A program made the position numbers and the translations under genes. Source: Candidatus Sulfomarinibacteraceae bacterium (lineage in GTDB: Bacteria > Acidobacteriota > Thermoanaerobaculia > Thermoanaerobaculales > Sulfomarinibacteraceae). From it: a stretch of DNA of 64,000 bases. Shown piece after piece: positions 1-64,000 of this stretch (positions are counted from its first letter, which is position 1; every line of letters begins with the position of its first letter). Location: contig CAVQQC010000022.1 of the NCBI GenBank assembly GCA_963714895.1, positions 94,746 through 158,745 of the forward strand, read 5' to 3'. Below the pieces are notes generated by a model. That model saw nothing but the letters and a program-made list of their open reading frames with translations, was not told where the DNA came from and made no database searches.

Positions 1-269
1 GGTACCGCGCCGATGACGAGCTCAAGATGTGGGAGGGCCGGGACCCGATCCTCAGGCTCAGACGCTATCTCGAGCAGCAGGGCCTGTGGGACGACGACCA
101 GGAGGCGGTGCTGCTCGAAGAGGCGCAGGCCTGGGTCGAGGCGCAGGTCGCGTTGCTGGAGGAGATGACTCCGCAGGAACCGGAGGCGATCTTCAACTTC
201 ATGTACGACGAAATGCCGCCCCACGTGGTCGAGCAGATGGCCGCCCTGGCCGAGGAGGTGCAGTCATGA
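1..269 (+). CDS. 2-oxo acid dehydrogenase E1 alpha subunit, C-terminal fragment (5' end outside window)
   Basis: Frame is open from base 3 (YRADDELKMWEGRDPILRLRRYLEQQGLW...), typical of an E1-alpha C-terminus. Its stop overlaps the E1-beta start (ATGA at 266-269). Confidence 0.75.
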   Translation, partial: YRADDELKMWEGRDPILRLRRYLEQQGLWDDDQEAVLLEEAQAWVEAQVALLEEMTPQEPEAIFNFMYDEMPPHVVEQMAALAEEVQS

Positions 270-1295
270 CCTCGTCGAAGGCAGACCGCAAGCTCCGTGC
301 GGTGCCCGAGGTGGCGACCGAAAAGCTGACCATCGCGCAGGCGGTGCGCGACGCCATGCTCGAGGAGATGGAGCGCGACGAGCGGGTCATCGTGCTCGGT
401 GAGGACGTCGGCATCGACGGCGGCGTCTTCCGCGCCACCGACGGTTTGTTCGAACGCTTCGGCGCCGACCGGGTGATCGACACGCCGCTGGCCGAGAGCT
501 CGATCATCGGGATGTCGGTGGGGCTGGCCGCGACCGGCTTCCGACCCATCGCCGAGATCCAGTTCATGGGCTTCGTCTATCCGGCGATCAACCAGCTCTT
601 CGCCCACGCGGCGAGGATGCGCAACCGGACCCGGGGCTCGCTTGAGCTGCCCGATGGTGGTGCGCATGCCCTACGGCGGCGGCATCCACCCACCCGAACA
701 CCACTCGGAGAGCTACGAGGCGCTGTTCCTCAACACCCCGGGTTTCAAGGTGGTCGTTCCGTCGAATCCCTACGACGCCAAGGGGCTGTTGGTCTCCGCG
801 ATCCGCGACGAGGACCCGGTGCTCTTCATGGAGCCGAAGCGGATCTACCGCGCCTTTCGCGAGGCGGTGCCGGCGGAGAGCTACACGGTGCCGATCGGGA
901 AAGCGGCGATCGCCCGCGAGGGCACCGATGTGACGCTGATCGCGTGGGGCGCCATGGTCCGGGTCTGTCTCGACGCCTCCGAGGTCCTGGCGCGCGAGAA
1001 CATCAGCGCCGAGGTCGTCGATCTGCGGACCCTCAACCCGCTCGATCGCGAGACCATGATCGAAAGCGTGGTCAAGACCGGGCGCGCGGTGGTGGTGCAC
1101 GAGGCGCCAAGGACGGGCGGTTTCGGGGCCGAGATCTCGGCCCAGATCAGCGAGCACGCGTTGCTGCAGCTCGAGGCGCCGGTGCAGCGGGTTGCGGGTT
1201 TCGACGTGGTGTTCCCGCTGGCCCACAGCGAGAAGCTCTATCTGCCGTCTCGAGAGCGGATCGTCAAGGCAGTCGAGAAGACGCTCGCCTTCTGA
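266..1295 (+). CDS. 2-oxo acid dehydrogenase E1 beta subunit (one frameshift as assembled)
   Basis: N-terminal part in one frame (LTIAQAVRDAMLEEMERDERVIVLGEDVG...TPLAESSIIGMSVGLA). C-terminal part in the next frame (LSCPMVVRMPYGGGIHPPEHHSES...VVDLRTLNPLD...). The frames join at the CCCGGGG run at about 630-636. Confidence 0.9.
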
Positions 1296-1363
1296 GCGTG
1301 CCGTTCTGAGATCCGCTATCATGTGTCAGCACAACTGAGAGATCCGAAGAAGAGGAGCAGGAG

Positions 1364-2615
1364 ATGGCGTTCGTTTTCAACTTCCCCGATGTGGGTGAAG
1401 GGATCCACGAAGGACGGGTCGTGGAGTGGCTGGTCGCCGAGGGCGACGTGGTCGCCGACGACCAGGCGCTGCTCAAGGTCGAGACCGACAAGGCGGTGGT
1501 CGAGCTGCCGTCCCCCAATGCCGGGACCGTGCTCCGGCTGCACGTGGCTGCGGACGCCGCGATCTTTGTCGGCGATGCGCTGGTGACCATCGGCGAGCCG
1601 GGTGAGGATGCCGGCGGCGAACCCGCCGCAGCGGCCGAGCCGCAGCCCGATGCGCGCGCGGCTGCACCGGCGGCGCAGACTGAGGCCCCGGTCGCGAACG
1701 CGGATGCCAAGAGACCGTTGGCGACGCCGCGCACCCGCGCCCTGGCGCGCAAGCTGGGTGTCGATCTCGCTCACGTGCGAGGTTCCGGTTCAGGCGGGCG
1801 CATCACCGACGAGGACGTTCAGCGCGCCTCCGAGGGGGGCGGTACCGGCGCCCGCACCGGCGGTGACGAAGGCGTCCGCTCCCGCGGGGGTGACCGCAGC
1901 AACCGTCGACGGCGAGGTGGAGCGGGTGCCGATCACCCACCTCCGCAAGGTCATCGCCAACGCCATGCGCTACTCGAAACAGAACTCGGCCCACGTGACC
2001 CACGTCGACGAAGCCGACGTCACCGATCTCATGGACCACTACCGCCGCGCCAAACCGGTGATCGAGGAGCGCACCGGCGTCCGTTTCACGGTGCTGCCCT
2101 TCTTCATCAAGGCGCTGGTGGCGACGCTCAAGAAGTACCCGATCTTCAACGCCTCGGTCGACGAGGAACGGCAGGAGATCCTGTTCAAGAAGTACTACAA
2201 CATCGGGATCGCGGTGGACACGCCGGAAGGGCTGATCGTGCCGGTGATCCGCAACGCCGACCGCAAGGACATGGTCGAGATCGCGGCCGAGGTCGCCGAC
2301 AAGGCCGAACGCGCCCGCGACCGGCAGCTCACGCTCGACGAGCTCAAGGGCGGCACCTGCACCATCACCAACATCGGCCCGTTGGGCGGGGTGTTCGCGA
2401 CGCCGATCATCAACCAGCCGGAGCTGGCCATCGTCGGGCTGCACGCCATCAAGGAACGGCCGGAGGTCGTGGACGGCGAGATCGCGATCCGCAAGATGAT
2501 GTATCTCAGTCTTTCGTTCGATCACCGCTATGTCGACGGCGCCGAGGCCGCGAGGTTCATGAGCGACCTCGTGCGTCTGGTGTCGCAACCGATGTTGCTG
2601 ATGGCGAGGTTGTAA
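1364..2615 (+). CDS. Dihydrolipoamide acyltransferase E2 (one frameshift as assembled)
   Basis: Lipoyl domain (LLKVETDKAVVELPSP), E3-binding domain (ATPRTRALARKLGVDLAHVRGSGSGGRITDEDV) and catalytic domain (LSLSFDHRYVDGAEAARF). The frame changes at the G6 run 1834-1839. Confidence 0.9.
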
Positions 2616-4030
2616 TGGTTGTAGGTTCTGTTTCCCGCGGGTGTCAGGTAGTTGTGATCGGCGCAGGTCCGGGCGGTTACGTGGCCGCCATCCGGCTCGC
2701 CCAGCTCGGCAAGGACGTCATTCTGGTGGAGAAGAACCCGACCCTCGGCGGTGTCTGCCTCAACGTCGGCTGCATCCCCTCGAAGGCCATGATCCACGCC
2801 GCGGACCTCGCCCACGAGATCCGCCACGCGGGCAACATGGGTCTCACGGTCGAGGGGCTGACGGTGGACCTGCCGAAGATGGTCGAGTGGAAGGACGGCA
2901 TCGTCACCCGTCTCACCACGGGCGTCGAGTTCCTGTGCAAGGGCAACGGCGTCGACGTCGTGAGCGGTGCGGCCGAGTTTCTGAGCGACCGGTCGCTGGC
3001 GGTGTCCACCGACGAAGGGCGCATCGAGATCGAGTTCGAGCAGGCGGTGATCGCCACCGGTTCGCGGCCGATGCAGCTCGATGGCTTCCCGCACGACGGC
3101 GTCAGGATCATCGGTTCGACCGAGGCCCTGTCGCTGCAAAGCGTGCCCGAGCGTCTCGTGATCATCGGCGCCGGCTATATCGGCCTCGAGCTCGGTACCG
3201 TCTACGCCAAGCTCGGCTCGAAGGTGTCGGTGGTGGAGTTTCTGCCCAAGGTCGTTCCGAACCTCGACCCCGAGGTCGGCAAGGCCCTGACCCGCCAGCT
3301 CAAGAAGCTCGGAGTCACGCTGCACCTCAGCCACCGCGCCGAGGCCTTCGAGCCCGGCGACCCGTCGATCGTGGTGGCCCGCGGACCCAAGGACGAGGAA
3401 TTGCGGCTCGAAGCCGACGTCGTGATGATGACGGTGGGCCGGGTTCCCAATACCGAGAACATCGGGCTCGAGGCGGCGGGCGTCACGACCGATGCCAAGG
3501 GCTTCATCACGGTCAACGACCGCATGCAGACCTCGGCCGCAGGCATCTACGCCATCGGCGACGTGGTCGGCGGCGCCCTGCTCGCCCACAAGGCCTACCA
3601 GGAGGGCAAGGTCGCTGCGGATGTCATCGCCGGAGAACCGGCGGCCTTCGACAGCTTCGTCCCGGCGGTGATCTACACCGACCCCGAGGTGGCGTGGGTC
3701 GGACTCGGCGAGGAAGAGGCGAAGGAAAAGGGCTACGACGTCGTCACCGGCGCCTTCCAGTTCAAGGCCTCGGGCCGCGCCATGTCCCTCGACTCGACCG
3801 ACGGCTTCGTCAAGGCCATCGCCGACGCCGGCACCAAGCAGCTGCTGGGAATCGTCGCGGTCGGCCGCGGGGTCAGCGAGTTCATCGGCGAGGCCACTCT
3901 GGCCCTCGAGATGGGCGCCTTCCTCGAGGACGTGGCCCTCACTATCCATCCCCACCCGACCATGTCCGAGGCCCTGCAGGAGGCGATCGAGGGCGCCCTC
4001 GGGCAGGCGGTGCATATGGTGAATAAGTAG
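2615..4030 (+). CDS. lpdA: Dihydrolipoyl dehydrogenase E3
   Basis: [24 protein letters not shown] motif, redox-active [15 protein letters not shown]-terminal [13 protein letters not shown] overlap with the E2 stop. Confidence 0.92.
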
Positions 4031-4134
4031 AATTCGGATTTCGGATTTCGGATTTCGGATTTGCCTTCGGCCCCGTTCACGGGCGGAGGGCGGGGGCTGG
4101 AAATCCGAAATCCGAAATCCGAAATCCGAAATTG
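4031..4134. repeat. Inverted tandem-heptamer element: (CGGATTT)4 ... (AAATCCG)4 around a spacer of about 38 nt
   Basis: Read directly: aattcggatttcggatttcggatttcggattt ... ggaaatccgaaatccgaaatccgaaatccgaaatt. Lies between lpdA and tdk, so a possible terminator hairpin. Confidence 0.85.
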
Positions 4135-4170
4135 ATCCCTGCTAATCTGTACGCCTCGAAGGGAGCGCGG

Positions 4171-4797
4171 ATGAATCCAACCCGTCCTGGTGCAGGCTGG
4201 ATCGAGGTCATTGCCGGGCCCATGTTTTCGGGCAAGTCGGAGGAGCTGATCCGGCTCCTCAAGCGGGCGATGATCGCCCGCCAGAGGGTCCAGGTCTTCA
4301 AACCGAGGCTCGACAACCGCTACTCGGAGGGGGATGTGGTCTCCCACTCGCAGATGCGGGTGCCGTGCGAGTTGGTGGAGCGCGCGGACGAGATCAGACC
4401 GCGGCTCGATCCCCGAACCGAGGTCGTCGGCATCGACGAGGCGCAGTTCTTCGACGATGCGCTGCCCGGAGTGTGCGGGCACCTGGCCAACCTCGGCAAG
4501 AGGGTCATCGTCGCCGGTCTCGACATGGACTACCGCGGGGTGCCCTTCGGACCCATGCCGAGACTCCTGGCGGTGGCGGAAGAGGTCCACAAGATCCACG
4601 CCATCTGCACCTGCTGCGGATCCCCGGCCGCCTACACCCAACGCCTGATCGAGTCCGACGAACTTGTGGTGGTCGGCGCCACGGGAGCTTACGAAGCCCG
4701 TTGCCGGCGCTGCCACGAGCCCGAGGGCGCGCCGCCGGCCTCCGAGCCGTGGTTGTTCCAGTCGACCGACGCCGTGGACGGGGAGCCCGAAAGTTGA
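4171..4797 (+). CDS. tdk: Thymidine kinase
   Basis: [14 protein letters not shown]-loop, [11 protein letters not shown]-terminal zinc motif CTCCG...CRRCH. GGGAG ribosome-binding site upstream of the ATG at 4171. Confidence 0.9.
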
Positions 4798-6783
4798 GAC
4801 TTCGCGCGCGATGGTGGTGGCTCACAGGAGCGGTCATCATCGTGACCACAGCGGCCACCCTGGCCATCGCCCCGGAATCCGGGTTCGCACAGCTGGTGTT
4901 CGCCCTATCGCTCCTGTGGGCCGTTCTCAGTGCCTTTTGGGTGGGCATCAGGGTCTGGCGGTGGATGACCTATCGGGTCGGCGTGCGCCTGTTCGTCACC
5001 TATCTGGGGGTCGGGGTGCTGCCGGTGCTCTTTGCCATCACCTTCGGGATGGCGGGTCTCTACATCCTGATGGGCCAGTACACCTCGGTGCAATTGGGTT
5101 CGGAACTCCGCCGGGTGCGCTGGGAGCTCGCACACCAGTGCGACTCGGTTCTGCAGCGGGCGGAGCTCCAGGGCGTCGATTCCGCCGTCGGGCTGCTCGA
5201 AGAGTTCGCGGCAGCCACCCACGAACCGTTGCCGCAGGTCGTGTGGCAGGCGCGGTTCGGTGATCGGATTGTCGGTCTGGAGGGCGGCGAAGACCTGCCG
5301 GAAATAGACTGGCTCACGGCAAGCGAGCGCGACCTGACGGCTCGATACGGCGATCGAGCTTTCGGCGTTGTCTCCTCGGCTTCCGCCGCCGGAGATCGGG
5401 TGACGGCGCTTATCCCCTTGGACGAGGCCTCTTCTCGTGCCATCAGCAGTGAGTGGTGGTTTGACGTCGCGTTTCTGGTCGAGAACGGTGGCGGCGAGGG
5501 CGGAGACGCCGAAGACGCCGAGAATGAAATCGAGATCTCGACCGCCCGGCGAGGGACCATGAATTTCTCCGTGAGTGGTCGCGAGGTTTCTGGGAGCGAC
5601 CTCTGGCCCCAGTGGTCAGAGGAGGGCTCGTCACTTCTCGCCCAACCGTGGGTGGTGTGGTTTCGAGTCGAGCCCGACCTGGTCGATCTGGCGACCGGTG
5701 AGCCGCTCGAGGGCGCCAGTTTGCTGGCGCTGCTGCGGACCTCTCCGGTCAAAGTCTGGGAGGATTTCACCCTTTCCCGCTACGAGCTCGGGCGCGAACT
5801 GTGGGGCGTCCTGGCGGGTCTCGCGGCTTTCTTTCTCGTCGGCTACGGGCTGGCGCTGGCGGCCGCGGCGGCGGTTGTCTTCTCCATCGCCCGATCGACT
5901 TCGAGGCTGACCCAGGGTGCGCGGCAGGTGGAGCGGGGGAACCTCGATCACCGGGTGCCGGTCAAACGCTCAGACCAGCTCGGCGACCTCGCGCGGTCGT
6001 TCAACCACATGACCGATGCGGTGCAGTCGATGCTGGTGGACGTCGCCGAGAAGGAGCGGCTGGCGCGCGAGCTCGAGCTCGCCCGCGAGATCCAACAGAG
6101 CCTGCTGCCGGCCCGCCGCCTCGAGCTGGGGCGGCTTCGCGTGCGCGCCACCTTTCAACCGGCGGCCGAGGTCGGCGGCGACTACTTCGACGTTTTCTCG
6201 GTGGCGGACGATCGCCTCGTGGTCACCGTGGGCGATGTCGCGGGCCACGGCCTTTCCACCGGGCTCCTGATGGCGAGCCTCAAGTCGTCGGTTGCGGCGT
6301 TGGTGCACGAGGGCTACGCGGGATCGGAGCTGATCGACAAGGCCAACCGGTTGTTGATGGGGCACGGCCGGGCGCGGACGATGGTCACCATGGTGGTCGT
6401 CGACGTGGATCCTGTGCGGGGGCGCCTCGCGCTGGCCAATGCGGGGCACCCGCCGCCCTTCCTGATCCGCCGCGACCGCGGTCCCCGCGAGCTCCTTGCG
6501 GGCGCCCTCCCGATGGGCAACCGCTTGTGCAGCCCGGCGTCGACGGAGTGCGACTTCCCCGACGGTGCACGCCTGTTTCGTGTATTCGGACGGGTTGGTC
6601 GAGGCGGTCGCGGCGGACGGCGAGCCGTTCGGCTACGACCGTCTGCTTCGACTGCTCGAAGAGAACGCCGACCTCGACGGCGACGCCTTGATTGCCCGCG
6701 TCCTCGAGGCTCTCGCCGACTACACCGCGGGTGTGCCGCTGGCCGACGACCTGACGCTTCTCGTGGTCGAACGATGCGACTGA
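4794..6783 (+). CDS. Membrane sensor with HAMP domain and PP2C (SpoIIE/RsbU-type) phosphatase (one frameshift as assembled)
   Basis: TTG start overlapping the tdk stop, N-terminal TM helices, HAMP ([17 protein letters not shown]), PP2C motifs ([35 protein letters not shown]). The frame changes at the TTT run at about 6576-6578. Confidence 0.75.
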
Positions 6784-6926
6784 TCATGGAGCGCCTCGTC
6801 AGCAACGCTCGTGAGCGGGTTTGCGGGCGGTCGCAAACAAATGGGAGGGGATAAAAACCCTTCCCCTACGATCGTAAATGATGCGAGAGGCTGCATTTCG
6901 AACGGGCGTCGTATCATGGAAGGGTC

Positions 6927-9560
6927 ATGATCAAGGAACTGCGCCCCGGGATGAAGATCTGGAGGTTCAGCCTCCAGCGGCGGCTGGCTCGCGGCGGCAT
7001 GGGCACCGTGTGGGCGGCGTGGGACGAGCGTCTGGACCGGGAGGTGGCCCTCAAACTGCTGCCGCGGGTGCTGGTGACCGAACCGTCCGCCGAGGCCCGG
7101 TTCGAACGCGAAGCGTTGGCGATGGCCAGGCTCCAACACCCCAACGTGGTCGCCATCTTCGACATCGGCACCTTCGACCCCGGGGTCGGCGAAGAATTGC
7201 CGTATCTCGTCATGGAGCTGATCCACGGCAGTTCGCTCAACGAGATGTTGACCGAAGGCGCGCTGCCGGCACGTCTGGCGGCACGGATCATCGAGCAGGT
7301 GGGGTTGGCTCTGTCCGCCGCGCACAAGGTCGGGGTCATCCACCGCGATCTCAAGCCCTCCAACATCATGGTCGGAGACGGGGGCCACGTCACCGTTCTC
7401 GACTTCGGACTCGCGCGTCTTGCGGATCGGGATGGCGAGACCCCGGTCGAGACCTTGACCTCGCCGGGTATGGTCCTCGGCAGTTGTCCCTACATGGCGC
7501 CGGAGCAGGCCCTCGGTCAGGGCGTGACCCAGGCCTCGGATATTTTTTCCTGCGGGGCGGTGCTGTACGAGTGTCTGTCGGGCACCCGTGCTTTTGACGG
7601 TCCGACTCCGATGAAGGTCCTGCAGGCGGTGGTGAGGACCGAGTACCCGCCGTTGCAGGAGGTCGCTCCATACGTGCCCTCTGAACTGGTGGCGGTGGTC
7701 GAACGCTGTCTGGAGAAGGATCCGGGGAAACGTTACCGGACCTGTGCCGACCTCGCACACGATCTCGCGGTGTTTCAAGGCACCGACGCGGTGAGCCTCG
7801 CGGAGGCCCCGACCATGGCCATCAGTTCGGGCAAGCTGGAGGCCGTGGTTGCGAAACGCCGGCGGCTCGCGATCCGCGGCGCGGCGATCGCGGGGGTCGC
7901 GTTGGCGGTGGGGCTGTCAGGGGGCCTGTTGGGCGGCCGCCTCGGCACCGAGCCGCTGCGCCCGGATCCCGGACGGTGGGAGGCGCGGGCTGTGATGGAC
8001 ACGGTCGGCACGCTGGTCGATCCGTCGTGGCGCCCGGACGGATCCGAAATCGTGGTGGCCCGAAACCAGGTCGGCGTCAGTGAAATTCTCGCGGTCGATC
8101 CGTCGACCGGAAACACCCGCACCCTCCTCGAGGCGGAACCTCCGGAGATTCTCAGCTCGCCGCGAGTGTCGCCGGACGGCAAGGCCATGTTGGTGGAGGT
8201 TGTGGTCGCAGGCGAACCGGCAATCCGGGTTTTCCCGGCCGTCGGCGGGCAGGCGACGACCGAGGTCATCAACGCCGTGGGGGCGACCTGGGTTGATGCC
8301 GGTTCGTTTCTGTTTTCCCGTGAGGAGGTTGAGGGCTTCGGTCTGTACCGCTACTCGCTGAGCCGGCGGGAAACCACGAGGCTGCGCGCAGCCGAGGGCG
8401 CCGTGTCGTGGTTGAGCGCACAACCTCGACCGGGCGGAGGGTTCGCCCTGTTGTCGGGATCTTCGGGGATTCCCAATGGCCTCTTCGTCGTCAACGAGAT
8501 CGACTCGAAACCGCAGACCTGGCAAGCGCCCGACAAGCAGATCTTCGGTACGTCGTGGGCGCCCTCCGGACGCTCGCTGGTGGCGTCGATCGAAGGCCGG
8601 TTGGTGCGGATCACGGCCGAGGGGTCGCTGCCGTTGATCCCGAGAATCGACCGTCTGTGGCATCCGGCCTTTTCGCCGTCGGCGGAGAGGCTGGCGGTTG
8701 TCCGCAGGAGCTCCACCAACGATCTGGTGGCGGTCGACCCCGACGGCGGTGGTTGGAGATGTCTTCTGTGCGGTGTCGCGGACAGCGGGTGGGGGAGTGT
8801 CGATGCCAACGGGGTGGTCGTGTATCGACGCTACATGGCGGGCAGCGCGACCCTGTTTTTACGAGAACAATCGGGGGTCGAGGCGGCTGTGAGCGATCCG
8901 GCTGAAGACGCGTCCTGCCCGTCGCTGTCGCCGGACGGGGGCCGGATCGCCTATCTGGCGCGGGTGCCCGAAAGCGGTACGGAACTGCGGGTCGTGGCGA
9001 GGTCCGGCGGCCAGCCGGTGACCCTGGCGGCCGATGTCGAGTCATCCGAGTACCCCAGCTGGTCGCCCGACGGGCGGTTCATCACCTTTGCCGCCGGTTC
9101 TCCGGTCAAGGTGATGGTGGTCCCCGCATCGGGCGGGCAGCCCCGGGAACTGACGCCGAACGGCGGCGACTATCCGCAGTGGAGCCCCGACGGCCGTTGG
9201 ATCGCCTATTCGGTGTGGACCCAGGATTCCGACCCCGACCAGGGCGCCTGGGTGGTCGAGGCCGAGGGTGGAGCGCCGGTCATGATCGGCCGCGAGGCGA
9301 CGCGGATGGTGTGGAGCCGGGATGGCGATCTTCTGTGGCAGCTGCGGCGCGTCGGAGACTCGATCGAACTCTGGGAGGCGGAAACCGGCGTGTGGAACTG
9401 GCGGCGGCGTTCGATCCTCGATCTCGGGCGGCCCGCCGTGTCGCACCTCGAGCACCTGCCGCTGACGGTCAATCCGGCCACCGGCGAGCTGGTCATGAAC
9501 CGGCGCACCAATCTCGCGAGCCTCCTGGTTTTCGAGGGTGTCGACCCGGCGCGGTGGTAG
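6927..9560 (+). CDS. Ser/Thr protein kinase with a TM segment and C-terminal TolB-like beta-propeller repeats
   Basis: GGMGTVWAA...VALK, HRDLKPSNIMV, DFGLA, then a TM helix and repeated SPDG/WSPDG propeller blades. Confidence 0.85.
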   Translation: MIKELRPGMKIWRFSLQRRLARGGMGTVWAAWDERLDREVALKLLPRVLVTEPSAEARFEREALAMARLQHPNVVAIFDIGTFDPGVGEELPYLVMELIHGSSLNEMLTEGALPARLAARIIEQVGLALSAAHKVGVIHRDLKPSNIMVGDGGHVTVLDFGLARLADRDGETPVETLTSPGMVLGSCPYMAPEQALGQGVTQASDIFSCGAVLYECLSGTRAFDGPTPMKVLQAVVRTEYPPLQEVAPYVPSELVAVVERCLEKDPGKRYRTCADLAHDLAVFQGTDAVSLAEAPTMAISSGKLEAVVAKRRRLAIRGAAIAGVALAVGLSGGLLGGRLGTEPLRPDPGRWEARAVMDTVGTLVDPSWRPDGSEIVVARNQVGVSEILAVDPSTGNTRTLLEAEPPEILSSPRVSPDGKAMLVEVVVAGEPAIRVFPAVGGQATTEVINAVGATWVDAGSFLFSREEVEGFGLYRYSLSRRETTRLRAAEGAVSWLSAQPRPGGGFALLSGSSGIPNGLFVVNEIDSKPQTWQAPDKQIFGTSWAPSGRSLVASIEGRLVRITAEGSLPLIPRIDRLWHPAFSPSAERLAVVRRSSTNDLVAVDPDGGGWRCLLCGVADSGWGSVDANGVVVYRRYMAGSATLFLREQSGVEAAVSDPAEDASCPSLSPDGGRIAYLARVPESGTELRVVARSGGQPVTLAADVESSEYPSWSPDGRFITFAAGSPVKVMVVPASGGQPRELTPNGGDYPQWSPDGRWIAYSVWTQDSDPDQGAWVVEAEGGAPVMIGREATRMVWSRDGDLLWQLRRVGDSIELWEAETGVWNWRRRSILDLGRPAVSHLEHLPLTVNPATGELVMNRRTNLASLLVFEGVDPARW

Positions 9561-9780
9561 AACCGGCCTCGAATTTTTCCCGTAAACCTATTCCTTCGAG
9601 TGGCTTCAATACCGATTTCGAGGTAGCTCCCGGACCGGCGGTGGGGCTTGGGGAATTCCGCGCCATCCGCGGACGTACTGTCACATGAGTGTCGTTCTTG
9701 AATACCCGTTGCGACGGTGGTAGATTCGGCTGGTGCCGGCGCCCGCCTACGGGGCGACACGGAGAAATGGAGGATATTTG

Positions 9781-10251
9781 ATGAGAAGCAAGACTCTTTG
9801 GACGGCTTTCGCACTGACGGCCATGGTGTTGGTTACGTTCTCCGCCCAGGCGGGTGACCACGAGTACGTCGGTGCTGACAAGTGCAAGATGTGCCACAAG
9901 GTGCAGTACTCGTCATGGGAGACCACGACGCACGCCAAGGCGACCGAGTCGGCCAAGGCCTCGACCGAGCGCGCCTTCACCCCCGACTGCCTCAAGTGCC
10001 ACGCCACCAACGCCAGCGAGGACTTCGCAGGTGTGCAGTGCGAGGCCTGCCACGGTGCGGGCGGCGACTACAAGAAGATGAGCATCATGAAGGACGCGGA
10101 AGCCGCCAAGGCCAACGGGCTGGTGATCCCGACCCAGGCGACCTGCGACGGCTGCCACACCGGCGCCGATCACGCCAAGAAGGTCGTGCTGGCCGACAAT
10201 ATCAACAACAAGGCCGCCATCCACGAGTTCAAGAATCCGCCGGGCGAGTAA
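9781..10251 (+). CDS. Periplasmic tetraheme c-type cytochrome
   Basis: Signal peptide plus four CxxCH motifs (CKMCH, CLKCH, CEACH, CDGCH). GGAGG upstream of the ATG at 9781. Confidence 0.8.
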   Translation: MRSKTLWTAFALTAMVLVTFSAQAGDHEYVGADKCKMCHKVQYSSWETTTHAKATESAKASTERAFTPDCLKCHATNASEDFAGVQCEACHGAGGDYKKMSIMKDAEAAKANGLVIPTQATCDGCHTGADHAKKVVLADNINNKAAIHEFKNPPGE

Positions 10252-10271
10252 GCTCGTCACTCTGTGACTCG

Positions 10272-10302
10272 CAAAAGCGCGGCTTCGGCCGCGCTTTTTT
10301 TT
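10272..10302 (+). terminator. Rho-independent terminator
   Basis: aaaaGCGCGGCttcgGCCGCGCttttttttt directly after the cytochrome c stop. Confidence 0.8.
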
Positions 10303-10307
10303 GGCGT

Positions 10308-10420
10308 GAGGCTTGGGGCTTGAGGCTTGAAATCCGAACTGAGGTTACGGAGCGCCAACTCCGCAGGGCCCCAGGCCCCAAGCCCCAGGTCTCAAGCCCC
10401 AGGCCCCAAGCCCCAAGCCC
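10308..10420. repeat. Inverted tandem-heptamer element (GGGGCTT)n ... (AAGCCCC)n
   Basis: gaggcttggggcttgaggcttga ... ccccaggccccaagccccaggtctcaagccccaggccccaagccccaagccc. Confidence 0.7.
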
Positions 10421-10480
10421 TTCTTGGCATCCCCCGGGAGGCCGTGTATCGTGCTCTATCGCTGCCGCGAGCGGAGGACC

Positions 10481-12109
10481 ATGCCGACCGAAGACAAACG
10501 CTCTGCCATTTCCGTCGACGAGGCGCGGCACCGGGCCGGGATGACGGCTTTCCCCGATCGGGGTGAGGTTCCGCGAATCGGCGGTGTCGGTCTCGAGCCC
10601 GAGCTCTTCCCGATCGTGCGCGACGGCGAGGGCCGTCCGGCGGGTCGGGCGTTGCTGACGCAGCCTGGCGGTCACGGCGTGCTCGAGATCATCGACGAGC
10701 TTGCGACATCCGACGACAGGATCGAGCCCCGCGACGGCAACGCACCCGGACCGGTGGAATACCCGGTTGAGGGCGGTGGAAGGCTCACCTTCGAACCCGG
10801 AGGGCAGGTCGAACACTCGACGGCGGTCTACTCGTGTGTGGCTTCGGCGGTCGCCGACGTCGCCGACGTGCTGGGCCGCGTGCGGCGAGCGTTCGATCAC
10901 CACAACATGTCGCTTGCCGCCATCGGCATGGATATCTGGCACGACGTGGAAACGGTGCCGCAACAGCTTCGGGCGGGCCGCTACACGGCCCAGGCCGCCT
11001 ACTACCGGCAACGCGGACACTGGGGCGCGGTGATGATGCGCCACACCGCCAGCCTGCAGATCAACCTCGATCTCGGTCCGAGTGATACGTGGAAGGAGAG
11101 GTGGTTGCTCTCCAACCTCGCCAGCCCGTTGATGACGGCGACCTTTGCCAGCAGTCCGAGCGAGAGCGCGGTGTGCACCCGGGCGCGGGCGTGGCAGGAA
11201 CTCGATCCGACGCGGAGCGGTTTCCCTTCCCTCCTCGTTCACGGTGAGGGCGACGATCCCCGCGGCGAGTGGGGCCAGGCGGCGCTCGACGCAGATGTCA
11301 TGCTCTACCGGGTCGACGACGGCCATTACGAACCGGGGTGCGTCGGCTGTACCTTTGAAAAGTGGATCGTCGAGGGTCATCCCCGCTGGGGCTGGCCGAC
11401 CGCTGCGGACCTCGATTACCACCTCACCACCCTGTTCTTCGAGGTGCGGCCGCGGGGTTTCCTCGAGTTGCGGGCCGGCGAGGCGCTGCCGAACCAGTGG
11501 CGGCCGGTGCCGGTGGCACTGATGGCAGCGCTCTTCTACGACGATCGCGCGCGGACGGCCGCGTTGGATCTGCTCGGCGACCTCCGCGGCCGCCTTCCCG
11601 AACTGTGGCGGCGCGCGGCCCTCGACGGGGTCCGCGATTCCGATCTGCGAGACCTCGCGTGCAGGCTGTGGAAGATCGGTCTCGACGGCATGCAGGCGCT
11701 GCCGTCCGGTTATGTGGCGGAGGATCAAGTAGCGACGACGCGCGCCTACCTCGAGCACTTCACCGAACAAGGCCGGACGCCGGGGGATGATCTTCTCGAT
11801 CTCAACAACGAAGACCCCGCGGTGGCGTTGGAGTGGGCGAGTTCGCTAAGGCGCGAAATTTCGGATTTCGGATTTCGGATTTCGGAATTCCGGACCGAAC
11901 CTTCACGGCACGTCGATGGCATGGCTCGCCGCCTTCGTCGGCTGGCAATGCGGCAATGGCCGGCCGCGTTGCGGCCTGGCGATGAGGTCATGGTGCACGA
12001 GCACTCCTCACTCTGGGATAGTTGCACCGCCTCACAGCCTCACGACTGCCTCACGGCCTCACTGCCTCAACTGCGCTATTCTCGTTCAGGCCCTTGGAGG
12101 ATGAGATGA
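10481..12109 (+). CDS. Glutamate--cysteine ligase family protein (GCS2/EgtA-like); C-terminus uncertain
   Basis: [46 protein letters not shown]. The ORF has no stop until 12109 because it reads through the heptamer repeat ([11 protein letters not shown]), so it overlaps the pgi start. Confidence 0.7.
11857..11891. repeat. Tandem heptamer (TTTCGGA)n
   Basis: aaatttcggatttcggatttcggatttcggaattcc. Confidence 0.8.
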
Positions 12110-13803
12110 TCTTCGATTCTGAAATCGATCGCGAAGTTCGCACCGGCACGCCGCTGACCGAAACCGCGCCGTGGTTGGCGTTGGCGGCTCACCACCGTGA
12201 GATCGCCGGTGTTCACATGCGCGATCTCTTTGCCCGCGACCCCGGGAGGGCCGACCGGTTCTCGCTGGAACTCGACGACCTGGTGTTCGACTACTCGAAG
12301 AACCGCATCACCGACGAGACCGTCCGCCTGCTGTGCGATCTGGCGCGGGCGAGCGGTGTGCGGGAGGCCGCGGCGGCGATGTTCGCAGGTGAGAGGATCA
12401 ACTGGACCGAGGACCGCGCCGTGCTCCACGTGGCGCTGCGCAACCGGTCCAACACGCCGATCCTGGTCGACGGCGCCGACGTCATGCCGCAGGTCAACAT
12501 CGTTTTGGAAAAGATGCGGAGGTTTTCGGAAGCCGTGCGGGGCGGGGAGTGGACCGGGTTCACCGGTAAGGCCATCACCGACGTGGTCAACATCGGGATC
12601 GGCGGTTCCGATCTCGGCCCGGCGATGATCTGCGAGGCTCTCGGTCCGTATTGCGACGGCCCGCAGGTCCGTTTCATTTCCAACGTCGATGCCACCGATT
12701 TCGTCGAAAAGACCCGCGGCCTCGACCCCGCCCGGACCCTTTTCGTCGTCGCCTCGAAGACCTTCACGACCCAGGAGACCATGACCAATGCCCACACCGC
12801 GCGGCGCTGGCTGGTAGACGCCCTCGGCGACGAGGCGGCGGTGGCCCGGCATTTCGTGGCCCTCTCCACCAACCGCCCGGCGGTGGAGGCCTTCGGCATC
12901 GACCCCGACAACATCTTCGAGTTCTGGGACTGGGTGGGGGGCCGCTACTCCAGTTGGTCGGCGATCGGTCTGACGGTGGCGATCGCGGTCGGGTTCGACC
13001 GATTCGTGGAACTGCTCGAGGGGGCCCATGCCGCGGACCTCCACCTGGTCAAGCAGCCATTCGAGAGCAACATCCCCGTCCTGATGGCCATGCTGGGGAT
13101 CTGGTACCGCGACTTCTTCGGTGCGACGACCCGGGCGGTGCTGCCCTATGACCAGTACCTCCGCCGTTTCCCGGCCTATCTGCAGCAGGCGGACATGGAG
13201 TCCAACGGCAAGTCGGTGGACCGCGACGGCAACCGGGTCGCCTACCAGACGGGTCCGGTGGTGTGGGGCGAACCCGGCACCAACGGCCAGCACGCCTTCT
13301 ACCAGCTGATCCACCAGGGAACATCGTTGGTGCCGTGCGACTTCATCGGCGTGGTGAACTCGCACAATCCGATCGGCGACCACCACGAGAAATTGATGTC
13401 GAATTTCTTCGCCCAGACCGAGGCCTTGATGCTGGGTCGCACCGCGGCCGAGGTCGAGGCGGAGCTGACCGCGAAAGGGCTCGATCCGGAACAAATCGCG
13501 GCCCTCGTTCCGCACAAGGTGTTCGAGGGCAATCGTCCGAGCAATTCGTTCCTGCTCGACCGGGTGACGCCGCGGTCGTTGGGGACCCTGATCGCTCTTT
13601 ACGAGCATGCGATCTTCGTCGAAGGGGTGGTGTGGCGGATCAACAGCTTCGACCAGTGGGGCGTCGAGCTCGGCAAGGTCCTCGCCGGCACCATCCTCGA
13701 CGAGGAGCAACGTCTGCTCGCCGGCGACGCCGTGGATCTGTCCCACCACGACAGCTCGACCCAGGCGCTGATCGAGCGTTACGCGTCGCGACGAGACCGG
13801 TAG
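12106..13803 (+). CDS. pgi: Glucose-6-phosphate isomerase
   Basis: Full-length PGI similarity: [58 protein letters not shown]. Confidence 0.93.
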
Positions 13804-13814
13804 CGGAGAGACAA

Positions 13815-13882
13815 CCGCAGATAACGCAGATAGACGCAGATCCATCGCACCGTCGCAACCACAGAGACACAGAGACACAGAG
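13815..13882. repeat. Short tandem repeats (CGCAGATAN)3 and (CACAGAGA)3
   Basis: cgcagataacgcagatagacgcagat ... cacagagacacagagacacagag. Confidence 0.7.
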
Positions 13883-14069
13883 GGGCGTCGCCTGCGTCAA
13901 TGAGGTCGCCTGGAGTGGCCGGCGGAAGGCCGGTGATCTCGCGATCACCGGCCCCCGGTGAAAAGCCCGACCGCTCCGAACGCGAGCGTTCGTCACGGTC
14001 GATCTTCACCCCGGCCGACGCGCAGGAAGCGCGTCGGTCCCGCCTGGGTTGCTCTCATGATGTCGATCC

Positions 14070-14098
14070 GTAGGGTGGGCTTCAGCCCACCATCAGAG
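14070..14098. repeat. REP-like hairpin GTAG-GGTGGGC-ttca-GCCCACC
   Basis: gtagggtgggcttcagcccaccatcagag. The same unit recurs at 27064-27090 (inverted) and 27118-27146. Confidence 0.75.
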
Positions 14099-14144
14099 TT
14101 GTTCAAGTAGGTGCCAACTTCGAGGGACCTTGTAACAATTCATC

Positions 14145-14328
14145 GCAGGGGAGCAGGGCAGAGCAGGGGAGCAGGGGAGCAGGGGCGAGCAGGGGAGCAG
14201 GGGAAACAAGCCCCTTATCACGAAGCGGCGATCAAATTCGAAATCCGAAATCCGAAATCCGAAATCTGCGATGGCTCCCTTTCTCCCTTTCTCCCTTTCT
14301 CCCTTTCCCCCTTTCGCCTTTTCTCCCG
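14145..14328. repeat. Composite block of three different tandem repeats: (CAGGGGAG)n, (AAATCCG)n, (CTCCCTTT)n
   Basis: 14145-14204 octamer array, 14236-14266 heptamer array, 14276-14327 octamer array, read directly. Confidence 0.75.
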
Positions 14329-14413
14329 TGCCCCACTGCACTTCTGCTATTTCTCAGGTTTCTCCGGGCGGCCGGGTTAGAATGCCGGTTCCCCGTAGCG
14401 GGCTGGAGGATCC

Positions 14414-15245
14414 ATGACCCTGATTCGCGTGGCGCACTCGCCGGACTCCGACGACGCCTTCATGTTCTACGCCCTGGCCAACGGACTCATCGACACCGGC
14501 GATCTGCAGTTCGAACACATGCTGTCCGACATCGAGACCCTCAACAAGGCGGCCTTCGAAGGCACCTACGAGGTGACGGCGGTGTCGATCCACGCCTACG
14601 CCCACCTCGACGACCGCTACGCGCTGCTCGGATCGGGCGCCTCCATGGGAGACGGCTACGGCCCGGTGCTGGTGGCGCGCGAGCCGGTCGGCGATGAGGA
14701 ATTACGTTCGATCAGGGTGGCCATCCCCGGCCGTCTGACCTCGGCGGCGCTGGCCCTCAAGATGTGGAACCCGTCTTTGCAGACCGTCATCTACGATTTC
14801 GACGCCATCATGCCGGCGGTTCGCTCGGGCGAGGTGGATGCCGGGGTCGTGATCCACGAAGGGCCAGCTCACCTGGCAGGACGAGGGCTTTGCCAAGATC
14901 GTCGACCTCGGCGTGTGGTGGGCCGAGGAGACCGGCGGCCTGCCGTTGCCGCTCGGCGGCAACGTGATCCGCCGGGATCTTGGCAGCGAGACGTGTCAGC
15001 GCGCCGCGGCGCTGCTCAGGGCCTCCATCGAGTACTCGCTCGCCAACCGGGAGAAGGCCCTCGACTACGCCCTCGACTACGGCCGCGGTCTCGACCGCGA
15101 CAAGGCGGACCGGTTCGTCGGGATGTACGTCAACGAGCTGACGGTCGACTACGGCGAACGCGGGCGCGCGGGGATGAAGACCTTTCTCGATCGCGCTTTC
15201 GCCGCAGGCCTCATCCCGAAGGTGCCGCAGCTCGATTACCTCTGA
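14414..15245 (+). CDS. MqnA/MqnD/SBP-family protein (futalosine-pathway menaquinone biosynthesis family; one frameshift as assembled)
   Basis: N-terminal VAHSPDSDDAFMFYALANGLIDTGDLQFEHMLSDIETLN. The C-terminal part continues in the next frame (QLTWQDEGFAKIVDLGVWWAEETGGLPLPLGGNVIRRDLG). The join is at GGG 14861-14863. Confidence 0.7.
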
Positions 15246-16389
15246 TCTCGACCACGAGCGCTGCGATCGCGCCGAGGACCGCGCAAGCGGCGAGCAGCAT
15301 CCAGACCAGGCTCCAGTTTCCGGTACGGTCGTGGACCGCGCCGGCGATCGCCGGGCCGGCGAGGTTGCCGAGATTTGAAAACGCGGTGATGAAACCGAAG
15401 GCGAAGCCGACCCGGGTGGCCGCTACGAGCGTCGCCGGCAGCGAGTAGGTTGCGGTTGCGACGGTGGCGAAGGTCGCACCGACGAGGAGCATGGCGGGCG
15501 CCGGCGGGAGAAATTGAAACGCCATGCCCGCGAGGACGATGGTCAGCAGCAGTTGGCCTGCCAGCAGCCAGCGCCCGGCGCGTCCGGTGCGGTCGATCAG
15601 CATCCCGGTGATCGGGCCGAGGAAGATCGCGACCCAGGGAATCAGACTCACGGTCAGGAGCGCGCCGGCGCCGCCGCCGGCCCACTCGGGCGCGAAGGTG
15701 AAGATCGAGGCGTAGGCGGCGAAGAAGAGCAGCCAGGAGAGGGCCAGGGCGACCAGGGGTGTCGACAACCACGGCTGCCGGCGCTGATCTTCGGTTGCGG
15801 CTTCGCCGCGAAGGTCGCGCGGCACGGCGAGGTTGTGGAGGGGGATCGCTAGGATCACCATGACCGCCAACGCCGCCAGTTCGCCGCGCCAGCCGAACGC
15901 GGCCAGCAGTCTCGGGTGGAGGGTAAACATCACGATCATGCTCGCCGGGTAGACCGCGTTGAAGATGCCCATTGCCAATGCCAGTTCCCGGCCGGCGAAT
16001 GCCGTCGAAACGAGACGGGCGAGCAGCAGGTTGATGGCCAGCCCGCCGACCCCGAAGAGCAATCGCCCCGCGACCAGCACGGTGTAGCTTGGCGCGAGGG
16101 CGAACAACCCCGCGCCGATGGCCATCAACCCGAGGGCCACGTTGCCGGTGGCGCGCGCGGGCCAGCGGTCGATGGCGGCACCGAGCGGGATCGAGAACAG
16201 AATCGCCGGTACCGAGATCGCTCCCATCAACACGCCGATGGCGAGGTGCGAAAGTCCGAACCTGGACACCAGTTCGGGGACCAGCGGCGGGACGGCGAAG
16301 AAGGTCACGCCGACGGAGAAGAAGCTCACGACGGTCGAGGCGAGGATCAGCCAGCGGCGGGCGGAGAGGTCGTTGTGCATGGGGGGCAT
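15211..16389 (-). CDS. MFS transporter
   Basis: About 12 predicted TM helices. Start taken at MPPMHNDLSARRW (16389). The longer ORF upstream only translates the tandem repeat. 35-bp convergent overlap with the previous gene. Confidence 0.8.
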   Translation of the reverse strand: MPPMHNDLSARRWLILASTVVSFFSVGVTFFAVPPLVPELVSRFGLSHLAIGVLMGAISVPAILFSIPLGAAIDRWPARATGNVALGLMAIGAGLFALAPSYTVLVAGRLLFGVGGLAINLLLARLVSTAFAGRELALAMGIFNAVYPASMIVMFTLHPRLLAAFGWRGELAALAVMVILAIPLHNLAVPRDLRGEAATEDQRRQPWLSTPLVALALSWLLFFAAYASIFTFAPEWAGGGAGALLTVSLIPWVAIFLGPITGMLIDRTGRAGRWLLAGQLLLTIVLAGMAFQFLPPAPAMLLVGATFATVATATYSLPATLVAATRVGFAFGFITAFSNLGNLAGPAIAGAVHDRTGNWSLVWMLLAACAVLGAIAALVVEIRGNRAAAPSG

Positions 16390-16430
16390 GATACAGGCAA
16401 CGGAAAGGCATTGAGGCAGTGAGGCAGTGA

Positions 16431-16640
16431 GGCAATGGGGCAGTGGTCGGCCGCGTTGCGGCCTGGCAATGGGGCAATGAGGCAGTGGTCGGCCGCTCTG
16501 CGGCCTGGCAATGAGGCCATGGGTCAGTGGTCGCCCGCGCTGCAGCCTGGCAATGGGGCAATGAGGCAGGGTCGGCCGCTCTGCGGCCTGGCAAGGGCCA
16601 TGGGCGGTGGTCGGCCGCGCTGCAGCCTGGCATGAGGCCG
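16431..16640. repeat. Tandem array, about 42-bp unit x5, each unit with a GGCCGC-nnn-GCGGCC hairpin
   Basis: Units such as ggcaatgRggcagtggtcggccgcKYtgcggcctggcaat. Flanked by (GAGGCAGT)n at 16411-16430 and (GCCTCACT)n at 16644-16685. A single related unit lies at about 11935-11990. Confidence 0.8.
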
Positions 16641-16750
16641 CGGGCCTCACTGCCTCACTGCCACACCGCCTCACTGCCTCACTGCCCATCCACACCGCCC
16701 GATGGAAGCCTCACGCCATCCCCGACGTTGACCTGCAGTCGAGCCTGCCG

Positions 16751-16791
16751 TTGACACTTTGAAACATCTGTTTAATACTCTCGTTTGAAAC
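16751..16791 (+). promoter_or_regulatory. Putative sigma70-type promoter with palindromic TetR operators
   Basis: TTGACA (16751-16756), 17 nt, AATACT (16774-16779). Palindromes AAACA-TC-TGTTT (16762-16773) and GTTT-G-AAAC (16783-16791). Confidence 0.4.
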
Positions 16792-16794
16792 AGG

Positions 16795-17514
16795 TGTTGG
16801 GAGTGTGTATGGAGACTGAAATGGACGCGGTGGTCGGAGGCGCACGAGGCGGAGGACACCCGGGACAGGATCCTCGAGTCGTCGCGCAAGCTCTTTGCTG
16901 AGAAGGGTTTCGATCTGACTTCGGTGCGCGACATCACGACTGATGCCGGGTGCAACGTGGCTTCGGTGAACTACCATTTCGGCGGCAAGGACAATCTCTA
17001 CCTGGAGACCTTCCGCTCGATGTTGGCTTTTCTCCGGGAACAGCGGCTGTCAGTCCTCGACAAAATCATGGAACGCAAGCCGCCGCCGACGCTCGAGGAG
17101 TTCCTGCGGTCGTTCGCGGAGGGCTTTGTCGACCCCCTGACCGACGAGAGCCGGGGTCGGCTCTTCATGGCGCTGGTATCGAGGGAAATGTCGGACGCCC
17201 GGTTGCCGCACGATGTCTTCCTCAACGAGTTCATCCACCCGATCCTCGAACGGGCGATGGTGGCCCTGGCCGAGTTCGGGCCGCAACTCGAGCCCGCCGC
17301 GGCCCGCATGTGCATCATGTCGATGGTCGGTCAGCTGTTGCACGCCCTGAGGGCGCACCACCTGTTCACCGCGCAGGGAGCCTCGGAGCTGATGCCCGAG
17401 CGTCTTTCGGACTACGTTGCCCACTTCGTCACATTCTCGGTCGGCGGGATCAACGCGTGCGCCGTCGCACCTGCGACTGACGGCAGCGCACTTGCCGGGG
17501 AGGCCCATTCATGA
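16795..17514 (+). CDS. TetR/AcrR family transcriptional regulator (start uncertain)
   Basis: HTH region DTRDRILESSRKLFAEKGFDLTSVRDITTDAGCNVASVNYHFGGKDNLY. First possible in-frame start is GTG 16795. Confidence 0.8.
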   Translation, partial: CWECVWRLKWTRWSEAHEAEDTRDRILESSRKLFAEKGFDLTSVRDITTDAGCNVASVNYHFGGKDNLYLETFRSMLAFLREQRLSVLDKIMERKPPPTLEEFLRSFAEGFVDPLTDESRGRLFMALVSREMSDARLPHDVFLNEFIHPILERAMVALAEFGPQLEPAAARMCIMSMVGQLLHALRAHHLFTAQGASELMPERLSDYVAHFVTFSVGGINACAVAPATDGSALAGEAHS

Positions 17515-19136
17515 TCAACCGAAGAATTACCCGACGGGCGGTCGCGGCCGTCGCCCTGGTCTTCGCGGTGGGGTGCACACTCGGCCCCGATCCCGAACGC
17601 CCGACGACTGCGGCCGATGTCGGCTCGAGCTACGTCTACGCGCCCGAAGACTCCACGGGGCCGTTGCCGGAGGTGACGCCGTGGTGGCGGGAATTCGGCG
17701 ACGAGACCACCACCGAGCTCGTCGAGCTCGCCCTCGCCCACAACACCGATCTGCGGGCGGCGGCGGCGCGGGTCCTGGAGGCCGAGGCCAACCTGAGCCG
17801 CGCGGGCGGCGCGAGATTGCCCCAGGTCGGCTACGGCGCCGCGGCATCAACCCAACGGAACTCGTTCGTGCTGCCGAACATCGGGCGCCAGGACATTGAC
17901 TCCACGACCTACTCCTACAACTTCAACGTGTCCTGGCAGGCCGATCTCTTCGGCCGCCTCAAGCGAACCCAGCAGTCGACCTGGGCCACCCTGCTGGCTG
18001 AAGAGGCGGCGCGAGAAGCCGTGGTCCACTCGGTGGTCGCCGCGGTCGTCCGCGCGCGGGTTCTGGTCGCCACGACCGCGTGGGCGCTGGACATCAACCG
18101 GCAGATCACCGCGAGTTGGGAGTCGACCACGCGAACGGTCGACCGCCGCTATCGGGCCGGCATCGCCGGCGCTGTCGAGCTCCACCTGGCGCGCGAAAAC
18201 CTGGCATCGGCGCGTGCTTCCGAAGCGACTTTGGAGGGCCAGCTCGAACTGGCGCGGCTCGCTCTGGACGTGCTCGTCGGCCGCCGACCAGGCAGCGCCG
18301 AGATGCTTCCGGCCACCATGCCGCAGCTCCCGTCGCTCGATCCCGTACCGCTCGGTCTACCGGCGGCCCTCCTCGACCGCCGGCCCGATCTGCGGCGCGC
18401 CGAGATGCAGCTTTCAGCCGCCACCTACGGCGTCGGCGCGGCGATCGCAAACCTCTATCCGGATCTCAGTCTGACCGGTTCGGTCGGAGAGTCTGCAGAT
18501 TCGTTCAACCAACTCGATCTGACAAACTTCGTCTACAACATCGTCGCCAACCTCACCGGTCCGCTCTTCAGCGGCGGTCAGCGGCGGGCGGATGTCGATG
18601 CAGCCAAGGCGCGGGCCGAACAGGCTGCGGCGGTGTACGCGGGGGCGGTGTTGAACGCGCTTCGCGAGGTCGAGGATGCGCTGGTGCTCGGCGACTCGTC
18701 GGTTCAGAATTTCTACCTGACGACCGATCGCGTTGCCGAGGCCCGTGCAGCGGACAGCCTCGCGAAACAGCGTTATCAGCGCGGCGTGGAGACCCTGCTC
18801 ACGGTTCTCGAGACCGAGCGTCGGCTGCGTCTCGCCGAACAGGCGATCGTCAACAGCACCATCAGCGTGTGGAACGCACGCATCGATCTCTTCCTCGCCC
18901 TCGGCGGCGACTGGGGCACCGATCCCCCGGATGCCGAACCCGATCGCAGTCGTTGCGAGCCGAGACCCAAGCCGATTCCGAAAATCCGAAATCCGAAATC
19001 CGAAATCCGAAATCTGAAGAGGTACTCTGATGTCTTCCAAAACCCTCAAGTTCGTCATTCCCGTTCTCGTCGTCATCGCCGGTTTCGCCGCAGCAGCAGT
19101 CATCACGTCGGCCCGCAAAGCGCCGCCCAGGGTTGA
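17511..19136 (+). CDS. RND efflux outer-membrane lipoprotein (NodT family); C-terminus uncertain
   Basis: Lipobox VFAVGC and two TolC-like repeats ending ...IDLFLALGGDWG. The ORF then reads through the (AAATCCG)n repeat and 107 nt into the next gene. Confidence 0.85.
   Translation: MINRRITRRAVAAVALVFAVGCTLGPDPERPTTAADVGSSYVYAPEDSTGPLPEVTPWWREFGDETTTELVELALAHNTDLRAAAARVLEAEANLSRAGGARLPQVGYGAAASTQRNSFVLPNIGRQDIDSTTYSYNFNVSWQADLFGRLKRTQQSTWATLLAEEAAREAVVHSVVAAVVRARVLVATTAWALDINRQITASWESTTRTVDRRYRAGIAGAVELHLARENLASARASEATLEGQLELARLALDVLVGRRPGSAEMLPATMPQLPSLDPVPLGLPAALLDRRPDLRRAEMQLSAATYGVGAAIANLYPDLSLTGSVGESADSFNQLDLTNFVYNIVANLTGPLFSGGQRRADVDAAKARAEQAAAVYAGAVLNALREVEDALVLGDSSVQNFYLTTDRVAEARAADSLAKQRYQRGVETLLTVLETERRLRLAEQAIVNSTISVWNARIDLFLALGGDWGTDPPDAEPDRSRCEPRPKPIPKIRNPKSEIRNLKRYSDVFQNPQVRHSRSRRHRRFRRSSSHHVGPQSAAQG
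18976..19016. repeat. Tandem heptamer (AAATCCG)n
   Basis: ccgaaaatccgaaatccgaaatccgaaatccgaaatctg. Confidence 0.85.
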
Positions 19137-20226
19137 CCGTCCGGCCCTCGGACCCCTGGTCGAGGTCATGCCGGTCGAGATCACCGATGTGCCGGTGGTC
19201 GTTTCCGGCCACGGCGAGGTCGTGGCGAAGGTGTCGGTGGACATCGTCCCGCAGGTTGCGGGCCAGGTGGTCGCGACCCATCGCTCGCTGGTGGCCGGTG
19301 GGTTCTTCAGGAGTGGTGAGGTTCTGGTGGAAATCGACCCCCGAGACTACGAGCTCGCGGTGGAGCGCGCGCAGGCGGCGGTGGCGCGGGCCAAGGTCAC
19401 GCTCGAACGCGAGCAGGCGGAGGCCGAGGTCGCCCGCGAGGAGTGGAACGGGCTGCATCCGGACGAGGAGCCGACCGCGCTGGTGATCCGCGAGCCCCAG
19501 ATCCGCCAGGCCGAGGCCGAGTACGCGGCCGCGGTTGCCGATCTCAGTGTCGCCAAGCTCAACCTCGAAAGGACCAGGTTGTCGTTGCCCTTCGACGGCG
19601 TGGTCGTGTCCGAGAACGTCGATGTCGGGCAGTTCGTCGGCAACGGCAGCAGGTTGGCCACCGTCTACGGAACGGACGTGGTCGAGGTTCGGGTTCCGCT
19701 GGACAGCGGCGAGATGGCGTGGTTCGACGTGCCCTCACGCCGAGGTGGCACGGGCGCGATCGCAGAGGTGAGCGTCGATTCCGGCAGCGCCCGCTCCGTT
19801 TGGGAGGGCAGGGTGACGCGGATGGAGGCGCAGGTCGACCAGATGTCGCGCATGGTGCACGTCGTGATCGAGGTGCCGCGCCCGTATGAGATCTCGACCG
19901 ACCACGCGGCGCTGCTTCCCGGAACTTTTGTTGATGTCCGCATCTTGGGGCGCACATTGGAAGGGATTGCCGCGGTGCCCAGATACGCCATCCATGACGG
20001 CGACCGGGTGTGGGTGTTCGCGGACGGCGCGCTCGAGGTCCGTGATGTCGAGGTGGTTCGTGCCGACCGTCAACAGACGCTCCTGTCTTCGGGCCTTGAC
20101 GAAGGCGATCTGGTGATCTTGAGCTCGCTCGACGCGGTCACCGACGGAATGACGATTCGCCGCGCCGAGACGCCGATCGCCCCTGTTTTGGAAGTGAAAA
20201 ACCCTGAGGCTGGAGGCGCGGTATGA
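19030..20226 (+). CDS. RND efflux membrane fusion protein (HlyD/AcrA family)
   Basis: N-terminal TM anchor, coiled-coil (ELAVERAQAAVARAKVTLEREQAEAEVAR) and beta-barrel domain. ATGA overlap with the RND pump gene. Confidence 0.9.
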   Translation: MSSKTLKFVIPVLVVIAGFAAAAVITSARKAPPRVDRPALGPLVEVMPVEITDVPVVVSGHGEVVAKVSVDIVPQVAGQVVATHRSLVAGGFFRSGEVLVEIDPRDYELAVERAQAAVARAKVTLEREQAEAEVAREEWNGLHPDEEPTALVIREPQIRQAEAEYAAAVADLSVAKLNLERTRLSLPFDGVVVSENVDVGQFVGNGSRLATVYGTDVVEVRVPLDSGEMAWFDVPSRRGGTGAIAEVSVDSGSARSVWEGRVTRMEAQVDQMSRMVHVVIEVPRPYEISTDHAALLPGTFVDVRILGRTLEGIAAVPRYAIHDGDRVWVFADGALEVRDVEVVRADRQQTLLSSGLDEGDLVILSSLDAVTDGMTIRRAETPIAPVLEVKNPEAGGAV

Positions 20227-23200
20227 ACGACAGCCGCAAGGGGCCGCTGGCCTGGTTTGCCGCCAACCACGTGGCGGCCAACATCCTGATGATCTTCATC
20301 CTGGTCTCGGGTGCTTTATCGCTGTTTTCGGTTGTTATCGAGGTTTTCCCCGAGATCGAGACCGACACCGTCACGGTCAGGGTGCCCTACCGAGGCGCCT
20401 CCCCGGCCGAGGCGGAGGAGGGGGTCTGCATCCGCGTCGAGGAGGCCATCGCCTCGATCGAAGGCATCAAACGCATCCGTTCGTCCGCCCAGGAAAACCT
20501 CGGGACGGTGACCGCTGAGCTCGAGGAGGACGCCGATAACCGCAAGGTGCTCGACGACATCAAGGCCGCGGTCGACCGCATCGAGACCTTTCCGGTCGAG
20601 ACCGAGAAACCGGTGGTCTCCGAGGTCGACACCCGCCGCCGTGTCATCACCATCGTGCTCTACGGTGAAGCGTCGGAGAAGACGCTGAAGGCGCTCGCCG
20701 AGAGGGTCCGCGACGAGGTCACCGCCCTCGAAGGCATCTCCCAGGTCGAAATTGCCGGAGTCCGCAACTATGAGATCTCCATTGAAGTGTCGGAGGACGC
20801 TCTGCGCCGCTACGGTCTCAGTTTCGAAACCGTCGCGAATGCCGTTTCCATGTCGTCGCTCGACCTCCCTGGTGGAGCGGTCAAGACCCGGGGTGGTGAG
20901 ATCCTGCTGCGGACCAAGGGACAGCTCTACCGCGGTTCGGAGTTCGAGGACATCGTCGTGGTCACGCGACCTGACGGCACCAGGGTGGAGTTGTCAGACG
21001 TAGCCACCGTGATCGACGGGTTTGAGGACACCGACACTGCGACCCGGTTCGACGGCAAGCGAGCGGCACTTATCCAGGTCTACCGGGTCGGCGACGAGGG
21101 CGCCCTGAACGTGGCCGGGACCACCAAGGAGTATCTTGCCGACCTCGCACCGGAACTGCCGGCGGGGGTCTCCGTCGACACCTGGGACGACGACTCCATC
21201 ATCCTCAAACAGCGCATCGGTCTGCTGCTCCGTAACGCCCGGCTCGGTCTTTTCCTGGTCTTCATCTGTCTCGCGCTCTTCCTCAACACCAGGCTCGCCT
21301 TCTGGACCACCATGGGGATCCCGATCTCCTTTCTCGGTGGTCTGTGGCTGCTTCCCTATGCCGACGTCACCATCAACATGATTTCGCTCTTTGCATTCAT
21401 CGTCGTCCTCGGCATCGTGGTGGACGACGCAATCGTTGTCGGCGAAAACATCTTCAACTATCTCGAAGCCGGTATGAAACCGATTGATGCGGCCATTACC
21501 GGCGTCCGCGAAATGGCGATGCCGGTGACTTTCGCCATCATCACCACGGTGGCCGCCTTCGCGCCGCTGCTCTTCGTGGCCGGCACGATGGGCAAGATCA
21601 TGCGGCAGATCCCGGTCGTGGTGATCGCGGTCCTCCTGATGTCGTTGGTCGAAGCTCTGTTGATTCTCCCGGCCCACCTTTCCGGCGAGGGAAGGATCTT
21701 CAACCGGATCGTCGGGCCGTTCCTCGGACCGGTCGAGCGGGTGCAAAGCAGGGTTCAGGACCTTCTTCAGCGCTGGATCAGGGGGCCGTATCGGAAGAGC
21801 CTCGCATTCGCTCTCGAGTGGCGGTACCTGACGGTGGCAGTTGCCCTGGTCTTTTTGATCCTGAGTGCGTCGATGGTGGTCGGTGGGTTCCTGAAGTTCA
21901 GCTTCATGCCGCGGGTGGATTCCGACAACATGGTCGCCTCGCTGACCATGCCGCAGGGGACGCCGGTCTCTCAGACCGAGACGATTCTGGCGCGGATCGA
22001 AGCCGCCGCGGAGGTTCTCGCCCGCGACCACGACGAGGCGCAGCCGGACGGCTCGCCTTCGATCATCCGCCACATCTCGACCACCGTCGGGCAGCAGCCC
22101 TCGTCCGCCGGAGGAGGGCCGACGGCCCAACGCGTCTCGGGTGGCGATTCGTCCCACGTCGGAGAGGTCAACGTCGAGCTGCTGGGGGCGGAGGATCGCG
22201 ATGTGGGCTCCGCTGAGTTGGTCAGCCGCTGGCGCGAAATCGTCGGCGAGGTGCCGGGAGCGGTCTCGCTGACCTTCAAGGCGAACATGTTCTCCGCCGG
22301 CGATCCGGTCAGCGTCCAGCTGGCCCACCGCAATTTCGACACGCTGCTCGCGGCGGTCGATCGGCTCAAGGTCATCATCGCCGAATACCCCGGCACCAAG
22401 GACGTGGCGGACTCGTTCCTGCCCGGAAAGAAGGAACTCAAGCTGACGTTGACGCCCGAGGGCCGGGCGGCGGGTCTGACCTTGTCGGATCTCGCGCGCC
22501 AGGTTCGCGCGGGCTTCTACGGCCAGGAGGTGCAGCGGATCCAGCGCGGCCGCGACGACATTCGGGTGATGGTTCGCTATCCCGAGGCCGAGCGGCAGTC
22601 GCGAGGCGACATCGACGAGATGCGGGTGCGGCTTCCCGGCGGCGCCGAGGTCCCCTTTGGGACGGTGGCGGTGGTCGAGGAGGGTCGCGGCTATGCGGTC
22701 ATCAACCGCACCGACCGGCGCAGGGTGGTGACCGTCAGCTCCGATGTCGAGGAGGCGGTGGCCAACGCCAACGAGATCTCGAGCGACCTGCGCGCCAAGG
22801 TTCTGCCCGCCCTGGCCAGGGACTATCCGGGTCTGACCTTCGACTTCGAGGGCGAGCAGCGCCAGCAGAAGGAGTCGCTGGACAGCATGAAGATCAACTT
22901 CCTGGTTGCGCAGTTGGCGATCTTCGCCCTGCTGGCCATTCCCTTCAAGTCCTACTCGCAGCCGCTGATCATCATGTCGGCGATCCCCTTCGGGCTGGTC
23001 GGCGCGGTCTTCGGCCACATGGTGATGGGGCTCGATCTGACCATGCTGTCGATGTTCGGGATGGTCGCCCTGACCGGTGTCGTCGTCAACGATTCGCTGA
23101 TCCTGGTCGACCTCATCAACCGCATGCGGGCCGAGGGCGCGACGGTCGATCAGGCGATCCGCGAATCGGGCGAACGCCGCTTCCGGCCGATCATGCTGAC

Positions 23201-23432
23201 GACCGCGACGACCTTTCTCGGTCTGACCCCGATGATCTTCGAGACCAGCATGCAGGCCAGGTTCCTGATCCCGATGGCGGTGAGCCTGGGCTACGGCATC
23301 GTCTTCGCCACCGCGATCACCTTGATCCTGATCCCGACCCTGTACCGCATTCTCGAGGACCTGAAGAGCTGGGTCGGGGCGACGACCGAAGAGGTCAGGG
23401 TGAGCCGGCAGGTGACGACGGCGGAAGGCTGA
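20223..23432 (+). CDS. RND efflux transporter permease (AcrB/AcrD/AcrF family)
   Basis: 1069 aa, 12-TM/2-loop architecture. VVLGIVVDDAIVVGENI and ALTGVVVNDSLILVD motifs. Confidence 0.93.
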   Translation: MNDSRKGPLAWFAANHVAANILMIFILVSGALSLFSVVIEVFPEIETDTVTVRVPYRGASPAEAEEGVCIRVEEAIASIEGIKRIRSSAQENLGTVTAELEEDADNRKVLDDIKAAVDRIETFPVETEKPVVSEVDTRRRVITIVLYGEASEKTLKALAERVRDEVTALEGISQVEIAGVRNYEISIEVSEDALRRYGLSFETVANAVSMSSLDLPGGAVKTRGGEILLRTKGQLYRGSEFEDIVVVTRPDGTRVELSDVATVIDGFEDTDTATRFDGKRAALIQVYRVGDEGALNVAGTTKEYLADLAPELPAGVSVDTWDDDSIILKQRIGLLLRNARLGLFLVFICLALFLNTRLAFWTTMGIPISFLGGLWLLPYADVTINMISLFAFIVVLGIVVDDAIVVGENIFNYLEAGMKPIDAAITGVREMAMPVTFAIITTVAAFAPLLFVAGTMGKIMRQIPVVVIAVLLMSLVEALLILPAHLSGEGRIFNRIVGPFLGPVERVQSRVQDLLQRWIRGPYRKSLAFALEWRYLTVAVALVFLILSASMVVGGFLKFSFMPRVDSDNMVASLTMPQGTPVSQTETILARIEAAAEVLARDHDEAQPDGSPSIIRHISTTVGQQPSSAGGGPTAQRVSGGDSSHVGEVNVELLGAEDRDVGSAELVSRWREIVGEVPGAVSLTFKANMFSAGDPVSVQLAHRNFDTLLAAVDRLKVIIAEYPGTKDVADSFLPGKKELKLTLTPEGRAAGLTLSDLARQVRAGFYGQEVQRIQRGRDDIRVMVRYPEAERQSRGDIDEMRVRLPGGAEVPFGTVAVVEEGRGYAVINRTDRRRVVTVSSDVEEAVANANEISSDLRAKVLPALARDYPGLTFDFEGEQRQQKESLDSMKINFLVAQLAIFALLAIPFKSYSQPLIIMSAIPFGLVGAVFGHMVMGLDLTMLSMFGMVALTGVVVNDSLILVDLINRMRAEGATVDQAIRESGERRFRPIMLTTATTFLGLTPMIFETSMQARFLIPMAVSLGYGIVFATAITLILIPTLYRILEDLKSWVGATTEEVRVSRQVTTAEG

Positions 23433-23433
23433 A

Positions 23434-23490
23434 GAATTCGGAATTCGGAATTAGGAATTTGTGAATTTCGGATTTCGGATTTCGGATTTT
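23434..23490. repeat. Tandem heptamers (GAATTCG)n followed by (ATTTCGG)n
   Basis: gaattcggaattcggaattaggaatttgtgaatttcggatttcggatttcggatttt. Confidence 0.85.
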
Positions 23491-23550
23491 CCATCACACT
23501 CCCTACGAGAAAGTCAGAGTGCTCACGACGGAAAGCCGTGCGGATACGAG

Positions 23551-23668
23551 TCGCGTGCGGCGGCGGTGCCATTTTTGACATTGTCGGAAGCTCGACGGCG
23601 CCCGTCGGCTGGTCGTTCCGGGCAGACAATGTCAAAGGTGGCTCCGCACGGGAAGCGAGCTCGGAAGG
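23551..23668 (+). other. Conserved structured element, copy A (candidate ncRNA or mosaic repeat)
   Basis: Shares cgcgtgcggcggNggtgccatt...attgtcgg...gacaatgt..aggtggctcc.cgggaagcgagc with 31980-32095. Long helix 23568-23587/23625-23642 with compensatory changes relative to copy B. Confidence 0.5.
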
Positions 23669-23879
23669 TCATGTTCGGTGGCGGGACATTGACGGTCCAG
23701 CCGATTGAGGCGTCGGTGGTGGCAGGCCCTGAAGGACCTGCCTACGGCTTTCAGAAGGGCCATCGAAGGCACGCGGGGCGCGTGCCTCACAGTTGCTCCG
23801 GGTCCCTTTTGTGGGGCAGCCGTCCCGGCTGCCATAGGCACGGGTTTTTCTCGAGCCGTGAACGCAACCGGAACATGAT

Positions 23880-26800
23880 TTGCAGGTATATAGGTTATAT
23901 GTATGTGCGGCGATCATGGTGATGGTTCGGGGAGGTTTGGTGCGAACAACTCAGTTGAGTTTCTTTGTGCTCGCTGCGGTCTCGGCTGTCGCTCGTTTGC
24001 GGCGGCGGCGGGGCCGGCGATTCTCACGGCGCCGCTCGGGTCTGGTCAACGGCGTGATCGAGGTCGAGGTCGACCTCGGTGGCTCGACCGAACCGGCGAC
24101 CCTGTATCTCGACGGCGTCGAGGCGTGTGCGCCGACCGCCGCCGAACCGACCTGCCGCGTTGATCTCGGTCCCGGCCTTCACGTCCACCTGCTGGAATTG
24201 GTGGTGACGGGGACCGACGGGCCGCGTGCAGCGGGTGGAGCGTTGGCTCAATCGCCCGGGCCACGAGGCCGACCTCGAGATCGAGCTCGCGTCGCGACCG
24301 ATCGGCAACGTCTGCGGCGGCCGGCTCAACTGGTTCGACGTCCACGGGCGACAGCCCGCCGCCCTCGAGGCGGAGGCAGCCGGCGAGCGCATGGCGGTGT
24401 CGCCCGACACCAGGACCTTCGGTTATCCCTGCGCCGAGGTCGGCTCGACCGAGGTGGTGACCGCGGAGGTCGTGTTCGACGACGGACGGCGGGCGGCGCG
24501 GTGGCGCTGACCACCGACAGCGGGAGATCGGCCGGCAGCGAACCGCAATCGCTGGTCCTCGAGGCGGCGTCGTCCGGGACCGATCCCTGTGCACCGGCGT
24601 AGCGACCGTCACCGGCGCCGTCCCCGGTGCGGAGCCGCAAGGGTTCGAGGTGGCCTTCGTGCTCGATCCCACGGTGGACGCCGCGGCGCTCGCGGGGCTC
24701 GGCGGCGGTGGGATGACCTCCGCGTGGGACCTCGCGACGACCGCCCTGTCCGACGCCGACCGCTTGTGGTACGTGCGGCCCGACAGTTCCCTGGAGCGGA
24801 TCGACGGTTTTGCCGGGGGCAGGGACATCTGGCTCGGCGGCTTTTTTCAACTCGCCTCGAGCCCGGCGCCCGCCGAATTGCGTCTGGCCGATGCGGTGGC
24901 AACGGCGGGGCTGACCGCCGGCGCCGCTCCTCGCCGACGGGCGGTGGTGCTGGTTCTTGCATCCGGCCAGTCCGCAGACACGAGCCGTTTTTCGGTCGCG
25001 CAGGTGAGGTCATACCTCGCCGAAATCGGGGTGCCGCTGCAGGTCATCCGTACCGAGCGAGGCCCGCTCGGACGGCTGGCCGACGGGCGTCGAGGCGGGT
25101 TCTCTCGATGGGTTCGCGGTTGCCCTCGAAGGCATCAGGGACCGGATCGATGCTCAATGCGTCGCGTGGTTTCCCGCCCTGCTGGAGCAGCGGCAGATCG
25201 CGGCGTTGCTCCCTCGAGGCGTCGCGGTTGCGGGGCGGAGCGACAGCGGTAGCAGTGGCGAACCGGTGTGGCGGCGGGCGGATCTGACCGGTACCGCGTC
25301 CGACAGCCAGCCGAACTCGGGCGAGCCGTTCGAGGGCGAGCAGGTCGAGGTGACGGCCGTCGAGGTGCTGGTCAGAGCGCACGACGGCAAGGGCAACCCG
25401 ATCACCGATCTCGATCGCCGGGGACCTCCAGGTCGCCGAGGACGGCAACACCGTGCCCGTGCTGCAGTTGGAGGCGATCAATTCGCTCGGATGATCCGTC
25501 GAGACGCCGCCGGCGGCCGCCGCAACCAAACCTCAGGCGCCGCTGCCGGCCCGCAAGATCGTTCCGGTTTCGATCTACGTCGAACGCCGGCTCTCGGGTG
25601 CGACCGATATCCAGCCCGCCATCAACGCGCTGAAGGACCAGGCGGACTGGTTGACCTCCCTCGGCCCGGTCGACATCGTGGTCGCCGAGAGCGGGATCGA
25701 GCCCGTTCTCGTGGGCGCGACCGATCCCGAGGTGGTTCGAAATGCTCTCGACGAAGTGAACTCCCTGCCGTCCCACGGTCACGCCATCGAACGCATCCGC
25801 ACCGACTATCTGCGCTACATCCGGGTCTACCCGGACCGCGGCCAGACCTCGCAGTCGGACGCGTCCGAACCTGCGGCAGGCGGATCCTCTTCATCGAGCA
25901 CCCCGGACAACCGGCTTCGGGTCCGCACCATGACCATCGCCCGGACGGCCATCTTCGAAGAGGATGCGCTGCTGACCAGCACCATGGAGCGGATGAACGA
26001 CTGGGCATTGGGGTTGCAGTCCTCCGGGCCGCGGCTCCTGTTCCTCGTGGGGACCGGTTTTGACGAGGACCCGATCGATTTCTACCTGCGCTTTCTCGAG
26101 CAGAAGGACCCCTCGCTCGGGACCGCGGCGCGCGCCGAGTTCATCCGCTACAACCAGGCGGCCCGGGTCGGTTCGGTGGGACGCGAACTGGCGGCCGCCG
26201 GTTGGATGGTGGTTCCGGTCGCGACGCGGATCGCCGGGCAGCAGCGATCGTCGGCGGAGTTTTCGGGCGGCGAGACCTTCCAGTCGTTCATGGGGGTCGG
26301 GGACTCGAACTACCTCCGCGCTGTGGACTTCATGTTGCTGGATCCGCTGGGTTCGCAGCAGCACCTGGCCGAGCCGAGCGGCGGCAAGGTGGTGCTCGGC
26401 GGTGGCGGTCTGAAGAAGCTGATTTCAGAGAGTGCCGGGTGGTACCGGTTGACCTACCAGGTCGCGCGGGCGCCGGACGGGGTGCTGCACGAAGTCGCGG
26501 TCACCAGCGATCGCTCCGAGGTCTCGGTCGAGAGCACCGGCGTGGTGGTGTCGGGCACGTCCGAAGGTCGGGCGGCCATGCGGTTGCGCAAGCTGCTCGA
26601 CGACCCGTCGGCTGCGGGCGAACTGCCGGTGCGGGTGGATGTGGGACCGGCGCGTCCGACCGACGGCAATGTGGTCGAGGCGTCGCTGATCGCCAGCGTC
26701 GAACTGGCTCCGATCGCGCCGCTCTTCTCCGCGGATGGCGCACGCGCCCTGCGCTTTTCGATCGGCGTCCGCTCGGGGCCGGGCGTGCCCTTCGTCTCCC

Positions 26801-26949
26801 ACTCGGTGGTCACGGCGACCGGGGCCGTCGGCGGCATGCAGTTCGAAGCCCCCATCCAGTGGTCGGGCGATGACGCCGAGTTGGCGGTGGTCGTCGAGGA
26901 CCTGGGATCGGGAGCGTGGGGGGGAACCGTCAGTCGGCTCACGAACTGA
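23880..26949 (+). pseudogene. Large secreted protein with VWA-like modules (resembles the VWFA-related Acidobacterial domain family); several frameshifts as assembled
   Basis: Fragments in three frames join sensibly (VIEVEVDLGG...; GFEVAFVLDPTVDAA...VVLVLASGQSADTSRFS; GEQVEVTAVEVLVRAHDGKGNPITDLDRRDLQVAEDGNTVPV; IVPVSIYVERRLSG...). Longest intact piece is 25651-26949. Confidence 0.4.
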
Positions 26950-26968
26950 CCGGCACGCAGGCGACCGG

Positions 26969-27001
<33 letters not shown>

Positions 27002-27063
27002 GGCGGCCCACTCACGCGCCCCTCCGAAACACAGCAGCTTCGCTCCGCGTGCTCATGACGATC

Positions 27064-27146
27064 CTGAAGGTGGGCCAAGGCCCACCCTACTTTGGACCCA
27101 AACCTCGAGTCGAATTGTAGGGTGGGCTTCAGCCCACCTTCAGAGC
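27064..27146. repeat. REPIN-like doublet: two inverted copies of the GTAGGGTGGGC...GCCCACC REP
   Basis: ctgaaggtgggccaaggcccaccctac (27064-27090) and gtagggtgggcttcagcccaccttcagag (27118-27146) are reverse complements of each other. Confidence 0.75.
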
Positions 27147-27200
27147 TGTCGGCCGTGATTCGAGCGGTAATTTTCGGCGCTGGTCGGCTCAATCCTCAAG

Positions 27201-27611
27201 TCAACCCAAGCCCCAAGCCCCTAAAACTGTCGACCCCGGTCCGGTCGGAAGACGTTTTGGTAGTGGCGGACGCGCCACGGGAAGCAATCCGCCGATCCGT
27301 TCGATGGTGACGAGATCGAAACGGCACGGCCGGTCCCACAGCGAGAACCGGCCGAGATAGGCGGCCGAGACCCGGGTCAGGATCCTTTTCTTTTTGTCGT
27401 CGAGCGCGGCGGCGGCGCCGCCGAAGTCATCGCTCGATCGCGCCTTGACCTCGACGAAGACGATCTCGCCGCGGCGCTCCATCACCAGGTCGAGCTCGCC
27501 GCCGGCGCCGCGCCAGTTGCGGTGGCGCAGCCGGTAGCCCTTGCCGAGGAGCAATAGCAGCGCGAACCACTCGGCGGTACGTCCGAAATGGTGGCGGCGG
27601 AGCGGGGACAT
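27201..27611 (-). CDS. yraN: YraN family endonuclease (UPF0102)
   Basis: GRTAEWFALLLLLGKGYRLRHRNWRGAGGELDLVMERRGEIVFVEVKARS...CRFDLVTI. The C-terminal tail runs into the AAGCCCC repeat. Confidence 0.8.
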   Translation of the reverse strand: MSPLRRHHFGRTAEWFALLLLLGKGYRLRHRNWRGAGGELDLVMERRGEIVFVEVKARSSDDFGGAAAALDDKKKRILTRVSAAYLGRFSLWDRPCRFDLVTIERIGGLLPVARPPLPKRLPTGPGSTVLGAWGLG

Positions 27612-27659
27612 GGGTGGATTGTAGTGCCCCCTGAAGATCCTCGCTGGAATGTGCAGGCG

Positions 27660-27734
27660 GGACGCCCGCACCACAAGTCCGAACGGATCGTGGAGACGGA
27701 ATTGTGGGGCACGCGTCTCGCGGCCGAAACCGTT
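27660..27734. repeat. Paired inverted hairpins: GTGCAGGCGGGACGCCCGCAC-CACAA ... TTGTGG-GGCACGCGTCTCGCGGCC
   Basis: Same architecture at 29350-29417 and 52896-52971, and a single unit at 23811-23833. Stems differ but stay complementary. The GGGAC/GTCCC loop and CCACAA tail are conserved. Confidence 0.7.
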
Positions 27735-27745
27735 ATCATGCGCCG

Positions 27746-28774
27746 GTGCGAACCGATGATTTCGACTTCGATCTCCCTCAGGAGCTGATCGCGCAACACC
27801 CGGCGCCGCGGGGCACTTCGCGGTTGATGGTGCTCGATCGTGCCTCGGGTGCGGTGAGCCATCGCGATGTGAGCTGCCTGCCGGAGCTGTTGCGCCCCGA
27901 CGATCTGCTGCTGCTCAACGACACCCGGGTGATCCCGGCGCGGCTCTTCGCCCACCGCCCGACGGGGCGGAAGTTCGAGCTGCTGCTCCTGCGGCAGATC
28001 GACGGCGGCGAGTGGGAGGCGCTGCTGCGGCCCTCCGCCCGGGCCCGCACCGGCGAGCGGCTGGAGCTGGCCGACGGTGGTGCAGTGATTCCGGCCGAGC
28101 GAAGAGGGGAGGGCCGGTGGCTTGTCCGTTTCGACCCGGTCCTCGACCTCGAGCGGCTCGACCGCCTCGGTGAGATGCCGCTGCCGCCCTATATCGAGCG
28201 CCCCGAGGGCGGAGTCGACGAGGATCGAACCACCTACCAGACGGTCTACGCCGCCAACCCGGGCGCGGTGGCCGCGCCGACCGCCGGTCTCCACTTCACG
28301 GGCGAACTGCTCGACACGATCCGCGCGGCGGGCGTCGAGATCGCCTTTCTGACCCTCCACGTCGGTCTCGGCACCTTCCGCCCGGTGAAGGTCGAGGACA
28401 TCGCCGACCACGAGATGCACGAGGAGTGGTTCAACGTCTCAGAGGCCACGGCGGCGGCGGTCAATCGCGCTCTCGACCAGGGGCGCCGGATCGTCTGCGT
28501 CGGCACCACCTCGGTGCGCGCTCTCGAAGGGGCGCTGGCGGTGGGGGAGGGCCGGCTGCAACCGGGCGACGGGTGGACCCGGATCTTCATCACACCCGGC
28601 TTCGAATTTCGCGGCGCCGGCGCCCTGCTCACCAACTTCCACCTGCCGCGCTCGACCCTGCTGATGATGATCAGCGCCTTCGCCGGCCGCGACCACGTCC
28701 TTGCCGCCTACGCCGAGGCCGTCGCCGAGCGCTACCGTTTCTTCTCCTACGGCGACGCGATGTTCATCGGGTAA
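27746..28774 (+). CDS. queA: S-adenosylmethionine:tRNA ribosyltransferase-isomerase
   Basis: DFDFDLPQELIAQHP, LLLNDTRVIPARL, GEMPLPPYI, AAPTAGLHFT, VGTTSVRALE, TNFHLPRSTLLMM, FFSYGDAMFI. Confidence 0.93.
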   Translation: MRTDDFDFDLPQELIAQHPAPRGTSRLMVLDRASGAVSHRDVSCLPELLRPDDLLLLNDTRVIPARLFAHRPTGRKFELLLLRQIDGGEWEALLRPSARARTGERLELADGGAVIPAERRGEGRWLVRFDPVLDLERLDRLGEMPLPPYIERPEGGVDEDRTTYQTVYAANPGAVAAPTAGLHFTGELLDTIRAAGVEIAFLTLHVGLGTFRPVKVEDIADHEMHEEWFNVSEATAAAVNRALDQGRRIVCVGTTSVRALEGALAVGEGRLQPGDGWTRIFITPGFEFRGAGALLTNFHLPRSTLLMMISAFAGRDHVLAAYAEAVAERYRFFSYGDAMFIG

Positions 28775-29024
28775 AACGCGGCGATCTATGCCGCCTACCA
28801 GGCGTTGATTCAAGGGGGTAGGGGCGGGGCATGCCCCGCCCTGTGTCGCACGATATTCGGCAGTGAACCGCAGCATTCAACAGCGTTGTTAAATTATGTA
28901 TTCAATGTCTTTACCATTGCCAAAGGAAATTGACTGTCAACTCGTGAGGACTCGCGACTGCTGACTGTCAATAAGATCCGGTCCGGCGCCCGGACGCCTT
29001 GGGCAGGTTCCAGAGTGACCCGAG

Positions 29025-29213
29025 TCAGTCGGCATCGTCGCCCGGCTTCTTTGGGTCGGGCGGCGCCTTCCGTTCGTCGTCCTCGCCGAAGATCCGCAGC
29101 GCGGGCGTCTCGAGATCGTCCATCTGACCGCTCCGCACCGACCAGATGAAGGCCATCACCCCGACCAGGGCGAGGAGCAGGGCGATCGGCAGGGCGATGT
29201 AGATGGCTGACAT
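29025..29213 (-). CDS. ccoS: cbb3-type cytochrome oxidase maturation protein CcoS/FixS
   Basis: 62 aa, single TM helix, [41 protein letters not shown]. Confidence 0.85.
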
Positions 29214-29234
29214 GGGAGTTTGATTGTAGAGTCA

Positions 29235-29462
<228 letters not shown>

Positions 29463-29468
<6 letters not shown>

Positions 29469-31877
29469 CGTCCGTGCCCGGTACGAACTCAGCACGACCG
29501 TCATCGACTGAGAGCGGCATCAGGATGGCGGCGAGGATCGGGCTCATGTGGCCGGTGATGGCGAAGGCCACGGCGACGATGTTGTAGGCGAGTGAAAACA
29601 CGAGGTTGCGGCGGATGACGCCGAGCGTCCGCCGCGATCCCTCGAGCAGCTCCACCACCGGGGTGAGCCCGGGCCGGCCGAGATAGACATCGGCCGCCGC
29701 CAGCACCGCCTCGGCGCCGCCGTGGACGCCGATGCCGACCGTCGCTGCAGCCAGCGCCGCCGCGTCGTTGACGCCGTCGCCGACCATGGCCACGGTTTCG
29801 TCGCCGCTGTGACCGAACCGCCTCGAGCTTGTCCTCGGGGGTCGCCGCACCGCGCGCTGCCTCGGGCGGCACCCCGACCTGGCGGGCGATCGTCTGCACC
29901 ACCACCGGGTGGTCGCCCGACAGGATCTCCACCCGCCATCCGCCGTCGCGGATCGCCGACGATGGAATCCGGCGGTGTCGGGGCGCAGACGGGTCGCCGA
30001 CCCCAGCGACCGCCAGCGACTCGCGCCGATCGACAGCCGCCACCACCGGGCTCAGACCTTCGGCGGCGAAGGCCGCCACCGCCTCGGCGGCATCTGCCGG
30101 CAGCTCGCCGAGGCTGCGCTCGACGATAGGCCGCCGAGCCGACGATGCATCGCCGGCCGTCGACCACGCCCTCGATTCCGGCGCCGGTGGTCTCGCGGAC
30201 CTCGGTCCGCCTCGAGCGCCGAGCCGTCGCCCAGCCGCCGCCACCAGGGCGCGCGCCACCGGGTGGGCCGAGTGACGCTCCACCGCCGCCACCAGCGGCC
30301 GCAGATCTTCGTCGCCCCACCACCGGATCACCGCCAGCCGGCCCTCGGTGAGGGTCCCGGTCTTGTCGAGGATCATCAGCCCGGGCCGGGCGAGATTCTC
30401 CAGCGCATCGCCGCCCTTGATGAGGATCTTCTTGCGGGCGGCGCGGCCGATGGCGGCGCTCACCGCCAGGGGCGTCGCGAGGCCGAGCGCGCACGGGCAG
30501 CTGACGATCAGCAGCGCCACCGCGTGCTGGATCGCGTTGGCCGGGTCGAGCCGCAACCAGATCACGACCGTGGCCAGCGCCAGCGCCAGCACGATGGCGA
30601 CAAACCACCCCGAGATCCGGTCGGCCAGCAACACCACCGGCGCGCGCCGCTGCGCGCCCTCCTCGACCAGCCGCATCAGGCGGCCCGACGCGGGTGTCTT
30701 CGCCGGTCGACCGCACCTCCACCAGGAGGCGGCGCCGAGAGATTGACGGTGCCCGCGTGCACCGGGTCGCCGGCCACGACCTCCTCGGGCAGCGACTCGC
30801 CGGTGAGCAGCGAGCGGTCGAGCGTCGACGTGCCGTCGATCACGACCCCGTCGGCGGGGATCGAGTCCCCGGCTCGTACCTCGACCACCGCACCCGCCGC
30901 CAGGGACTCGAGCGGGACCTCGCGCACAGCTGTTGCCCTCGACCAGCCGGGCGGTCGACGGCGCCAGCGAGAACATCAGCTCGGTCGAGCTCGCCGCCTT
31001 GAGCTGCTGCCGCCGCTGCAGGAATCGCCCCACCAGCAGAAAGAAGATCAGCGCCGTCACCGACTCGAAGTAGATCTCGCCCGAGCCGCGCACCGTGTTG
31101 ACCGCGCCCTGGGTGAAGCCGGCGAGGATGCCGATGGCGATGGGCAGGTCCATGTGGAGGCTGCGGGTGCGCAGCGCCCCCCACGCGCCGCGGTAGAAGA
31201 CCGATGCGCACCACAAGACCGAGGGCAGGGCGAGACCGAGGCTGACCCAGCGGAAGAGCGTGCTGTACTCGTCGGCGATCGAGTGGAAGTGGCCGCCGTA
31301 GAGAGCGAAGGCGATCAGCATGACGTTGCCGGCGATCGCCCCCGCCACCGCAATGCGAACCAGCAGCGATCGTTCCTCGCGCCGCGCCATGTCGCGCGCC
31401 TCGACCCCGCGGAAGGGGTGGGGGACATAGCCGATGGAGTCGAGGAACCGCGCCACGTCCGAAAGCGGGGTCGTTCGCGGGTCCCAGGTCACCGTGGCCA
31501 GCGCGCGGCCGAGATCGAGGCGGACCTCGGCCACCCCGTCCACCACCACCGTCAGCTTCTCCACCAGCCACACGCAGGCCGCGCAGTGGACCCCCTCGAG
31601 ATAGAGCTCGACGGTCTCGAGCCCCGACGGCAGCGTCCGGCAGTAGAGGCGGTGGAAGGCGGGGTCGTCGAACTCCGAGAACGTCTTGCCCGGAGACCCG
31701 CGCCGCCTGCTCCGGCGCCTCGATCCGCGACTTGATGTCGTAGTAGCCGTCGAGCCCGTGCCCGCGGATCACCTCGTACGCCACCCGGCACCCCGAGCAG
31801 CAGAACTGGTGTTCGGCGCCGTCCTCCACCAGCCCGGCGGGGACCGGCAGACCGCAGTGATCACACTCGACGGACAC
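29463..31877 (-). pseudogene. ccoI: Copper-translocating P-type ATPase CcoI/FixI (at least 5 frameshifts as assembled)
   Basis: N-terminal MSVECDHCGLPV, HMA domain LYLEGVHCAACVWLVE, TGESLP, SCPCALGLATP, ILDKTGTLTEG, MVGDGVNDAAAL and ILMPLS are distributed over three reading frames on the minus strand. Confidence 0.85.
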
Positions 31878-31905
31878 GGTCGGATTGTCTCATGGGAGCA
31901 GTCGC

Positions 31906-31927
31906 GGAATTCGGAATTCGGAATTCC
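31906..31927. repeat. Tandem heptamer (GGAATTC)3
   Basis: gcggaattcggaattcggaattccatcaca. The same 'ccatcaca' junction occurs at 23490-23497. Confidence 0.8.
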
Positions 31928-31979
31928 ATCACAGATTCCGACCGACAGGAGATGCTCGAGTGCTGAGAGCTGGGCGAAA

Positions 31980-32095
31980 CCGCGTGCGGCGGAGGTGCCA
32001 TTCTCAATATTGTCGGACTCTCGATTACCCACTTCGGCAGGGTGATGCGGGCCGACAATGTTGAGGTGGCTCCTCGCGGGAAGCGAGCCCGAAAG
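31980..32095 (+). other. Conserved structured element, copy B (candidate ncRNA or mosaic repeat), about 270 nt upstream of intI
   Basis: Helix 31997-32016/32052-32070 and internal hairpin ATTACCC-acttcggca-GGGTGAT. Sequence and structure are related to 23551-23668. Confidence 0.5.
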
Positions 32096-32321
32096 ACGGT
32101 GATTCAGAATCCTATCCGTTCCCCGAACCTCGGCGCTGGGTGTATCATTGAAAAGAAGGCTCTCGAACACCAACCGACTGAGACGAGGCGTGGTCTCAAA
32201 ATCAAATCGCACTTCTGCACGCCAGGAGAGCCTAAGACATTATGGCTCAACAGGTTGCATGAGCAATCATAGTGCGGAAGCTACGTTCACCCGATCAACA
32301 CCCCGCTCCGAATCGAGATTC

Positions 32322-32350
32322 TTGACAACTCCAGAATCCTGTTTTATGCT
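32322..32350 (+). promoter_or_regulatory. Putative intI promoter
   Basis: TTGACA (32322-32327), 17 nt, TATGCT (32345-32350). The ATG at 32365 would leave a very short leader. Confidence 0.45.
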
Positions 32351-32364
32351 CCATTTACACCATC

Positions 32365-33376
32365 ATGGGAAACGTTCAACAGTTCCCCGTCGCCGCCTCC
32401 CGGCGCCCCCGGCGCCTCATGGACCGGGTCATTTCCGAGATCCGGGTCCGCCACTACTCGATCCGGACCGAAGAGGCCTACACCGCCTGGATCCGGCGCT
32501 ACATCCGGTTTCACCGCAGCCACCCGCGCGATCTCGACGGCGACGACCTCAACCGCTTTCTGACCCACCTCGCCGAACACGACCGGGTCGCGGTCTCGAC
32601 CCAGCGCCAGGCCATGTCCGCCATCCTCTTCCTCTACCGCCACGTGCTCAAGACCAACTTCGAGTGGCTCGACGACGTGGTGCGCGCCCGCCAACCGCGC
32701 CGCCTGCCCAACGTCCTCAGCCGCGAAGAAGTGGCGGCCGTGCTCTCCCGTCTCGAGGGCATCCCACAGCTCGTGGTGCTGCTGCTCTACGGCACCGGCA
32801 TGCGGATCCTCGAGTGCCTGCGGCTTCGCGTCCAGGACATCGACTTCGATCTCGGCCACATCACCATCCGCCGACCCAAGGGCGGCCGCGACCGGGTGAC
32901 CATGCTTCCGGAATCCACCCGCGACCGCCTGCAGCGACCACCTGATCAACGGTCCGCACTCTCCACGAACAGGACCTCGCGGAAGGCTTCGGCAACGTCT
33001 ACCTGCCGGACGCCCTCGCCCGCAAGTATCCCCACGCCGACCGCGACTGGAAATGGCAGTACGTCTTCCCGGCCGCCAGCCGCGGCATCGATCCGCGCAC
33101 CGGCATCGATCGCCGCCACCACCTCCACGAGTCGGTCATCCGAAAGGCCGTCTACGCCGCGGCTCGCGCTGCAGCCATTCCGAAGAAGGTCAGCTGCCAC
33201 ACCTTTCGCCACAGCTTCGCGACCCACCTCCTGATGGCCGGCCACGACATCCGCACCATCCAGGAACTGCTCGGCCACAAAGACGTCAAGACCACCATGA
33301 TCTACACCCACATCCTCGGCAACTCGGCGGGCGCGGCGTCACCAGCCCGGCCGACACCCTCGGGACGGCAGCGTGA
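32365..33376 (+). pseudogene. intI: Integron integrase IntI (three single-base indels as assembled; probably intact in reality)
   Basis: RVRHYSIRTEEAYTAWIRRYIRFH; box I GTGMRILECLRLRVQDID; IntI-specific insert [23 protein letters not shown]; box [15 protein letters not shown]; catalytic Tyr in [13 protein letters not shown]; C-terminal [10 protein letters not shown]. Frame changes at about 32937, 32952 and 33325-33330. Confidence 0.85.
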
Positions 33377-33377
33377 G

Positions 33378-33404
33378 CACGCTAACATCCGTCGTGTTAG
33401 CGTG
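33378..33404 (+). other. 9-bp perfect inverted repeat CACGCTAAC-N9-GTTAGCGTG (attI/attC-like core; candidate recombination site)
   Basis: Contains AAC...GTT cores right after the corrected intI stop (33374-33376). Confidence 0.3.
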
Positions 33405-33465
33405 CGATCCAAGCACGATAACACGACCATCGGTTGTTGAAAAAGAACTGATCTGAAATCAATTA

Positions 33466-33494
33466 TTGACTTGAGATCAATTGCGATATAGATT
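33466..33494 (+). promoter_or_regulatory. Putative outward promoter downstream of intI (Pc-like, or the TA-pair promoter)
   Basis: TTGACT (33466-33471), 17 nt, TAGATT (33489-33494). 12 nt upstream of the ATG at 33506. Confidence 0.45.
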
Positions 33495-33505
33495 GGAAAC
33501 TGGCC

Positions 33506-33820
33506 ATGGTGGGCAGGCCGGACATCACGGAGCAGTTGCCTGGCGGCCAGGCGTTGCGTCTCGCGAAGACGGTCATTCGCGATGGGTCGACGGTCTTCAC
33601 CCGGCACGCGCGCGACGAGATGGAGAATGACGATCTTCTGGAAACAGACGTGGTCAACGCCATCAGCGGGGGAGTGATCAGCGAGCCGGGAGAGCTAGGG
33701 CACAGGGGCGACTGGTGCTATCGAGTCAGGACCGGCAGGGTGACCGTGGTGATCATGTTCCGAAGTGTCGGGGAGATGGTGGTTGTGACGGCATGGCGAG
33801 AGCGGCGGAGAGGACGATGA
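33506..33820 (+). CDS. DUF4258-like small protein (putative toxin)
   Basis: 104 aa, FTRHARDEMENDDLLETDVVNAI...VTVVIMFRSVGEMVVVTAW. ATGA overlap with the downstream antitoxin-like gene. Confidence 0.6.
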   Translation: MVGRPDITEQLPGGQALRLAKTVIRDGSTVFTRHARDEMENDDLLETDVVNAISGGVISEPGELGHRGDWCYRVRTGRVTVVIMFRSVGEMVVVTAWRERRRGR

Positions 33821-34317
33821 AAGAAAAGGTCTCGTGTCTGGAGTGTGGCGCCTTCATGGAGATCACGTTGGGCCCATATCGTTACGGCCGAGGGCTCGAC
33901 GTAGTGGTCCACGACGTCGAGACCAGGCGTTGCCCGGAGTGCGGCCACGACGAGGTGGTGATCCCAAGAATCGAGGAGCTCCACAGGACCATCGCGCGCG
34001 CGATCTCTCAGAGACCGGCCCGCCTCGAGCCCAATGAGATCCGTTTTCTGAGAACCTACCTGGGGTACTCGAGCATGGATTTCGCCGCGTTGCTGGGGGT
34101 GACGCCGGAAACCGTGTCGCGATGGGAACGGACGTCGAAGCCGCAGAAGATGGGGAAAGTGGCTGAACGCCTGCTCCGGATGCTGGCCCAGTACGGGGAA
34201 CCCGATCGGATCTACGACCTCGAGGCCGTGCTGCTGACTGACGGTAACGCTCGCGGAACGGGCCCGGTCATGATCGCCCAATCGAGCGGATCGTGGAAGG
34301 TCGCCGAGGCATGTTGA
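33817..34317 (+). CDS. MqsA/YgiT-type antitoxin-like protein (zinc ribbon + XRE HTH)
   Basis: CLECG...CPECG zinc ribbon followed by the HTH IRFLRTYLGYSSMDFAALLGVTPETVSRWE. Confidence 0.7.
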   Translation: MKEKVSCLECGAFMEITLGPYRYGRGLDVVVHDVETRRCPECGHDEVVIPRIEELHRTIARAISQRPARLEPNEIRFLRTYLGYSSMDFAALLGVTPETVSRWERTSKPQKMGKVAERLLRMLAQYGEPDRIYDLEAVLLTDGNARGTGPVMIAQSSGSWKVAEAC

Positions 34318-34393
34318 GTCGCGCTACCCGTCCTGTTCGCAACGGAATGTTATTTCGTCGAATCCGTACGTCTCGTTCCCTAGCTTTAGTATC

Positions 34394-34410
34394 GCTAATA
34401 TGAGTTAGGC
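34394..34410 (+). other. Candidate attI simple site (GCTAA-N5-GTTAGGC)
   Basis: gctaatatgaGTTAGGC. The layout resembles the L-box/R-box arrangement of known attI sites, and the R box is identical to the array's attC R' core. Confidence 0.35.
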
Positions 34411-34440
34411 AATAGTACTTTCCGCGCACATAGAGTCTTT

Positions 34441-34641
34441 ATGGAAGATCTGCGGCACCGAATCAAAGAAGTGGCGAAAAGGGCTGAAGCGGCCGGGAGG
34501 ACGAATTTCTCATGGCGCAATCTCCTGGTTGAGCTATTGCAAATAACCGAAACGCTCCAATCGAGGGTTAAACCTCCGTCTGGCGAAATGGGACGATCGC
34601 TGGGTTCGCCCATCAATTGCGAAGATCAGCACGATGTGTAA
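34441..34641 (+). CDS. Hypothetical protein (first cassette-like unit)
   Basis: 66-aa ORF only; no recognisable motifs. The rest of 34635-34960 holds only short or broken ORFs. Confidence 0.3.
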   Translation: MEDLRHRIKEVAKRAEAAGRTNFSWRNLLVELLQITETLQSRVKPPSGEMGRSLGSPINCEDQHDV

Positions 34642-34968
34642 CCCGAAGTTGGCGCGTATACTCCGTGCTGAGGCAACGGCACAGAGCAAGCCTCCCAGCC
34701 GGCTCGTCGCCGACATTGTGAAGCAATTCGTGTCAAATCCCCAGCAGAGGAGACTGACACGTGGTGGAATGCGCCGACCAAAGTTGTCCGCGCCCTAATG
34801 GGACGCGAAACGTTGACTGCCGCCGTCGATCCGCCCATTAAGGAGATGTTTGAATCCATGATTCCTCGTGTAAAGGGCGTCTTGCAAACAAAAGTCAGCT
34901 TCTCGCTTGGGTCATCTGGAATCATCTAGGCCGCCCCACAGACCGAAGTTGACAATGACAAATGATCT

Positions 34969-35035
34969 GCCTAACACCTCATTCCAGCGGACCCTCACCG
35001 CCGCGGTTCGGTCCGCTGAATTGGGGCCGTTAGGC
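34969..35035 (+). other. attC site (family 1)
   Basis: GCCTAAC acctcattccagcggacc...ggtccgctgaattggggcc GTTAGGC. Confidence 0.85.
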
Positions 35036-35130
35036 TCTGAAAAACATGAGCGATTGCAAACCCCGAATCGCAACTGACCTGGACTGATCTCATTATCGAA
35101 GATGTCAAACCGGAAGACGCCGGTCGCTGG

Positions 35131-35506
35131 TTGGCAGAATGGGACTGGCTCGTGTCTGGACGATTGGCTCGGTGTTTGATCACGATGTTCGGAGACTGGT
35201 TCCTGCCAGAAGCCCGACGGATCTACGCAGATGCTCGATGTCCTGGAAGGCACGGTGAAGACTGTCGCCAATACTCCTGGAGAGTTCCGGTTGTTGGTCA
35301 ACGATCAGACCTGGCAAGAAGAAAATCTGCTCTCACCGCTCGTACTCAGACTCCACGAGGGCGGGATGATTCTCGGTAAACACCAATGCTATGCGGTGGC
35401 ACCGCATCCGCTCTTGGTCGGGAAGACTGAGCCGGAATTCATCATGGTCATGGATCTCTCCGTGTGGCAATCAATCTGTTCTCAGACGTTTTATCGGAAG
35501 GCCTAG
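35131..35506 (+). pseudogene. DUF1851/Tdi1-like cassette protein, frame-disrupted as assembled
   Basis: GDWFLPEARRIYADA in one frame joins MLDVLEGTVKTVANTPGEF...QCYAVAPHPLLVGKTEPEFIMVMDLSVWQSICSQ in the next (about 35225). The N-terminus is also broken. Confidence 0.4.
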
Positions 35507-35529
35507 ATTCGGTATGAGTTGCGATATGC

Positions 35530-35598
35530 GCCTAACACCTCATTCCAGCGGACCCCCACCCGCGGCGGGTGGTGTCCGCTGAATTCGGACCGTTAGGC
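35530..35598 (+). other. attC site (family 1)
   Basis: GCCTAAC...cccacccgcggcgggtgg...GTTAGGC, 69 bp. Confidence 0.88.
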
Positions 35599-35619
35599 CA
35601 TCGCTGGGAGGACAACGTC

Positions 35620-35940
35620 GTGATTTGGACACTCTCGAGAGACAGCGCTCCGCTCGAGGCACCGTTAGTTCGGCACTGTGATCATTGCGGTGGCGATGAA
35701 CTCTCGCAGGACTACTTGTGGTACAGCTTTGTTTCGGTCTACGGACTCTTCCCGTTTATTAAATCGAAATCACTTGTTCGAGTTTGTGCCAGGTGCGGCA
35801 CGGAACACGACCTCGGCCCGGAAGCAGTTCCCAACCATGCAAGTCGCGAGATTCCGTTTTTTCGGCGGTTTGGGTGTTTGCTCTTGGTCGGCTTTCTTGT
35901 GGTCTTTGCAGGGGTTTCATTTGTTATCAACAACCCGTAG
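35620..35940 (+). CDS. Hypothetical cassette protein: zinc-ribbon-like CxxC pairs plus a C-terminal TM helix
   Basis: HCDHCGG...CARCG, then FGCLLLVGFLVVFAGVSFVI. GTG start just after the attC. Confidence 0.5.
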   Translation: MIWTLSRDSAPLEAPLVRHCDHCGGDELSQDYLWYSFVSVYGLFPFIKSKSLVRVCARCGTEHDLGPEAVPNHASREIPFFRRFGCLLLVGFLVVFAGVSFVINNP

Positions 35941-35950
35941 GATTCTGCGT

Positions 35951-36019
35951 GCCTAACACCTCATTCCAGCGGACCCCCACCCGCGGCGGGTGGTGTCCGC
36001 TGAATTCGGACCGTTAGGC
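35951..36019 (+). other. attC site (family 1)
   Basis: GCCTAAC...GTTAGGC, 69 bp. Confidence 0.88.
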
Positions 36020-36151
36020 CGGTCAGGTAGGTAAGGTGAGTAGCAGGAACATCACACACCGTTGGGGCAAGTGCAGTGCCAAACCGGAGGCGCGGTTTCG
36101 GACACCGTCAGTGGAACGCGCTTCCGACGTGAACGCGGAAATATTGTCCGC
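36020..36151 (+). other. ORF-less 132-bp cassette
   Basis: Bounded by two canonical attC sites. The only ORF (36036-36218) runs into the attC. Contains the hairpin AAACCG-gaggcg-CGGTTT. Confidence 0.6.
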
Positions 36152-36220
36152 GCCTAACACCTCATTCCAGCGGACCCCCACCCGCGGCGGGTGTGGTCCG
36201 CTGAATTCGGACCGTTAGGC
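36152..36220 (+). other. attC site (family 1)
   Basis: GCCTAAC...GTTAGGC, 69 bp. Confidence 0.88.
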
Positions 36221-36236
36221 CAGCAGGAAACGAGAC

Positions 36237-36914
36237 ATGGGCACAAGCGTAGACATCGTAGCCTTTGCAGATACCGGCGAGCCTCTTGATGTTTGGGCCC
36301 ATCGGTTGGTCGCAATCTCGACCGCCGCCGAACCGTCTGGTGATGTTGTCGTTCATCTCACCCGAACACCGGCTGGTTCTCATCGCTTCCTTTGGATCGG
36401 GATCTCGGATGACCGCGGTATTAACGCTGGGCTCTACGAGGAAGCTGCCCGGATCGCGAGCGAGTATTCCGAGAATCCCGTGATCGCCGCCTGGTACTCG
36501 GATTCAGCAGGGATGGCTGGATACAAGGTCTTTGAACAGGGCAGGTGTTCGTCTTCAAATGATACTGAGTTGTCCCCGGAAATCGACATCGTCAACCTAT
36601 TCTGCAGACCCTTTGGCGAAGCCTATCCCGGGTCAGAGATTGGCTGTCCTGACGATGTCTTTGACTTATGCTACGGCGAGAACGCAACCGAGGAATCCTA
36701 TGTAATTGGGTCATCCGGGACGCCGCTAGAATCTCCGCAATCTTGGCTTCCACCTCCGCCCGAACCGCAGGGCTGGCGAATCCCACATGAGTTTCGGTGG
36801 GGCAGAAAACCCCGTTCGTTCCTCAAGGGCTTGGCAGTAGTCTTTGGGCTTCTGTCCACAGGTTTGATTCTATTCACCGTCGGTTGGTTCTTGTATGAGA
36901 CAGTATTGAAATAG
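36237..36914 (+). CDS. Hypothetical cassette protein with a C-terminal TM anchor
   Basis: 225-aa ORF filling the cassette. C-terminal LAVVFGLLSTGLILFTVGWFLY. No recognisable family. Confidence 0.55.
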   Translation: MGTSVDIVAFADTGEPLDVWAHRLVAISTAAEPSGDVVVHLTRTPAGSHRFLWIGISDDRGINAGLYEEAARIASEYSENPVIAAWYSDSAGMAGYKVFEQGRCSSSNDTELSPEIDIVNLFCRPFGEAYPGSEIGCPDDVFDLCYGENATEESYVIGSSGTPLESPQSWLPPPPEPQGWRIPHEFRWGRKPRSFLKGLAVVFGLLSTGLILFTVGWFLYETVLK

Positions 36915-36923
36915 GCATGCGAT

Positions 36924-36998
36924 GCCTAACACCTCATTCCAGCGGACCCGAGTCCGCGGCGGCCGCGGCCTCGGTCCGCTGAATTCGGACCGTTAGGT
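36924..36998 (+). other. attC site (family 1 variant, 75 bp)
   Basis: GCCTAAC...GTTAGGT. Confidence 0.85.
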
Positions 36999-37010
36999 AG
37001 AATTCCCTAA

Positions 37011-37463
37011 ATGAAAAGAACTGACCCTGTTTTGCGCCGCTATCTCGCCGTTGGACCCTTGTATCTGCCGATCGCCACAATCGTTGTTCATATCATCGGC
37101 AGCATGGTTTTGGACGTGGCAACTGGCGGGTTCGGCGGTATTCTAGCCGCCCCGATTCTGGCGATTTTCGGTTTGGTTGTTCTGCCCGTCGAACTCCTTG
37201 CTGTCACTCTGCAGTGGTACCTTTACTATGCGCTGTCCTTTTCGAAACGAGCATTCCGGATGCTGTTTGTCGTTTCGGCCGTTCTCGTGCCGGCTCTGGT
37301 TGCGATCCTGGGACCAAAGGAAGAAAATTCTGAAGTCCAATGGGCAGTTGGCTTCGGGATAGGTGCGGCGGTGGCCGGAATTTCGACACTCCTGGCGCTT
37401 CGGTGGATCGTTAGAGCTATTTCGAAAAGCCTCGAAAGGGGAATTCCGGCGACATCAGAATAA
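37011..37463 (+). CDS. Hypothetical integral membrane cassette protein
   Basis: 150 aa with about 4 TM helices. No recognisable family. Confidence 0.55.
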   Translation: MKRTDPVLRRYLAVGPLYLPIATIVVHIIGSMVLDVATGGFGGILAAPILAIFGLVVLPVELLAVTLQWYLYYALSFSKRAFRMLFVVSAVLVPALVAILGPKEENSEVQWAVGFGIGAAVAGISTLLALRWIVRAISKSLERGIPATSE

Positions 37464-37483
37464 TTGGGGAGCAAAATACGTAC

Positions 37484-37553
37484 ACCTAACACCTCATTCC
37501 AGCGGACCCTCACCCGCGGCGGGTGGCGGTCCGCTGAATTCGGACCGTTACGT
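37484..37553 (+). other. attC site (family 1, degenerate R' GTTACGT)
   Basis: ACCTAAC acctcattccagcggaccc...GTTACGT. Confidence 0.8.
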
Positions 37554-37572
37554 CGTCAATCGAAGTACATGG

Positions 37573-37601
37573 TTGCACGGTTACCGTGAAAGCATTATAT
37601 T
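37573..37601 (+). promoter_or_regulatory. Putative cassette-borne promoter (higBA-1)
   Basis: TTGCAC, 17 nt, TATATT. Confidence 0.4.
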
Positions 37602-37621
37602 GAAACGAGAGGTGGCAGGCC

Positions 37622-37915
37622 GTGATCGTCTCGTTCGGTGACAAGGCAACCGAGGCCGTTTTTGACGGAACCCCTGTTCGATTGCTGAAGAGGTTTCCGG
37701 CCGATGTTCTGAAGAGAGCGATTCAAAAACTCGACTACCTCAACGGTATTTCTGAGCTCGCTGATCTTGAAGCCCCTCCGGGGAATCGACTCGAAGCGCT
37801 CAAGGGCGACCTGAAGGGTATGCATAGCATTCGAGTAAACGACCAATGGAGAATCGTATTTCGTTGGCATGGCTCTGATGCTCGTGAGGTCAGACTCGTG
37901 GACTACCACCGGTAA
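37622..37915 (+). CDS. higB: HigB-type toxin (RelE superfamily, plasmid maintenance killer protein)
   Basis: LEAPPGNRLEALKGDLKGMHSIRVNDQWRIVFRW...VRLVDYH. Confidence 0.8.
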   Translation: MIVSFGDKATEAVFDGTPVRLLKRFPADVLKRAIQKLDYLNGISELADLEAPPGNRLEALKGDLKGMHSIRVNDQWRIVFRWHGSDAREVRLVDYHR

Positions 37916-37928
37916 AGGAGAGAATCCG

Positions 37929-38216
37929 ATGATCCCCAAGAACCGTGTTCCGACGCATCCGGGAGAGATTCTCCTTGAGGAGTTCTTGATTCCCATGGGT
38001 CTTTCCCAAGTCAAATTCGCCGCACATATCGGTGTTCCGGTACAGCGGGTCAATGAAATCGTCCGTGGCAAGCGTGGCATCACGCCTGAGACTGCCTGGT
38101 TGTTCGCCCAGGCATTTGGCACCACTCCGCAGCTTTGGGTCAACCTGCAGACAAACTATGATCTCGCACAGAGCAAACCTGATCGAAAGGTGCGGCAACT
38201 CAGAAAGGCTGGATAG
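37929..38216 (+). CDS. higA: HigA antitoxin (XRE HTH)
   Basis: THPGEILLEEFLIPMGLSQVKFAAHIGVPVQRVNEIVRGKRGITPETAWLFAQAFGTTPQLWVNLQ. Confidence 0.85.
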   Translation: MIPKNRVPTHPGEILLEEFLIPMGLSQVKFAAHIGVPVQRVNEIVRGKRGITPETAWLFAQAFGTTPQLWVNLQTNYDLAQSKPDRKVRQLRKAG

Positions 38217-38224
38217 TACGTGAT

Positions 38225-38293
38225 ACCTAACACCTCATTCCAGCGGACCCTCACCCGCGTTGGGTGCGGTCCGCTGAATTCGGACCGCTAGGC
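38225..38293 (+). other. attC site (family 1, degenerate R' GCTAGGC)
   Basis: ACCTAAC...GCTAGGC. Confidence 0.8.
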
Positions 38294-38303
38294 GTTTAAC
38301 GCC

Positions 38304-38332
38304 TTGACATCAAAGCGTCATGACGCTATAAC
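38304..38332 (+). promoter_or_regulatory. Putative cassette-borne promoter with palindromic operator
   Basis: TTGACA, 17 nt, TATAAC. The spacer contains the perfect palindrome GCGTCATGACGC. Confidence 0.5.
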
Positions 38333-38338
38333 GTTTTT

Positions 38339-38569
38339 ATGAGTGATCCCAAACGTACGACGGTCTATTTTGACCCTGAAATCCACCAGGCGCTGCGGCT
38401 GAAATCGGCAGTCTCTGAACGGTCCATATCTGAAATGGTCAACGACGCCGTCCGTAGCTCGTTGGCAGAGGACGCCGAGGATCTTGCGGCCTTCGATGAC
38501 AGGGCGGATGAACCTGCAGTCGACTTCGAGGATTTTGTAAAGAAGATGAAACGCAGTGGCAAGCTTTAA
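38339..38569 (+). CDS. Ribbon-helix-helix (CopG-like) antitoxin
   Basis: KRTTVYFDPEIHQALRLKSAVSERSISEMVNDAV. Overlaps the toxin gene start. Confidence 0.7.
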   Translation: MSDPKRTTVYFDPEIHQALRLKSAVSERSISEMVNDAVRSSLAEDAEDLAAFDDRADEPAVDFEDFVKKMKRSGKL

Positions 38570-38828
38570 GCTGGTCATCAAGCGTTCTGCGGCAAAAGAG
38601 ATCGAATCGATCGGTCAAAAGAAAACGCGTCAACGCATAGTTGAGAGAATCCGAGGGCTTGCCGACGATCCGCGACCCCGTGGTTGCGAAAAGCTCTCGG
38701 GGAAGCATTCGCGCTATAGAATCCGTCAAGGATCTTTCAGGATTCTCTACGAAATCAAGGATGCCGAACTTATCGTTTTCGTCGTCAGGGTGGCGGATCG
38801 TCGTGAAGTGTATAGAGACCTCACCTAA
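38556..38828 (+). CDS. relE: RelE/ParE family toxin
   Basis: KLSGKHSRYRIRQGSFRILYEIKDAELIVFVVRVADRREVY. The stop is the TAA inside the attC R''. Confidence 0.8.
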   Translation: MASFKLVIKRSAAKEIESIGQKKTRQRIVERIRGLADDPRPRGCEKLSGKHSRYRIRQGSFRILYEIKDAELIVFVVRVADRREVYRDLT

Positions 38829-38891
38829 CACCTCGTTCCTGCGGACCCTCACCCGCGGCGGGTTCGGTCCGCTGAACTCGGACCGTTAGGC
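38823..38891 (+). other. attC site (family 1)
   Basis: ACCTAAC...GTTAGGC. Confidence 0.85.
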
Positions 38892-38893
38892 CC

Positions 38894-38922
38894 TTGACTC
38901 CGTGGTGCGATACATGTACATT
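38894..38922 (+). promoter_or_regulatory. Putative cassette-borne promoter with operator
   Basis: TTGACT, 17 nt, TACATT. Overlaps the 9-bp inverted repeat ACATGTACA-N7-TGTACATGT. Confidence 0.5.
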
Positions 38923-38952
38923 AATCCTGTACATGTGAGACGGGAGGCAGAT

Positions 38953-39243
38953 ATGCCGACAGTGACAACCTACACAAACGCCAGAGCCACTCTCGCAGCG
39001 CTTTGTGAGAAAGTGTCATCGACTCGGGAGCCGGTGATCATTCGGCGCCGCAACGCGGAGGATGTCGCACTGGTTTCTGCGGACGAGCTTGAGAGTATTT
39101 TGGAAACCGCCCATCTGATGCGTTCCCCGAAGAACGCGGAGCGGCTCTTAGCTGCTCTCACGCGAGCGCAAGCCAGTGAGCTGCCTCCGTCATCGATCGA
39201 GGAACTTCGAAAAGAGCTCGGACTTGGCCAAGAAACGAAGTAG
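38953..39243 (+). CDS. yefM: Phd/YefM family antitoxin
   Basis: TYTNARATLAALCEKVSSTREPVIIRRRNAEDVALVSADELESILETAHLMRSPKNAERL. Confidence 0.8.
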   Translation: MPTVTTYTNARATLAALCEKVSSTREPVIIRRRNAEDVALVSADELESILETAHLMRSPKNAERLLAALTRAQASELPPSSIEELRKELGLGQETK

Positions 39244-39259
39244 GGGCGACAAGACAACG

Positions 39260-39526
39260 GTGACTCGCGAATGGGTAGCTGTATTTCAGCCCGAATTCGT
39301 GGAGGACCTCAAGTTCTGGGTGAAAACGAATCGAAAGGTGGCTCTTCGCGCACTCGACCTCGTTCAAGCTGTTTTGCGCGACCCGTTTGCAGGCATCGGG
39401 AAACCTGAACCGCTCAAGTACCTTCCTAGCGGTTCATGGTCGCGCCGTCTCACTGAAGAGCACCGAATTGTCTACCTTGTGAGTGACGGTCGGATCGACT
39501 TCCTGCAAGCCCGCTATCACTATTGA
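39260..39526 (+). CDS. yoeB: Txe/YoeB family toxin
   Basis: DPFAGIGKPEPLKYLPSGSWSRRLTEEHRIVYLVSDGRIDFLQARYHY. Start is uncertain (GTG 39260). Confidence 0.8.
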   Translation: MTREWVAVFQPEFVEDLKFWVKTNRKVALRALDLVQAVLRDPFAGIGKPEPLKYLPSGSWSRRLTEEHRIVYLVSDGRIDFLQARYHY

Positions 39527-39533
39527 TGTGCCT

Positions 39534-39602
39534 GCCTAACACCTCATTCCAGCGGACCCCCACCCGCGGCGGGTGGTGTCCGCTGAACTCGGACCGTTGG
39601 CG
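39534..39602 (+). other. attC site (family 1) whose R' reads GTTGGCG because of the downstream insertion
   Basis: GCCTAAC...ggaccG|TTggcg. Confidence 0.8.
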
Positions 39603-39755
39603 CGGCGCTACGCGCCGCCCCAACAGACGGGAGTTAAATGTACGCCCGGTGTCCGGCGCGGCGCCGGCCAACCGTGCGTTCAAGCTGGCGGACGCAGGCT
39701 ACAGTCGCACGCGGCGTGCGCCTGATATCCTGCGCCGCAGCTTAACTCCCGCCCG
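39597..39755 (+). mobile_element. 159-nt ORF-less structured element / micro-cassette, copy 1
   Basis: Starts TTGGCGCGGCGCTACGCGCCGCC, ends TTAACTCCCGCCCG, followed by TTAGC. The long-range stem AACAGACGGGAGTTAA/TTAACTCCCGYCYGTT encloses branched hairpins. Confidence 0.7.
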
Positions 39756-39778
39756 TTAGCTGATCTTCAGATCCGACC

Positions 39779-39807
39779 TTGACAAGGTGTACAAATGTAC
39801 ATACATT
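39779..39807 (+). promoter_or_regulatory. Putative cassette-borne promoter (brnTA)
   Basis: TTGACA, 17 nt, TACATT. The spacer contains TGTACA-AA-TGTACA. Confidence 0.5.
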
Positions 39808-39814
39808 TATTTCA

Positions 39815-40087
39815 GTGACAGTTGAGTGGGATCCCGCCAAGGCTCGTTCCAATCTAGCGAAGCATGGGATTGATTTCGCCGACGCTTCAATCGCTCTTGA
39901 AGACGAATTCGCGCTCACGATCGAAGACAAATCTGCTGGTGGCGAGCAACGATTCCTTACTCTGTGTCGTGATCCAAATAGTCAGGTGATTGTCGTCGTC
40001 CACACGTATCGTGGCGAGACGGTCAGGATTATCTCGGCTCGGAAGGCCACGAACCGCGAACGTCAGACCTACGAGGTGAAAACATGA
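39815..40087 (+). CDS. brnT: BrnT toxin (DUF497)
   Basis: VEWDPAKARSNLAKHGIDFADA...RIISARKATNRERQTY. Confidence 0.8.
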   Translation: MTVEWDPAKARSNLAKHGIDFADASIALEDEFALTIEDKSAGGEQRFLTLCRDPNSQVIVVVHTYRGETVRIISARKATNRERQTYEVKT

Positions 40088-40338
40088 AACGAGAGTATGA
40101 CTTCAAGAACGGAAAGCGTGGGGCGGTTGTCCGGCCGGCGGCCGGGAAGACACGAATCACTATCCGAATTGATGACGATGTCTTGGCGTGGTTCAAGGAC
40201 GAGGTGCGTGAAGCGGGCGGTGGGAATTACCAATCCCTTATCAACGCTGCTCTGCGGGAACATATCGATTATCAGGAGGAACCCCTGGAAGACACCCTTC
40301 GCAAGGTAATTCGCGAAGAGCTCAGGAATGCCAGCTAA
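40084..40338 (+). CDS. brnA: BrnA antitoxin
   Basis: EYDFKNGKRGAVV...RITIRIDDDVLAWFKDEVREAGGGNYQSLINAALREHI. ATGA overlap with brnT. The stop is the TAA in the attC R''. Confidence 0.8.
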   Translation: MKREYDFKNGKRGAVVRPAAGKTRITIRIDDDVLAWFKDEVREAGGGNYQSLINAALREHIDYQEEPLEDTLRKVIREELRNAS

Positions 40339-40401
40339 CACCTCATTCCAGCGGACCCCCACCCGCGGCGGGTGGTGTCCGCTGAACTCGGACCGTTGGC
40401 G
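40333..40401 (+). other. attC site (family 1; R'' AGCTAAC, R' GTTGGCG)
   Basis: AGCTAAC acctcattccagcggacc...ggaccG|TTggcg. Confidence 0.8.
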
Positions 40402-40554
40402 CGGCGCTACGCGCCGCCCCAACAGACGGGAGTTAAATGTACGCCCGGTGTCCGGCGCGGCGCCGGCCACCCGTGCGTTCAAGCTGACGGACGCAGGCTA
40501 CAGTCGCACGCGGCGTGCGCCTGATATCCTGCGCCGCAGCTTAACTCCCGCCTG
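40396..40554 (+). mobile_element. 159-nt ORF-less structured element / micro-cassette, copy 2
   Basis: Near-identical to 39597-39755. Ends ...ctcccgcctG followed by TCAGGC. Confidence 0.7.
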
Positions 40555-40588
40555 TCAGGCCTTTCACGGTGTCGAGTACAATCCTCAT

Positions 40589-40822
40589 GTGTACTTCGAA
40601 ATAGTTGGTGAAATCAGTGACGTCGAGACGATTGCTGCGGGGAACGCGATCCGGGAACTCGATCGCCTCCACAAACTGTATGGCAAGGCAAAGTGGCGAA
40701 AGGTAAAGGGTGTGTGCGAGATTCGGCTCTTGAGTGGTCTCGTGGTCAAGGCGGAGTTACATTGGTATGAGGCGCATGGGATTGGCAGGCGGGAATTCAA
40801 GGTCAAGCGCCTGATGGATTGA
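40589..40822 (+). CDS. Hypothetical small protein (first gene of an uncharacterised two-gene cassette)
   Basis: YGKAKWRKVKGVCEIRLLSGLVVKAELHWYEAHGIGRREFKVKRL. Start is uncertain (GTG 40589). Confidence 0.5.
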   Translation: MYFEIVGEISDVETIAAGNAIRELDRLHKLYGKAKWRKVKGVCEIRLLSGLVVKAELHWYEAHGIGRREFKVKRLMD

Positions 40823-40825
40823 AAA

Positions 40826-41059
40826 ATGATGATTGAGCAAGATATTTCATTCGTGTTGTGCGTTGAAAACGAGGGTTTCGAAGTCTCCCTCGAGAAGCGT
40901 AAGGTCTATCTTCGGTTGGCCGGTGAACCGGATGGCGATGATCGATTGATCCGCGTCATCGATGAGTCAGGCGAGGACTATCTTTTCCCTTCGGAGTTTT
41001 TTGTTCCGATCATCCTCCCTAAAGCTGCAACGGCCGTATTCGAAGAAGCTTCAGCCTAA
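40826..41059 (+). CDS. Hypothetical small acidic protein (second gene of the two-gene cassette)
   Basis: VENEGFEVSLEKRKVYLRL...LIRVIDESGEDYLFPSEFFVPIILP. 3-nt gap from the upstream ORF. The stop is the TAA in the attC R''. Confidence 0.55.
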   Translation: MMIEQDISFVLCVENEGFEVSLEKRKVYLRLAGEPDGDDRLIRVIDESGEDYLFPSEFFVPIILPKAATAVFEEASA

Positions 41060-41122
41060 CACCTCATTCCAGCGGACCCCCACCCGCGGCGAGTGTGGTC
41101 CGCTGAACTCGGACCGTTAGGG
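41054..41122 (+). other. attC site (family 1)
   Basis: GCCTAAC...GTTAGGG. Confidence 0.85.
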
Positions 41123-41132
41123 ACGACCTGGC

Positions 41133-41161
41133 TTGACAGTTGATTCGCCAGAATGTATCTT
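41133..41161 (+). promoter_or_regulatory. Putative cassette-borne promoter (mazEF)
   Basis: TTGACA, 17 nt, TATCTT. Confidence 0.45.
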
Positions 41162-41182
41162 CTTTGTAGATACGGAGGCGTT

Positions 41183-41425
41183 ATGAAAACTCAGGTCCAA
41201 AAATGGGGAAACAGCCTGGCTCTCAGGATTCCGAAAGCCTTTGCGGCTGACCTGGGATTGGCACACGACACCCCGGTTGAGCTTTCTCTTGAAGACGGCA
41301 ATCTTGTAATCCGCCCGTCGTCGATTCAGCGTTATGAACTCAGCAGCCTATTGACGCGAGTCACGGAAGCAAACGTGCATGGTGAGCAGGACAACGGCGA
41401 CGCTGTCGGATCCGAAGAGTGGTAG
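41183..41425 (+). CDS. mazE: MazE/AbrB-type antitoxin (SpoVT-AbrB domain)
   Basis: MKTQVQKWGNSLALRIPKAFAADLGL...LVIRP. Confidence 0.8.
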   Translation: MKTQVQKWGNSLALRIPKAFAADLGLAHDTPVELSLEDGNLVIRPSSIQRYELSSLLTRVTEANVHGEQDNGDAVGSEEW

Positions 41426-41760
41426 CTGGAAAAGAGGCCCCGCAACGTGGTGACGTGGTCTGGGTTTCGCTGAACCCGCAGGCCGGCCACGAACAGGAAG
41501 GTCGAAGGCCTGCGCTGGTTCTGTCGCCGGTTGAGTACAACGAACGGGTCGGTTTGGCGCTGATGTGTCCGGTGACGAGCAAAGTCAAAGGCTATCCGTT
41601 CGAGGTACCTCTTCCAGAAGACCTCGATATTGGAGGCGTGGTACTGGCCGATCAGGTCAAGAGTCTCGATTGGAGAGTTCGCAGAGCTGAGCATGCTTGC
41701 ACCGTGCCTCAGTCCGTCATGAATGAAGTGCTCGGAAAACTCAATGCGCTCCTCACGTGA
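41419..41760 (+). CDS. mazF: MazF/PemK family endoribonuclease toxin
   Basis: PQRGDVVWVSLNPQAGHEQEGRRPALVLSP...CPVTSKVKGYPFEV...VLADQVKSLDW. Confidence 0.85.
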   Translation: MVAGKEAPQRGDVVWVSLNPQAGHEQEGRRPALVLSPVEYNERVGLALMCPVTSKVKGYPFEVPLPEDLDIGGVVLADQVKSLDWRVRRAEHACTVPQSVMNEVLGKLNALLT

Positions 41761-41785
41761 TGAAGGACCGCTTGATGACTGTGAG

Positions 41786-41854
41786 CCCTAACACCTCATT
41801 CCATCGGACCCCCACCCGCGGCGGGTGTGGTCCGCTGAACTCGGACCGTTAGGT
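41786..41854 (+). other. attC site (family 1)
   Basis: (G)CCCTAAC...GTTAGGT. Confidence 0.85.
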
Positions 41855-41879
41855 TTACAATGGGTTTGGAGACACAGCC

Positions 41880-42077
41880 ATGAAGTACAAAGTAGCCCTT
41901 CACGAAGACGAAGAAGGCTTCGCCGTTTCTGTACCCGGACTTCCAGGATGTTGGTCTCAAGGTGGCACCGAAAGGGAAGCTCTCGAAAATATCGAAGCAG
42001 CGATTCGTGAGTACCTTGAGGTCGTTGACGATCTCATCGGTGACTCAATGGTTCGCGAGATCGAAATCGCGGTCTGA
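41880..42077 (+). CDS. hicB: HicB antitoxin (short form)
   Basis: YKVALHEDEEGFAVSVPGLPGCWSQGGTEREALENIEAAIREYLE. Confidence 0.8.
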   Translation: MKYKVALHEDEEGFAVSVPGLPGCWSQGGTEREALENIEAAIREYLEVVDDLIGDSMVREIEIAV

Positions 42078-42079
42078 AG

Positions 42080-42292
42080 TTGCCTCGAATACCTGGCGTC
42101 AACCACCTTGCGGCCGTCAGGGCACTCGAAAAGGCCGGATTTCGCATCGCCCGCCAGAGCAAACATATCGTTATGACCGACGGCACGCGAATTGTCACGA
42201 TTCCGCGGCACAATCCTGTCAACGCATTCACGCTGGGTGGAATCGTCCGAGACGCCGGCCTCACCGTTGAGGAGTTCAGGGCGTTGCTGTGA
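42080..42292 (+). CDS. hicA: HicA toxin
   Basis: AVRALEKAGFRIARQSKHIVMTDGTRIVTIPRHNPVNAFTLGGIVRDAGLTVEEF. Confidence 0.8.
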   Translation: MPRIPGVNHLAAVRALEKAGFRIARQSKHIVMTDGTRIVTIPRHNPVNAFTLGGIVRDAGLTVEEFRALL

Positions 42293-42299
42293 TCCATCC

Positions 42300-42374
42300 A
42301 CCTAACTCCTCATTCCAGCGGACCCCCACCCCCACCCGCGGCGGGTGTGGTCCGCTGAACTCGGACCGTTGGCG
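42300..42374 (+). other. attC site (family 1 variant, 75 bp; R' GTTGGCG)
   Basis: ACCTAAC tcctcattccagcggacccccacccccacccgcgg...ggaccG|TTggcg. Confidence 0.8.
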
Positions 42375-42527
42375 CGGCGCTTCGCGCCGCCCCAACAGAC
42401 GGGAGTTTAATGTGCGCCCGGTGTCCGGCGCGGCGCCGGCCAACCGTGCGTTCAAGCTGACGGACGCAGGCTACAGTCGCACGCGGCGTGCGCCTGATAT
42501 CCTGCGCCGCAGCTTAACTCCCGTCTG
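42369..42527 (+). mobile_element. 159-nt ORF-less structured element / micro-cassette, copy 3
   Basis: Near-identical to copies 1 and 2. Here the closing stem is perfect (aacagacgggagtt/aactcccgtctgtt). Followed by TTAGGG. Confidence 0.7.
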
Positions 42528-42552
42528 TTAGGGTATGAAAGAAACGTAACGC

Positions 42553-42581
42553 TTGACGTTATTAACGCGACGCATTATTAT
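42553..42581 (+). promoter_or_regulatory. Putative cassette-borne promoter (higBA-2)
   Basis: TTGACG, 17 nt, TATTAT. Confidence 0.5.
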
Positions 42582-42587
42582 AGTACT

Positions 42588-42869
42588 GTGATTCGGAGCT
42601 TCAAAGACCCAGAGGCCGAACGGATTTTCAAGCGTGAACGTTCTAGAAAGCTCCCGCAGAACATCTACCGCTCGGCTTTGAAGAAGCTTCTCGTGCTTGA
42701 CGCCGCCGATGCTTTGGCCGATCTGAGAGTTCCGCCCGGGAATCGCCTTGAAAAGCTGTCCGGGGATCGAAAGGGTCAACACAGCATCCGGATCAACGAT
42801 CAGTGGAGGATCTGCTTCCGCTGGAGAAACGGCGATGCCCTCGATGTGGAAATCGCCGACTATCACTAA
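42588..42869 (+). CDS. higB: HigB-type toxin (second copy, divergent)
   Basis: LRVPPGNRLEKLSGDRKGQHSIRINDQWRICFRW...VEIADYH. Confidence 0.8.
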   Translation: MIRSFKDPEAERIFKRERSRKLPQNIYRSALKKLLVLDAADALADLRVPPGNRLEKLSGDRKGQHSIRINDQWRICFRWRNGDALDVEIADYH

Positions 42870-42876
42870 GGACGGA

Positions 42877-43185
42877 ATGATGGCGAAGAAACTGGTGGAC
42901 CCAATTCACCCTGGCGAGATCTTGATGGAGGAGTTCCTTGAGCCTCTGGGTGTCAGTCAGTATCGGCTGTCCAAGGACATCAGTGTGCCTCCACGTCGCA
43001 TCAACGAGATTGTCCATGGCAAGCGCTCGATTACAGCGGACACGGCGCTTCGGCTTGCACGTTTCTTTGGAACGACTGAGCGGTTCTGGCTCAATCTCCA
43101 GGTTCGTTATGACCTCGAAGTCGAAAAGGACCGTCTTGAAGACGTGCTCGATCGCGATGTAACAGTGTTCCAGGCCGTTGGGTAA
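42877..43185 (+). CDS. higA: HigA antitoxin (second copy)
   Basis: IHPGEILMEEFLEPLGVSQYRLSKDISVPPRRINEIVHGKRSITADTALRLARFFGTTERFWLNLQ. Confidence 0.85.
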   Translation: MMAKKLVDPIHPGEILMEEFLEPLGVSQYRLSKDISVPPRRINEIVHGKRSITADTALRLARFFGTTERFWLNLQVRYDLEVEKDRLEDVLDRDVTVFQAVG

Positions 43186-43194
43186 AGTAATGAG

Positions 43195-43269
43195 CCCTAA
43201 CACCTCATTCCAGCGGACCCCCACCCCCACCCGCGGCGGGTGTGGTCCGCTGAACTCGGACCGTTAGGC
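43195..43269 (+). other. attC site (family 1 variant, 75 bp)
   Basis: (G)CCCTAAC...cccacccccacccgcgg...GTTAGGC. Confidence 0.85.
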
Positions 43270-43282
43270 CAGAGACGAAAAC

Positions 43283-44032
43283 GTGGATGACACCTTCCAC
43301 CTCTACACAGACCTAGCGTGGCTGTGGCCAATGTGGGGCGATGCCACCACTGAATACGCGCACTATTGCCGGCACGTTACAGGCCTGATTCGACAGCACG
43401 CCAAGCGCCCGGTAGGCACCTTGCTGGACATTGGGTGCGGGGGCGGAAAAAACGTCTTGAATCTGAAGCGGGAGTTCAACGTCACCGGTGTTGATCTGAG
43501 TTCCGCCATGCTCGCACAGGCGAAAGAATTGAATCCAGAGTGCACGTTCATCCAAGGGGATATGCGAACGTTCAGGCTCGACAGTACCTTCGACGCCGTA
43601 ATGATGGATGATGCAATATCGTACATGAGTTGCCTCGCCGACTTCGTGGCGGCGTTTCGGACGGCGTATGCTCACCTGAACCCTGGCGGCGTTCTGGTCG
43701 CGACTCCGGATGCGACGACCGAGACTTTCCAGCAAAACAAGACGATCGTTACCCCCGCGACGCCCAAGGCCACACCGGCCGGCGTCGAGGTCGTGTTCGT
43801 TGAGAACACGTATGATCCCGACCCCACGGATGAGCAGTACGAAACGACGGTTTTGTATCTCATTCGTGTCCATGGGCGCCTCCGGATTGAGACCGACCAC
43901 TGGACCATGGGGATATTCAGTCTGGACACATGGAGGCGTGTTCTGCGCGAGGCCGGTTTCGAGGTGCATGAGGGACAGTACAGCACGGGCGAGGATGACT
44001 ACATGGTTTTCACCTGCGTTAAGGCAGGATGA
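43283..44032 (+). CDS. Class I SAM-dependent methyltransferase
   Basis: LLDIGCGGGKNV motif I, DAVMMDDAISYM, LNPGGVLV. Confidence 0.8.
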   Translation: MDDTFHLYTDLAWLWPMWGDATTEYAHYCRHVTGLIRQHAKRPVGTLLDIGCGGGKNVLNLKREFNVTGVDLSSAMLAQAKELNPECTFIQGDMRTFRLDSTFDAVMMDDAISYMSCLADFVAAFRTAYAHLNPGGVLVATPDATTETFQQNKTIVTPATPKATPAGVEVVFVENTYDPDPTDEQYETTVLYLIRVHGRLRIETDHWTMGIFSLDTWRRVLREAGFEVHEGQYSTGEDDYMVFTCVKAG

Positions 44033-44037
44033 AGGCC

Positions 44038-44090
44038 GCACAACGCGTTGCAGGCGACGCTTGACAGCGCGCCTGAACGCCACGTTAGGC
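44038..44090 (+). other. attC site of a different, shorter type (53 bp)
   Basis: GCACAAC-GCGTTGCAGGCG-acgcttgacagcg-CGCCTGAACGC-cac-GTTAGGC. The stem has one unpaired base, as attC sites typically do. Confidence 0.65.
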
Positions 44091-44123
44091 GACAACGATC
44101 GTTTCTCGGTACATAATTGACCC

Positions 44124-44364
44124 GTGAGTCCTACCGTCTTTCGAAGCGGCCCGTACCGGTTTTATTTCTTTTCCAGGGAAGAGCCGCGATTGCACATCCA
44201 TGTCGATTCAGCCAAACGGGGAGGCCAAGTACTGGATCGAACCGGCTGTAGAATTGGCTCGAAGTCACGGTCTTTCAGAACCCGAGTTGGTTCGGGTACG
44301 TAAACTAGTAGAGGAGCACGAGGATGTCATCCGTACAGCATGGGACAAGCAATTCGGTGGCTGA
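44124..44364 (+). CDS. DUF4160 family protein (one frameshift as assembled)
   Basis: VSPTVFRSGPYRFYFFSREEPRLHIHVDSA..., then in the next frame AKYWIEPAVELARSHGLSEPELVRVRKLVEEHEDVIRTAWDKQFGG. The join is at the GGGG run at about 44218-44221. Confidence 0.6.
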
Positions 44365-44590
44365 GGTCACCAACATCTCCAGGCACGGCGTCTGGCTGCT
44401 GGTGGACGACCGCGAGCTCTTCATGCCCTTCGATGAGTTTCCCTGGTTCAAAAACGCGCCGGTCAATTCCGTCCTCAAGCTCGAGCGCCCCGGTCACAAT
44501 CACCTTTATTGGCCTGCTCTCGATGTCGACCTCACGGTTGAATCAATCGAGCATCCTGAGAGATACCCGCTCAAAGCCAAGCATGCCTAA
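44324..44590 (+). CDS. DUF2442 family protein
   Basis: VAEVTNISRHGVWLLVDDRELFMPFDEFPWFKNA. Usual partner of DUF4160. The stop is the TAA in the attC R''. Confidence 0.7.
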   Translation: MSSVQHGTSNSVAEVTNISRHGVWLLVDDRELFMPFDEFPWFKNAPVNSVLKLERPGHNHLYWPALDVDLTVESIEHPERYPLKAKHA

Positions 44591-44653
44591 CACCTCGTTC
44601 CAGCGGACCCCCACCCGCGGCGGGTGCGGTCCGCTGAAATCGAACCGTTAGGA
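44585..44653 (+). other. attC site (family 1)
   Basis: GCCTAAC acctcgttccagcggacc...GTTAGGA. Confidence 0.85.
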
Positions 44654-44660
44654 GTCGCAG

Positions 44661-45083
44661 ATGGCTGATTCGATTCTCCACGGTGGTTGTTTCTGCAATT
44701 CCGTGCGTTACAAACTCAACGGGTCATTGCAGAACGCCAGGGCCTGCCATTGCTCCCGCTGCCGCAAGGCCTTCAGCGGCGCATCTTCGGCCTATGCGGA
44801 AATCCCACCATCCGGTTCACTCGAATGGCTGACGGGCGAGGACCTTCTTTCGATCCACGATACGGGAGGCGGGTGGGGAATGGCGTTCTGCTCGAAATGC
44901 GGCTCCACCCTGTGTGGGATGCATGGCGGAAAAGTCCATGGCCTGGCATTGGGGTGCATCGACGGTGACCCGGGTGTCGAGATCGAGATGCACATCTTCG
45001 TGGGTTCGAAGGCGCCGTGGGACCATATTGGCGGTAACGCAAGACAGTATGCCGAACACGCTCAATCTGACGATGACGACTGA
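44661..45083 (+). CDS. GFA family protein (glutathione-dependent formaldehyde-activating/CENP-V-like)
   Basis: GGCFCNSVRYKL...CHCSRCRK...FCSKCGSTL zinc-binding cysteines. Confidence 0.8.
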   Translation: MADSILHGGCFCNSVRYKLNGSLQNARACHCSRCRKAFSGASSAYAEIPPSGSLEWLTGEDLLSIHDTGGGWGMAFCSKCGSTLCGMHGGKVHGLALGCIDGDPGVEIEMHIFVGSKAPWDHIGGNARQYAEHAQSDDDD

Positions 45084-45092
45084 CGTGGGGGC

Positions 45093-45135
45093 GTCGAACA
45101 CCTCAAGTCAGCGAGAGCCGGACCGCCGGTTCGCC
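45093..45135 (+). other. Possible degenerate, short attC remnant
   Basis: GTCGAAC acctcaagtcagcgagagccggaccgccg GTTCGCC. It shares 'aacacctca' and 'cggaccg' with family 1 but is only 43 bp. Confidence 0.3.
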
Positions 45136-45173
45136 GATAATCCTTCGAAGCCCCGGAATAGGAGAAACGTCAG

Positions 45174-45584
45174 GTGACGAACTCGAAGATATGGCTGCGG
45201 ATCAGCTTCCGGGTGGGGGCGATCGCAGATGGCATCGTCGCTCTTGCCATGTTCGCAGAGGCGATACTCTCGCGGCCCAGTCCCTTGACTCATTACGTGC
45301 CGGACACCCCTTATCGATACGCCATCGGTCTTGCGGGCTCCCTGATGCTGGGCTGGACCGTTCTCCTGTTGTGGGCCGATCGGAGGCCCGAAGAGAGGCG
45401 CGGTATCTTGCTGTTGACCATCGCTGTTGTGTTGGGTCTCATGGGGAGCGGCTTGTTTGCACTGTCGACCGGCTTCATGCCCATGGCGACCGGGGTCCCA
45501 ATTCTGTTCTTTCAGGGACTGCTCATTGTGCTCTTCAGTTCGAGCTATGTTGCATCCAGACGGCAACGACCAGATACTCGGTAG
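45174..45584 (+). CDS. Hypothetical integral membrane protein
   Basis: 136 aa, about 4 TM helices, GTG start. Confidence 0.5.
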   Translation: MTNSKIWLRISFRVGAIADGIVALAMFAEAILSRPSPLTHYVPDTPYRYAIGLAGSLMLGWTVLLLWADRRPEERRGILLLTIAVVLGLMGSGLFALSTGFMPMATGVPILFFQGLLIVLFSSSYVASRRQRPDTR

Positions 45585-45672
45585 GCAGTCGTTTCGGCGC
45601 GCCCACCGGGCCGTTCAACCCGGATGATCTGCCGTTTGCGGGAATTCCAGGACAAAGGACCGAGCCATTTCA

Positions 45673-45903
45673 ATGAAAATCGAACACCCCGACGACCCAC
45701 TCCACGGCCACACCCTGGAGATGATCGTGGAGAGCCTGGTCGCGCATTACGGCTGGGGCGAGTTGGGCAAACGAATCAAGATCCGGTGTTTCACCAGCGA
45801 CCCTTCAGTGAGGTCCAGCCTGAAGTTCCTCCGCAAGACACCGTGGGCGAGGAAAAAGGTGGAGGACCAATTTGTCGCCATGAACAAGAAGACACGCCGA
45901 TGA
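45673..45903 (+). CDS. DUF2132 (VF530-like) small protein
   Basis: [57 protein letters not shown]. Confidence 0.6.
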
Positions 45904-45916
45904 TTGGACGGTCTCA

Positions 45917-46249
45917 TTGAAAATCTCGATCTTCCAGATCAAGGTCGCCCACACGGTCATCTTCTGGGTTCTGAGCCTCTGTGTCGTGTACGCCCTTTTC
46001 AGCGGGGTTGCCGACCGCATCACGATCTGGACCTGGGTCGCGGTGGGTCTGCTTTTGGTCGAGAGTGTCGTGCTGGCGTTCTTCGGTTGGATCTGCCCGC
46101 TGACGATTCTGGCCGAGCGCCAGGGTGCACCGCGGGGGTCGGTGGCCGACATCTTCCTGCCGAAGTGGTTTGCCGACCGTATCTTCCCGGTCTGCGGCAC
46201 CCTCTATGTGATTGCGTTGGTGATCATCGCGGTTCGTGTATTGCTGTAG
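45917..46249 (+). CDS. Small membrane protein with GWICPLT motif (DUF2784-like)
   Basis: 110 aa, 3-4 TM helices, FFGWICPLTILAERQG. TTG start. Confidence 0.5.
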   Translation: MKISIFQIKVAHTVIFWVLSLCVVYALFSGVADRITIWTWVAVGLLLVESVVLAFFGWICPLTILAERQGAPRGSVADIFLPKWFADRIFPVCGTLYVIALVIIAVRVLL

Positions 46250-46312
46250 CCGGGACCGTTCCGGCTCTGGAAAAAAGCCCATCGAATCGGAAGATCTGCG
46301 AAAGGGTGAGAC

Positions 46313-46732
46313 ATGGCTTTCAGCTTCTTCGATGACAGGGAACACCAACCCGATGACGCCGATCTGGCTGAGGCTCTGGCCCAGACACAGCGGTATTGGG
46401 ATGACTTGAAGTCCACCATGGCCGGGAAATTCCAGCCGCTGTCCGCGGACTGGGGCTTCTCGGGAAAGAAGTGGGGATGGTCCTTTCGGCTCAAACAGAA
46501 GGCGCGGACGATTCTGTACATGACGCCCCGCGCCGGCCATTTCGTGGTCGGGTTCGCTCTCGGGCAAAAGGCGGTGGATGCAGCGCACACGACAGATTTG
46601 CCGCGTTCCGTGTTCGAACAGATCGATGCCGCACCGAAATACGCCGAGGGGCGCGGGGTGCGGCTCGAGGTTCGAACTGAAGAAGATCTGCGATCGGTTG
46701 TGAAGTTGGCAGATGTCAAAATGGCGAACTGA
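46313..46732 (+). CDS. DUF3788 family protein
   Basis: FFDDREHQPDDADLAEALAQTQRYWDDL...WGWSFRLKQKARTILYMTPRAGHFVVGFALG. Confidence 0.6.
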   Translation: MAFSFFDDREHQPDDADLAEALAQTQRYWDDLKSTMAGKFQPLSADWGFSGKKWGWSFRLKQKARTILYMTPRAGHFVVGFALGQKAVDAAHTTDLPRSVFEQIDAAPKYAEGRGVRLEVRTEEDLRSVVKLADVKMAN

Positions 46733-46771
46733 TCTTCGATTTGTGAAGACCGCCTCAACGAGAGGATCAAC

Positions 46772-47119
46772 ATGGGTTCTGACCTGGATTTTGTCGAATT
46801 TGTGACCGAACAGATAGCAGAGGATTGCGGCATCTCGTTCAAGAAAATGTTCGGTGAATATGCTCTCTATTCGAGTGGGAAAGTCGTCGCTCTGATCTGT
46901 GATAATCAGCTTTTCATCAAACCCACTGATGCCGGCAAACAGTACATCGGTGAGTACGTTGAAGCGCCTCCCTACCCCGGCGCGAAGAACTCACTGCTCA
47001 TTCAGGATCGAATCGAGGATTCCGAATGGTTGTCGGAATTGATACGGGTCACGGAGAAGGGACTTCCCATACCGAAAGAGAAGAAAAACGGCAGAAGAAA
47101 TCGTCGAAATAGCGCGTAG
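46772..47119 (+). CDS. TfoX N-terminal domain protein
   Basis: LDFVEFVTEQIAE...SFKKMFGEYALYSSGKVVALICDNQLFIKPT. Confidence 0.7.
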   Translation: MGSDLDFVEFVTEQIAEDCGISFKKMFGEYALYSSGKVVALICDNQLFIKPTDAGKQYIGEYVEAPPYPGAKNSLLIQDRIEDSEWLSELIRVTEKGLPIPKEKKNGRRNRRNSA

Positions 47120-47214
47120 AAATCGTGAAATTACAACGCGGATGCGGTGTCGGAGATAATTGTTATGTGGGTTCAAAAAATTCGAGAAATTCTGGATGAA
47201 AGCAGCCCGAAATT

Positions 47215-47646
47215 GTGATTATTGAAATCAACGAGCGGTTCAGCCTCCCGGCCGGCGAGATCTATGCCTATTTCCGGACTCCCGCCGACTGGCCCCGGCT
47301 GTTCGGTATGGCCGGGGGCACCAGGGACCTGGGTGATGGTTGGTACGCGGTCGCTTTGAAGCGTTTCCCGTTTCCGCTGGTGGCGAAGAACACGGATCAG
47401 GAACCGAACCGGATGGCCAGGTGGGTCTTCCGGGGGTTCTGGCGGGGCAGGGGAGAGGTTCGATTCCTCGAGACTACTGAAGGAGTCACGGTCGTGGGCT
47501 TCGAAGAGATTGCGGTGAGAGCGCTCTTCTTCTTGTCACCCGTGGTTGAACGGCTGTTCCTCGAAAAGGGCTTCCGAGCGATCTGGGAGATCGGTTGGCG
47601 CCGGTTGCGCAAGAGAGAGGCCTCGGCGGGCGGGACCGCGCGGTAG
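47215..47646 (+). CDS. SRPBCC (START/polyketide cyclase-like) domain protein
   Basis: Size and an N-terminal pattern (IEINERFSLPAGEIYAYFRTPADWPRLF) typical of SRPBCC proteins. Weak call. Confidence 0.5.
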   Translation: MIIEINERFSLPAGEIYAYFRTPADWPRLFGMAGGTRDLGDGWYAVALKRFPFPLVAKNTDQEPNRMARWVFRGFWRGRGEVRFLETTEGVTVVGFEEIAVRALFFLSPVVERLFLEKGFRAIWEIGWRRLRKREASAGGTAR

Positions 47647-47974
47647 GTCCGGCGGTTGATCCGAACCCTGATCCCGGTCGAACGCCCCTGAACGGTATCG
47701 TGCCTCGTGCCCGCAGGCCCTGAGAGCGCCTCACAAAAGGCTGTTCTGATTCCCCGCCTCAGGTCCGGAAGGTATGATGTGTCGGTGCATCAACCGAACA
47801 CTTCCGCGTCGATCGCTCTTCTCGGGGCGTTCTCCGTTGCCGTGACGGTTGTCGGCACCAGCTGCGGGGTGCTCGTCCGGCCCGTTCTGACGAGTCTGAA
47901 ATGATACCCCGCCGAACCGGCTCGTTGCCTGTCGGTCTGGCGGCTGCCGGTTTCCCGGGCCGGGGGCGTCCGTC

Positions 47975-48310
47975 ATGAGGCTGGTCGAGGCTTTGCAGGT
48001 CGCCGGTGCCATTCTGGGCAGCGCGGCGTCTCTGTTTACCGTGATCGAGAAGCGACTCCTCATGCGTTTCCGGCGTGCCGATGCGACTGCACCGGAGAAC
48101 GCAGTCGAACTACCGCGGCTCGGGGTGCTCTCTCGTTGGAGGCTGTCCCGGCTCCGTTCAGTCCGAGCGGTTGTCGAGGTCGACGATCGGCGCACCTATC
48201 TCGACGAGAGAACATACGCGTCGCTTCGCAGGAAACGCGCGGTCTTCGGAATCATACTGGTCGTCGTCGCGTTGGCGCTCGTCGTCCTGCTGCACGCGGC
48301 CCTGAGCTGA
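47975..48310 (+). CDS. Hypothetical protein with terminal hydrophobic segments
   Basis: ORF only. Confidence 0.35.
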   Translation: MRLVEALQVAGAILGSAASLFTVIEKRLLMRFRRADATAPENAVELPRLGVLSRWRLSRLRSVRAVVEVDDRRTYLDERTYASLRRKRAVFGIILVVVALALVVLLHAALS

Positions 48311-48366
48311 ATCGAGGTTCTGCAATACATGGTGGACAGCCGCCATCCACGAGTGGAGGAATCTTC

Positions 48367-48768
48367 ATGGGTCAACGCGTCTTACATCCGGGAATCGCGC
48401 TCCTTACCTTCTGCCTGTTTGCGACATCCGGGGCTGCACAGGATCTCCCGATCCCCGAAGAGTGGAGCACCCATTACGCCTGGTTCCTGGTGGTGAACCC
48501 GGAGTACGTTTCCGCTGATAAGGAGGGGGAGGGCGCCATCACCGCGGCCCACATCCAGTATCAGCTGCACCTTCAAGAGAACGGCGTGGCGATTGCCGCG
48601 GGCGGCCTCGGCGAGGGACCGGGTGAGTCGATCGTCGGGTTGACGTTGCTTCGGGCAGAGAGCCTCGCCGGGGCGAAAGAAATCGCGGCGGCCGACCCGG
48701 CGGTGGAGGCCGGTCGCCTCATCGCCTGGGTGCGAGAGTGGTGGGTGCCTGCGGAGAGGTTGCCGTGA
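48367..48768 (+). CDS. YciI-like protein with signal peptide
   Basis: Signal-like N-terminus, then YAWFLVVNP...HIQYQLHLQENGVAIAAGGL...DPAVEAGRL. Confidence 0.6.
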   Translation: MGQRVLHPGIALLTFCLFATSGAAQDLPIPEEWSTHYAWFLVVNPEYVSADKEGEGAITAAHIQYQLHLQENGVAIAAGGLGEGPGESIVGLTLLRAESLAGAKEIAAADPAVEAGRLIAWVREWWVPAERLP

Positions 48769-48829
48769 CGCTTGTGTGAGCCGTGCATCTCTGGAGATCA
48801 CGGGTTATGATCCGATCAAGGAGCCGACC

Positions 48830-49235
48830 ATGCCCAACCTCGTACCAGGTGCTTCGGCCTCTCGAACCTGCACGATCAGCGATGAGATGATCCGCGGGTT
48901 TGCGGAGCTGACCGGCGACACCAACCCCGTCCATCTCGACGACGCCTATGCCGCGGGCACGCGCTTCGGCCGACGGATCGCCCACGGGATGATCGCAGCT
49001 GGGATGATTTCGGCAACCCTGGCCAATGACCTTCCGGGGCCAGGAACGGTCTACCTTGGCCAGTCGTTGAAGTTCAAACAGCCGGTCTACCCGGGCGACA
49101 CGATCACGGCGACCGTCGAGGTCCTCATCGGTGCGGCCCGACAAACCGATCGTGACCCTCGCGACCGTCTGCACCAATCAGGACGGCGAGGTGGTGCTGG
49201 AAGGCGAGGCGGTGGTCCGGGCGGGCGCCGAATAA
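48830..49235 (+). CDS. MaoC-like (R)-specific enoyl-CoA hydratase (one frameshift as assembled)
   Basis: FAELTGDTNPVHLDDAYA...RIAHGM...YLGQSLKFKQPVYPGDTITATVEVL, then in the next frame RPDKPIVTLATVCTNQDGEVVLEGEAVV. The join is at about 49130. Confidence 0.8.
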
Positions 49236-49325
49236 CCGGCTGCAGCGGGCCGGTCCGGGGCGCCGGATCCACGATTCAAAACCGGCACCCGGAGACCGGA
49301 GCGCCGACTCGAGGAAGGGTAGAAG

Positions 49326-49989
49326 ATGTTTCTCGGGCATTTCGGAGTCGGGTTCGGGGCCAAGGCGGCTGCGCCCAAAACCTCGCTCGGAACGTTGTTT
49401 CTGGCGGCGCAGTTCATCGATCTCCTGTGGCCGACGTTGCTCCTGGTCGGGCTCGAGCGGGTTGCGATCTGCGCCGGGCATCACGCGGGTGACGCCGCTT
49501 GATTTCACCCACTACCCCATATCCCACAGCCTGCTGGCGGTGCTCCTCTGGGGAGCTGGTTTCGGCCTCGTCTACTTCCTGTTGCGTCGCTATCCGCGCG
49601 GCGCGTGGGTCTGCGTTCTTGCGGTGTTCAGCCACTGGGTGTTGGATCTCGTGGTGCACCGGCCCGACCTGCCGCTGGCTCCCGGTCTGCAGGTGTTCGT
49701 GGGTCTCGGGCTGTGGAACTCGCTCCCGATCACCTTGGTTCTCGAACTCGGGATCTTCGCGGTTGGTGTCTGCCTGTATGTGCGGACGACCACGGCGTCG
49801 ACCGCGTGGGGACCGATCGCTCTCTGGAGCCTGGTCGGATTCCTGCTCCTGATCTACGTCGGAAATGTGTTCGGCGAACCGCCGCCGAACGTCGGTGCCA
49901 TCGCGTGGGTGGGCCACGCGCAGTGGCTGCTGGTGGCCTGGGGCTTCTGGATCGATCGGCATCGCACGACCAGGGAGACTGAAGATTGA
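49326..49989 (+). CDS. Membrane-bound metal-dependent hydrolase-like protein (YdjM/DUF457-like; one frameshift as assembled)
   Basis: MFLGHFGVGFGAK...FIDLLWP joins ...TPLDFTHYPISHSLL...HWVLDLVVHRPDLPL at about 49465. Confidence 0.55.
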
Positions 49990-50471
49990 CCACCCATACG
50001 CTCAGGCGTCGGCTGTTGCGTGTCGTCGTGATGGCCGCCCTGGTGGTCTGGATTGTGGTGTGGCTGCGGGTCTTCGGTTTTTCATTCAGCGCGAACTCTT
50101 TTCGACATCTCCACGGCACCCGTCTGGTCATCCTGATCATGGCGATGGCTGCCGTGACGGCGCCGGTGGTTTCAGGTTATTGGGCTGTGACCCGCACGAC
50201 GCGCCGCGAAGAGGGCGCCCTCAAGGCCTGTATCGTCAACCTGGTGGTGTCCGGGCTGCCGTTGGCCGTCTTCTGGTCGGTTCTTGCGGTTTGGATCAGG
50301 GTTGCTCGCCGGGCCGGAGAACTTGCCTTCGAAGCGGACGAGGCGATGGGCATCGGCATCGTGTTTCTGTTCTGCCAGGCCGCCTGGATTGCAGCCAACC
50401 TGGTCGCTGTCTGCACCATCGTTGTGTTGAAGCTGATCGAAGGTAAGAGCAACGACGGTCGGGTCGTGTAG
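49986..50471 (+). CDS. Hypothetical integral membrane protein
   Basis: 161 aa, 4 TM helices. Overlaps the previous stop. Confidence 0.45.
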   Translation: MTTHTLRRRLLRVVVMAALVVWIVVWLRVFGFSFSANSFRHLHGTRLVILIMAMAAVTAPVVSGYWAVTRTTRREEGALKACIVNLVVSGLPLAVFWSVLAVWIRVARRAGELAFEADEAMGIGIVFLFCQAAWIAANLVAVCTIVVLKLIEGKSNDGRVV

Positions 50472-50517
50472 ACTTCGAGACCTGTCAACACCTTTTTGAA
50501 CACCACCCGGAGGTTTT

Positions 50518-51483
50518 GTGGACTCCTTTGTCGATGCGGTGCTGACCCGTCTGCGAGAACAGTTCGATCCGGCGGTGATGGGGCCGGTGCTGGTCTCGAT
50601 GCTGACCAATCTCGTGATCGGTTTTCTGACCTTTGCGGGCTTCTATGCTCTGTGGTGGGTCATCGATCGTTTTGCGGGCGTGGTCTTGAGGCGAGGCAAG
50701 GTCGACCAGACATCCGCCAGTTTCGCCCGGACGATACTCAAGTTTCTCGTCCTCGCCTTTGGTGTCGTCCAGGCCTTGTCCGCAATCGGGGTCAACACCG
50801 CCGCGCTTGTCACCAGTCTGGGGGTGGCCGGTCTGACGATTGGCTTTGCGGCGCGCGACGCGTTGTCCAACTTGATCTCGGGCATCCTCATTTTCTGGGA
50901 CCGACCGTTTGTGATCGGAGATCTCGTCGAGGTCGAAGGACACTATGGACGGGTGGATCGGATCACCCCGCGGTCGACCCGGATCGTCACCGTCGACGGT
51001 CGGATGCTCGCCGTGCCGAATGCGACGGTGATCAACTCGACCGTGGCTTCCTACACCAACTTCCCGCACCTGCGACTCGACATCTCGGTCACGGTCGCTG
51101 TGACTGAGGACATCGATCGAACTCGTGAAATCCTGTTGAACCTGGTTCGAGACGATCCGAGCATCATGAACGACCCTCCTCCTCGGGTCGTGGTGACCGC
51201 CCTCAACGACTACAACGTGAACCTCCAGTTGCAGGCCTGGATCGAGGACGAAAAACAGCACATTCCAAAGACGTTCGAACTGCGGGAGGCGATCTTCACG
51301 ACCTTGACCGGCGCGGGCATTGACATGCCCTTCGAAACGCTGCAGTTGGCACCGATTGATGTGAGGGCGACGCCGGGAGAATCGAGGCCGCGGTCTGAAC
51401 GATGGCGCTGCTTCCGGTTGTATGATTCCGGTCCGGAGCCGGACCGTGCTGCTCCCGCGACCGCGCCCGAACGAGGTTCCTGA
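50518..51483 (+). CDS. Mechanosensitive ion channel (MscS family)
   Basis: 3 TM helices, then GVAGLTIGFAARDALSNLISGILIFWDRPFVIGDLVEVEGHYGRVDRITPRSTRI. Confidence 0.85.
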   Translation: MDSFVDAVLTRLREQFDPAVMGPVLVSMLTNLVIGFLTFAGFYALWWVIDRFAGVVLRRGKVDQTSASFARTILKFLVLAFGVVQALSAIGVNTAALVTSLGVAGLTIGFAARDALSNLISGILIFWDRPFVIGDLVEVEGHYGRVDRITPRSTRIVTVDGRMLAVPNATVINSTVASYTNFPHLRLDISVTVAVTEDIDRTREILLNLVRDDPSIMNDPPPRVVVTALNDYNVNLQLQAWIEDEKQHIPKTFELREAIFTTLTGAGIDMPFETLQLAPIDVRATPGESRPRSERWRCFRLYDSGPEPDRAAPATAPERGS

Positions 51484-51609
51484 ACGGAGGATGCGCGTGC
51501 CGAATCCTGGTGCCAGAATCTGGCGAATGATCACCGTGTCCTATCGTCCGCGCCCGGATGAGAGGACTTTTCTGGATCGCGTGAAAAGCCGCAGAAGGAC
51601 GATCTGACG

Positions 51610-52773
51610 GTGGAGGCGGCGGCGTTGAGCGCGCACGAGAGTCAACGGTTCTTCGGAGTGCGGATGGCCCGACGGGGTATCCAGCCGGTGTGGGTCCGCA
51701 TCGTCAACGGATCGGATCGGCCGCATCGTCTCGATCTGCTGAGCGTGGATCCCGGTTACTACACGTCGCTCGAGGCTGCCTACGTCAACCACTTCTCGGT
51801 CGGCAGGCGGCTCTTGAGTTTCGGGCTGCTCGGGTGGATGTTCCTGCCGTTGATGCCCCTCGTGCCGTTCAAGTTGCTCGGGGCCAGGGCGGCCAACCAC
51901 CGCATGAACGACTTTTTCAAGAACCACGGTTATCGACCGGGGCCCATCCGACCGGGGAGCGAAACGGCAGGATTCGTTTTCGTCAGTGTCGACGAGGGCA
52001 TCAAGAACGTGGACCTCAAGATCGTGGCGGCGGGCGGCCTCGTGGATTTCAGTTTTTCGCTCGAGGTGCCGGGTCTGACCCTCGACGATGTTGATGGCGC
52101 CTCGTCGCCGCAGACGAAGTTGCAGGAACTCGACGAGCCGGCGCTGCGGGATCTTCTCGAGAGTCAGCCTCGTTGCACGACCAACCAGGTGGGGACTCGC
52201 GAAGGCGACCCGCTCAACCTTGTGGTGATCGGCAATCGGGCGACGATTCTGCGATGCTTCGGCGCCCGCTGGGATGAGGTCGAATCGATCACCATCGCCA
52301 CCAGTCTGAAGACCTTCAAGGCCTTTCTCTTCGATTCCGAATACCGGTATTCTCCGGTGAGTCCGCTGTATCTGGACGGACACCGTCAGGAGCTGGCCCT
52401 GCAGAAGGCCAGGGCCAGCATCAACGAGCGGATTCACCTCAGGCTGTGGCCGACTCCACATTCCTTCATGGGGCAACCGGTGTGGATAGGACAGTGCAGC
52501 CGCGATATCGGGGTGCGCTACACGCTGAGGACCTGGAACCTGACGACGCACAAGATCGACCCGGATGTCGACGAGGCGAGGGACTACGTGATCGACGATC
52601 TGGTGGCGAGGGGGCGTGTGTCGCAAGTCGGTTACGTCAAGGGCGTCGGGGCGGCGCCACCCTCGGCACCGAGGCACAATCTGACCGGCGACCCCTACTT
52701 CACGGACGGCTCGAGAGCGGTCGTGGTGCTGTCGAAGAGCCGGACCGACGTGTCATACCTGAGCTGGGGGTGA
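51610..52773 (+). CDS. LssY C-terminal domain-containing protein (start uncertain)
   Basis: GDPLNLVVIGNRATILRCFGARWDE...YRYSPVSPLYLDGHRQELALQKA...ERIHLRLW. An upstream ORF (51422-51607) may be its frame-shifted N-terminus. Confidence 0.65.
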   Translation: MEAAALSAHESQRFFGVRMARRGIQPVWVRIVNGSDRPHRLDLLSVDPGYYTSLEAAYVNHFSVGRRLLSFGLLGWMFLPLMPLVPFKLLGARAANHRMNDFFKNHGYRPGPIRPGSETAGFVFVSVDEGIKNVDLKIVAAGGLVDFSFSLEVPGLTLDDVDGASSPQTKLQELDEPALRDLLESQPRCTTNQVGTREGDPLNLVVIGNRATILRCFGARWDEVESITIATSLKTFKAFLFDSEYRYSPVSPLYLDGHRQELALQKARASINERIHLRLWPTPHSFMGQPVWIGQCSRDIGVRYTLRTWNLTTHKIDPDVDEARDYVIDDLVARGRVSQVGYVKGVGAAPPSAPRHNLTGDPYFTDGSRAVVVLSKSRTDVSYLSWG

Positions 52774-52875
52774 GGCGCCCAGCTGCAGGTGGCTTGTTTC
52801 TGAAAGCGGTTCCCGAGATGAGCTGCAGAGCGGCGACAGTGCCGGCTCATCTGTCGCTCCTCCGGGGCTGTTCGG

Positions 52876-52971
52876 TGCGACCGTCCCGGCCGCACGTGCA
52901 GGCGGGACGCCTGCACCACAAATTCCTGCAACAACGATTGCGAAGGTTGTGGGGCACGCGTCCCGCGTGCC
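52876..52971. repeat. Cluster of three hairpin-CCACAA family units (two direct, one inverted)
   Basis: gtgcgaccgtcccggccgcac / gtgcaggcgggacgcctgcaccacaa / ttgtggggcacgcgtcccgcgtgcc. Followed by the direct repeat (aactcaacactaag)x2 at 52996-53025. Confidence 0.7.
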
Positions 52972-53028
52972 GGCTTGAAAAGTCGAACACTCACAGAACT
53001 CAACACTAAGAACTCAACACTAAGATAC

Positions 53029-55740
53029 TCATCCCGTGTTCTGCATCCCCCTGGCAATGCCCCTCACGGTCACTTTGAGCGCTTCTTCGAGTTCGAGGTC
53101 CTCTCGGTCGCCCGCTCGCCAACGCCGCAACAGATCGACCTGGAGGATGCTGATGGGGTCGACGTAGGGATTGCGAAGGCGAATCGAGCGCCGTAACACC
53201 GGTTCCCGCTCGAGCGGTTCCCTGATTCCCCGCAGACGACAGATCAGCTCCCGGGTGCGGCCGTACTCGGCCAGGATCCCGGGGAACAGCTTCTCGCCGG
53301 CCTCGCCCGCCAACCCGGCATACCGTTCGGCGATCCCCATGTCGGCCTTGGCGAGCACCATCTCGACATCGGCCAGGAGATTCTCAAAGAACGGCCAGTC
53401 ACGAGCCATCTCGCCGAGCAGGTCCTCGCCGTGGGCGTCGATAGCTGCAGCGAGACCCGCACCGACGCCGTACCAGCCCGGAAGCAGATGGCGGTTCTGC
53501 ACCCAGGAGAAGACCCAGGGGATGGCGCGCAGGCTTTCGACGCCGCCGCCCGAACGGCGGGAGGCCGGACGCGAGCCGATCTCGAGCCGCTCGATGATGT
53601 CGATCGGAGTGGCGGAGCGGAAGTAGGGGATGAAGTCCGGGTCCTCGTACACCAGGGCGCGGTAGGTCGACCGTCCGGTGCGTGCGATCGTCGTCATGAC
53701 GTCGGCGAATTCGCCGCTTGGAGTGTTTTCGTCACCGCCGCCGACGCTCGCTTCGAGCACGGCGCCCGTCATCAGTTCGAGAGTTCGCAAGGCGATGCCG
53801 CGCAGGCCGTACTTGGCATGGATGATTTCACCCTGTTCGGTGAGCCGCATGCGCCCGTGCATGACGCCGGGCGGCTGCGCGAGAATGCCCGCCCTCGGTT
53901 TGCTGCCGCCTCGGCTCGGTGTGCCGCCGCGACCGTGGAACAGGGTGAGCTCGACCCCGGCCCGGTCGGCGACCTCTGACAGCGTCGATTCCGCTCGGTA
54001 GAGTGCCCACCGCGAGGCCGCGAGACCGGATTCCTTGCTGGAGTCTGAATACCCCAGCATCACGATCTGCCGGTCGCCTCGTGCCGCGACGTGTGCCCGG
54101 TAGAGAGGATTGTCGAGAAGGGCGGTCAGAGTTTCGGAGGCTTGATCGAGATCACCGACGGTCTCAAACAGCGGCGCGACGTCCAGCGGAACGCCCCCGC
54201 CGGAATCGATCAGCCCCGCGCACCTCGCGAGATAGAGGACCGCCAGCGCGTCATCCGGCCCCTGTGCCATCGAGATGATGTAGGGACCGATGGCTTCTTG
54301 ACCGAAGACCTCTCGCGCCTCGGCGAGTGCTCGGAAGACACCAAGAGTCTTGGCAACGCCAGGATCGCTGGGGACATCGGCTTCAACCACCGACTCCAGG
54401 GCTTCGCGCAGCATCGCGGTGCGTTTGAGGGAGCCGGAATCTTCGAATTCGGCGTCGTCGAGAAGGACGCCGACCGCCGCCCGATGGACGGCGGCGTCCT
54501 GCCGGATATCGAGGGTCGCCATGTGGAATCCAAAGGCGGCGACCCGTTGCGCGAGTCTGGAGGTCCTGAGGAGGCCGGCGTGCTCACCCTTGTGACGGCG
54601 AAGACTGGCGGTCACCAACTCGAGGTCTTCAAGGAAACCGGATGCCGACCGGTAGGCGTGGTCGCCTCCGGCCAGGATTTCCTCCAATCGCGCCCAACAA
54701 AACCACAGCAGGATCCGGTGCGGCATATCGTCATAGCGATCCGGAATCCCAGCCGCCACCTCAGGCATGGTTTGGCGATAGAAGACGCATCGCTGTTCGA
54801 GTTCTGGGTCAACTTCGACTCGCGATCGAGATTGGCTGAGGTGACCGAAGAGTTCGCGGACCTCGGTGATGTAGCGGCCGATAATCATCTCGCGCTGACG
54901 GTCGAGGGTGCGACGGATGGTGTCGGGCCCGACATTGGGGTTGCCGTCCATATCGCCGCCGACCCACGATCCGAAACGCACGAACGGGCCCGGGAGGGCG
55001 TTCACGGCGTCGCCGCCGAAGGCCGTGAGAAACGATGCGGCCATCGCTTCGTCGAGCGCCGGCACCACGCGGTAGATGACGTCGATGAGGTAGAACAGAA
55101 CATGCTCGGTCTCGTCGGCCACCGTGCGCCTGACACCGGGGTGTTCGGCGGTCTGCCACATCAGCGTGATCTCGTCGCGAAGCCGGCCCGTTAGCGCTGC
55201 GTCCTCGGTCGGTGTGCGGTCGGTGTGCTGCAGTCGGTCGATCAGGAGGGCTGCGACGCGCTGCTCCTTGGCGAGGATCGTGCGGCGGATGGCTTCGGTG
55301 GGGTGCGCGGTGAAGACGGGTTCTACAAGCATTTTCCCGAGCACTGCGCGGACTTCGCCTGGCGTCGCTCCGGAAGCCGCGAGTCGACGCATGACGTCGT
55401 CGAGGCTGCCGGGTTGTGGCGTGCCCGACCGGAGATATTCGCGGCGGCGCCGGATGCGTTGGACCCGTTCCGCCATGTTGACGAGCGCGAAATAGCCGGA
55501 AAAAGCACGTGCCACCTCGGAGGCATCCGCGGGTGCGAGCCCGGTCAGCAGGTCGTCAAGCGTTTTTTCGGCGTCAGTGTCGCCTTCACGTCGTGACCGC
55601 GCCGCCACCCGCGCGCCCTCGACGATTTCGAAGAACTCATCACCGTCCTGTTCACGCAGCACTTCGCCGAGGAGGGCGCCGAGAAAACTGACGTCTCGCC
55701 GCAACCCGTCGGCGGCTTCAATTGGAGCGGTGTTATTCAT
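53029..55740 (-). CDS. ppc: Phosphoenolpyruvate carboxylase
   Basis: 903 aa. VFTAHPTE, GYSDSSKESG, FHGRGGTPSRGG, C-terminal RGIARGMQNTG. Confidence 0.95.
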   Translation of the reverse strand: MNNTAPIEAADGLRRDVSFLGALLGEVLREQDGDEFFEIVEGARVAARSRREGDTDAEKTLDDLLTGLAPADASEVARAFSGYFALVNMAERVQRIRRRREYLRSGTPQPGSLDDVMRRLAASGATPGEVRAVLGKMLVEPVFTAHPTEAIRRTILAKEQRVAALLIDRLQHTDRTPTEDAALTGRLRDEITLMWQTAEHPGVRRTVADETEHVLFYLIDVIYRVVPALDEAMAASFLTAFGGDAVNALPGPFVRFGSWVGGDMDGNPNVGPDTIRRTLDRQREMIIGRYITEVRELFGHLSQSRSRVEVDPELEQRCVFYRQTMPEVAAGIPDRYDDMPHRILLWFCWARLEEILAGGDHAYRSASGFLEDLELVTASLRRHKGEHAGLLRTSRLAQRVAAFGFHMATLDIRQDAAVHRAAVGVLLDDAEFEDSGSLKRTAMLREALESVVEADVPSDPGVAKTLGVFRALAEAREVFGQEAIGPYIISMAQGPDDALAVLYLARCAGLIDSGGGVPLDVAPLFETVGDLDQASETLTALLDNPLYRAHVAARGDRQIVMLGYSDSSKESGLAASRWALYRAESTLSEVADRAGVELTLFHGRGGTPSRGGSKPRAGILAQPPGVMHGRMRLTEQGEIIHAKYGLRGIALRTLELMTGAVLEASVGGGDENTPSGEFADVMTTIARTGRSTYRALVYEDPDFIPYFRSATPIDIIERLEIGSRPASRRSGGGVESLRAIPWVFSWVQNRHLLPGWYGVGAGLAAAIDAHGEDLLGEMARDWPFFENLLADVEMVLAKADMGIAERYAGLAGEAGEKLFPGILAEYGRTRELICRLRGIREPLEREPVLRRSIRLRNPYVDPISILQVDLLRRWRAGDREDLELEEALKVTVRGIARGMQNTG

Positions 55741-55746
55741 CGGGCG

Positions 55747-56643
55747 TCACCGAGGCATTTTCTCTACCGCCGCCCGGTCTGAGGACACTCCTGACACAGC
55801 TGGAACTTCGAAGAAGACCGTGCTGTTCTTGCCCGATTTCTTGGCCTCGTACATCAGATGGTCGGCGCGCGAGATGGCCTCTTCGGGGTTTCCGGGGGGG
55901 TCGAGAAACACCGCCGCGCCGATGCTGGCGCCGATCGGCCACTCGGCGGCGGCAGCAGCGGTGAGGTTGGCGCGAATCTTCTCGATCACCTCGCGAGCGC
56001 CGCTCTCGGCGGTTTCCGGCAGGAGGACGGCGAACTCGTCGCCGCCCAGCCGCCCGACGATGTCGGTGCGGCGGACCGAATTCATGAGGGCCGAGGCGAC
56101 CGCCTTGAGCGCGCGATCTCCCTCCGCGTGGCCGCGGGTGTCGTTGACCTTCTTGAAGTCGTCGAGATCGACGTAGACCAGGGTGAACGGCTTTTCGTTG
56201 CGCCCGGCCAGACCGATGATTTCGGCGGCCGAGTGTCGGAAGGAACGTCCGGACATGACTCCCGTGAGGCCGTCGATCCGAGCCAGCTTTTCCTCCATCC
56301 TCAGGTGGCGGTGGAGGTTGGTGAGAAGCGCTGCGACCAGAACGAAGAAACCGAGCCGCACCGCCGCGTTCCAGTACGGAATGAAGGGCGAGCTGTAGAC
56401 GCCGCCGTCGATGGCGTCGATCGCAAACCAGGTCCCCGCCGCGAGGACGCTGATGGTCGGGCCGCTCCAGCCTCCGACGTACCAGGCTGCAAGCGAGACC
56501 GGCAGCAGGTAGAAGATCGAAAATGACAACTCGGAACCGGTGGCGCTGTCGAGGGTGGCGACCGCTCCCACGAGAAGGACCGAGATGACGATGATCACCG
56601 TTCGCGGGGTGCGGCGAAATAGTCTATCGAATGTCTTCAGCAT
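55747..56643 (-). CDS. Membrane-anchored diguanylate cyclase (GGDEF)
   Basis: 4 N-terminal TM helices, then DGLTGV...DLDDFKKVNDTRGHAEGD...RLGGDEFAVLLP. Confidence 0.85.
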   Translation of the reverse strand: MLKTFDRLFRRTPRTVIIVISVLLVGAVATLDSATGSELSFSIFYLLPVSLAAWYVGGWSGPTISVLAAGTWFAIDAIDGGVYSSPFIPYWNAAVRLGFFVLVAALLTNLHRHLRMEEKLARIDGLTGVMSGRSFRHSAAEIIGLAGRNEKPFTLVYVDLDDFKKVNDTRGHAEGDRALKAVASALMNSVRRTDIVGRLGGDEFAVLLPETAESGAREVIEKIRANLTAAAAAEWPIGASIGAAVFLDPPGNPEEAISRADHLMYEAKKSGKNSTVFFEVPAVSGVSSDRAAVEKMPR

Positions 56644-56746
56644 GGTCGCGATCCGGCGCTTTCGGTTTCCGGGAACTGCATCATGGTTTCAATGTACCTG
56701 ATTCGGCGGTGAGCCGTTCGGCCGGGCGCCGCTTCCCGGGGGAAGG

Positions 56747-57505
56747 TCAGCCGCCGTCGCAACAACCGGCACCGGCGCCGTCGGGCGAAGGAACGCCGCT
56801 CTGCATCCCCTCGTGCTTGTGGATGGCGGCGGTGACCGATGCCGGGCGGCCGAGGATGGCGAAGAGACCCAGGGCCACCAGCAGGACGGCGGTGACGGCG
56901 GGCACGTGGCGGCGCAAAGGTGCGCTCAACAATTGAGTGCCGAACCCCACCGCCAACAGCGCGGGGACGGTGCCCGCCCAGAATGCGGTCATGACGGCTG
57001 CGCCCTCGATCGCGCCGCCGGTACCAGCAGCGGTGACCACGAAGGCCCACAACCAGCCGCAGGGCAGAAAGCCAGACAGCAGCCCGACGACGGAGGCGCG
57101 GACCAGCGGAGGTTTGTCGCTGACCAGCGAAAATCCGCGCCGGAAGAGGCGCGCCAACCGTCCGTTGCCGCTGCCGTGTTTGAAGATGCGGACGCCGCGA
57201 ATCTGGAGCAGGGCGAGCACGCCCCACAGGATCATGGTCGCTCCGGCGACCATCGCGGCGACGCGCTGAAAACCGGCCAACGACCCGGCGACGTCGAGGG
57301 CGGCGCCGACGGCTCCCGCGGCGAGCCCGAAGAGCACGTAGGTGACCAACCGTCCACCGGAGTAGGCGGCGTGGCTGAGCATCCGGCGGGTGCCCGCCGA
57401 CCCGTCGGACCCGCTGTAGAAGGCGACGAAGGGGCCGCACATGCCGACGCAGTGCAGCGAGCCGACCACGCTCGCGACGAAGACGGTGGCGAGAAGTGGG
57501 CTCAT
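56747..57505 (-). CDS. TauE/SafE-like (DsbD_2-type) membrane protein associated with the cco cluster
   Basis: GSLHCVGMCGPF and SGFLPCGWLW motifs, about 6 TM helices. Start taken at MSPLLATVF; the longer ORF only translates the repeat. Confidence 0.7.
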   Translation of the reverse strand: MSPLLATVFVASVVGSLHCVGMCGPFVAFYSGSDGSAGTRRMLSHAAYSGGRLVTYVLFGLAAGAVGAALDVAGSLAGFQRVAAMVAGATMILWGVLALLQIRGVRIFKHGSGNGRLARLFRRGFSLVSDKPPLVRASVVGLLSGFLPCGWLWAFVVTAAGTGGAIEGAAVMTAFWAGTVPALLAVGFGTQLLSAPLRRHVPAVTAVLLVALGLFAILGRPASVTAAIHKHEGMQSGVPSPDGAGAGCCDGG

Positions 57506-57522
57506 GGAGCGGTCCGTACAAA

Positions 57523-57696
57523 ATTCGGAATTCGGAATTCGGAATTTTGAATTTCGAACCCGTCGCTGCACCACACGGGAAGCGCTGTCCGCCATTCCGA
57601 ATTTCGGATTTCGGATTTCGGATTTGGCTCCGCCCTCCCCAAGAAACCTGGGTGGCTGGTTGAAAATCCGAAATCCGAAATCCGAAATCCGAAATC
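57523..57696. repeat. Composite heptamer element: (GGAATTC)n, then inverted (CGGATTT)n ... (AAATCCG)n
   Basis: 57523-57547 ggaattc array. 57596-57625 cggattt array. 57664-57696 aaatccg array (inverted partner, spacer of about 38 nt). Confidence 0.85.
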
Positions 57697-57701
57697 TTCT
57701 C

Positions 57702-58199
57702 TCATTCCCAGCTTCCTTCTACGAAGAGGTGCCGGGTCTCGGTGCTCGTGAACTCCTGGCCGCCGTGGTCGACGGTGAAACGCAGTTCCCAGCGTCCGTT
57801 GCGCTGCATCGGCAGCGTCGCGCGGTAGACCCCGGGCTCGTCGGTCGGCGTGAGAGCGGCGCGGAGGATGTCGCCGCTCGAGGAATTGTGGAAGGCCTCG
57901 ACCGTGATCGTGGCGCCGGTCAGTGGGGCCCCCTCGGCATCGGCGAGCGTGACCTCGAGCCGCGGCTGGTCGTCCGGCCGCTCCGGCGGCGTGACTTCGA
58001 ATTCGAAGCGCCACCCGAGGTTCTCGTTGGTGCGGTCCTGGGCCCTTTTCAGGTCCCAGTCGATGGCTTTCTGGTAATAGTCCTCTTCGACCGCGTAGGA
58101 CGGGTCCGAGGTCGCGATGAACACGACGATCAGCGAGACCACCACGTGGAGCGCGAGGGCGCCGGCGATGAGGTACGGCCAGACAGCGCCCTTCTTCAC
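57702..58199 (-). CDS. ccoH: FixH/CcoH family protein
   Basis: N-terminal TM helix, then SYAVEEDYYQKAIDWD and a beta-rich periplasmic domain. Overlaps the ccoG stop. Confidence 0.8.
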   Translation of the reverse strand: MKKGAVWPYLIAGALALHVVVSLIVVFIATSDPSYAVEEDYYQKAIDWDLKRAQDRTNENLGWRFEFEVTPPERPDDQPRLEVTLADAEGAPLTGATITVEAFHNSSSGDILRAALTPTDEPGVYRATLPMQRNGRWELRFTVDHGGQEFTSTETRHLFVEGSWE

Positions 58200-59599
58200 G
58201 ACCCACCTCCGGTTCCCGAGGGCCCGAGGATGCGGTAGTCGAGGTCGCGGCTGAAGTCGACACCGTCGTCGATGCGCAGGGTGACCGACACTTCATCGGC
58301 CGAAAACGTCGACGGCGGCGCGGTGATGAATGCGCCGGTCATCTCGGTCTCGCCGCCGGCGACCACCAGCGGGTTTTCCGGCGCCACGAGGGTGATGCCG
58401 TCGCCGTCCACCAGTTCGATGAGGTAGGAACGCTCCTCGGGTGAACGGTTGGCGATCTTGAGCCGGATCTGGTTGGAGATGTCGCCGTTGGGAAGCACGG
58501 TGAAGGGCGCGCCGAGGCCGCGCAGCAGGGTCACGTCGGCTGAGGTCTTTCCGGCGAGCGAAACGCCGAAGGCGCCGAACATCACGAGCAGGATGGCCGA
58601 GTAGACCACCAGCCGCGGCCGTAGGAAGGACCGCTTGCCGGTCTCCAGCTCGGCCTGCGAGGTGTAGGAGATGAGCCCCGGCTCGAGACCGATGCGGTCC
58701 ATCACGGCGTCGCAGGCGTCGATGCACTGGGTGCAGTGGATGCACTCCATCTGCAGACCTTCGCGGATGTCGATGCCGGTGGGGCAGGTGCTGACGCAGA
58801 GGCCGCAGTCGATGCAGTCACCGGCGGTGCGTTCTTCCTTCTTGCGCCACGGCGCCCGCTCCTCGCCGCGCTTCGGGTCGTAGCCGACGATCAGCGACTG
58901 CCGGTCGAGCAGAACCGACTGGAAGCGGCCGTAGGGACAGGCCACGATGCAGGTCTGCTCGCGGAAGTAGGCGAAGTCGAAGAACATCAGAAGCGTCGTT
59001 CCGAGCATCACGGCAAAGGCCGCCGGGTGGTGGGTCGGCGGGCTGGTCATCCAGCCGAGAAGGCGGTCCCAACCCACGAAATAGGCGAGAAAGGTGTTGG
59101 CGAGAAAGGCCGAGACGACGAAGAACACCGCGTACTTGATGAGGCGGCGTGCGTCGGGTCCGGATTCGTCGAGCTCCATCTGCCGTTTGCGGCCGCCTTC
59201 GATGAGGTTTTCGAGCGGCCGGTAGAGAAACTCCATGTAGACGGTCTGCGGACAGCCCCAGCCGCACCACACCCGGCCGAGCACGGCGGTGATCAGGAAG
59301 ATCCCGATGAAGATCGAGAACAGGAGCAGCATCAGGAGAAAGGTGTCGGTGGGCAGAAAGGTCGCGCCGAACAAGGTGAACTCGCGTTTCGGGATGTCGA
59401 ACAGCATCAGCGGTTTGCCGCCGATCTTGAGGATCGGGATCAGGGTGAAGGTGGCGATCAACGCCCACGCGGTCACCAACCGTCGCTTGTGGTAGTGACC
59501 TTTCGAAAGCTTGGGCCGGATCCAGCGCCGGCTGCCGTCCCGGTTGAGGGTCGAGAGGACCCTCTCCTGGGCTTCGGGCGCATTCGATGTGGTCGTCAC
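58196..59599 (-). CDS. ccoG: cbb3 oxidase accessory protein CcoG/FixG (4Fe-4S ferredoxin)
   Basis: VWCGWGCPQTV, CIVACPYGRFQ, CIDCGLCVSTCPTGIDIREGLQMECIHCTQCIDACD. Confidence 0.9.
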   Translation of the reverse strand: MTTTSNAPEAQERVLSTLNRDGSRRWIRPKLSKGHYHKRRLVTAWALIATFTLIPILKIGGKPLMLFDIPKREFTLFGATFLPTDTFLLMLLLFSIFIGIFLITAVLGRVWCGWGCPQTVYMEFLYRPLENLIEGGRKRQMELDESGPDARRLIKYAVFFVVSAFLANTFLAYFVGWDRLLGWMTSPPTHHPAAFAVMLGTTLLMFFDFAYFREQTCIVACPYGRFQSVLLDRQSLIVGYDPKRGEERAPWRKKEERTAGDCIDCGLCVSTCPTGIDIREGLQMECIHCTQCIDACDAVMDRIGLEPGLISYTSQAELETGKRSFLRPRLVVYSAILLVMFGAFGVSLAGKTSADVTLLRGLGAPFTVLPNGDISNQIRLKIANRSPEERSYLIELVDGDGITLVAPENPLVVAGGETEMTGAFITAPPSTFSADEVSVTLRIDDGVDFSRDLDYRILGPSGTGGGS

Positions 59600-59656
59600 G
59601 GCGTGCCTCAGGATTCGGTTGGTTGGCTGTCAGCCTCGGCGACGATTTCGGCCCCT

Positions 59657-60268
59657 TCACTTTGCGCCGGCGCCGACCCTCGCGGTGACCTGACCCTGCG
59701 GATCTTTCGGGTTCGGCGGATCGCTGCCGAGCAGGGTGCCGACATAGGCGCTGACCGCCATCAGTTCGGCCGGCCGCAGCTGCCGTTCCCACGCCAGCAT
59801 GCCCTTGGCGGTCACGCCGTCGCGCACGGTCGCGTAGATATCCATCAACTGGGCGCCGTGCAGCCAGTACTGGTCGGTGAGGTTGGGGCCGATGCCGCCC
59901 TCGCCGAACATCCCGTGGCAGGTGGCGCACTTGGTGTGGAAGATCTTCTTGCCGCCGTTCATCATGCTCGCGTCGGCGGTCAGATCGACCAGGGTCCCCT
60001 CGCTGATGTCGCCGAGGGCCAGGAGTTGCTCCGCCTGCCTGTCGTAGAAGGCGATCATCTCGGCATCGTATTTCTCGGTGGCGAGCATACCGCCCCCGAA
60101 GTGGAAGTAGAGGATGTAGAGCGGCGAAAAGACGATGGTCAGCCAGAAGATGGCCAGCCACCACCGCGGCAGCGGATTGTCGTACTCCTGGATGCCGTCG
60201 TAGGCGTGGTCCAGCAGGGAGTCCTGGTCGGCCGCTGTCGGATCGTGATCGGTGTGCTCGTGGCTCAC
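59657..60268 (-). CDS. ccoP: cbb3-type cytochrome c oxidase subunit III CcoP (only one CxxCH visible)
   Basis: GIQEYDNPLPRWWLAIFWLTIVFS N-terminal domain, single heme motif CATCHG. GTG start with AAGGAGG ribosome-binding site. Confidence 0.8.
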   Translation of the reverse strand: MSHEHTDHDPTAADQDSLLDHAYDGIQEYDNPLPRWWLAIFWLTIVFSPLYILYFHFGGGMLATEKYDAEMIAFYDRQAEQLLALGDISEGTLVDLTADASMMNGGKKIFHTKCATCHGMFGEGGIGPNLTDQYWLHGAQLMDIYATVRDGVTAKGMLAWERQLRPAELMAVSAYVGTLLGSDPPNPKDPQGQVTARVGAGAK

Positions 60269-60471
60269 GAGTGTTCGCCTCCTTTTGCGGCGGCGGTGAG
60301 GTCGTCGGCGCCGTCCTCGAGCGGCAGGTTCCGCAGGTGATCGTACGAGGGCTTGCTGCGCACGAAAAAGACCCAGACGACGATCGCCGCAAAGGTGATG
60401 AAACAGAGAATCAAGGCCACCTCGGTCCACGAGGAGAGACCGGCCGCGGACATGACGTCGGTGAGGCTCAT
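60265..60471 (-). CDS. ccoQ: CcoQ-like small membrane subunit
   Basis: 68 aa, one TM helix (WTEVALILCFITFAAIVVWVFFV), located between ccoNO and ccoP. Overlapping start/stop codons. Confidence 0.6.
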   Translation of the reverse strand: MSLTDVMSAAGLSSWTEVALILCFITFAAIVVWVFFVRSKPSYDHLRNLPLEDGADDLTAAAKGGEHS

Positions 60472-62748
60472 GACGCCTCCCCGATGACGACCGATTCTTC
60501 AACCTCGACGGCGGCCTCCGCGGGGCCGATCTCCTCTTCGATCGCCACCGGTTCGGGCTTTGTGATGTCGGTTCCCATGCGCTGCAGGTAGGCGATGAGG
60601 GCGACGATCTGTTTGTCCGCAAGCCCGTCGGGCCCGCCCTGAATGACGATCTCGGCGGCGATCGCAGCGGCTTGCTCGCGGGCGGCGGCCATGCCGTTGG
60701 CGACCTCCTCGTCGCTGTAGGGCACGCCGAGGATCTGGTGGGCGCGCATGACGGGTTCGACGCTTTCCCAGTCGAGGTCGTCGGTCAGCATCCACGGATA
60801 GGCGGGCATGATCGAGCCGGCGGTGATGGACCGCGGGTCGTCCATGTGGCGGACGTGCCACAGATCGGGGTACTTGCCGCCGATCCGCTGCAGATCGGGG
60901 CCGATCCGCCGCGAGCCCCACTGGAAGGGGTGGTCCCAGACGAATTCGCCGGGTTTGGAGTACTCGCCGTAGCGCTCGGTCTCGGCGCGGATCGGGCGGA
61001 TCATCTGCGAGTGGCAGTTGTAGCAGCCCTCCGCGAGGTAGATGTCGCGGCCGGCGAGCTCGAGCGGTGTGTAGGGCGTGACCGTGGCGATGGTCGGGAC
61101 GTTGGATTTGATGAGGAAGGTCGGGATGATCTCGAAGAACGAGGCCACCACGACCGCGATCAGCACCGCGACGGTGAATTTCAGCGGCAGACGCTCCCAG
61201 CGCCGGTGCCAGGTGGTCGAGAAGAAGCGGTCGAGCTTGTAGGCGAGGTTGACGACGTGGGCGCCGCTGGTCTTCAACTGGCCGGCCGGCTCCGGAGGAT
61301 CGGCGTACTCCTTCGACAGGGCCGGCGCTTCGTGCACCGGGACCTCGTAGGTCGAGGGCCGGTTCTTCCAGGTCATGAAGAAGTTGACGCCGAGCATGAG
61401 CGCGCCGGCGAGATAGGCGACGCCGCCGATGACCCGCACCCAGTACATCGGGATCAGCCGCAGGGTGGTTTCGACGAAGTCGCCGTACTTGAGGTAGCCC
61501 TCGGAGTCGAAGGCGAGCCACATCAGACCCTGGGTGAGACCGGCGGCGTAGATGGCGACGATGTAGAGGAGGATCCCGATCGTGCCGAGCCAGAAGTGCG
61601 CCTCGGCGAGCTTGCGGCTCCACAGCTCGGTCTGGAAGAGTCGCGGCAGCAGCCAGTAGATCATGCCGAAGATCAGGAACCCGACCCAGCCGAGCGCGCC
61701 GGCGTGGACGTGGGCGATGGTCCAGTCGGTGTAGTGGGAGAGCAGGTTGACGGACCTGACCGACAGCAGCGGCCCCTCGAAGGTCGACATGCCGTAGAAG
61801 GTGATGGCGACGACGAAGAACTTGAGCACCGGGTCCGAGGCGACCTTGTCCCACGCCCCGCGCAGGGTCAGGAGGCCGTTGAGCATGCCGCCCCACGAGG
61901 GCATCCACAGCATGACCGAGAAGAGCATCCCGAGGGTCGAGGCCCAGGCGGGGAGGGCGGTGTAGTGGAGGTGGTGCGGCCCGGCCCAGATGTAGATGAA
62001 GACCAGCGACCAGAAGTGGATGATCGACAACCGGTAGGAGAAGACCGGGCGGTTGGCGGCCTTGGGCAGGAAGTAGTACATGATGCCGAGGAAGGGCGTG
62101 GTCAGCAGGAAACCGACCGCGTTGTGGCCGTACCACCACTGCATGAAGGCGTCCTGGACGCCGGCGTAGATGGGGTAGGAGCGCCACAGCCCGGCGGGCA
62201 CCACGAGGTTGTTGAAGACGTGGAGCACCGTGATGGTGACGATGGTCGCGATGTAGAACCAGATCGCGACGTAGATGTGGCGCTCGCGGCGTTTGGCGAT
62301 GGTGCCGAAGGCGTTGATGGCGAAGGCGATCCACACCAGCGCGATGGCGATGTCGATCGGCCACTGCAGCTCGGCGTACTCCTTGCCCTGGGTGATGCCG
62401 AGGGGCAGGGTGACGGCGGCGGCGACGATGATCAGCTGCCAGCCCCAGAAGTGAATGGCGCTCAGAGTCTTCGAGAACATCGGGGTCTTGAGGAGCCGCT
62501 GCATGGAGTAGTAGACGCCGGCAAACACCGCGTTGCCCGCAAAGGCGAAGATGACCGCGTTGGTGTGGAGCGGCCGCAGCCGCCCGAAGGAGAGAAAGGC
62601 GAGCTCGAAATTGAAGAAGGGCGCCGCCAGCTGCGAGGGCGACGATCACGCCCACCAGCATGCCGACGACGCCCCAGATCAAGGTCACCAGGGTGAATTT
62701 GCGGACGATCGCGTCGTCGTAGGAAAACTGTTCGATCTTGACGGTCAT
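60468..62748 (-). CDS. ccoNO: Fused cbb3-type cytochrome c oxidase subunits I+II (CcoN-CcoO) (one frameshift as assembled)
   Basis: CcoN motifs (WWYGHNAVGF, HHLHYT, HVHAGALGW), then the CcoO part (GRDIYLAEGCYNCHSQMIRP, GPDLQRIGGKY). The N-terminal 40 aa (MTVKIEQFSYDDAIVRKF...) are in another frame; the join is at about 62630-62640. Confidence 0.9.
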
Positions 62749-62803
62749 CAAGCTCCTCCGGGCCTTCGATTGTCGGGTCGCCGCGGACCGAATGTACTTG
62801 GTC

Positions 62804-63859
62804 TCAAGTGGCGTCGCGAATAATAACAGGAATCGTTCCTTCAAGTGAGTACCAGGAGAACCAGAATGCCGACCGCACCGCTCCCAGGCGTAGGGGTTCG
62901 GCGAGTGGTTCGACATCGGCCACGCCCACAACAGTGTCGAAAGAGATGCGCAGCGGCAGGTCCCGGACCGTCACCTCGTACGAGCCGGCCGCCGTTCCGG
63001 CGGCCGCCGCCATCTGCGAGAACGAGAAGGCGAAGTCCTCACCGTCGACGGTGACGATCAGCAAGCGGTCCTTGAGCCCCGGGCCACCGGCAGGGGGCAG
63101 GGGGTCGACCGGGAACCTGAGCAGGTCGGATCCGAAGTACGAGTGGTAGGGGTCGCGTTTGTAGAGCATTTTCATGTCGGGAAGTGGCGCGAGAACGGCG
63201 GTTTCCGGGTGGCGGGCGCGCCAGTCGGCCCAGGTCGTCAGGCGCGCGCTGCGCAACGGCAGCCGAGGCTGCGAGGCGGGCGCGGGTCCGGCGACCGCTC
63301 GGCCGTCGAGTTGGGTCCACAGCGGGGTGGCCTCTGCATTGACTCGCCGGTCGTAGAGCATGGTGTTCGAGTTGTAGAGCAGCCCCGAGACTCCGAGGTC
63401 GACTTCTTCGCCTGCGATCTCCCGGCCGAAGACGGCGACGCTGTCGCACAGAGGGCTGTAGGTAACGGCGATGGGCTCGCCGCCGACGACATCGTTGACC
63501 ACTTCGTGCCACCGCATCAGCCGCAGCGGGTAGGCTCGTGCCTCGCCGCCGATCTCGATCCCGATGACCCGGTCGTCCGGCACCAACATCTTGCCGCGTT
63601 CCTCGCGGTTGAAACGATCGACCTCGGCGGCGTCCACCATCGCGGGTGCGGTCAGGGCCATCACGCCGTCGCGGTTCATGGCGCGCACGATGAGGTCTCT
63701 CGAAACCAGTGGTTCCGAAAGATCGAAGTCAGCGCCGGGATCGTGCGGCGGCGCCCGACCGAGGAGGGGGGCGATGATGACCGCGCCGACGGCCAGGGTC
63801 AGCGCGATCGCCGCCAGCGCCACCCACCAGCCGCTGCGGATGATGGACGGTGCAGCCAC
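62804..63859 (-). CDS. DUF3179 domain protein
   Basis: ARAYPLRLMRWHEVVNDVVGGEPIAVTYSPLCDSVAVF...GVSGLLYNSNTMLYD...LWTQLDGRAV. N-terminal TM helix. Confidence 0.8.
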   Translation of the reverse strand: MAAPSIIRSGWWVALAAIALTLAVGAVIIAPLLGRAPPHDPGADFDLSEPLVSRDLIVRAMNRDGVMALTAPAMVDAAEVDRFNREERGKMLVPDDRVIGIEIGGEARAYPLRLMRWHEVVNDVVGGEPIAVTYSPLCDSVAVFGREIAGEEVDLGVSGLLYNSNTMLYDRRVNAEATPLWTQLDGRAVAGPAPASQPRLPLRSARLTTWADWRARHPETAVLAPLPDMKMLYKRDPYHSYFGSDLLRFPVDPLPPAGGPGLKDRLLIVTVDGEDFAFSFSQMAAAAGTAAGSYEVTVRDLPLRISFDTVVGVADVEPLAEPLRLGAVRSAFWFSWYSLEGTIPVIIRDAT

Positions 63860-63861
63860 GG

Positions 63862-63999
63862 GTCAGAACTCCGTGGCGTCGGACGGAGGCGAGGTCTGCA
63901 CGACCGGTTCGGCAGAGCGAACCAGTGTGGCGACAGCCGCCCCCGACGGTGGCGCCGTGCCGTCGTGGCGGTGGTCGATGTCGGCGACCCCGAAACCGA
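63862..63999 (-). CDS. 3' end of an unidentified gene (5' end outside window)
   Basis: Open frame to the window edge ending ...SPPSDATEF*. The stop abuts the DUF3179 start. Confidence 0.3.
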
Positions 64000-64000
64000 G

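Follow-up and report, generated by a model that had tools for sequence, protein, structure and literature searches.

What are the short tandem arrays that lie between the genes of this bacterium, and what might they do there? The question arises from a window of 64,000 nucleotides (the whole stretch of DNA analyzed here) originating in a lineage of the Acidobacteriota (Thermoanaerobaculia, "Sulfomarinibacteraceae"), in which a sequence-only reading had described a dispersed family of tandem heptamers, GGATTTC and GGAATTC (together, GGAWTTC). The organism is a soil or sediment bacterium. We found period-7 arrays at every locus that this reading had listed, amounting to 13 GGAWTTC arrays of 3 to 6 units each (Table 1). 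Perfect period-7 arrays with 3.1 to 4.7 copies occupy 4033-4062, 4100-4132, 11858-11886, 14239-14266, 18982-19014, 23465-23489, 26970-27001, 29235-29267, 31905-31926, 57522-57546, 57601-57625, and 57664-57696, and imperfect ones occupy 23433-23460 and 29433-29468. The two-unit 14-mer GGAATTCGGAATTC, with at most one mismatch allowed, has 16 matches in the window versus 0.06 expected and a maximum of 2 in any of 100 shuffles.

The arrays had also been called intergenic, which held as a strong bias but not as a rule. Within 1 to 33 kb, 9 of 10 GGAWTTC arrays are wholly inside the non-coding 14% of the sequence (P ~2e-7, from a hand-curated gene list), and by our reading of the gene map about 11 of the 14 spacers longer than 50 nt bear arrays; the array at 18977-19018, in contrast, lies in the 3' tail of an efflux gene. 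No arrays are present from 32 to 57 kb of the window, a region that includes an integron cassette array. The second heptamer that had been claimed, GGGGCTT, was found as one inverted pair (10303-10330 and 10368-10420) and one short copy (27205-27221). The same design is common to these GGGGCTT-type arrays and to several 8-base families absent from the earlier list, namely GCAGGGGA/CTCCCTTT at 14145-14334, AGGCAGTG/GCCTCACT at 16406-16699 and 11935-12069, and CACAGAGA at 13860.

Table 1. Repeat arrays and associated features of the window.
Feature	Position	Strand	Context
G-strand array AGAATTC (GGATTTC)3 GGATTTG	4029..4063	+	Left arm of pair 1; begins within TAG stop of E3 (dihydrolipoamide dehydrogenase) gene
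Pair 1 spacer, GC-rich, 36 nt	4064..4099	.	Lengthens stem as imperfect hairpin
C-strand array (GAAATCC)4.7	4100..4134	-	Right arm of pair 1; end 36 nt 5' of thymidine kinase ATG (4171)
G-strand array (GGCTTGR)4, GGGGCTT family	10303..10330	+	Begins right behind U tract of canonical terminator (10274-10303)
C-strand array (CCCCARG)7.6	10368..10420	-	Partner of 10303-10330; end 3 nt before -35 hexamer
Single G-strand array (GGATTTC)4.7	11858..11890	+	Begins 8 nt past TAA stop of GCS2 gene
8-base composite: GGCAATGN units, then GC hairpin (GGCCGCGTTGCGGCC), then (GCCTCACN)5	11935..12069	.	Heptamer-like design
8-base array (GCAGGGGA)7	14145..14204	+	Upstream of mqnA-like gene; also in relative L133
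Single C-strand array (GAAATCC)4.7	14234..14267	-	Upstream of + strand gene starting 14414
8-base array (CTCCCTTT)6.6	14275..14334	-	Partly complementary to 14145-14204
8-base composite: (AGGCAGTG)5, five 42-nt units each with GC hairpin, (GCCTCACT)5	16406..16699	.	Divergent MFS/TetR spacer
C-strand array (GAAATCC)5.9	18977..19018	-	End 11 nt before ATG (19030) of membrane-fusion gene
Two abutting G-strand arrays, (GGAATTM)4 then (GRATTTC)4	23433..23490	+	Begin 1 nt past AcrB stop
Single G-strand array (GGAATTC)4.6	26969..27001	+	Begins 20 nt past stop of + strand ORF 25651-26949
Short C-strand copy (CCCAAGC)2.4, GGGGCTT family	27205..27221	-	
Array (GGAATTC)4.7, (GAATTCC)n on - strand	29234..29268	+	Arm of pair 3; 18 nt upstream of ATG (29215) of small CcoS-like - strand gene
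Imperfect array, (GGAATTC/TGAATTC)n on - strand	29433..29468	-	Other arm of pair 3; 32 nt past stop (29501) of - strand FixI-like ATPase gene
Array (GGAATTC)3.1, (GAATTCC)n on - strand	31905..31927	+	27 nt upstream of GTG start (31877) of FixI-like gene
Array (GGAATTC)3.6 plus degenerate units, (GAATTCC)n on - strand	57520..57560	+	~15 nt upstream of ATG (57506) of - strand gene
Array (GGATTTC)3.6	57597..57626	+	One arm of pair 2
Array, (GGATTTC)4.7 on - strand	57663..57697	-	Other arm of pair 2; begins ~5 nt past stop of - strand ORF 57702-58199

The arrays have a polarity relative to genes: all 13 in the window read (GGAWTTC)n going away from the adjacent gene end. At 84 other high-GC loci this orientation is favored by roughly 53 to 20, with G-strand arrays outnumbering C-strand ones near stops (23 versus 8) and the reverse near starts (30 versus 12), in counts that use crude, GC3-based gene calls and include paired arrays, which are non-independent observations. 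Asymmetry in G-U wobble pairing was ruled out as the cause, since the GGAATTC variant, which is palindromic, shows equally strong polarity (8:2 and 7:1). The arrays abut stop and start codons, which is also new here: 21 of 27 sense arrays start between -3 and +8 nt from a stop codon, and C-strand arrays stop 1 to 30 nt short of start codons. At the efflux-gene junction, an array of ~42 nt was found in 11 of 11 lineages seen, directly before a GAGG ribosome-binding site in all of them, with units of ATCCGAA, TTCAAAA (in relative L121), TTCCGAA, ACTCAAA, or TTCCTAA. In 8 of 8 relatives, this array (18977-19018) is translated in frame, giving the outer-membrane efflux protein its C-terminal tail; the sense RNA of the array is unstructured (z +1.5).

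All three of the inverted GGAWTTC pairs claimed by the sequence-only reading are present, and two of them fold stably as RNA. Pair 1 (4029-4063/4100-4134; spacer, 36 nt) and pair 2 (57599-57626/57663-57697; spacer, 36 nt) have predicted folding energies of -72.7 and -61.1 kcal/mol, respectively, each with a z score of ~-8.7; pair 3 (29234-29268/29433-29468) has a spacer of ~165 nt, and the GGGGCTT-type pair folds at -68.7 kcal/mol (z -5.5). The arrays at 23433-23490, which are orthologous to arrays in L121, L122, and L123, form a hairpin only in the sense RNA (-25.5 versus -5.9 kcal/mol). Overall, sense and antisense strands fold equally well (11 versus 9 elements), which gives no hint that the sense transcript in particular is under selection.

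Array positions are orthologous in relatives down to 74 to 81% nucleotide identity, while the units themselves turn over. In the E3-TK spacer the unit is GGATTTC in the window and L134, GGCTTGR in L133, GGAATKA in L135, and GGAATTC in L005, yet the arms pair in all four cases folded (-42 to -88 kcal/mol); arm complementarity survives a complete change of unit. Copy number had been thought slippage-prone, but we found no length differences (0 gaps) in comparisons of contigs with 99.98% and 99.1% identity, and a relative at ~85% identity has kept both copy number and near-identical array sequence, its E3-TK element being better conserved than the genes on either side. L134 likewise has the array beside GCS2 (11858-11890), with unchanged copy number, and the 8-base array at 14275-14334 recurs in L133 and in L031, where it adjoins a heptamer array. 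Between L134 and L135 both array-bearing spacers differ and mismatches crowd the adjoining 50 to 120 nt, showing that whole spacer versions are swapped between strains via short recombination tracts.

In 851 kb of genomes other than that of the window, 67 of the 82 non-target perfect arrays have a 7-nt period. Array copy number peaks at 4 to 5 units, GGATTTC is the commoner unit (106 arrays versus 30 for GGAATTC), and (GGAWTTC)3 recurs in many phyla. In viral contigs (GGAWTTC)3 is ~3 times commoner than shuffled units, and some arrays there are formed by any heptamer of the same composition.

We tentatively favor the reading that these elements are foldback repeats, homogenized by slippage, that act as hairpin-forming boundary spacers between genes and belong with hepta- and some octanucleotide microsatellites of the STRR and GGGAATC kind. 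The basic foldback would place (GGAWTTC)n beside the left-hand gene and the complementary (GAAWTCC)n beside the right-hand one, separated by a spacer (GC-rich in the shortest pairs), with single arrays as half elements; because such an element would be palindromic and take up the whole intergenic spacer, reading away from the nearest gene would always give GGAWTTC. Units within an array may be kept alike by replication slippage or unequal exchange (concerted evolution), arm complementarity may be kept by hairpin-templated correction, selection for pairing, or both, and short homologous-recombination tracts carry whole spacer versions between strains. Position, length (4 to 6 units), polarity, and arm complementarity are what is kept, and the unit sequence would be unimportant. 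Evolution in place alone does not explain the presence of the same unit at seven or more distinct spacers within 64 kb, nor does it explain the recurrence of (GGAWTTC)3 across phyla and its excess in viral contigs.

The recurrence of one unit at many spacers of a genome and in many phyla is what would be expected of a non-autonomous foldback, REPIN- or MITE-like, copied by a transposase encoded elsewhere (RAYT-like or other), with single arrays as decayed halves. The arms also have a fixed order (25 convergent pairs, a count that includes one artefact, versus 6 divergent), matching unit variants in 12 of 12 pairs, and defined end phases (the outer end starts GAWTTC, and the inner end stops at GGATT). 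In the SZAS-13 MAG, two pairs have spacers whose first 30 nt are the same; unit variants in the left arm of the L133 E3-TK element follow the order seen in the cyt-GCS2 arm at a distance of 6 kb; and in L005 the arms flank a 540-nt stretch bearing a gene. We nevertheless consider mobility unlikely, since the array flanks examined have no target-site duplication or conserved sequence outside the arrays, pair spacers are unrelated between genomes, array positions are orthologous among relatives, and no transposase is evident among the screened window ORFs (20 via Pfam). The only clear swap, between near-identical strains, has the signature of homologous recombination rather than of excision and insertion.

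Polarity relative to stops and starts could also reflect the strand preference of a trans-acting factor that binds the arrays, either as RNA (a protein of the S1, cold-shock, or CsrA type that influences translation or decay) or as DNA (a nucleoid protein or polar roadblock). The closeness of C-strand arrays to start codons, and to GAGG at the efflux-gene junction in all lineages, fits this reading and resembles proposals for TAACTGA (PMC4679880) and for the TTCAAAA repeats of Nostoc (10.1101/2022.06.06.494920), the latter being the L121 unit at the orthologous efflux-gene site. Such binding appears improbable, however, because close relatives differ widely in unit at one orthologous site and because unrelated families (GGAWTTC, GGGGCTT, GCAGGGGA, and GGCAGTGA) share the design in one genome, leaving no single recognition sequence. 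In addition, a -35 box lies downstream of at least one C-strand array, which is therefore absent from the downstream gene's mRNA. The earlier proposal that the GAATTC palindrome is the bound unit is not supported, given the commoner unit, GGATTTC, which is non-palindromic, and the drift of units at orthologous sites to TTCAAAA, ACTCAAA, TTCCTAA, and others.

The free drift of unit sequence, the dominance of heptamers among short arrays in the genomes compared, the viral-contig arrays made by any heptamer of like composition, and an over-representation of heptamers in many bacteria (Mrazek 2007, as cited in PMC4692102) would all fit a neutral reading in which the arrays arise because polymerase slippage favors 7-nt units, and their position and polarity come only from purging of harmful placements and compaction of spacers by deletion. 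This is quite improbable given the persistence of array positions in relatives, the sequence and copy number kept at ~85% identity, the arm complementarity that outlasts complete unit changes, the narrow copy-number range, and the share of longer spacers in 1 to 33 kb that bear arrays.

Pairs at gene ends form long, stable hairpins and G-strand arrays directly follow stop codons, which would fit the earlier proposal of bidirectional intrinsic terminators or insulators. That role is very improbable: whichever strand is read, an A-rich arm (GAAAUCC) rather than a U tract lies 3' of the hairpin, the reverse of an A tract-stem-U tract order. Moreover, the pair at 10303-10420 is already preceded by a canonical terminator and followed by a sigma-70-like promoter (TTGGCA-17-TATCGT, 10424-10452) that is kept in relatives, single arrays are the majority, and pairs and arrays occur inside apparent operons, including one array within a translationally coupled junction where the stop overlaps the next start (TGATG). 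An assembly artefact, to which indel errors indicated by apparent frameshifts in three window genes might point, or an array of EcoRI-type sites (GAATTC within GGAATTC), is refuted for practical purposes, because separately deposited JGI, ENA/NCBI, and Logan assemblies of relatives hold orthologous arrays at matching spacers, and the commoner GGATTTC lacks the palindrome.

The sequence-only reading had known of no equivalent in high-GC non-cyanobacterial genomes, but one exists. Xanthomonas is a high-G+C genus. Its genomes each contain ~185 GGGAATC heptamer arrays, 89 to 93% of them intergenic and near ORF ends, with 70 to 75 convergent inverted pairs (Rehm et al. 2015, PMC4692102). Like the window family, these are tandem 7-nt units (mode, ~4 copies) in a non-cyanobacterial high-GC genome, ~90% intergenic and very near the neighboring ORF end, with many convergent pairs capable of stem-loops and no link to gene function. 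They differ in phylum and in the G-quadruplex rationale offered for them, which is inapplicable to GGAWTTC because it has only GG runs; the copy-number mode of 4 to 5 is nonetheless the same. A polarity rule for stops and starts, co-variation of arms across relatives, a translated array, and recombinational exchange of spacer versions are documented for the present family but not in that paper.

The likeness that had been drawn to cyanobacterial STRR stands, in that both are dispersed non-coding heptamer arrays. Calothrix and Nostoc STRR (GGGGAYT and TTCAAAA) also comprise several families of unit within each genome, frequently close to start codons, and the Nostoc unit TTCAAAA is that of the L121 efflux-gene junction. 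The window family, however, is from a different phylum with much higher GC; STRR are known mainly as fingerprinting targets, and in the part of that literature covered here inverted pairs and polarity are apparently not stressed. TAACTGA repeats of Beggiatoaceae, cyanobacteria, and Bacteroidetes occur in 2 to 6 copies at ~170 spacers, where most of them precede a start codon by only a few nucleotides, and a translational role was proposed (MacGregor 2015, PMC4679880). They too are spacer heptamers with a patchy distribution across phyla, but they form one unit family that is almost never inverted (one indirect repeat), whereas inverted pairs and many coexisting units are common here.

Short tandem repeats at gene ends are also found as phase-variable contingency loci in Haemophilus and Neisseria, where units of 1 to 7 nt vary in copy number between close isolates and switch genes on and off; in contrast, the window family has identical copies at 99 to 99.98% identity and ordinary housekeeping neighbors. 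The REP, BIME, and REPIN elements of Proteobacteria reside in spacers as inverted doublets that form long hairpins, with singlets as decayed halves and several families per genome, and proposed roles include mRNA 3'-end protection and DNA topology between transcription units. The window family shares the spacer-resident doublets, long hairpins, and multiple families, but its arms are tandem 7-nt repeats, whereas REP arms are unique imperfect palindromes and REPINs depend on a cognate RAYT transposase.

Heptameric intergenic repeats are thus already known; what is new here is the lineage, together with the polarity rule, arm complementarity despite unit change, one translated array, stable copy number, and exchange of spacer versions. 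For the boundary-spacer reading, the most likely role is structural, with the element serving as a REP/BIME-like hairpin- or cruciform-forming boundary between coding regions, either as a 3' or intercistronic stem in RNA or as a DNA element that separates a terminator from the promoter after it, the position of one pair. The G-poor arm would keep the region immediately 5' of ribosome-binding sites free of structure, and RNA folding predicts that the C-strand leader is unstructured. On this reading, the arrays would be a normal, long-lived component of spacers in the Thermoanaerobaculia-type Acidobacteriota lineage.

Tandem Repeats Finder and an exact-period scan of the window recovered period-7 arrays of GGATTTC or GGAATTC (together, GGAWTTC) at every locus on the list of the sequence-only reading. 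The 12 perfect head-to-tail arrays have 3.1 to 4.7 copies each, in the range of about three or more copies by which heptameric repeats are recognized, and lengths reach six to seven copies when degenerate end units are counted. Thirteen arrays are dispersed over 10 spacers within 64 kb, and a two-unit word with one mismatch allowed occurs 16 times, compared with 0.06 expected from dinucleotide-preserving shuffles. The pairing of arrays as inverted repeats that form hairpins was also upheld, with three pairs in the window that fold into stems of 30 bp; as RNA, two of them reach -72.7 and -61.1 kcal/mol (z about -8.7). The proposed pair of GGGGCTT type is present as well and folds at -68.7 kcal/mol as RNA, and its short recurrence was found at 27205. 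Two 8-base families, the 42-nt units associated with octamers, and a REP-like palindrome are listed in the table together with the other features of the region.

Positions of repeat arrays and other features in the window
Feature	Window position	Unit or sequence	Remarks
GGAWTTC arrays (starts)	4033, 4100, 11858, 14234, 18977, 23434/23465, 26970, 29235, 29433, 31905, 57522, 57601, 57664	GGATTTC or GGAATTC	
Inverted GGAWTTC pairs 1, 2 and 3	4029-4134, 57599-57697, 29234-29468	GGAWTTC	
GGGGCTT-type inverted pair	10303-10420	GGGGCTT	
8-base family, same design	14145-14334	GCAGGGGA ... CTCCCTTT	Absent from the list of the sequence-only reading
8-base family around GC hairpins	16406-16699 and 11935-12069	AGGCAGTG ... 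GCCTCACT	Absent from the list of the sequence-only reading
Five tandem 42-nt units	16423-16632	GGTCGGCCGCGYTGCGGCCT (GC hairpin)	Each unit has two or three GGCAATGR octamers plus the hairpin; flanked by inverted octamer arrays; one lone unit at 11936-11998
REP-like palindrome, three copies	14070-14098, 27070-27090, 27117-27146	GTAGGGTGGGCTTCAGCCCACC	These spacers also hold arrays
14-nt tandem repeat	52995-53031	AGAACTCAACACTA	2.6 copies; spacer before a - strand gene ending at 53029
Conserved element of ~110 nt with a long hairpin	23549-23665, 31978-32095	CGCGTGCGGCGGAGGTGCC ... GGTGGCTCCTCNCGGGAAGCG	Also on L118, L092, L023, L107, L133 and L134 (contigs from other assemblies)
Chromosomal integron	32365-44656		
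IntI-like tyrosine recombinase	32365-33234 (+)		PF13495 match; PF00589 match partial
attC-like repeats, ~15	34965-44656	GCCTAAC ... GTTAGGC	70-80 nt, every 0.2-1.4 kb, in DNA of 55-58% GC
Apparent frameshifts	~1870; between 30840 and 31573; 18900-18975		Split three otherwise intact genes: E2, FixI-like ATPase, efflux tail

The bias toward intergenic and gene-end positions that the sequence-only reading looked for is clear: 9 of the 10 arrays in the first 33 kb of the window (1-33 kb) lie entirely inside the 14% of this region that is non-coding, and in 21 of 27 cases a sense array sets in at -3 to +8 nt relative to a stop codon, often incorporating part of it. There are no GGAWTTC arrays at 32-57 kb, where the 14-nt repeat is the sole short tandem array, and none of the heptamer arrays lies inside the cassette array of the integron. 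Arrays upstream of genes end 1 to 30 nt short of the start codon. We also found that the arrays are polar. When read 5' to 3' away from the nearest gene end, all 13 window arrays are (GGAWTTC)n, so that on the sense strand GGAWTTC directly follows stop codons and GAAWTCC directly precedes start codons. At 84 other high-GC loci, with crude gene calls made from third-codon-position GC, the same orientation prevails by 23 to 8 beside stops and by 30 to 12 beside starts. The palindromic GGAATTC variant follows the rule equally well (8:2 at stops and 7:1 at starts), and for this reason we rejected G-U asymmetry as the cause of the polarity.

Neighboring arrays on opposite strands are convergent in 25 cases and divergent in 6; one of the convergent cases is the palindromic array at 31906 called twice, and one of the divergent cases consists of two arrays flanking a small gene, each directed away from it. 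In each of 12 pairs, the two arms agree in their unit variant; the mode of copy number is four to five units, and array edges have defined phases, with the outer end starting GAWTTC and the inner end closing GGATT. Beyond partial units, a base profile of the 24-nt flanks of 143 arrays revealed no sequence conservation or duplication. GGAWTTC units contain no stop or start codon in any frame, so open reading frames continue through the arrays; in practice, gene callers run through them and misplace gene ends.

Searches with proteins of the window assign it to Acidobacteriota, within Thermoanaerobaculia/'Sulfomarinibacteraceae', with best matches of 93 to 72% identity for AcrB and 100 to 73% for thymidine kinase (TK). 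For comparison with relatives, we used syntenic stretches of 8 to 23 kb from separate JGI, ENA/NCBI, and Logan deposits, plus contig L005 from a genome collection. These relatives share the window's vocabulary of repeat units, and separately deposited assemblies carry arrays in the same, orthologous spacers, so the arrays are not the assembly artefact that had been considered. The three split genes in the table are either assembly indel errors or pseudogenes.

Orthologous spacers revealed how the arrays change. At the boundary between the outer-membrane efflux gene and the membrane-fusion gene (window array 18977-19018), an array of ~42 nt is present in all 11 lineages seen, immediately before a GAGG ribosome-binding site. 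It is in frame in 8 of 8 relatives, where the terminating stop overlaps the next ATG, so its translation adds a variable tail to the C terminus of the protein. In the window, the copy is 2 nt out of frame, and the apparent frameshift at 18900-18975 moves it out of the frame used by all eight relatives. The units at this junction vary by lineage (ATCCGAA, TTCAAAA, TTCCGAA, ACTCAAA, and TTCCTAA) yet stay repeats, a case of concerted evolution. Arrays following acrB are orthologous across four lineages, and in contig L121 a C-to-A change that creates TAG has spread over five units and now serves as the stop codon. On contig L007 (3880-3978), the unit switches in the middle of an array from (CATCGGA)5 to (TTTCGGA)8, which shows one unit family turning into another inside a single array.

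A similar turnover affects the paired arms in the spacer between the genes for E3 (dihydrolipoamide dehydrogenase) and TK, which are built of GGATTTC in the window and in L134, GGCTTGR in L133, and GGAATKA in L135. The arms are complementary in all four cases folded (-42 to -88 kcal/mol), and the change from GGATTTC to GGCTTGR between the window and L133, at 89% identity, is compatible with drift as the alternative to copying. In L005 (6436-6972, the orthologue of window 4064-4099), GGAATTC arms are separated by 540 nt, within which lies a small opposite-strand gene, so the space between the arms can accept cargo.

Array copy number was expected to be prone to slippage, and the comparison of close contigs points the other way. 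Comparisons across 17.9 kb at 99.98% identity and across 7.5 kb at 99.1% identity, both spanning arrays, contained no length gaps, and copy number is unchanged in L134 at about 85% identity to the window. The arrays thus differ from phase-variable contingency loci, whose copy number differs among close strains. What does change between close contigs is the whole spacer: across 7.5 kb, L134 and L135 share 99.1% identity, but both array-bearing spacers are wholly different. Mismatches cluster in the 50 to 120 nt adjoining the swapped spacers, and the L135 version agrees with that of the more distant L121, indicating that short homologous-recombination tracts exchange whole spacer versions.

To our knowledge, the heptamer repeats of cyanobacteria, Xanthomonas, and Beggiatoa have been seen for decades without an accepted function. 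Rfam 15 at gathering score gave no match in the window, with only sub-threshold chance hits at 23400-23800, and a literature search returned no paper printing GGAWTTC arrays. Among described repeats, GGGAATC of Xanthomonas comes closest, with ~185 arrays per genome, 89 to 93% of them intergenic, at a mean of 28 nt from the upstream ORF, a modal four units, 70 to 75 convergent pairs, and no known function (PMC4692102). Cyanobacterial STRR, the TAACTGA repeats (PMC4679880), and the TTCAAAA repeats of Nostoc (10.1101/2022.06.06.494920) belong to this kind too, and the window arrays have the four features of this type, namely tandem 7-nt units, dispersal, non-coding and ORF-end bias, and convergent pairs. 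Unlike the G-quadruplex subclass (GGGAATC and GGGGAYT; a run of three or more G per unit, four or more units), GGAWTTC has only GG, and the G-quadruplex rationale proposed for Xanthomonas cannot apply to it; since GGAWTTC nevertheless has an identical mode of four to five units, the rationale is weakened generally. The GGGGCTT family at 10303-10420 could belong to this subclass on the - strand. Like REP/BIME-REPIN elements, the window repeats form inverted doublets that give hairpins in spacers, but in REP elements a unique imperfect palindrome of ~20 to 40 nt makes up the arm, whereas the arms here are tandem 7- or 8-nt units. GGAWTTC arrays are thus a real, well-behaved repeat family that is ordinary in kind; new here are the polarity rule, the co-variation of arms across relatives, the translation of one array, the stable copy number, and the exchange of spacer versions by recombination.

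The suggestion that the inverted arrays act as bidirectional terminators found no support. An intrinsic terminator is a GC-rich stem-loop followed by a U tract, but the 3' arm of these hairpins is A-rich on both strands, the reverse of the terminator layout. There is a separate, canonical terminator at 10274-10303, and a terminator scan detected no excess. The pair at 10303-10420 sits exactly between this terminator and a conserved TTGGCA-17-TATCGT promoter and is thus probably untranscribed. Some other pairs and arrays lie within operons. Upstream of ribosome-binding sites, the G-poor strand is predicted to be unstructured (z +1.5), while the G-strand self-pairs via G-U. Among 20 elements with known gene direction, comparison of whole-element sense and antisense folds by minimum free energy and G-U pair counts was unbiased (11 versus 9), giving no sign of selection on the sense transcript alone, and we dropped such selection as support for an RNA-level role.

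The ~110-nt element is a separate matter. Ten of its base pairs have compensatory changes among eight copies, several of them U-G on the given strand, and nothing in Rfam matches it. Of 10 copies, six follow a G-strand GGAWTTC array at a distance of 80 to 100 nt. One copy precedes the integrase gene, and another interrupts the L134 spacer between E3 and TK. The element may be a new cis-regulatory RNA.

When one genome per species was scanned for exact (GGAWTTC)3, there were at least 120 matches, and those listed include Acidobacteriota, Verrucomicrobiota, Planctomycetota, Chloroflexota, Bacteroidota, and other phyla. In 851 kb from the matches listed, 203 of 218 perfect short arrays have period 7 (67 of 82 excluding the searched unit). 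In viral contigs, used as a control, 54 stretches contain the GGAWTTC unit, compared with 24, 8, and 18 for three shuffled units. This excess is real, but at only about 3-fold it leaves part of the cross-phylum recurrence to a general heptamer effect, and the recurrence may be partly generic.

Any explanation of the arrays must meet the same rules: direction away from the gene, abutment to stops and starts, complementary arms despite drift of the unit, and stable copy number. Position, length, polarity, and arm complementarity are kept and the unit is not, which argues for a structural element and against a single sequence-specific reader. The reading we lean toward, at somewhat under an even chance, is a foldback repeat homogenized by slippage that would serve, if anything, as a boundary spacer. 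Replication slippage would keep the units within an array alike, and the foldback pair would form a hairpin or cruciform between genes in the manner of REP/BIME elements. Evolution in place alone does not account for the same unit in many spacers or for the G-arm always coming first. Three rivals stay in contention. Mobile foldback elements are unlikely, since the 143 arrays have neither target-site duplications nor conserved termini in the adjoining 24 nt; the flanks likewise lack the conservation or duplication expected of MITEs, and the spacers are unrelated except for one SZAS-13 copy pair. We also considered the cassette swap between L134 and L135 as proof of transposition and rejected it, as its flanking mismatches are a signature of recombination. 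Arrays that bind a factor are rather improbable given that unit sequence is not kept. A pure by-product, which would have to meet the same rules, seems very unlikely.

We give a similarly small chance to a hitherto unrecognized dedicated system, common to Acidobacteriota, Verrucomicrobiota, Planctomycetota, and others, that would write or maintain polar 7-nt-repeat foldbacks at gene boundaries, either as a REPIN-like class with its own enzyme or through a polarity-reading trans-acting factor; the arrays would then not be passive microsatellites. If true, this would account for the recurrence of units across loci and phyla and for the fixed order of the arms. As a data set, the lineage is unusually clean, with arrays in most longer spacers (about three quarters of them) and many relatives already assembled, and the array rules turn a vague repeat into testable alternatives, namely that the arrays are structural hairpin spacers, mobile foldback elements, or sites bound by a factor.

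Follow-up and report, generated by a model that had tools for sequence, protein, structure and literature searches.

A high-copy hairpin repeat of Thermoanaerobaculia, probably a modular intergenic family of the REP/ERIC/BOX kind

Known interspersed repeats and the units found here

The ERIC or IRU elements of the Enterobacteriaceae and Vibrio are extragenic imperfect palindromes of about 120-130 nt, which form a long stem-loop, are noncoding and occur at high copy number in either orientation; they are not known to form tandem arrays. The BOX elements of Streptococcus pneumoniae are composed as boxA-boxB(n)-boxC, with a boxB of 45 nt. REP sequences are imperfect palindromes of about 20-40 nt that carry a conserved tetranucleotide at the 5' end. 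REP and BIME elements bind gyrase and IHF, their cognate RAYT (Y1 transposase) gene is flanked by units, and BIME clusters alternate in orientation. MITEs such as Correia/NEMIS and RUP measure about 100-150 nt and have long inverted arms, many copies and subfamilies that resemble the products of different source copies, while the attC sites of integrons are thought to act as folded single strands.

Here I describe a structured element that is present as copies A and B in a window of 64,000 nt from a Candidatus Sulfomarinibacteraceae genome. The original prediction called it a two-copy element, which holds for this window only. A 19-base pattern locates at least 109 loci in reference genomes; among the matches listed, four are due to chance and all others are genuine units, which come from at least nine Thermoanaerobaculia assemblies, and the hosts are almost all Ca. 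Sulfomarinibacteraceae and other Thermoanaerobaculia MAGs. With nhmmer, 173 units are found in 0.87 Mb of fetched DNA; searching 743 kb with a covariance model built from the family (CM R1) gives about 137 units that score more than 75 bits. Copies A and B belong to several hundred copies of an intergenic repeat in the genomes of sediment Acidobacteria, and they are likely members of a high-copy, modular interspersed family, REP/ERIC/BOX-like, that is found in Thermoanaerobaculia and mainly in Ca. Sulfomarinibacteraceae.

A unit of about 120 nt consists of a 5' frame (CGCGTGCGGCGGAGG), a 27-bp imperfect hairpin and a 3' frame (CCTCNCGGGAAGCG); the frames are asymmetric, being conserved sequences outside the inverted arms and not themselves inverted. 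Units occur singly, as at most loci, or are arrayed head-to-tail and repeat about every 121 nt. With ERIC/IRU they share size, a long stem-loop, extragenic location at high copy number, either orientation and the lack of coding capacity; they differ in taxon, in their asymmetric frames, in the head-to-tail arrays and in a polar leader, and no sequence similarity between the two is known. With BOX and the RIME/BIME-type mosaics they have in common a 5' module, variable internal units, a 3' module, an intergenic location, high copy number and a predicted stable structure. A leader, one to four units per locus, recurrent 3' tails and a unit number that varies between orthologs place them among modular mosaic repeats of the BOX, RIME or MIRU-like type. 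However, the unit of about 121 nt contrasts with the 45-nt boxB, each unit is a 27-bp hairpin, and the leader contains heptamer microsatellites. In contrast to BIMEs the units never alternate: all 41 pairs of neighbours less than 600 nt apart are co-oriented, mostly at a spacing of 119-126 nt. With some 113-121 nt and a stem of 27 pairs, the unit is not a short palindrome like REP, and a gene flanked by split unit arms was not found in the 0.87 Mb.

The size, the long inverted arms, the many copies and the subfamilies are shared with MITEs, whereas no clear target-site duplication was seen in indels between orthologs and the most conserved part, the frames, lies outside the arms and is not inverted. 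An autonomous insertion sequence with the same arms was not encountered in the 0.87 Mb of fetched loci, where none of 143 left arms brackets an open reading frame and 136 have a right arm within 110 nt; of the other seven, two lack a right arm downstream, and in five it is a variant that the search pattern did not catch. A CRISPR array was also considered and rejected, given the period of about 121 nt, the predominance of single-unit loci and variable tips that share motifs within subfamilies. The Rfam 15 scan of the window gave zero matches at gathering thresholds, in agreement with the original prediction, which had been able to assign the element to no riboswitch or RNA family, and only chance miRNA and snoRNA matches at permissive E values up to 10. 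A literature search on repeats in the Thermoanaerobaculia/Sulfomarinibacteraceae clade found nothing, and the family is apparently undescribed so far.

The hairpin and its covariation

Copy A occupies 23552-23664 on the plus strand and comprises the 5' frame CGCGTGCGGCGGCGG, the hairpin and the 3' frame CCGCACGGGAAGCGAGC. Copy B, also on the plus strand, occupies 31981-32092 and has a positional ortholog at locus L005. Both are matched by CM R1, copy A with 129 bits (E = 7e-37; 31 bits on the reverse strand) and copy B with 119.6 bits (28 bits on the reverse strand). The strings reported as shared are exact, with CGCGTGCGGCGGNGGTGCCATT occurring in the window only at 23552 and 31981 (0.00 chance matches expected). 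The main helix was correctly recognised in both copies, but it is longer than had been proposed: in the MFE fold and the family alignment, 23561-23587 pairs with 23623-23650 in copy A (27 pairs), and 31990-32016 pairs with 32052-32078, with one bulged U, in copy B. A and B both fold better than shuffles do (z = -4.4 and z = -3.95, respectively). Pairing the arms by hand verifies the three compensatory swaps from A to B that had been noted, two from U-A to C-G and one from G-C to A-U, and adds a C-G to U.G change as well as the replacement of G.A by G-C at the helix top. Both copies contain U.G wobbles and have a U.U mismatch.

In the family alignment the helix corresponds to columns 33-61 paired with columns 106-134, and contains 27 pairs, the fixed U.U mismatch (retained in 112 of 113 copies), one bulge at column 132 and a variable tip. 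Over the 113 copies 92.6% of the cells in the helix are paired, compared with 43-53% when the 3' partners are slid, and 176 cells are changed on both sides against 63 in shuffles, a value that none of 500 shuffles reaches. This bears out the claim that the hairpin is selected for pairing. Several pairs show three pair types; the covarying pairs include 49/118 (CG 61, UA 37), 52/116 (AU 53, GC 36, CG 5), 59/108 (UA 87, CG 19, GC 4), 60/107 (GC 52, UA 41) and 36/130 (AU 99, CG 7, GC 1). Rare variants mostly disrupt pairs, and the compensated states are common to subfamilies, which is a pattern of drift. The stems are AT-rich in a GC-rich genome. For this alignment (A2), units were gathered by means of a search pattern in which part of the 3' arm and frame is fixed, so that it overstates the conservation of these parts.

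The same pattern affects the argument that the wobbles reveal the functional strand. The U.G pairs are indeed kept in A and B, but the argument is weak: the helix contains 257 G.U against 12 A.C cells, an excess that stems from three columns, of which the search pattern fixes two. Among rare variants the numbers are about equal (16 vs. 12), so that this strand test is not decisive. The tip hairpins are good in A and B, but as a family property a conserved tip hairpin was rejected, since on average 3.6 of 7 tip pairs form, compared with 3.2 with shuffled partners; tips have motifs in common within subfamilies, and other hairpins are found inside the same frame. An outer helix that would join the two frames (columns 24-28 with 139-143) was rejected as well, with 84% of cells paired, little covariation, and the pair 25/142 failing in 50 of 113 copies. 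Compensatory evolution in situ between positional orthologs is not used as evidence, because paralogous alignments and the gain and loss of units within arrays confound it.

Leaders, turnover and neighbouring genes

As originally observed, both copies are preceded by a heptamer array and CCATCACA (23434-23498 for A, 31905-31933 for B). The leader of copy A (23434-23525, plus strand) starts 2 nt past the stop codon of an acrB-like gene and consists of an AT-rich heptamer array (23434-23489), CCATCACA at 23491-23498 and GTGCTCA at 23519-23525. In the leader of copy B (31905-31966, plus strand), the array (31905-31925) lies about 10 nt from the start codon of a divergent P-type ATPase gene and is followed by CCATCACA at 31926-31933 and GTGCTGA at 31960-31966. 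The architecture of leader A recurs in about 25 other loci, and the GTGCTSA motif is fixed 28 nt ahead of the first frame. Since about 16 heptamer arrays occur in the window, such an array alone is not specific to the units; the association is polar, however, as an AT-rich array is found upstream of 34 of 107 unit arrays and downstream of none. Units are followed by recurrent 3' tails, for instance TTCACTCGAACG. A small repeated hairpin, GGCAGG..CCTGCC, is located at 23715-23754, with further copies at loci L090, L107, L026, L068 and L102.

The block around copy A (23517-23755, plus strand), which holds the unit, its 3' tail and this small hairpin, shares about 98% identity with its ortholog at locus L078, compared with about 85% for its coding flank (HSP identities from pairwise alignment), and its conservation has a sharp 5' boundary at GAGTGCTCA. 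A long-range helix of 10 bp that closes this block in the MFE fold was discarded, as L078 carries three uncompensated substitutions in it. In 11 positional orthologs, identity amounts to 86.9% in the frame and stem, 64.9% in the tip and 80.6% in the flanks; frames and stems are thus better conserved between species than adjoining coding DNA. The conservation of the copy A block and of frames and stems fits better with a host function or with gene conversion than with purely selfish DNA.

Unit numbers differ between orthologs. Compared with L025, locus L088 contains one extra whole unit of a different subfamily, and the same locus has one unit in L025 and three in L037. These indels comprise whole periods or composite blocks without clear target duplication, and the loss of units through recombination between frames accounts for them as well as insertion does. 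Mobility of the repeat I only infer, because no mobilising gene, target-site duplication or clean-ended fresh insertion was found in the fetched loci. A 13-nt repeat that flanks short hairpins was tried as a target duplication and dismissed by eye, since it is the near-palindrome TGCCTGGCA, which pairs with itself.

With respect to neighbouring genes, the orientation of the units is close to random: based on crude gene calls, 20 lie between co-directional genes in the same orientation, 16 between co-directional genes in the opposite orientation, 23 between convergent and 20 between divergent genes. The original prediction held that a plain DNA repeat would show further copies on either strand and no covariation. 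The additional copies are indeed found in both orientations relative to genes, yet they covary. The positions of copy A, just past the acrB-like gene, and of copy B, upstream of the integron integrase gene intI, are probably incidental.

Competing readings

The original prediction proposed an sRNA or a 5'-leader module linked with intI and with the gene after copy A, the latter described as VWA-like, although the open reading frames downstream of A gave no match to a Pfam VWA domain. A cis-acting, riboswitch-like leader that controls both genes would be consistent with a covarying helix and with the position of both window copies, each about 270 nt upstream of plus-strand open reading frames. 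It is nevertheless very improbable. Downstream genes are co-oriented with the unit in 47 cases and opposite in 45 (crude gene calls), which does not fit a constant 5' UTR orientation; copy B is followed, about 230 nt further downstream, by the promoter of intI itself (TTGACA-17-TATGCT, 32322-32350), which gives a leader of just some 7 nt; and an extra gene separates the unit from intI at the orthologous locus L005. Orientation, promoter position and gene order already contradict the leader reading, against which also speak the dispersed nature of the repeat, the occurrence of units in tandem and in convergent intergenic regions and the lack of a match in Rfam. Neither copy is a dedicated control element of intI, a gene that is itself frameshifted in at least two places. 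A further reading takes the unit for an attC-like recombination site of the adjacent integron, as it is a structure-defined, imperfect hairpin with conserved imperfections (mismatch, bulge) and a variable terminal structure, and copy B adjoins intI. I regard this as the most remote of the readings, already contradicted because the core-site test fails. The true attC sites of the window, with GCCTAAC...GTTAGGC ends, are located at 34969-38891 downstream of intI and have no sequence in common with the units, whose helix base reads GGTGCCA...TGGCTCC; copy B and the cassette array lie on opposite sides of intI. The units lack R''/R' cores (RYYYAAC ... GTTRRRY): AAC/GTT cores are absent in two of three subfamilies, and the CAAC/GTTG inside the stem of one subfamily only is fortuitous. 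In addition, the units, spread across more than 100 loci, are not accompanied by cassette open reading frames and are not limited to the integron.

Another, unlikely reading is that the arrays encode a structured RNA in multiple copies. The leader would start transcription, the units would yield hairpin RNAs, and the frames would be sites for processing or protein binding. The strictly polar composite of a leader followed by co-oriented units, the conserved asymmetric frames and U.U mismatch, the three wobble positions that pair on the unit's own strand only, and the copy A block, far better conserved than its flanks from a sharp 5' boundary onwards, all point in this direction. On the other hand, a sigma-70-like promoter was found in neither leader A nor leader B by a scan that does detect the one of intI, the units have no U-tract terminator after them, G.U and A.C are about equally frequent among rare variants, the structure of the tip is not conserved, the helix closing the A block is broken in L078, and hundreds of near-identical copies per genome would be unusual for RNA genes. 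Alternatively, the unit could be a site in double-stranded DNA, such as a palindrome to which a nucleoid-associated protein or a topoisomerase binds, or else a cruciform. High copy number, extragenic location, independence of gene orientation, AT-rich stems in a GC-rich genome and the maintenance of frames and stems between species agree with such a site; however, compensatory changes over 27 pairs would be unnecessary for it, as would the mismatch retained in 112 of 113 copies, and it leaves the strict head-to-tail polarity and the leader unexplained. This reading is quite improbable.

The best reading is that the units are a new family of a known kind, the modular intergenic repeats, and the family probably acts like REP/BIME, ERIC or BOX elements. 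In this repeat family, units would spread and reshuffle one by one, via recombination or a putative trans-acting enzyme that works on the conserved frames. Propagating lineages would keep the hairpin since the element has to be able to fold in single-stranded form, as DNA or RNA, and single insertions could later drift, chiefly in the tip. A unit co-transcribed with a neighbouring gene would provide the transcript with a very stable stem-loop. There is a small chance that the units are instead cassettes of a so-far unknown hairpin system, or that the arrays are transcribed and cut into hairpin RNAs bound by one protein. As cassettes, the frame (GCGGAGG ... CCTCNCGGGAAGCG) could be a docking site that receives different hairpins, and new units might join head-to-tail beside it, starting from the polar leader, through a dedicated enzyme working on folded single strands. 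If true, either possibility would be a new mechanism, beyond another selfish repeat.

The repeat reading does away with an attractive but mistaken connection of a structured element with the control of an integron integrase, and adds a very abundant structured repeat to the uncultured, ecologically important Acidobacteriota of marine and soil sediments. As such repeats break assemblies, create spurious open reading frames and mimic regulatory RNAs through genuine covariation, the family model CM R1 is useful for annotation. The conservation of frames and stems between species, the strict polarity and the heptamer microsatellites make these units a reasonable system for studying how repeats spread and how hosts retain them.

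The two copies in the window

When 23420-23720 is aligned with 31890-32150, the two similar stretches of the original prediction are indeed found, as two blocks of 100% identity around a less conserved centre. The first block reads CGCGTGCGGCGG-N-GGTGCCATT and the second AGGTGGCTCC-NCN-CGGGAAGCGAGC; the 5' block occurs in the window only at these copies, A (23552-23664, + strand) and B (31981-32092, + strand), with a chance expectation of 0.00. The extent of the main helix had been drawn too short: it joins 23561-23587 with 23623-23650 in copy A, and 31990-32016 with 32052-32078 in copy B. Hand pairing upholds the count of three double compensatory swaps from A to B (U-A to C-G twice, G-C to A-U once) and adds one change of C-G to U.G; both copies retain a U.U mismatch close to the helix base, as well as U.G wobbles. 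Both fold more stably than shuffled sequence (z = -4.4 and -3.95), and 5' of each lies a heptamer array with the octamer CCATCACA. With filters off, the covariance model of the unit family matches only A (129 bits) and B (120 bits) in the window.

A polar, structured family of units

What had been taken for a two-copy element is far more numerous. The pattern AGGTGGCTCCNNNCGGGAAGCG, scanned against one genome per GTDB species, matched at least 109 loci, all but four chance matches holding the whole element; the hosts among the matches listed are Ca. Sulfomarinibacteraceae MAGs, one 'Acidobacteriota bacterium' MAG and two other Thermoanaerobaculia MAGs. In 0.87 Mb of fetched DNA, 173 units are recovered by profile search. 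The covariance model, for which 113 copies were used, yields about 137 units scoring above 75 bits over 743 kb; on the opposite strand these sites reach only 30-45 bits. The proposed Rfam search returned no matching family for the element, as had been anticipated.

In the alignment of the 113 copies, a unit runs from the 5' frame (CGCGTGCGGCGGAGG) through the 5' arm (GTGCCATYTTYRRYATTGTYKG), about 35-45 nt of tip and the 3' arm (CMRACAATGYTRAAGGTGGC) to the 3' frame (TCCTCNCGGGAAGCGMG), the invariance of the last two being partly by construction, because the search pattern fixed part of them in the sampled copies. The 27-pair helix has 92.6% of all cells paired, a figure that drops to 43-53% once the 3' partners are shifted by 1-3 columns, and two-sided changes occur in 176 cells against 63 in shuffles (0/500 shuffles reach the observed value), so the structural selection first suggested from two copies is real. 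Covariation is seen at pairs 49/118 (CG 61, UA 37), 52/116 (AU 53, GC 36, CG 5), 59/108 (UA 87, CG 19, GC 4), 60/107 (GC 52, UA 41) and 36/130 (AU 99, CG 7, GC 1), and the U.U mismatch at columns 40/127 is retained in 112 of 113 copies. The tip does not form a conserved hairpin: of 7 candidate pairs, 3.6 form on average, compared with 3.2 once the partners are shuffled. 'Short' units, GGTGCCTGGCATCC-GGCCCG..CGGGCC-GCGTGCCTGGCATCC, have the frames and basal pairs of long units but a different, shorter GC-rich hairpin; they occur at the fetched loci L005 (3863-3935), L003 (1087), L040 (7307), L101, L047 and L065, intermixed with long units within single arrays, and nearly empty frames are found in L104 and L052.

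In all 41 cases, neighbouring units less than 600 nt apart point the same way, with a spacing of mostly 119-126 nt; they thus make up head-to-tail arrays with two to four members. Within 220 nt, an AT-rich heptamer array lies upstream of 34 of 107 unit arrays and downstream of none (0/107). The canonical leader begins with (GGAATTC or GGATTTC or AATTTTG)n, followed by CCCRCCC...CCACCGACA...CGA and then GTGCTCAGGGTGGGTGGGAC, with GTGCTSA at a constant distance of 28 nt ahead of the first frame. Since the window leaders, CCATCACA...GAGTGCTCA, are variants of it, the heptamer array remarked upon before both copies reflects a genuine feature of the family.

One locus carries 1 unit in L025 and 3 in L037, L088 exceeds L025 by precisely one period, which belongs to a different subfamily, and a 440-nt composite in L108 is missing from L001. 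Neither target duplication nor clean single-unit insertion was seen among the related loci compared, and no ORF in the fetched loci is bracketed by a pair of arms. Compensated pair states are common to subfamilies, and rare helix variants mostly break pairs (22 Watson-Crick, 16 G.U, 12 A.C, 32 other), as expected if folding is required of the source copies and single insertions are left to drift. Among positional orthologs (n=11), identity is 80.6% in the flanks, 86.9% in frame plus stem and 64.9% in the tip; therefore, selection or gene conversion holds the frames and stems.

Copy A departs from this pattern. Compared with L078, its orthologous locus in another species (flanks about 85% identical), the block 23517-23755 differs at four or five positions (about 98% identity, against about 85% in the coding flank), and the preceding leader is much more diverged. 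The block has a sharp boundary at GAGTGCTCA, and an indel of about 90 nt is found some 10-20 nt outside the block. Strong constraint or recent exchange could each account for this identity. Downstream of copy A, at 23715-23754, is another small hairpin repeat, GGCAGGCCCTGAAGGACCTGCCTACGG, which recurs in L090, L107, L026, L068 (twice) and L102.

Surrounding repeats and genes

Recurrent 3' tails such as GAAAGCCGGGTTCACTCGAACG stand behind units, often followed by other repeat families; the intergenic regions of unit-bearing genomes are repeat mosaics. One family often 3' of units has AAGAGATTTCTCCACTCGC followed by CTCGGTCGAAATGACA in several copies about 40 nt apart (L108 at about 2300-2600, L011, L045, L070, L090 and others), with none within the window. 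The window, from a GC-rich genome, has about 16 intergenic AT-rich heptamer microsatellites (GGAATTC/GGATTTC; e.g. 11858-11890, 14234-14266, 18977-19018, 26970-27001, 29235-29267, 29433-29468 and 57522-57546), often 2-40 nt from a stop or start codon, and several octamer arrays. Inverted pairs of GGATTTC arrays, at 4033-4062 (+) with 4100-4132 (-) and at 57601-57625 with 57664-57696, lie about 38 nt apart and form long hairpins that match the unit model weakly (13-14 bits), with no adjoining units. Tandem repeats are dense at 16406-16699, including about five copies of a 42-nt repeat (16423-16632) with octamer arrays on either side (AGGCAGTG, GGCAATGG, GCCTCACT), and at 14145-14334; the regions also include GCAGGGGA / CTCCCTTT arrays around a heptamer array.

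No Pfam family matches the ORFs that follow copy A, which leaves the label 'VWA-like' unsupported. Copy B precedes a chromosomal integron (32322-38891), conserved in the orthologous locus L005, in which intI and the cassettes share one strand. Six canonical attC sites (GCCTAAC...GTTAGGC) at 34969-35035, 35530-35598, 35951-36019, 36152-36220, 36924-36998 and 38823-38891 mark a real cassette array downstream of intI (34969-38891). The first genes 3' of intI (33506-34317) resemble a toxin-antitoxin pair, with DUF4258 at 33506-33820 (E = 2e-7) and, at 33715-34317, an MqsA-like zinc-ribbon/HTH protein that stays below the Pfam cut-off. The stretch from unit B to the intI promoter contains a lower-GC non-coding block (32121-32282; hairpin GAGAC-gaggcgtg-GTCTC) that is about 90% identical in L005; no copies were found in other loci. 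On the other side of unit B, a P-type ATPase gene (29501-31895, - strand) is divided between two reading frames, through either frameshift or sequencing error: ORF 30840-31877 has the N-terminal metal-binding domain, ORF 29501-31573 the E1-E2 ATPase and hydrolase domains; together with frameshifts at at least two places in intI (32365 to about 33400), this raises the question of assembly quality.

Possible roles and classification

The role as an sRNA or 5' leader for intI is not borne out: intI has its own promoter (TTGACA-17-TATGCT, 32322-32350), in L005, which conserves this promoter, unit and intI are separated by an additional gene, and units are oriented randomly with respect to neighbouring genes. 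In the calls of a crude, self-trained gene finder based on codon usage, both neighbours are co-oriented with the unit in 20 cases and opposite in 16, with 23 convergent and 20 divergent; the downstream gene points the same way as the unit in 47 cases and the other way in 45, with no sign of a dedicated position upstream or downstream of genes. This randomness and the lack of an evident promoter or terminator for the units suggest that they may be selfish or passive. Three features keep a reading as an RNA gene or with a host function alive: leader and units are strictly polar, the asymmetric frames are conserved, and conservation extends between species. An apparent strand asymmetry in wobble pairs, which bears on whether the folded strand is RNA or DNA, depends on three columns.

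Bacterial interspersed, structured, modular intergenic repeats include ERIC, BOX, BIME/RIME and MITE-like elements. The units fit best as a new family among these, and their assignment to this class is well supported. They would spread or reshuffle one by one via their frames, and the hairpin would be needed in single-stranded form, as RNA or DNA.

Follow-up and report, generated by a model that had tools for sequence, protein, structure and literature searches.

Evidence for a sedentary chromosomal integron with an inverted integrase in a relative of Candidatus Sulfomarinibacteraceae

The chromosomal integron of Treponema denticola was reportedly described by Coleman et al. in 2004, and a phylogenetic 'inverted integrase group' is said to go back to Boucher et al. 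in 2007. Integrons with an inverted integrase (also named reverse or 'unusual') are known, for example, from T. denticola, Chlorobium phaeobacteroides, and Blastopirellula marina (PMC3607928; PMC6557892). The group is paraphyletic (Cury et al., 2016; PMC4889954), and its layout is handled routinely by IntegronFinder (PMC13323075). Chromosomal integrons of Acidobacteria are included in a taxon-specific attC covariance model (Ghaly et al., 2021; PMC8352920), and ORF-less promoter cassettes have been found in Treponema and Vibrio integrons (PMC6557892; bioRxiv 10.1101/2023.11.21.568050). Of 30 sedentary chromosomal integrons, 25 have the bottom strand of attC on the leading-strand template (PMC5371416). 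In the literature searched, no paper naming Sulfomarinibacter also mentions integrons.

The stretch of DNA analysed here (64,000 nucleotides, hereafter the window) very probably contains a sedentary chromosomal integron in which the integrase is inverted (reverse layout); the host genome is a relative of Candidatus Sulfomarinibacteraceae (Acidobacteriota, Thermoanaerobaculales). This integron is a fresh instance of a known, published layout and no new system. An earlier, sequence-only reading had guessed at an Acidobacteria-like host, and the nearest genomes are in fact Candidatus Sulfomarinibacteraceae MAGs, the host being an uncultured sediment or soil bacterium. The same reading had described the cassettes as AT-richer than the backbone, which agrees with a GC content of 0.56 in the array vs 0.65-0.67 in the backbone. 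The + strand carries the intI gene, the attI site, the cassette ORFs, and the top strand of the attC sites alike, with transcription of intI running towards attI. This co-orientation, also claimed beforehand, recurs in seven related loci: L001, L003, L004, L005, L006, L090 (IntI identity 71%), and L034 (58%). The rare architecture then proposed is indeed the inverted or reverse integrase type of T. denticola and others (PMC3607928; PMC6557892; PMC4889954). The left flank fixed across relatives, the homogeneous attC sites, and the toxin-antitoxin (TA) cassettes are those of a sedentary chromosomal integron. The coordinates are collected in Table 1.

Table 1. Features of the integron locus, in window positions.
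Feature	Position	Strand	Basis
Candidate PintI, promoter-like TTGACA-17-TATGCT upstream of intI	32322-32350	+	consensus scan, 10/12 matches
intI, integron integrase	32365-33376	+	three-frame translation, intact orthologues, TIGR02249, VchIntIA 2A3V
Palindrome CACGCTAAC-N9-GTTAGCGTG right after intI stop codon	33378-33404	.	conserved in L001, L002, L003
TA module in platform	33466-34317	+	Pfam, promoter scan
Promoter-like site of platform TA module	33466-33494	+	promoter scan
DUF4258 protein of platform TA module	33506-33820	+	Pfam
Zinc-ribbon/HTH MqsA-like protein of platform TA module	33817-34317	+	Pfam
Predicted attI core TTTAGTATCGCTAATATGA-GTTAGGC	34384-34410	+	block conserved in L001, L002, L003, L006, L090
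Cassettes 1-9	34405-39596	+	ORFs, Pfam, covariance model
attC 1-5	34969-35035, 35530-35598, 35951-36019, 36152-36220, 36924-36998	+	covariance model
attC 6-9	37484-37553, 38225-38293, 38823-38891, 39534-39602	+	covariance model
Cassette 4, 201 nt, ORF-less	36014-36214	+	no credible ORF
Mini-cassette copy 1, 159 nt, ORF-less, GC 0.70	39597-39755	+	own AAC...GTT stem, three-way junction
Cassette 10, BrnT/BrnA TA, attC 40333-40401	39756-40395	+	Pfam
Mini-cassette copy 2, 159 nt, ORF-less	40396-40554	+	sequence, fold
Cassettes 11-13, attC 41054-41122, 41786-41854, 42300-42374	40555-42368	+	Pfam, covariance model
Mini-cassette copy 3, 159 nt, ORF-less	42369-42527	+	sequence, fold
Cassettes 14-15, attC 43195-43269, 44585-44653	42528-44653	+	covariance model
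Cassette 16, GFA-family protein 44661-45083, then decayed attC ~45093-45135	44654-45135	+	Pfam, inspection
Distal low-GC small-gene block without intact attC	45136-47650	+	GC 0.575, Pfam

The identity of the recombinase was established with curated profiles on an indel-repaired translation, given that intI as it stands cannot encode a full-length protein. The repaired IntI obtains 433.6 bits on TIGR02249 (cutoff 265) over profile positions 2-315 of 315, and is far under the Xer cutoffs (XerC 139.8 vs 335, XerD 137.8 vs 330), so that the integrase check proposed with the sequence-only reading comes out in its favour. It also aligns over its full length with VchIntIA (PDB 2A3V, E = 3e-86), including the IntI-specific insertion. 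This insertion, located between patches II and III (ALxRKYPxAxxxWxWQxVFP), is ungapped against the matching segment of 2A3V. All the recombinase boxes quoted beforehand, as well as the insertion, were found again, and the catalytic motifs GMRILE, KGGRDR, HTFRHSF, GHKDV, and IYTH are all present in the frame-broken gene. More than 100 intact orthologues exist at 81-95% identity.

Downstream of intI, 15 imperfect palindromes of the form xCCTAAC-ACCTCATTC-CAGCGGACC-loop-GGTCCGCTG-AAyTCGGACC-GTTRRRY are found on the + strand between 34969 and 44653, which bears out the earlier count of at least 15. They are near-identical copies of 67-75 nt at spacings of 201-1390 nt, with R'' (RYYYAAC) and R' (GTTRRRY) boxes on a single strand and within the 4-kb limit applied between sites and to intI. 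No chance match to the pattern appeared in shuffled sequence, and the hairpins fold with z-scores between -4 and -6.5. A covariance model trained on the copies of the window plus those of L001 gave 15 matches of 77-99 bits, on the + strand only and confined to this block, and nothing significant outside it in the whole 64 kb; these strong, strand-specific matches favour the earlier reading. In the terminal stem, the window and L001 copies differ by compensatory changes. Pairing of the L box is perfect, with one bulged base only; the predicted bottom-strand fold has a single bulged G, on its '' arm, and an asymmetric 9/10-nt spacer, and no canonical pair of extrahelical bases is evident in the predicted folds. 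R' is mutated to GCT at attC7 and to GTC after mini-cassette 2. Searched against the whole window at gathering thresholds, Rfam gave no matches. The attC loops show apparent concerted evolution.

The cassettes behave as discrete units exchanged at the G|TT of R', as indicated by complementarity and by the differing contexts of shared cassettes in L005 and L006. Of the 15 cassettes, 13 begin with a triplet complementary to their own R'', a result reached in about 1 in 100,000 permutations, while in the control, R'' against R' within one attC site, only four of 15 match. For instance, the first cassette begins TTAGGC, complementary to its own R'' GCCTAA. Four ORFs (ending at 38828, 40338, 41059, and 44590) stop at the TAA inside R'', exactly as had been read before. 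Eight TA or TA-like pairs were identified with Pfam, among them HigB/HigA, RHH/ParE, and Phd/YoeB in cassettes 1-9. Cassettes 11-13 contain two unknown ORFs, MazE/MazF, and HicB/HicA; cassettes 14-15 contain HigB/HigA followed by a SAM methyltransferase with DUF4160 (frame broken) and DUF2442. The array is not, as first described, a plain series of 15 ORF-plus-attC units, since it is interspersed with three ORF-less units of 159 nt, whose attC-like fold is a different one. As for a sixteenth copy at ~45093-45135, an attC remnant does exist there; it is decayed and has no covariance-model match.

Between intI and the array there is a platform in which attI is predicted. The motif GCTAAy-N4-GTTAGG of this site is conserved in six loci, and the crossover was placed between G34404 and T34405, the similarity among relatives stopping after GTTAGG. 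The site is about 1 kb past intI here vs 167-190 nt in L001, L002, L003, and L090, because a TA module is found inside the platform. This module is present in L006 and absent from those four loci. It was considered as a cassette inserted at the palindrome that follows intI, an idea rejected on the ground that the homology of the TA-less relatives runs 25 nt beyond the palindrome. A comparable CTAAC-N9-GTTAG occupies the position of this palindrome in L005 and L091.

Related genomes retain the left flank, intI, and attI but differ in cassette content, which is the pattern that the earlier reading had proposed to look for. The left-flank synteny (queA, ccoS, P-type ATPase) is found in L001, L002, L005, and L006. 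Individual cassettes are shared: cassette 4 is 92.5% identical to L005 14541-14820, cassette 8 is common to L005 and L006, cassette 10 is 91.7% identical to L006 14839-15500 in a different array context, and L006 17570-18369 matches the MazEF cassette at 91% identity. The BrnTA, MazEF, ParE, and ORF-less cassettes recur in L005 or L006 at other array positions. The family-specific covariance model, too specific for distant relatives, gave no matches in seven loci and three in L032; a k-mer scan for palindromic repeats was effective for homogeneous arrays only. All relatives with sufficient flank have the co-oriented layout, over a range of 58-93% IntI identity, while classical layouts occur among the IntI relatives at 55-58% identity (L029 Geothrix, L032).

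Different explanations of the locus have to be weighed. The repeats might be ordinary intergenic palindromes, REP- or MITE-like, lying by chance beside a tyrosine recombinase gene and forming no attC, and the window does contain further palindromic repeat elements (4030-4132 and 57521-57696). The repeats next to intI, however, are restricted to one block directly 3' of the gene and to one orientation, carry the RYYYAAC/GTTRRRY boxes, reveal the G|TT exchange point by the complementarity of the cassette start with its own R'', and belong to a family found downstream of intI in six other assemblies; moreover, the curated model identifies the recombinase as an integron integrase. With this evidence, the chance reading becomes so improbable that it can be practically set aside. 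A similarly negligible probability is given to the co-oriented layout being an assembly artefact, that is, a misjoin or inversion across attC repeats in an integron of the classical divergent kind. The assembly is prone to indel errors, yet several projects have independently yielded assemblies in which the 3' end of intI, the palindrome, and the attI block adjoin without a break (ENA ERZ25039514, GCA_942491035, three MFD MAGs, and one JGI metagenome contig), in all of which attI has GTTAGG on the coding strand of intI.

The state of intI itself is a more serious matter. The sequence-only reading took the gene as one ORF; three-frame translation gives instead three frames in four segments, split by single-base indels relative to intact orthologues: an extra base at ~32931, an extra G at ~32950, and a missing base at ~33326. 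A true pseudogene was the first interpretation of this pattern, and was downgraded after essential genes proved to be split between frames. Three frame breaks within 1 kb would suit a dead integron, in which exchange has ceased and the array is a fossil held by its TA cassettes. The same could be said of the independent intI frameshift in L006 (whose array is the nearest to this one and whose platform has the TA insertion too), of an indel density that in intI and the neighbouring ATPase exceeds that of the 18.5-23.4 kb and queA regions, and of the mutated R' boxes at attC7 and after mini-cassette 2. On the contrary, frames are equally broken in the genes for pyruvate/2-oxoacid dehydrogenase E1-beta and E2, a menaquinone biosynthesis gene, cbb3 oxidase ccoN, and a MaoC dehydratase: the Transket_pyr domain is divided 101|102 over two frames, the E2 lipoyl and catalytic domains are in separate frames, the VitK2_biosynth and COX1 matches are truncated, and the ATPase shows about five frame changes and another gene about three. 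These breaks in essential genes cannot all be biological in a living cell; they point to an indel-prone assembly, and the three indels of intI are most likely assembly errors. These aside, intI shares 90-95% identity with intact orthologues and retains every catalytic motif, and the attC sites are intact and highly homogeneous. A dead integron is thus considered quite unlikely.

For the sedentary integron preferred here, the recombination activity, the strand used, and the expression are matters that we infer from established integron biology. The bottom (-) strand of attC, which lies on the leading-strand template as deduced from the GC skew of the window, would fold as a hairpin in which the R and L boxes are paired, the spacer is unpaired, and the G is bulged. 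IntI would then excise cassettes by attC x attC recombination and insert them by attI x attC recombination, with the crossover at G|TT. Many cassettes being TA pairs with their own promoter-like sites, they may stabilise the array and provide internal transcription.

The 159-nt mini-cassette consists almost wholly of an attC-like three-way-junction hairpin. Single copies in L005 and L006, two other species, are 96% identical to it, vs 85-89% for flanking housekeeping DNA. A consensus scan found no sigma-70-like promoter in the unit, and Rfam at E <= 1 gave chance-level matches only. An exact 18-mer, which differs from L005 and L006 by one base, had six chance matches to unrelated sequence in metagenome contigs. 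A tentative and rather unlikely proposal is that the unit might be a near recombination-site-only cassette ('selfish' or regulatory) multiplying in arrays, with a fold serving as transcriptional or RNA-stability punctuation, and that the expression logic of the clade might be re-wired. If so, the reverse layout (intI reading into attI, with possible co-transcription of cassettes) and the platform TA module would be part of that re-wired logic.

The end coordinate 45135 of the earlier reading falls short, the low-GC, + strand, small-gene stretch extending to ~47650. Pfam identified in this distal block a membrane protein, VF530, a DUF2784-like protein, DUF3788, TfoX_N, and an unknown. No recognisable attC is found in 45136-47650, in which a GGACCGTT remnant occurs at 46254. 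In L001, the last attC is followed by VF530 and by a homologue of the 47215-47646 ORF, with different genes in between. The block is probably made of fixed or decayed (attrition-stage) cassettes reaching ~47.65 kb, and is counted to the integron only for its composition, gene type, and remnants.

The locus adds a well-resolved reverse-integrase integron from an abundant, uncultured Acidobacteriota lineage; more than 100 environmental IntI clusters are at least 81% identical to its integrase. The layout is stable over a clade spanning 58-93% IntI identity, and similarly distant IntI in other taxa are classical, which is consistent with repeated inversions, a proposal of Cury et al. (2016). The locus also supplies, for possible experimental use, defined sequences of attI and attC together with intact orthologous integrases. 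The TA module in the platform, the multi-copy attC-only mini-cassette, and the apparent concerted evolution of attC loops are of specialist interest; the understanding of how integrons work is unchanged.

Compared with the Treponema-type inverted integrons, the present one, whose class is assigned by layout, is likewise chromosomal and sedentary, with TA cassettes that have their own promoter-like sites and with ORF-less cassettes. It differs in its host phylum (Acidobacteriota, Thermoanaerobaculales), in its attC family, which is different and very homogeneous (67-75 nt), and in an attI ~1 kb beyond the intI stop with a TA module in the platform. It shares with the Vibrio cholerae superintegron the IntI insertion and full-length alignment (VchIntIA, PDB 2A3V), lineage-specific homogeneous attC repeats, a TA-rich array, and a bottom strand on the inferred leading-strand template (PMC5371416), while its intI is reversed relative to the array, which contains about 19 cassettes vs more than 100. 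With the Acidobacteria integrons of Ghaly et al. (PMC8352920) it has in common the phylum and the within-taxon conservation of attC. Finally, the 159-nt units and the 201-nt cassette 4 resemble the ORF-less cassettes of Treponema and Vibrio in being short, without credible ORF, and conserved between genomes, whereas the 159-nt unit differs from the promoter cassettes among these in lacking a sigma-70-like match, in its GC content of 0.70, and in its three copies per array.

The chromosomal integron proposed in the sequence-only reading, with intI on the same strand as its cassette array and upstream of it, is real, and that reading is essentially correct; it has to be corrected on the frame of intI, the position of attI, the number of cassettes and the extent of the element. 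The array contains 15 imperfect palindromes of 67-75 nt on the + strand, with the attC pattern xCCTAAC-ACCTCATTC-CAGCGGACC-(GC-rich stem-loop)-GGTCCGCTG-AAyTCGGACC-GTTRRRY, whose core patterns had no chance matches in dinucleotide-preserving shuffles. When these copies and six from a related locus were used to build a covariance model, each of the 15 scored 77-99 bits on the + strand against 15-39 bits on the - strand, and a search with filters off found no further match with E < about 0.8 in the 64 kb. For every copy a hairpin is predicted on both strands (z-scores -4 to -6.5), the bottom strand being slightly more stable at 36152-36220 (predicted -24.6 against -21.6 kcal/mol). The predicted bottom-strand fold comprises an R box of 7-8 bp followed by an asymmetric unpaired spacer, an L box of 9 bp that continues for three more pairs past a bulged G, and a terminal stem that varies, with compensatory changes between copies (e.g., CCCTCACCCGCG/GCGGGTTCGG vs CCCGGGTCCGCG/GCGGCCCCGG). 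As first noted from the sequence, four ORFs use the TAA within R'' as their stop, and the array is AT-richer than the backbone (GC 0.559 vs 0.666 in the left and 0.647 in the right flank).

The exchange of units at the G|TT crossover is expected to leave a signature, namely complementarity between the first bases of each cassette (past the G|TT of the preceding site) and the outermost bases of the R'' which that cassette carries. Such complementarity was found in 13/15 cassettes, in four types (GGC/GCC, GGT/ACC, GGG/CCC, and GCT/AGC), a number reached by 1 of 100,000 permutations; R'' and R' within one site match in 4/15 only. Entire cassettes also reappear in other array contexts across genomes, as can be seen in the table for copies in L005 and L006, two of the loci from other assemblies that carry a related IntI (designated here by L numbers). 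The MazEF cassette has an identical start and R'' in the window and in L006 and a wholly different attC terminal loop (41786-41854 vs L006 18301-18369), which suggests that attC sites may be homogenised within arrays through concerted evolution (gene conversion) of their loops.

The block TTAGTATCGCTAAyNNTAGTTAGG is conserved 167-190 nt past the intI stop codon in L001, L002, L003, and L090, and is also present in the window and, 1027 nt past intI, in L006. Similarity between loci ends immediately 3' of its GTTAGG, and TTAGGC, the hexamer that follows the attI G, is complementary to GCCTAA, the R'' of the first attC. The attI sites have been described as two inverted integrase-binding boxes 4-5 bp apart (PMC12614218), and the candidate attI agrees with this layout in its inverted boxes GCTAA/TTAGG, with 4 nt between. 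In the window, attI lies about 1 kb past the end of intI, beyond a toxin-antitoxin (TA) module. The stretch of roughly 105 nt that separates intI from attI is replaced in the window and in L006 by about 930 nt; the DUF4258/MqsA-like pair found there is a TA module within the integron platform, outside any cassette, and L001, L002, L003, and L090 lack it. In both loci with this module the intI frame is broken. Directly 3' of the intI stop codon there is a palindrome, CACGCTAAC-N9-GTTAGCGTG, that looks like inverted R boxes; it is kept in L001, L002, and L003, and has a CTAAC-N9-GTTAG variant at the same position in L005 and L091. It might bind IntI as a second site or form a structure at the end of the transcript.

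The integrase gene does not read as the single ORF that had been proposed, since its translation changes frame along the gene. The N-terminal portion is in one frame up to about 32931, the five codons DHLIN are in a second, the bulk (VRTLHEQ to IYTHILGNS) is in a third, and the final 17 codons are back in the second. Compared with the intact orthologues P0001, P0002, P0004, and P0012 (334-336 aa, 88-93% identical to the window IntI), the gene has one additional base near 32931, one additional G near 32950 and one base less near 33326. The indel-repaired translation, used for profile and structure comparisons, scores 433.6 bits on the TIGR02249 'integron integrase' model (cutoff 265; profile positions 2-315 of 315), and about 140 bits on each of the XerC and XerD models against cutoffs of about 330. 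Its residues 26-330 align with VchIntIA (PDB 2A3V; E = 3e-86), and the aligned stretch takes in the IntI-specific insertion.

These breaks were initially read as pseudogenisation, and L006, the closest relative of the array, has a frameshift of its own in intI; however, L006 is likewise a long-read-style MAG. Frame changes are also found well outside intI: about five in the P-type ATPase gene with respect to the L001 and L005 orthologues and about three in the gene at 24220-26940, and none, by orthologue comparison, in queA and the genes at 18.5-23.4 kb. When the sequence was segmented by a Viterbi method on codon-position GC, frame switches were flagged all along the backbone, and Pfam confirmed several of them in essential genes. 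The Transket_pyr domain of E1-beta is split between ORF 29-1309 (positions 2-101) and ORF 642-1295, in a different frame, which holds positions 102-173 and Transketolase_C; the lipoyl and E3-binding domains of the 2-oxoacid dehydrogenase E2 (frame of 1364-...) are out of frame with its catalytic domain (ORF 1602-2615); the profile match of a menaquinone biosynthesis protein ends at position 145/252; ccoN is without the first 59 profile positions; and the length of the MaoC dehydratase ORF is not divisible by three. Since the loss of all these essential genes is impossible in a living cell, the assembly of the window is probably indel-prone, of the long-read type, and any call of a pseudogene within it is therefore unsafe. 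An artefact is accordingly the more likely origin of the three intI indels and of one in the DUF4160 cassette gene, and genuine decay of intI the less likely one. The P-type ATPase gene beside the integron, adjoined by the FixS/ccoS gene, is fragmented in L002 (6800-9100) and L006 (6500-9150) as in the window, and intact in L001 and L005; a common error-prone sequence context, or repeated decay beside the integron, could be the cause.

The cassettes carry the TA pairs HigB/HigA (twice), RHH/ParE, Phd/YoeB, BrnT/BrnA, MazE/MazF, HicB/HicA, and DUF4160/DUF2442, together with a SAM methyltransferase, a Tdi1_C-like protein, a GFA protein, and several unknowns. Promoter-like sites are enriched (12 found vs 4.5 +/- 2.3 expected), and are located upstream of four TA cassettes, the platform TA module and intI. 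The GFA gene comes next after attC15 and is associated with a decayed attC remnant. Beyond it, six small genes lie in low-GC DNA that has no covariance-model match to attC and contains short attC remnants (e.g., GGACCGTT); in L001, the DNA past the last attC holds VF530 and, separated from it by other genes, a homologue of the last of these ORFs. We infer that this distal block consists of old cassettes stripped of their sites, and the element probably reaches about 47.65 kb. The total is 19 cassettes once cassette 16 and three mini-cassettes are counted.

Coordinates of the features of the integron and its surroundings (window positions; copies in other loci where found)
Feature	Window position	Strand	Copy elsewhere	Identity or remark
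intI	32365-33376	+
Post-intI palindrome	33378-33404
Platform TA module (DUF4258 / MqsA-like zinc-ribbon-HTH)	33466-34317		L006, about 11100-11960	promoter-like site 33466-33494
attI block	34384-34410
attC sites	34969-44653	+
Cassette 4, ORF-less	36014-36214		L005 14611-14805	92.5%; 201 nt, GC about 0.62
RHH/ParE cassette			L005	82%
RHH/ParE cassette			L006	88%
BrnTA cassette	39756-40401		L006 14839-15500	91.7%
MazEF cassette	41055-41854		L006 17570-18369	91.1%
Mini-cassette copies	39597-39755; 40396-40554; 42369-42527		L005 18088-18249; L006 16175-16337	96%; each window copy at the G of attC 9, 10, 13
Decayed attC remnant	about 45093-45135
Distal genes	to about 47650	+		membrane protein, VF530, DUF2784-like, DUF3788, TfoX_N, unknown
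P-type ATPase gene	29466-31942	-
Examples of single-base frame breaks	29-1309 / 642-1295; 1364-2615; 14414-15448; 24220-26940; 29466-31942; 48830-49235; 60468-62931
Intergenic heptamer-repeat hairpins	4030-4132; 57521-57696

The mini-cassette is a 159-nt unit of GC 0.70 with no credible ORF and no match to Rfam or to a sigma-70-like promoter. Because it follows their G, attC 9, 10, and 13 end in GTTGGCG, not GTTAGGx; its 3' end regenerates GTTAGC, GTCAGG or GTTAGG, and the next cassette complements its own R'', so that the unit sits exactly where an independent cassette would. The BrnTA cassette is preceded by a mini-cassette in the window and by an ordinary attC in L006. The predicted fold consists of a 5' hairpin and then CCAAC...GTT closing a 14-bp stem round a three-way junction (bottom DNA strand -74.8 kcal/mol, z = -9.3), and one pair of the stem shows a compensatory A-T/G-C change among copies. 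The copies in L005 and L006, two other species, likewise come after attC sites and are more similar to those of the window than the housekeeping flanks of these loci, which are only 85-89% identical. Either an attC-only cassette or a site-specific MITE would fit the unit, and this multi-copy element is the most novel thread remaining at this locus.

The closest genomes are the Candidatus Sulfomarinibacteraceae MAGs of L003, L005, and L006 (Acidobacteriota, Thermoanaerobaculia, Thermoanaerobaculales), from which the window is distinct (nucleotide identity <= about 92%). L001, L002, L005, and L006 share the gene order of the left flank, with queA, a small gene for ccoS/FixS, and the P-type ATPase. 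Two long intergenic hairpins of the backbone are built of heptamer repeats, (TTCGGAT)n opposite (ATCCGAA)n, with arms of 30-32 nt that match at 94-100% complementarity across a gap of 38 nt; they are AT-rich, within a backbone of 66% GC. In all close relatives with sufficient flank (L001, L003, L004, L005, and L006), the attC family is on the same strand as intI and downstream of it. The same holds for the 14 attC matches of L090 (IntI 71% identical), and two similar sites lie downstream of intI in L034, an Acidobacteriota MAG (58%). The contigs of L002, L013, L089, and L091 stop just past the 3' end of intI, as is expected if a repeat array begins there. At 55-58% IntI identity the classical layout is found, with arrays upstream of intI, in L029 (Geothrix) and L032 (a betaproteobacterium), the attC sites of the latter being on the strand opposite to intI.

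The + strand has a positive GC skew over the whole window and, as such a skew usually marks the leading strand, the bottom (-) strand of attC would be on the leading-strand template. This is the orientation that Loot et al. described in 25/30 sedentary chromosomal integrons (PMC5371416). The attC sites of Acidobacteria have been modelled previously (PMC8352920), and no paper connecting integrons with Sulfomarinibacter or Thermoanaerobaculia was found in the literature library searched. The co-oriented architecture itself is already recognised: 'unusual' or 'reverse' integrons are known from Treponema denticola, Chlorobium phaeobacteroides, Blastopirellula marina, and an Acinetobacter strain (PMC6557892, PMC3607928). 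The 'inverted integrase group' (Boucher 2007, as cited in PMC3575428) is paraphyletic according to Cury et al. 2016 (PMC4889954), and the integron-calling methods of PMC13323075, citing IntegronFinder 2.0, treat the reverse type as a standard integron layout.
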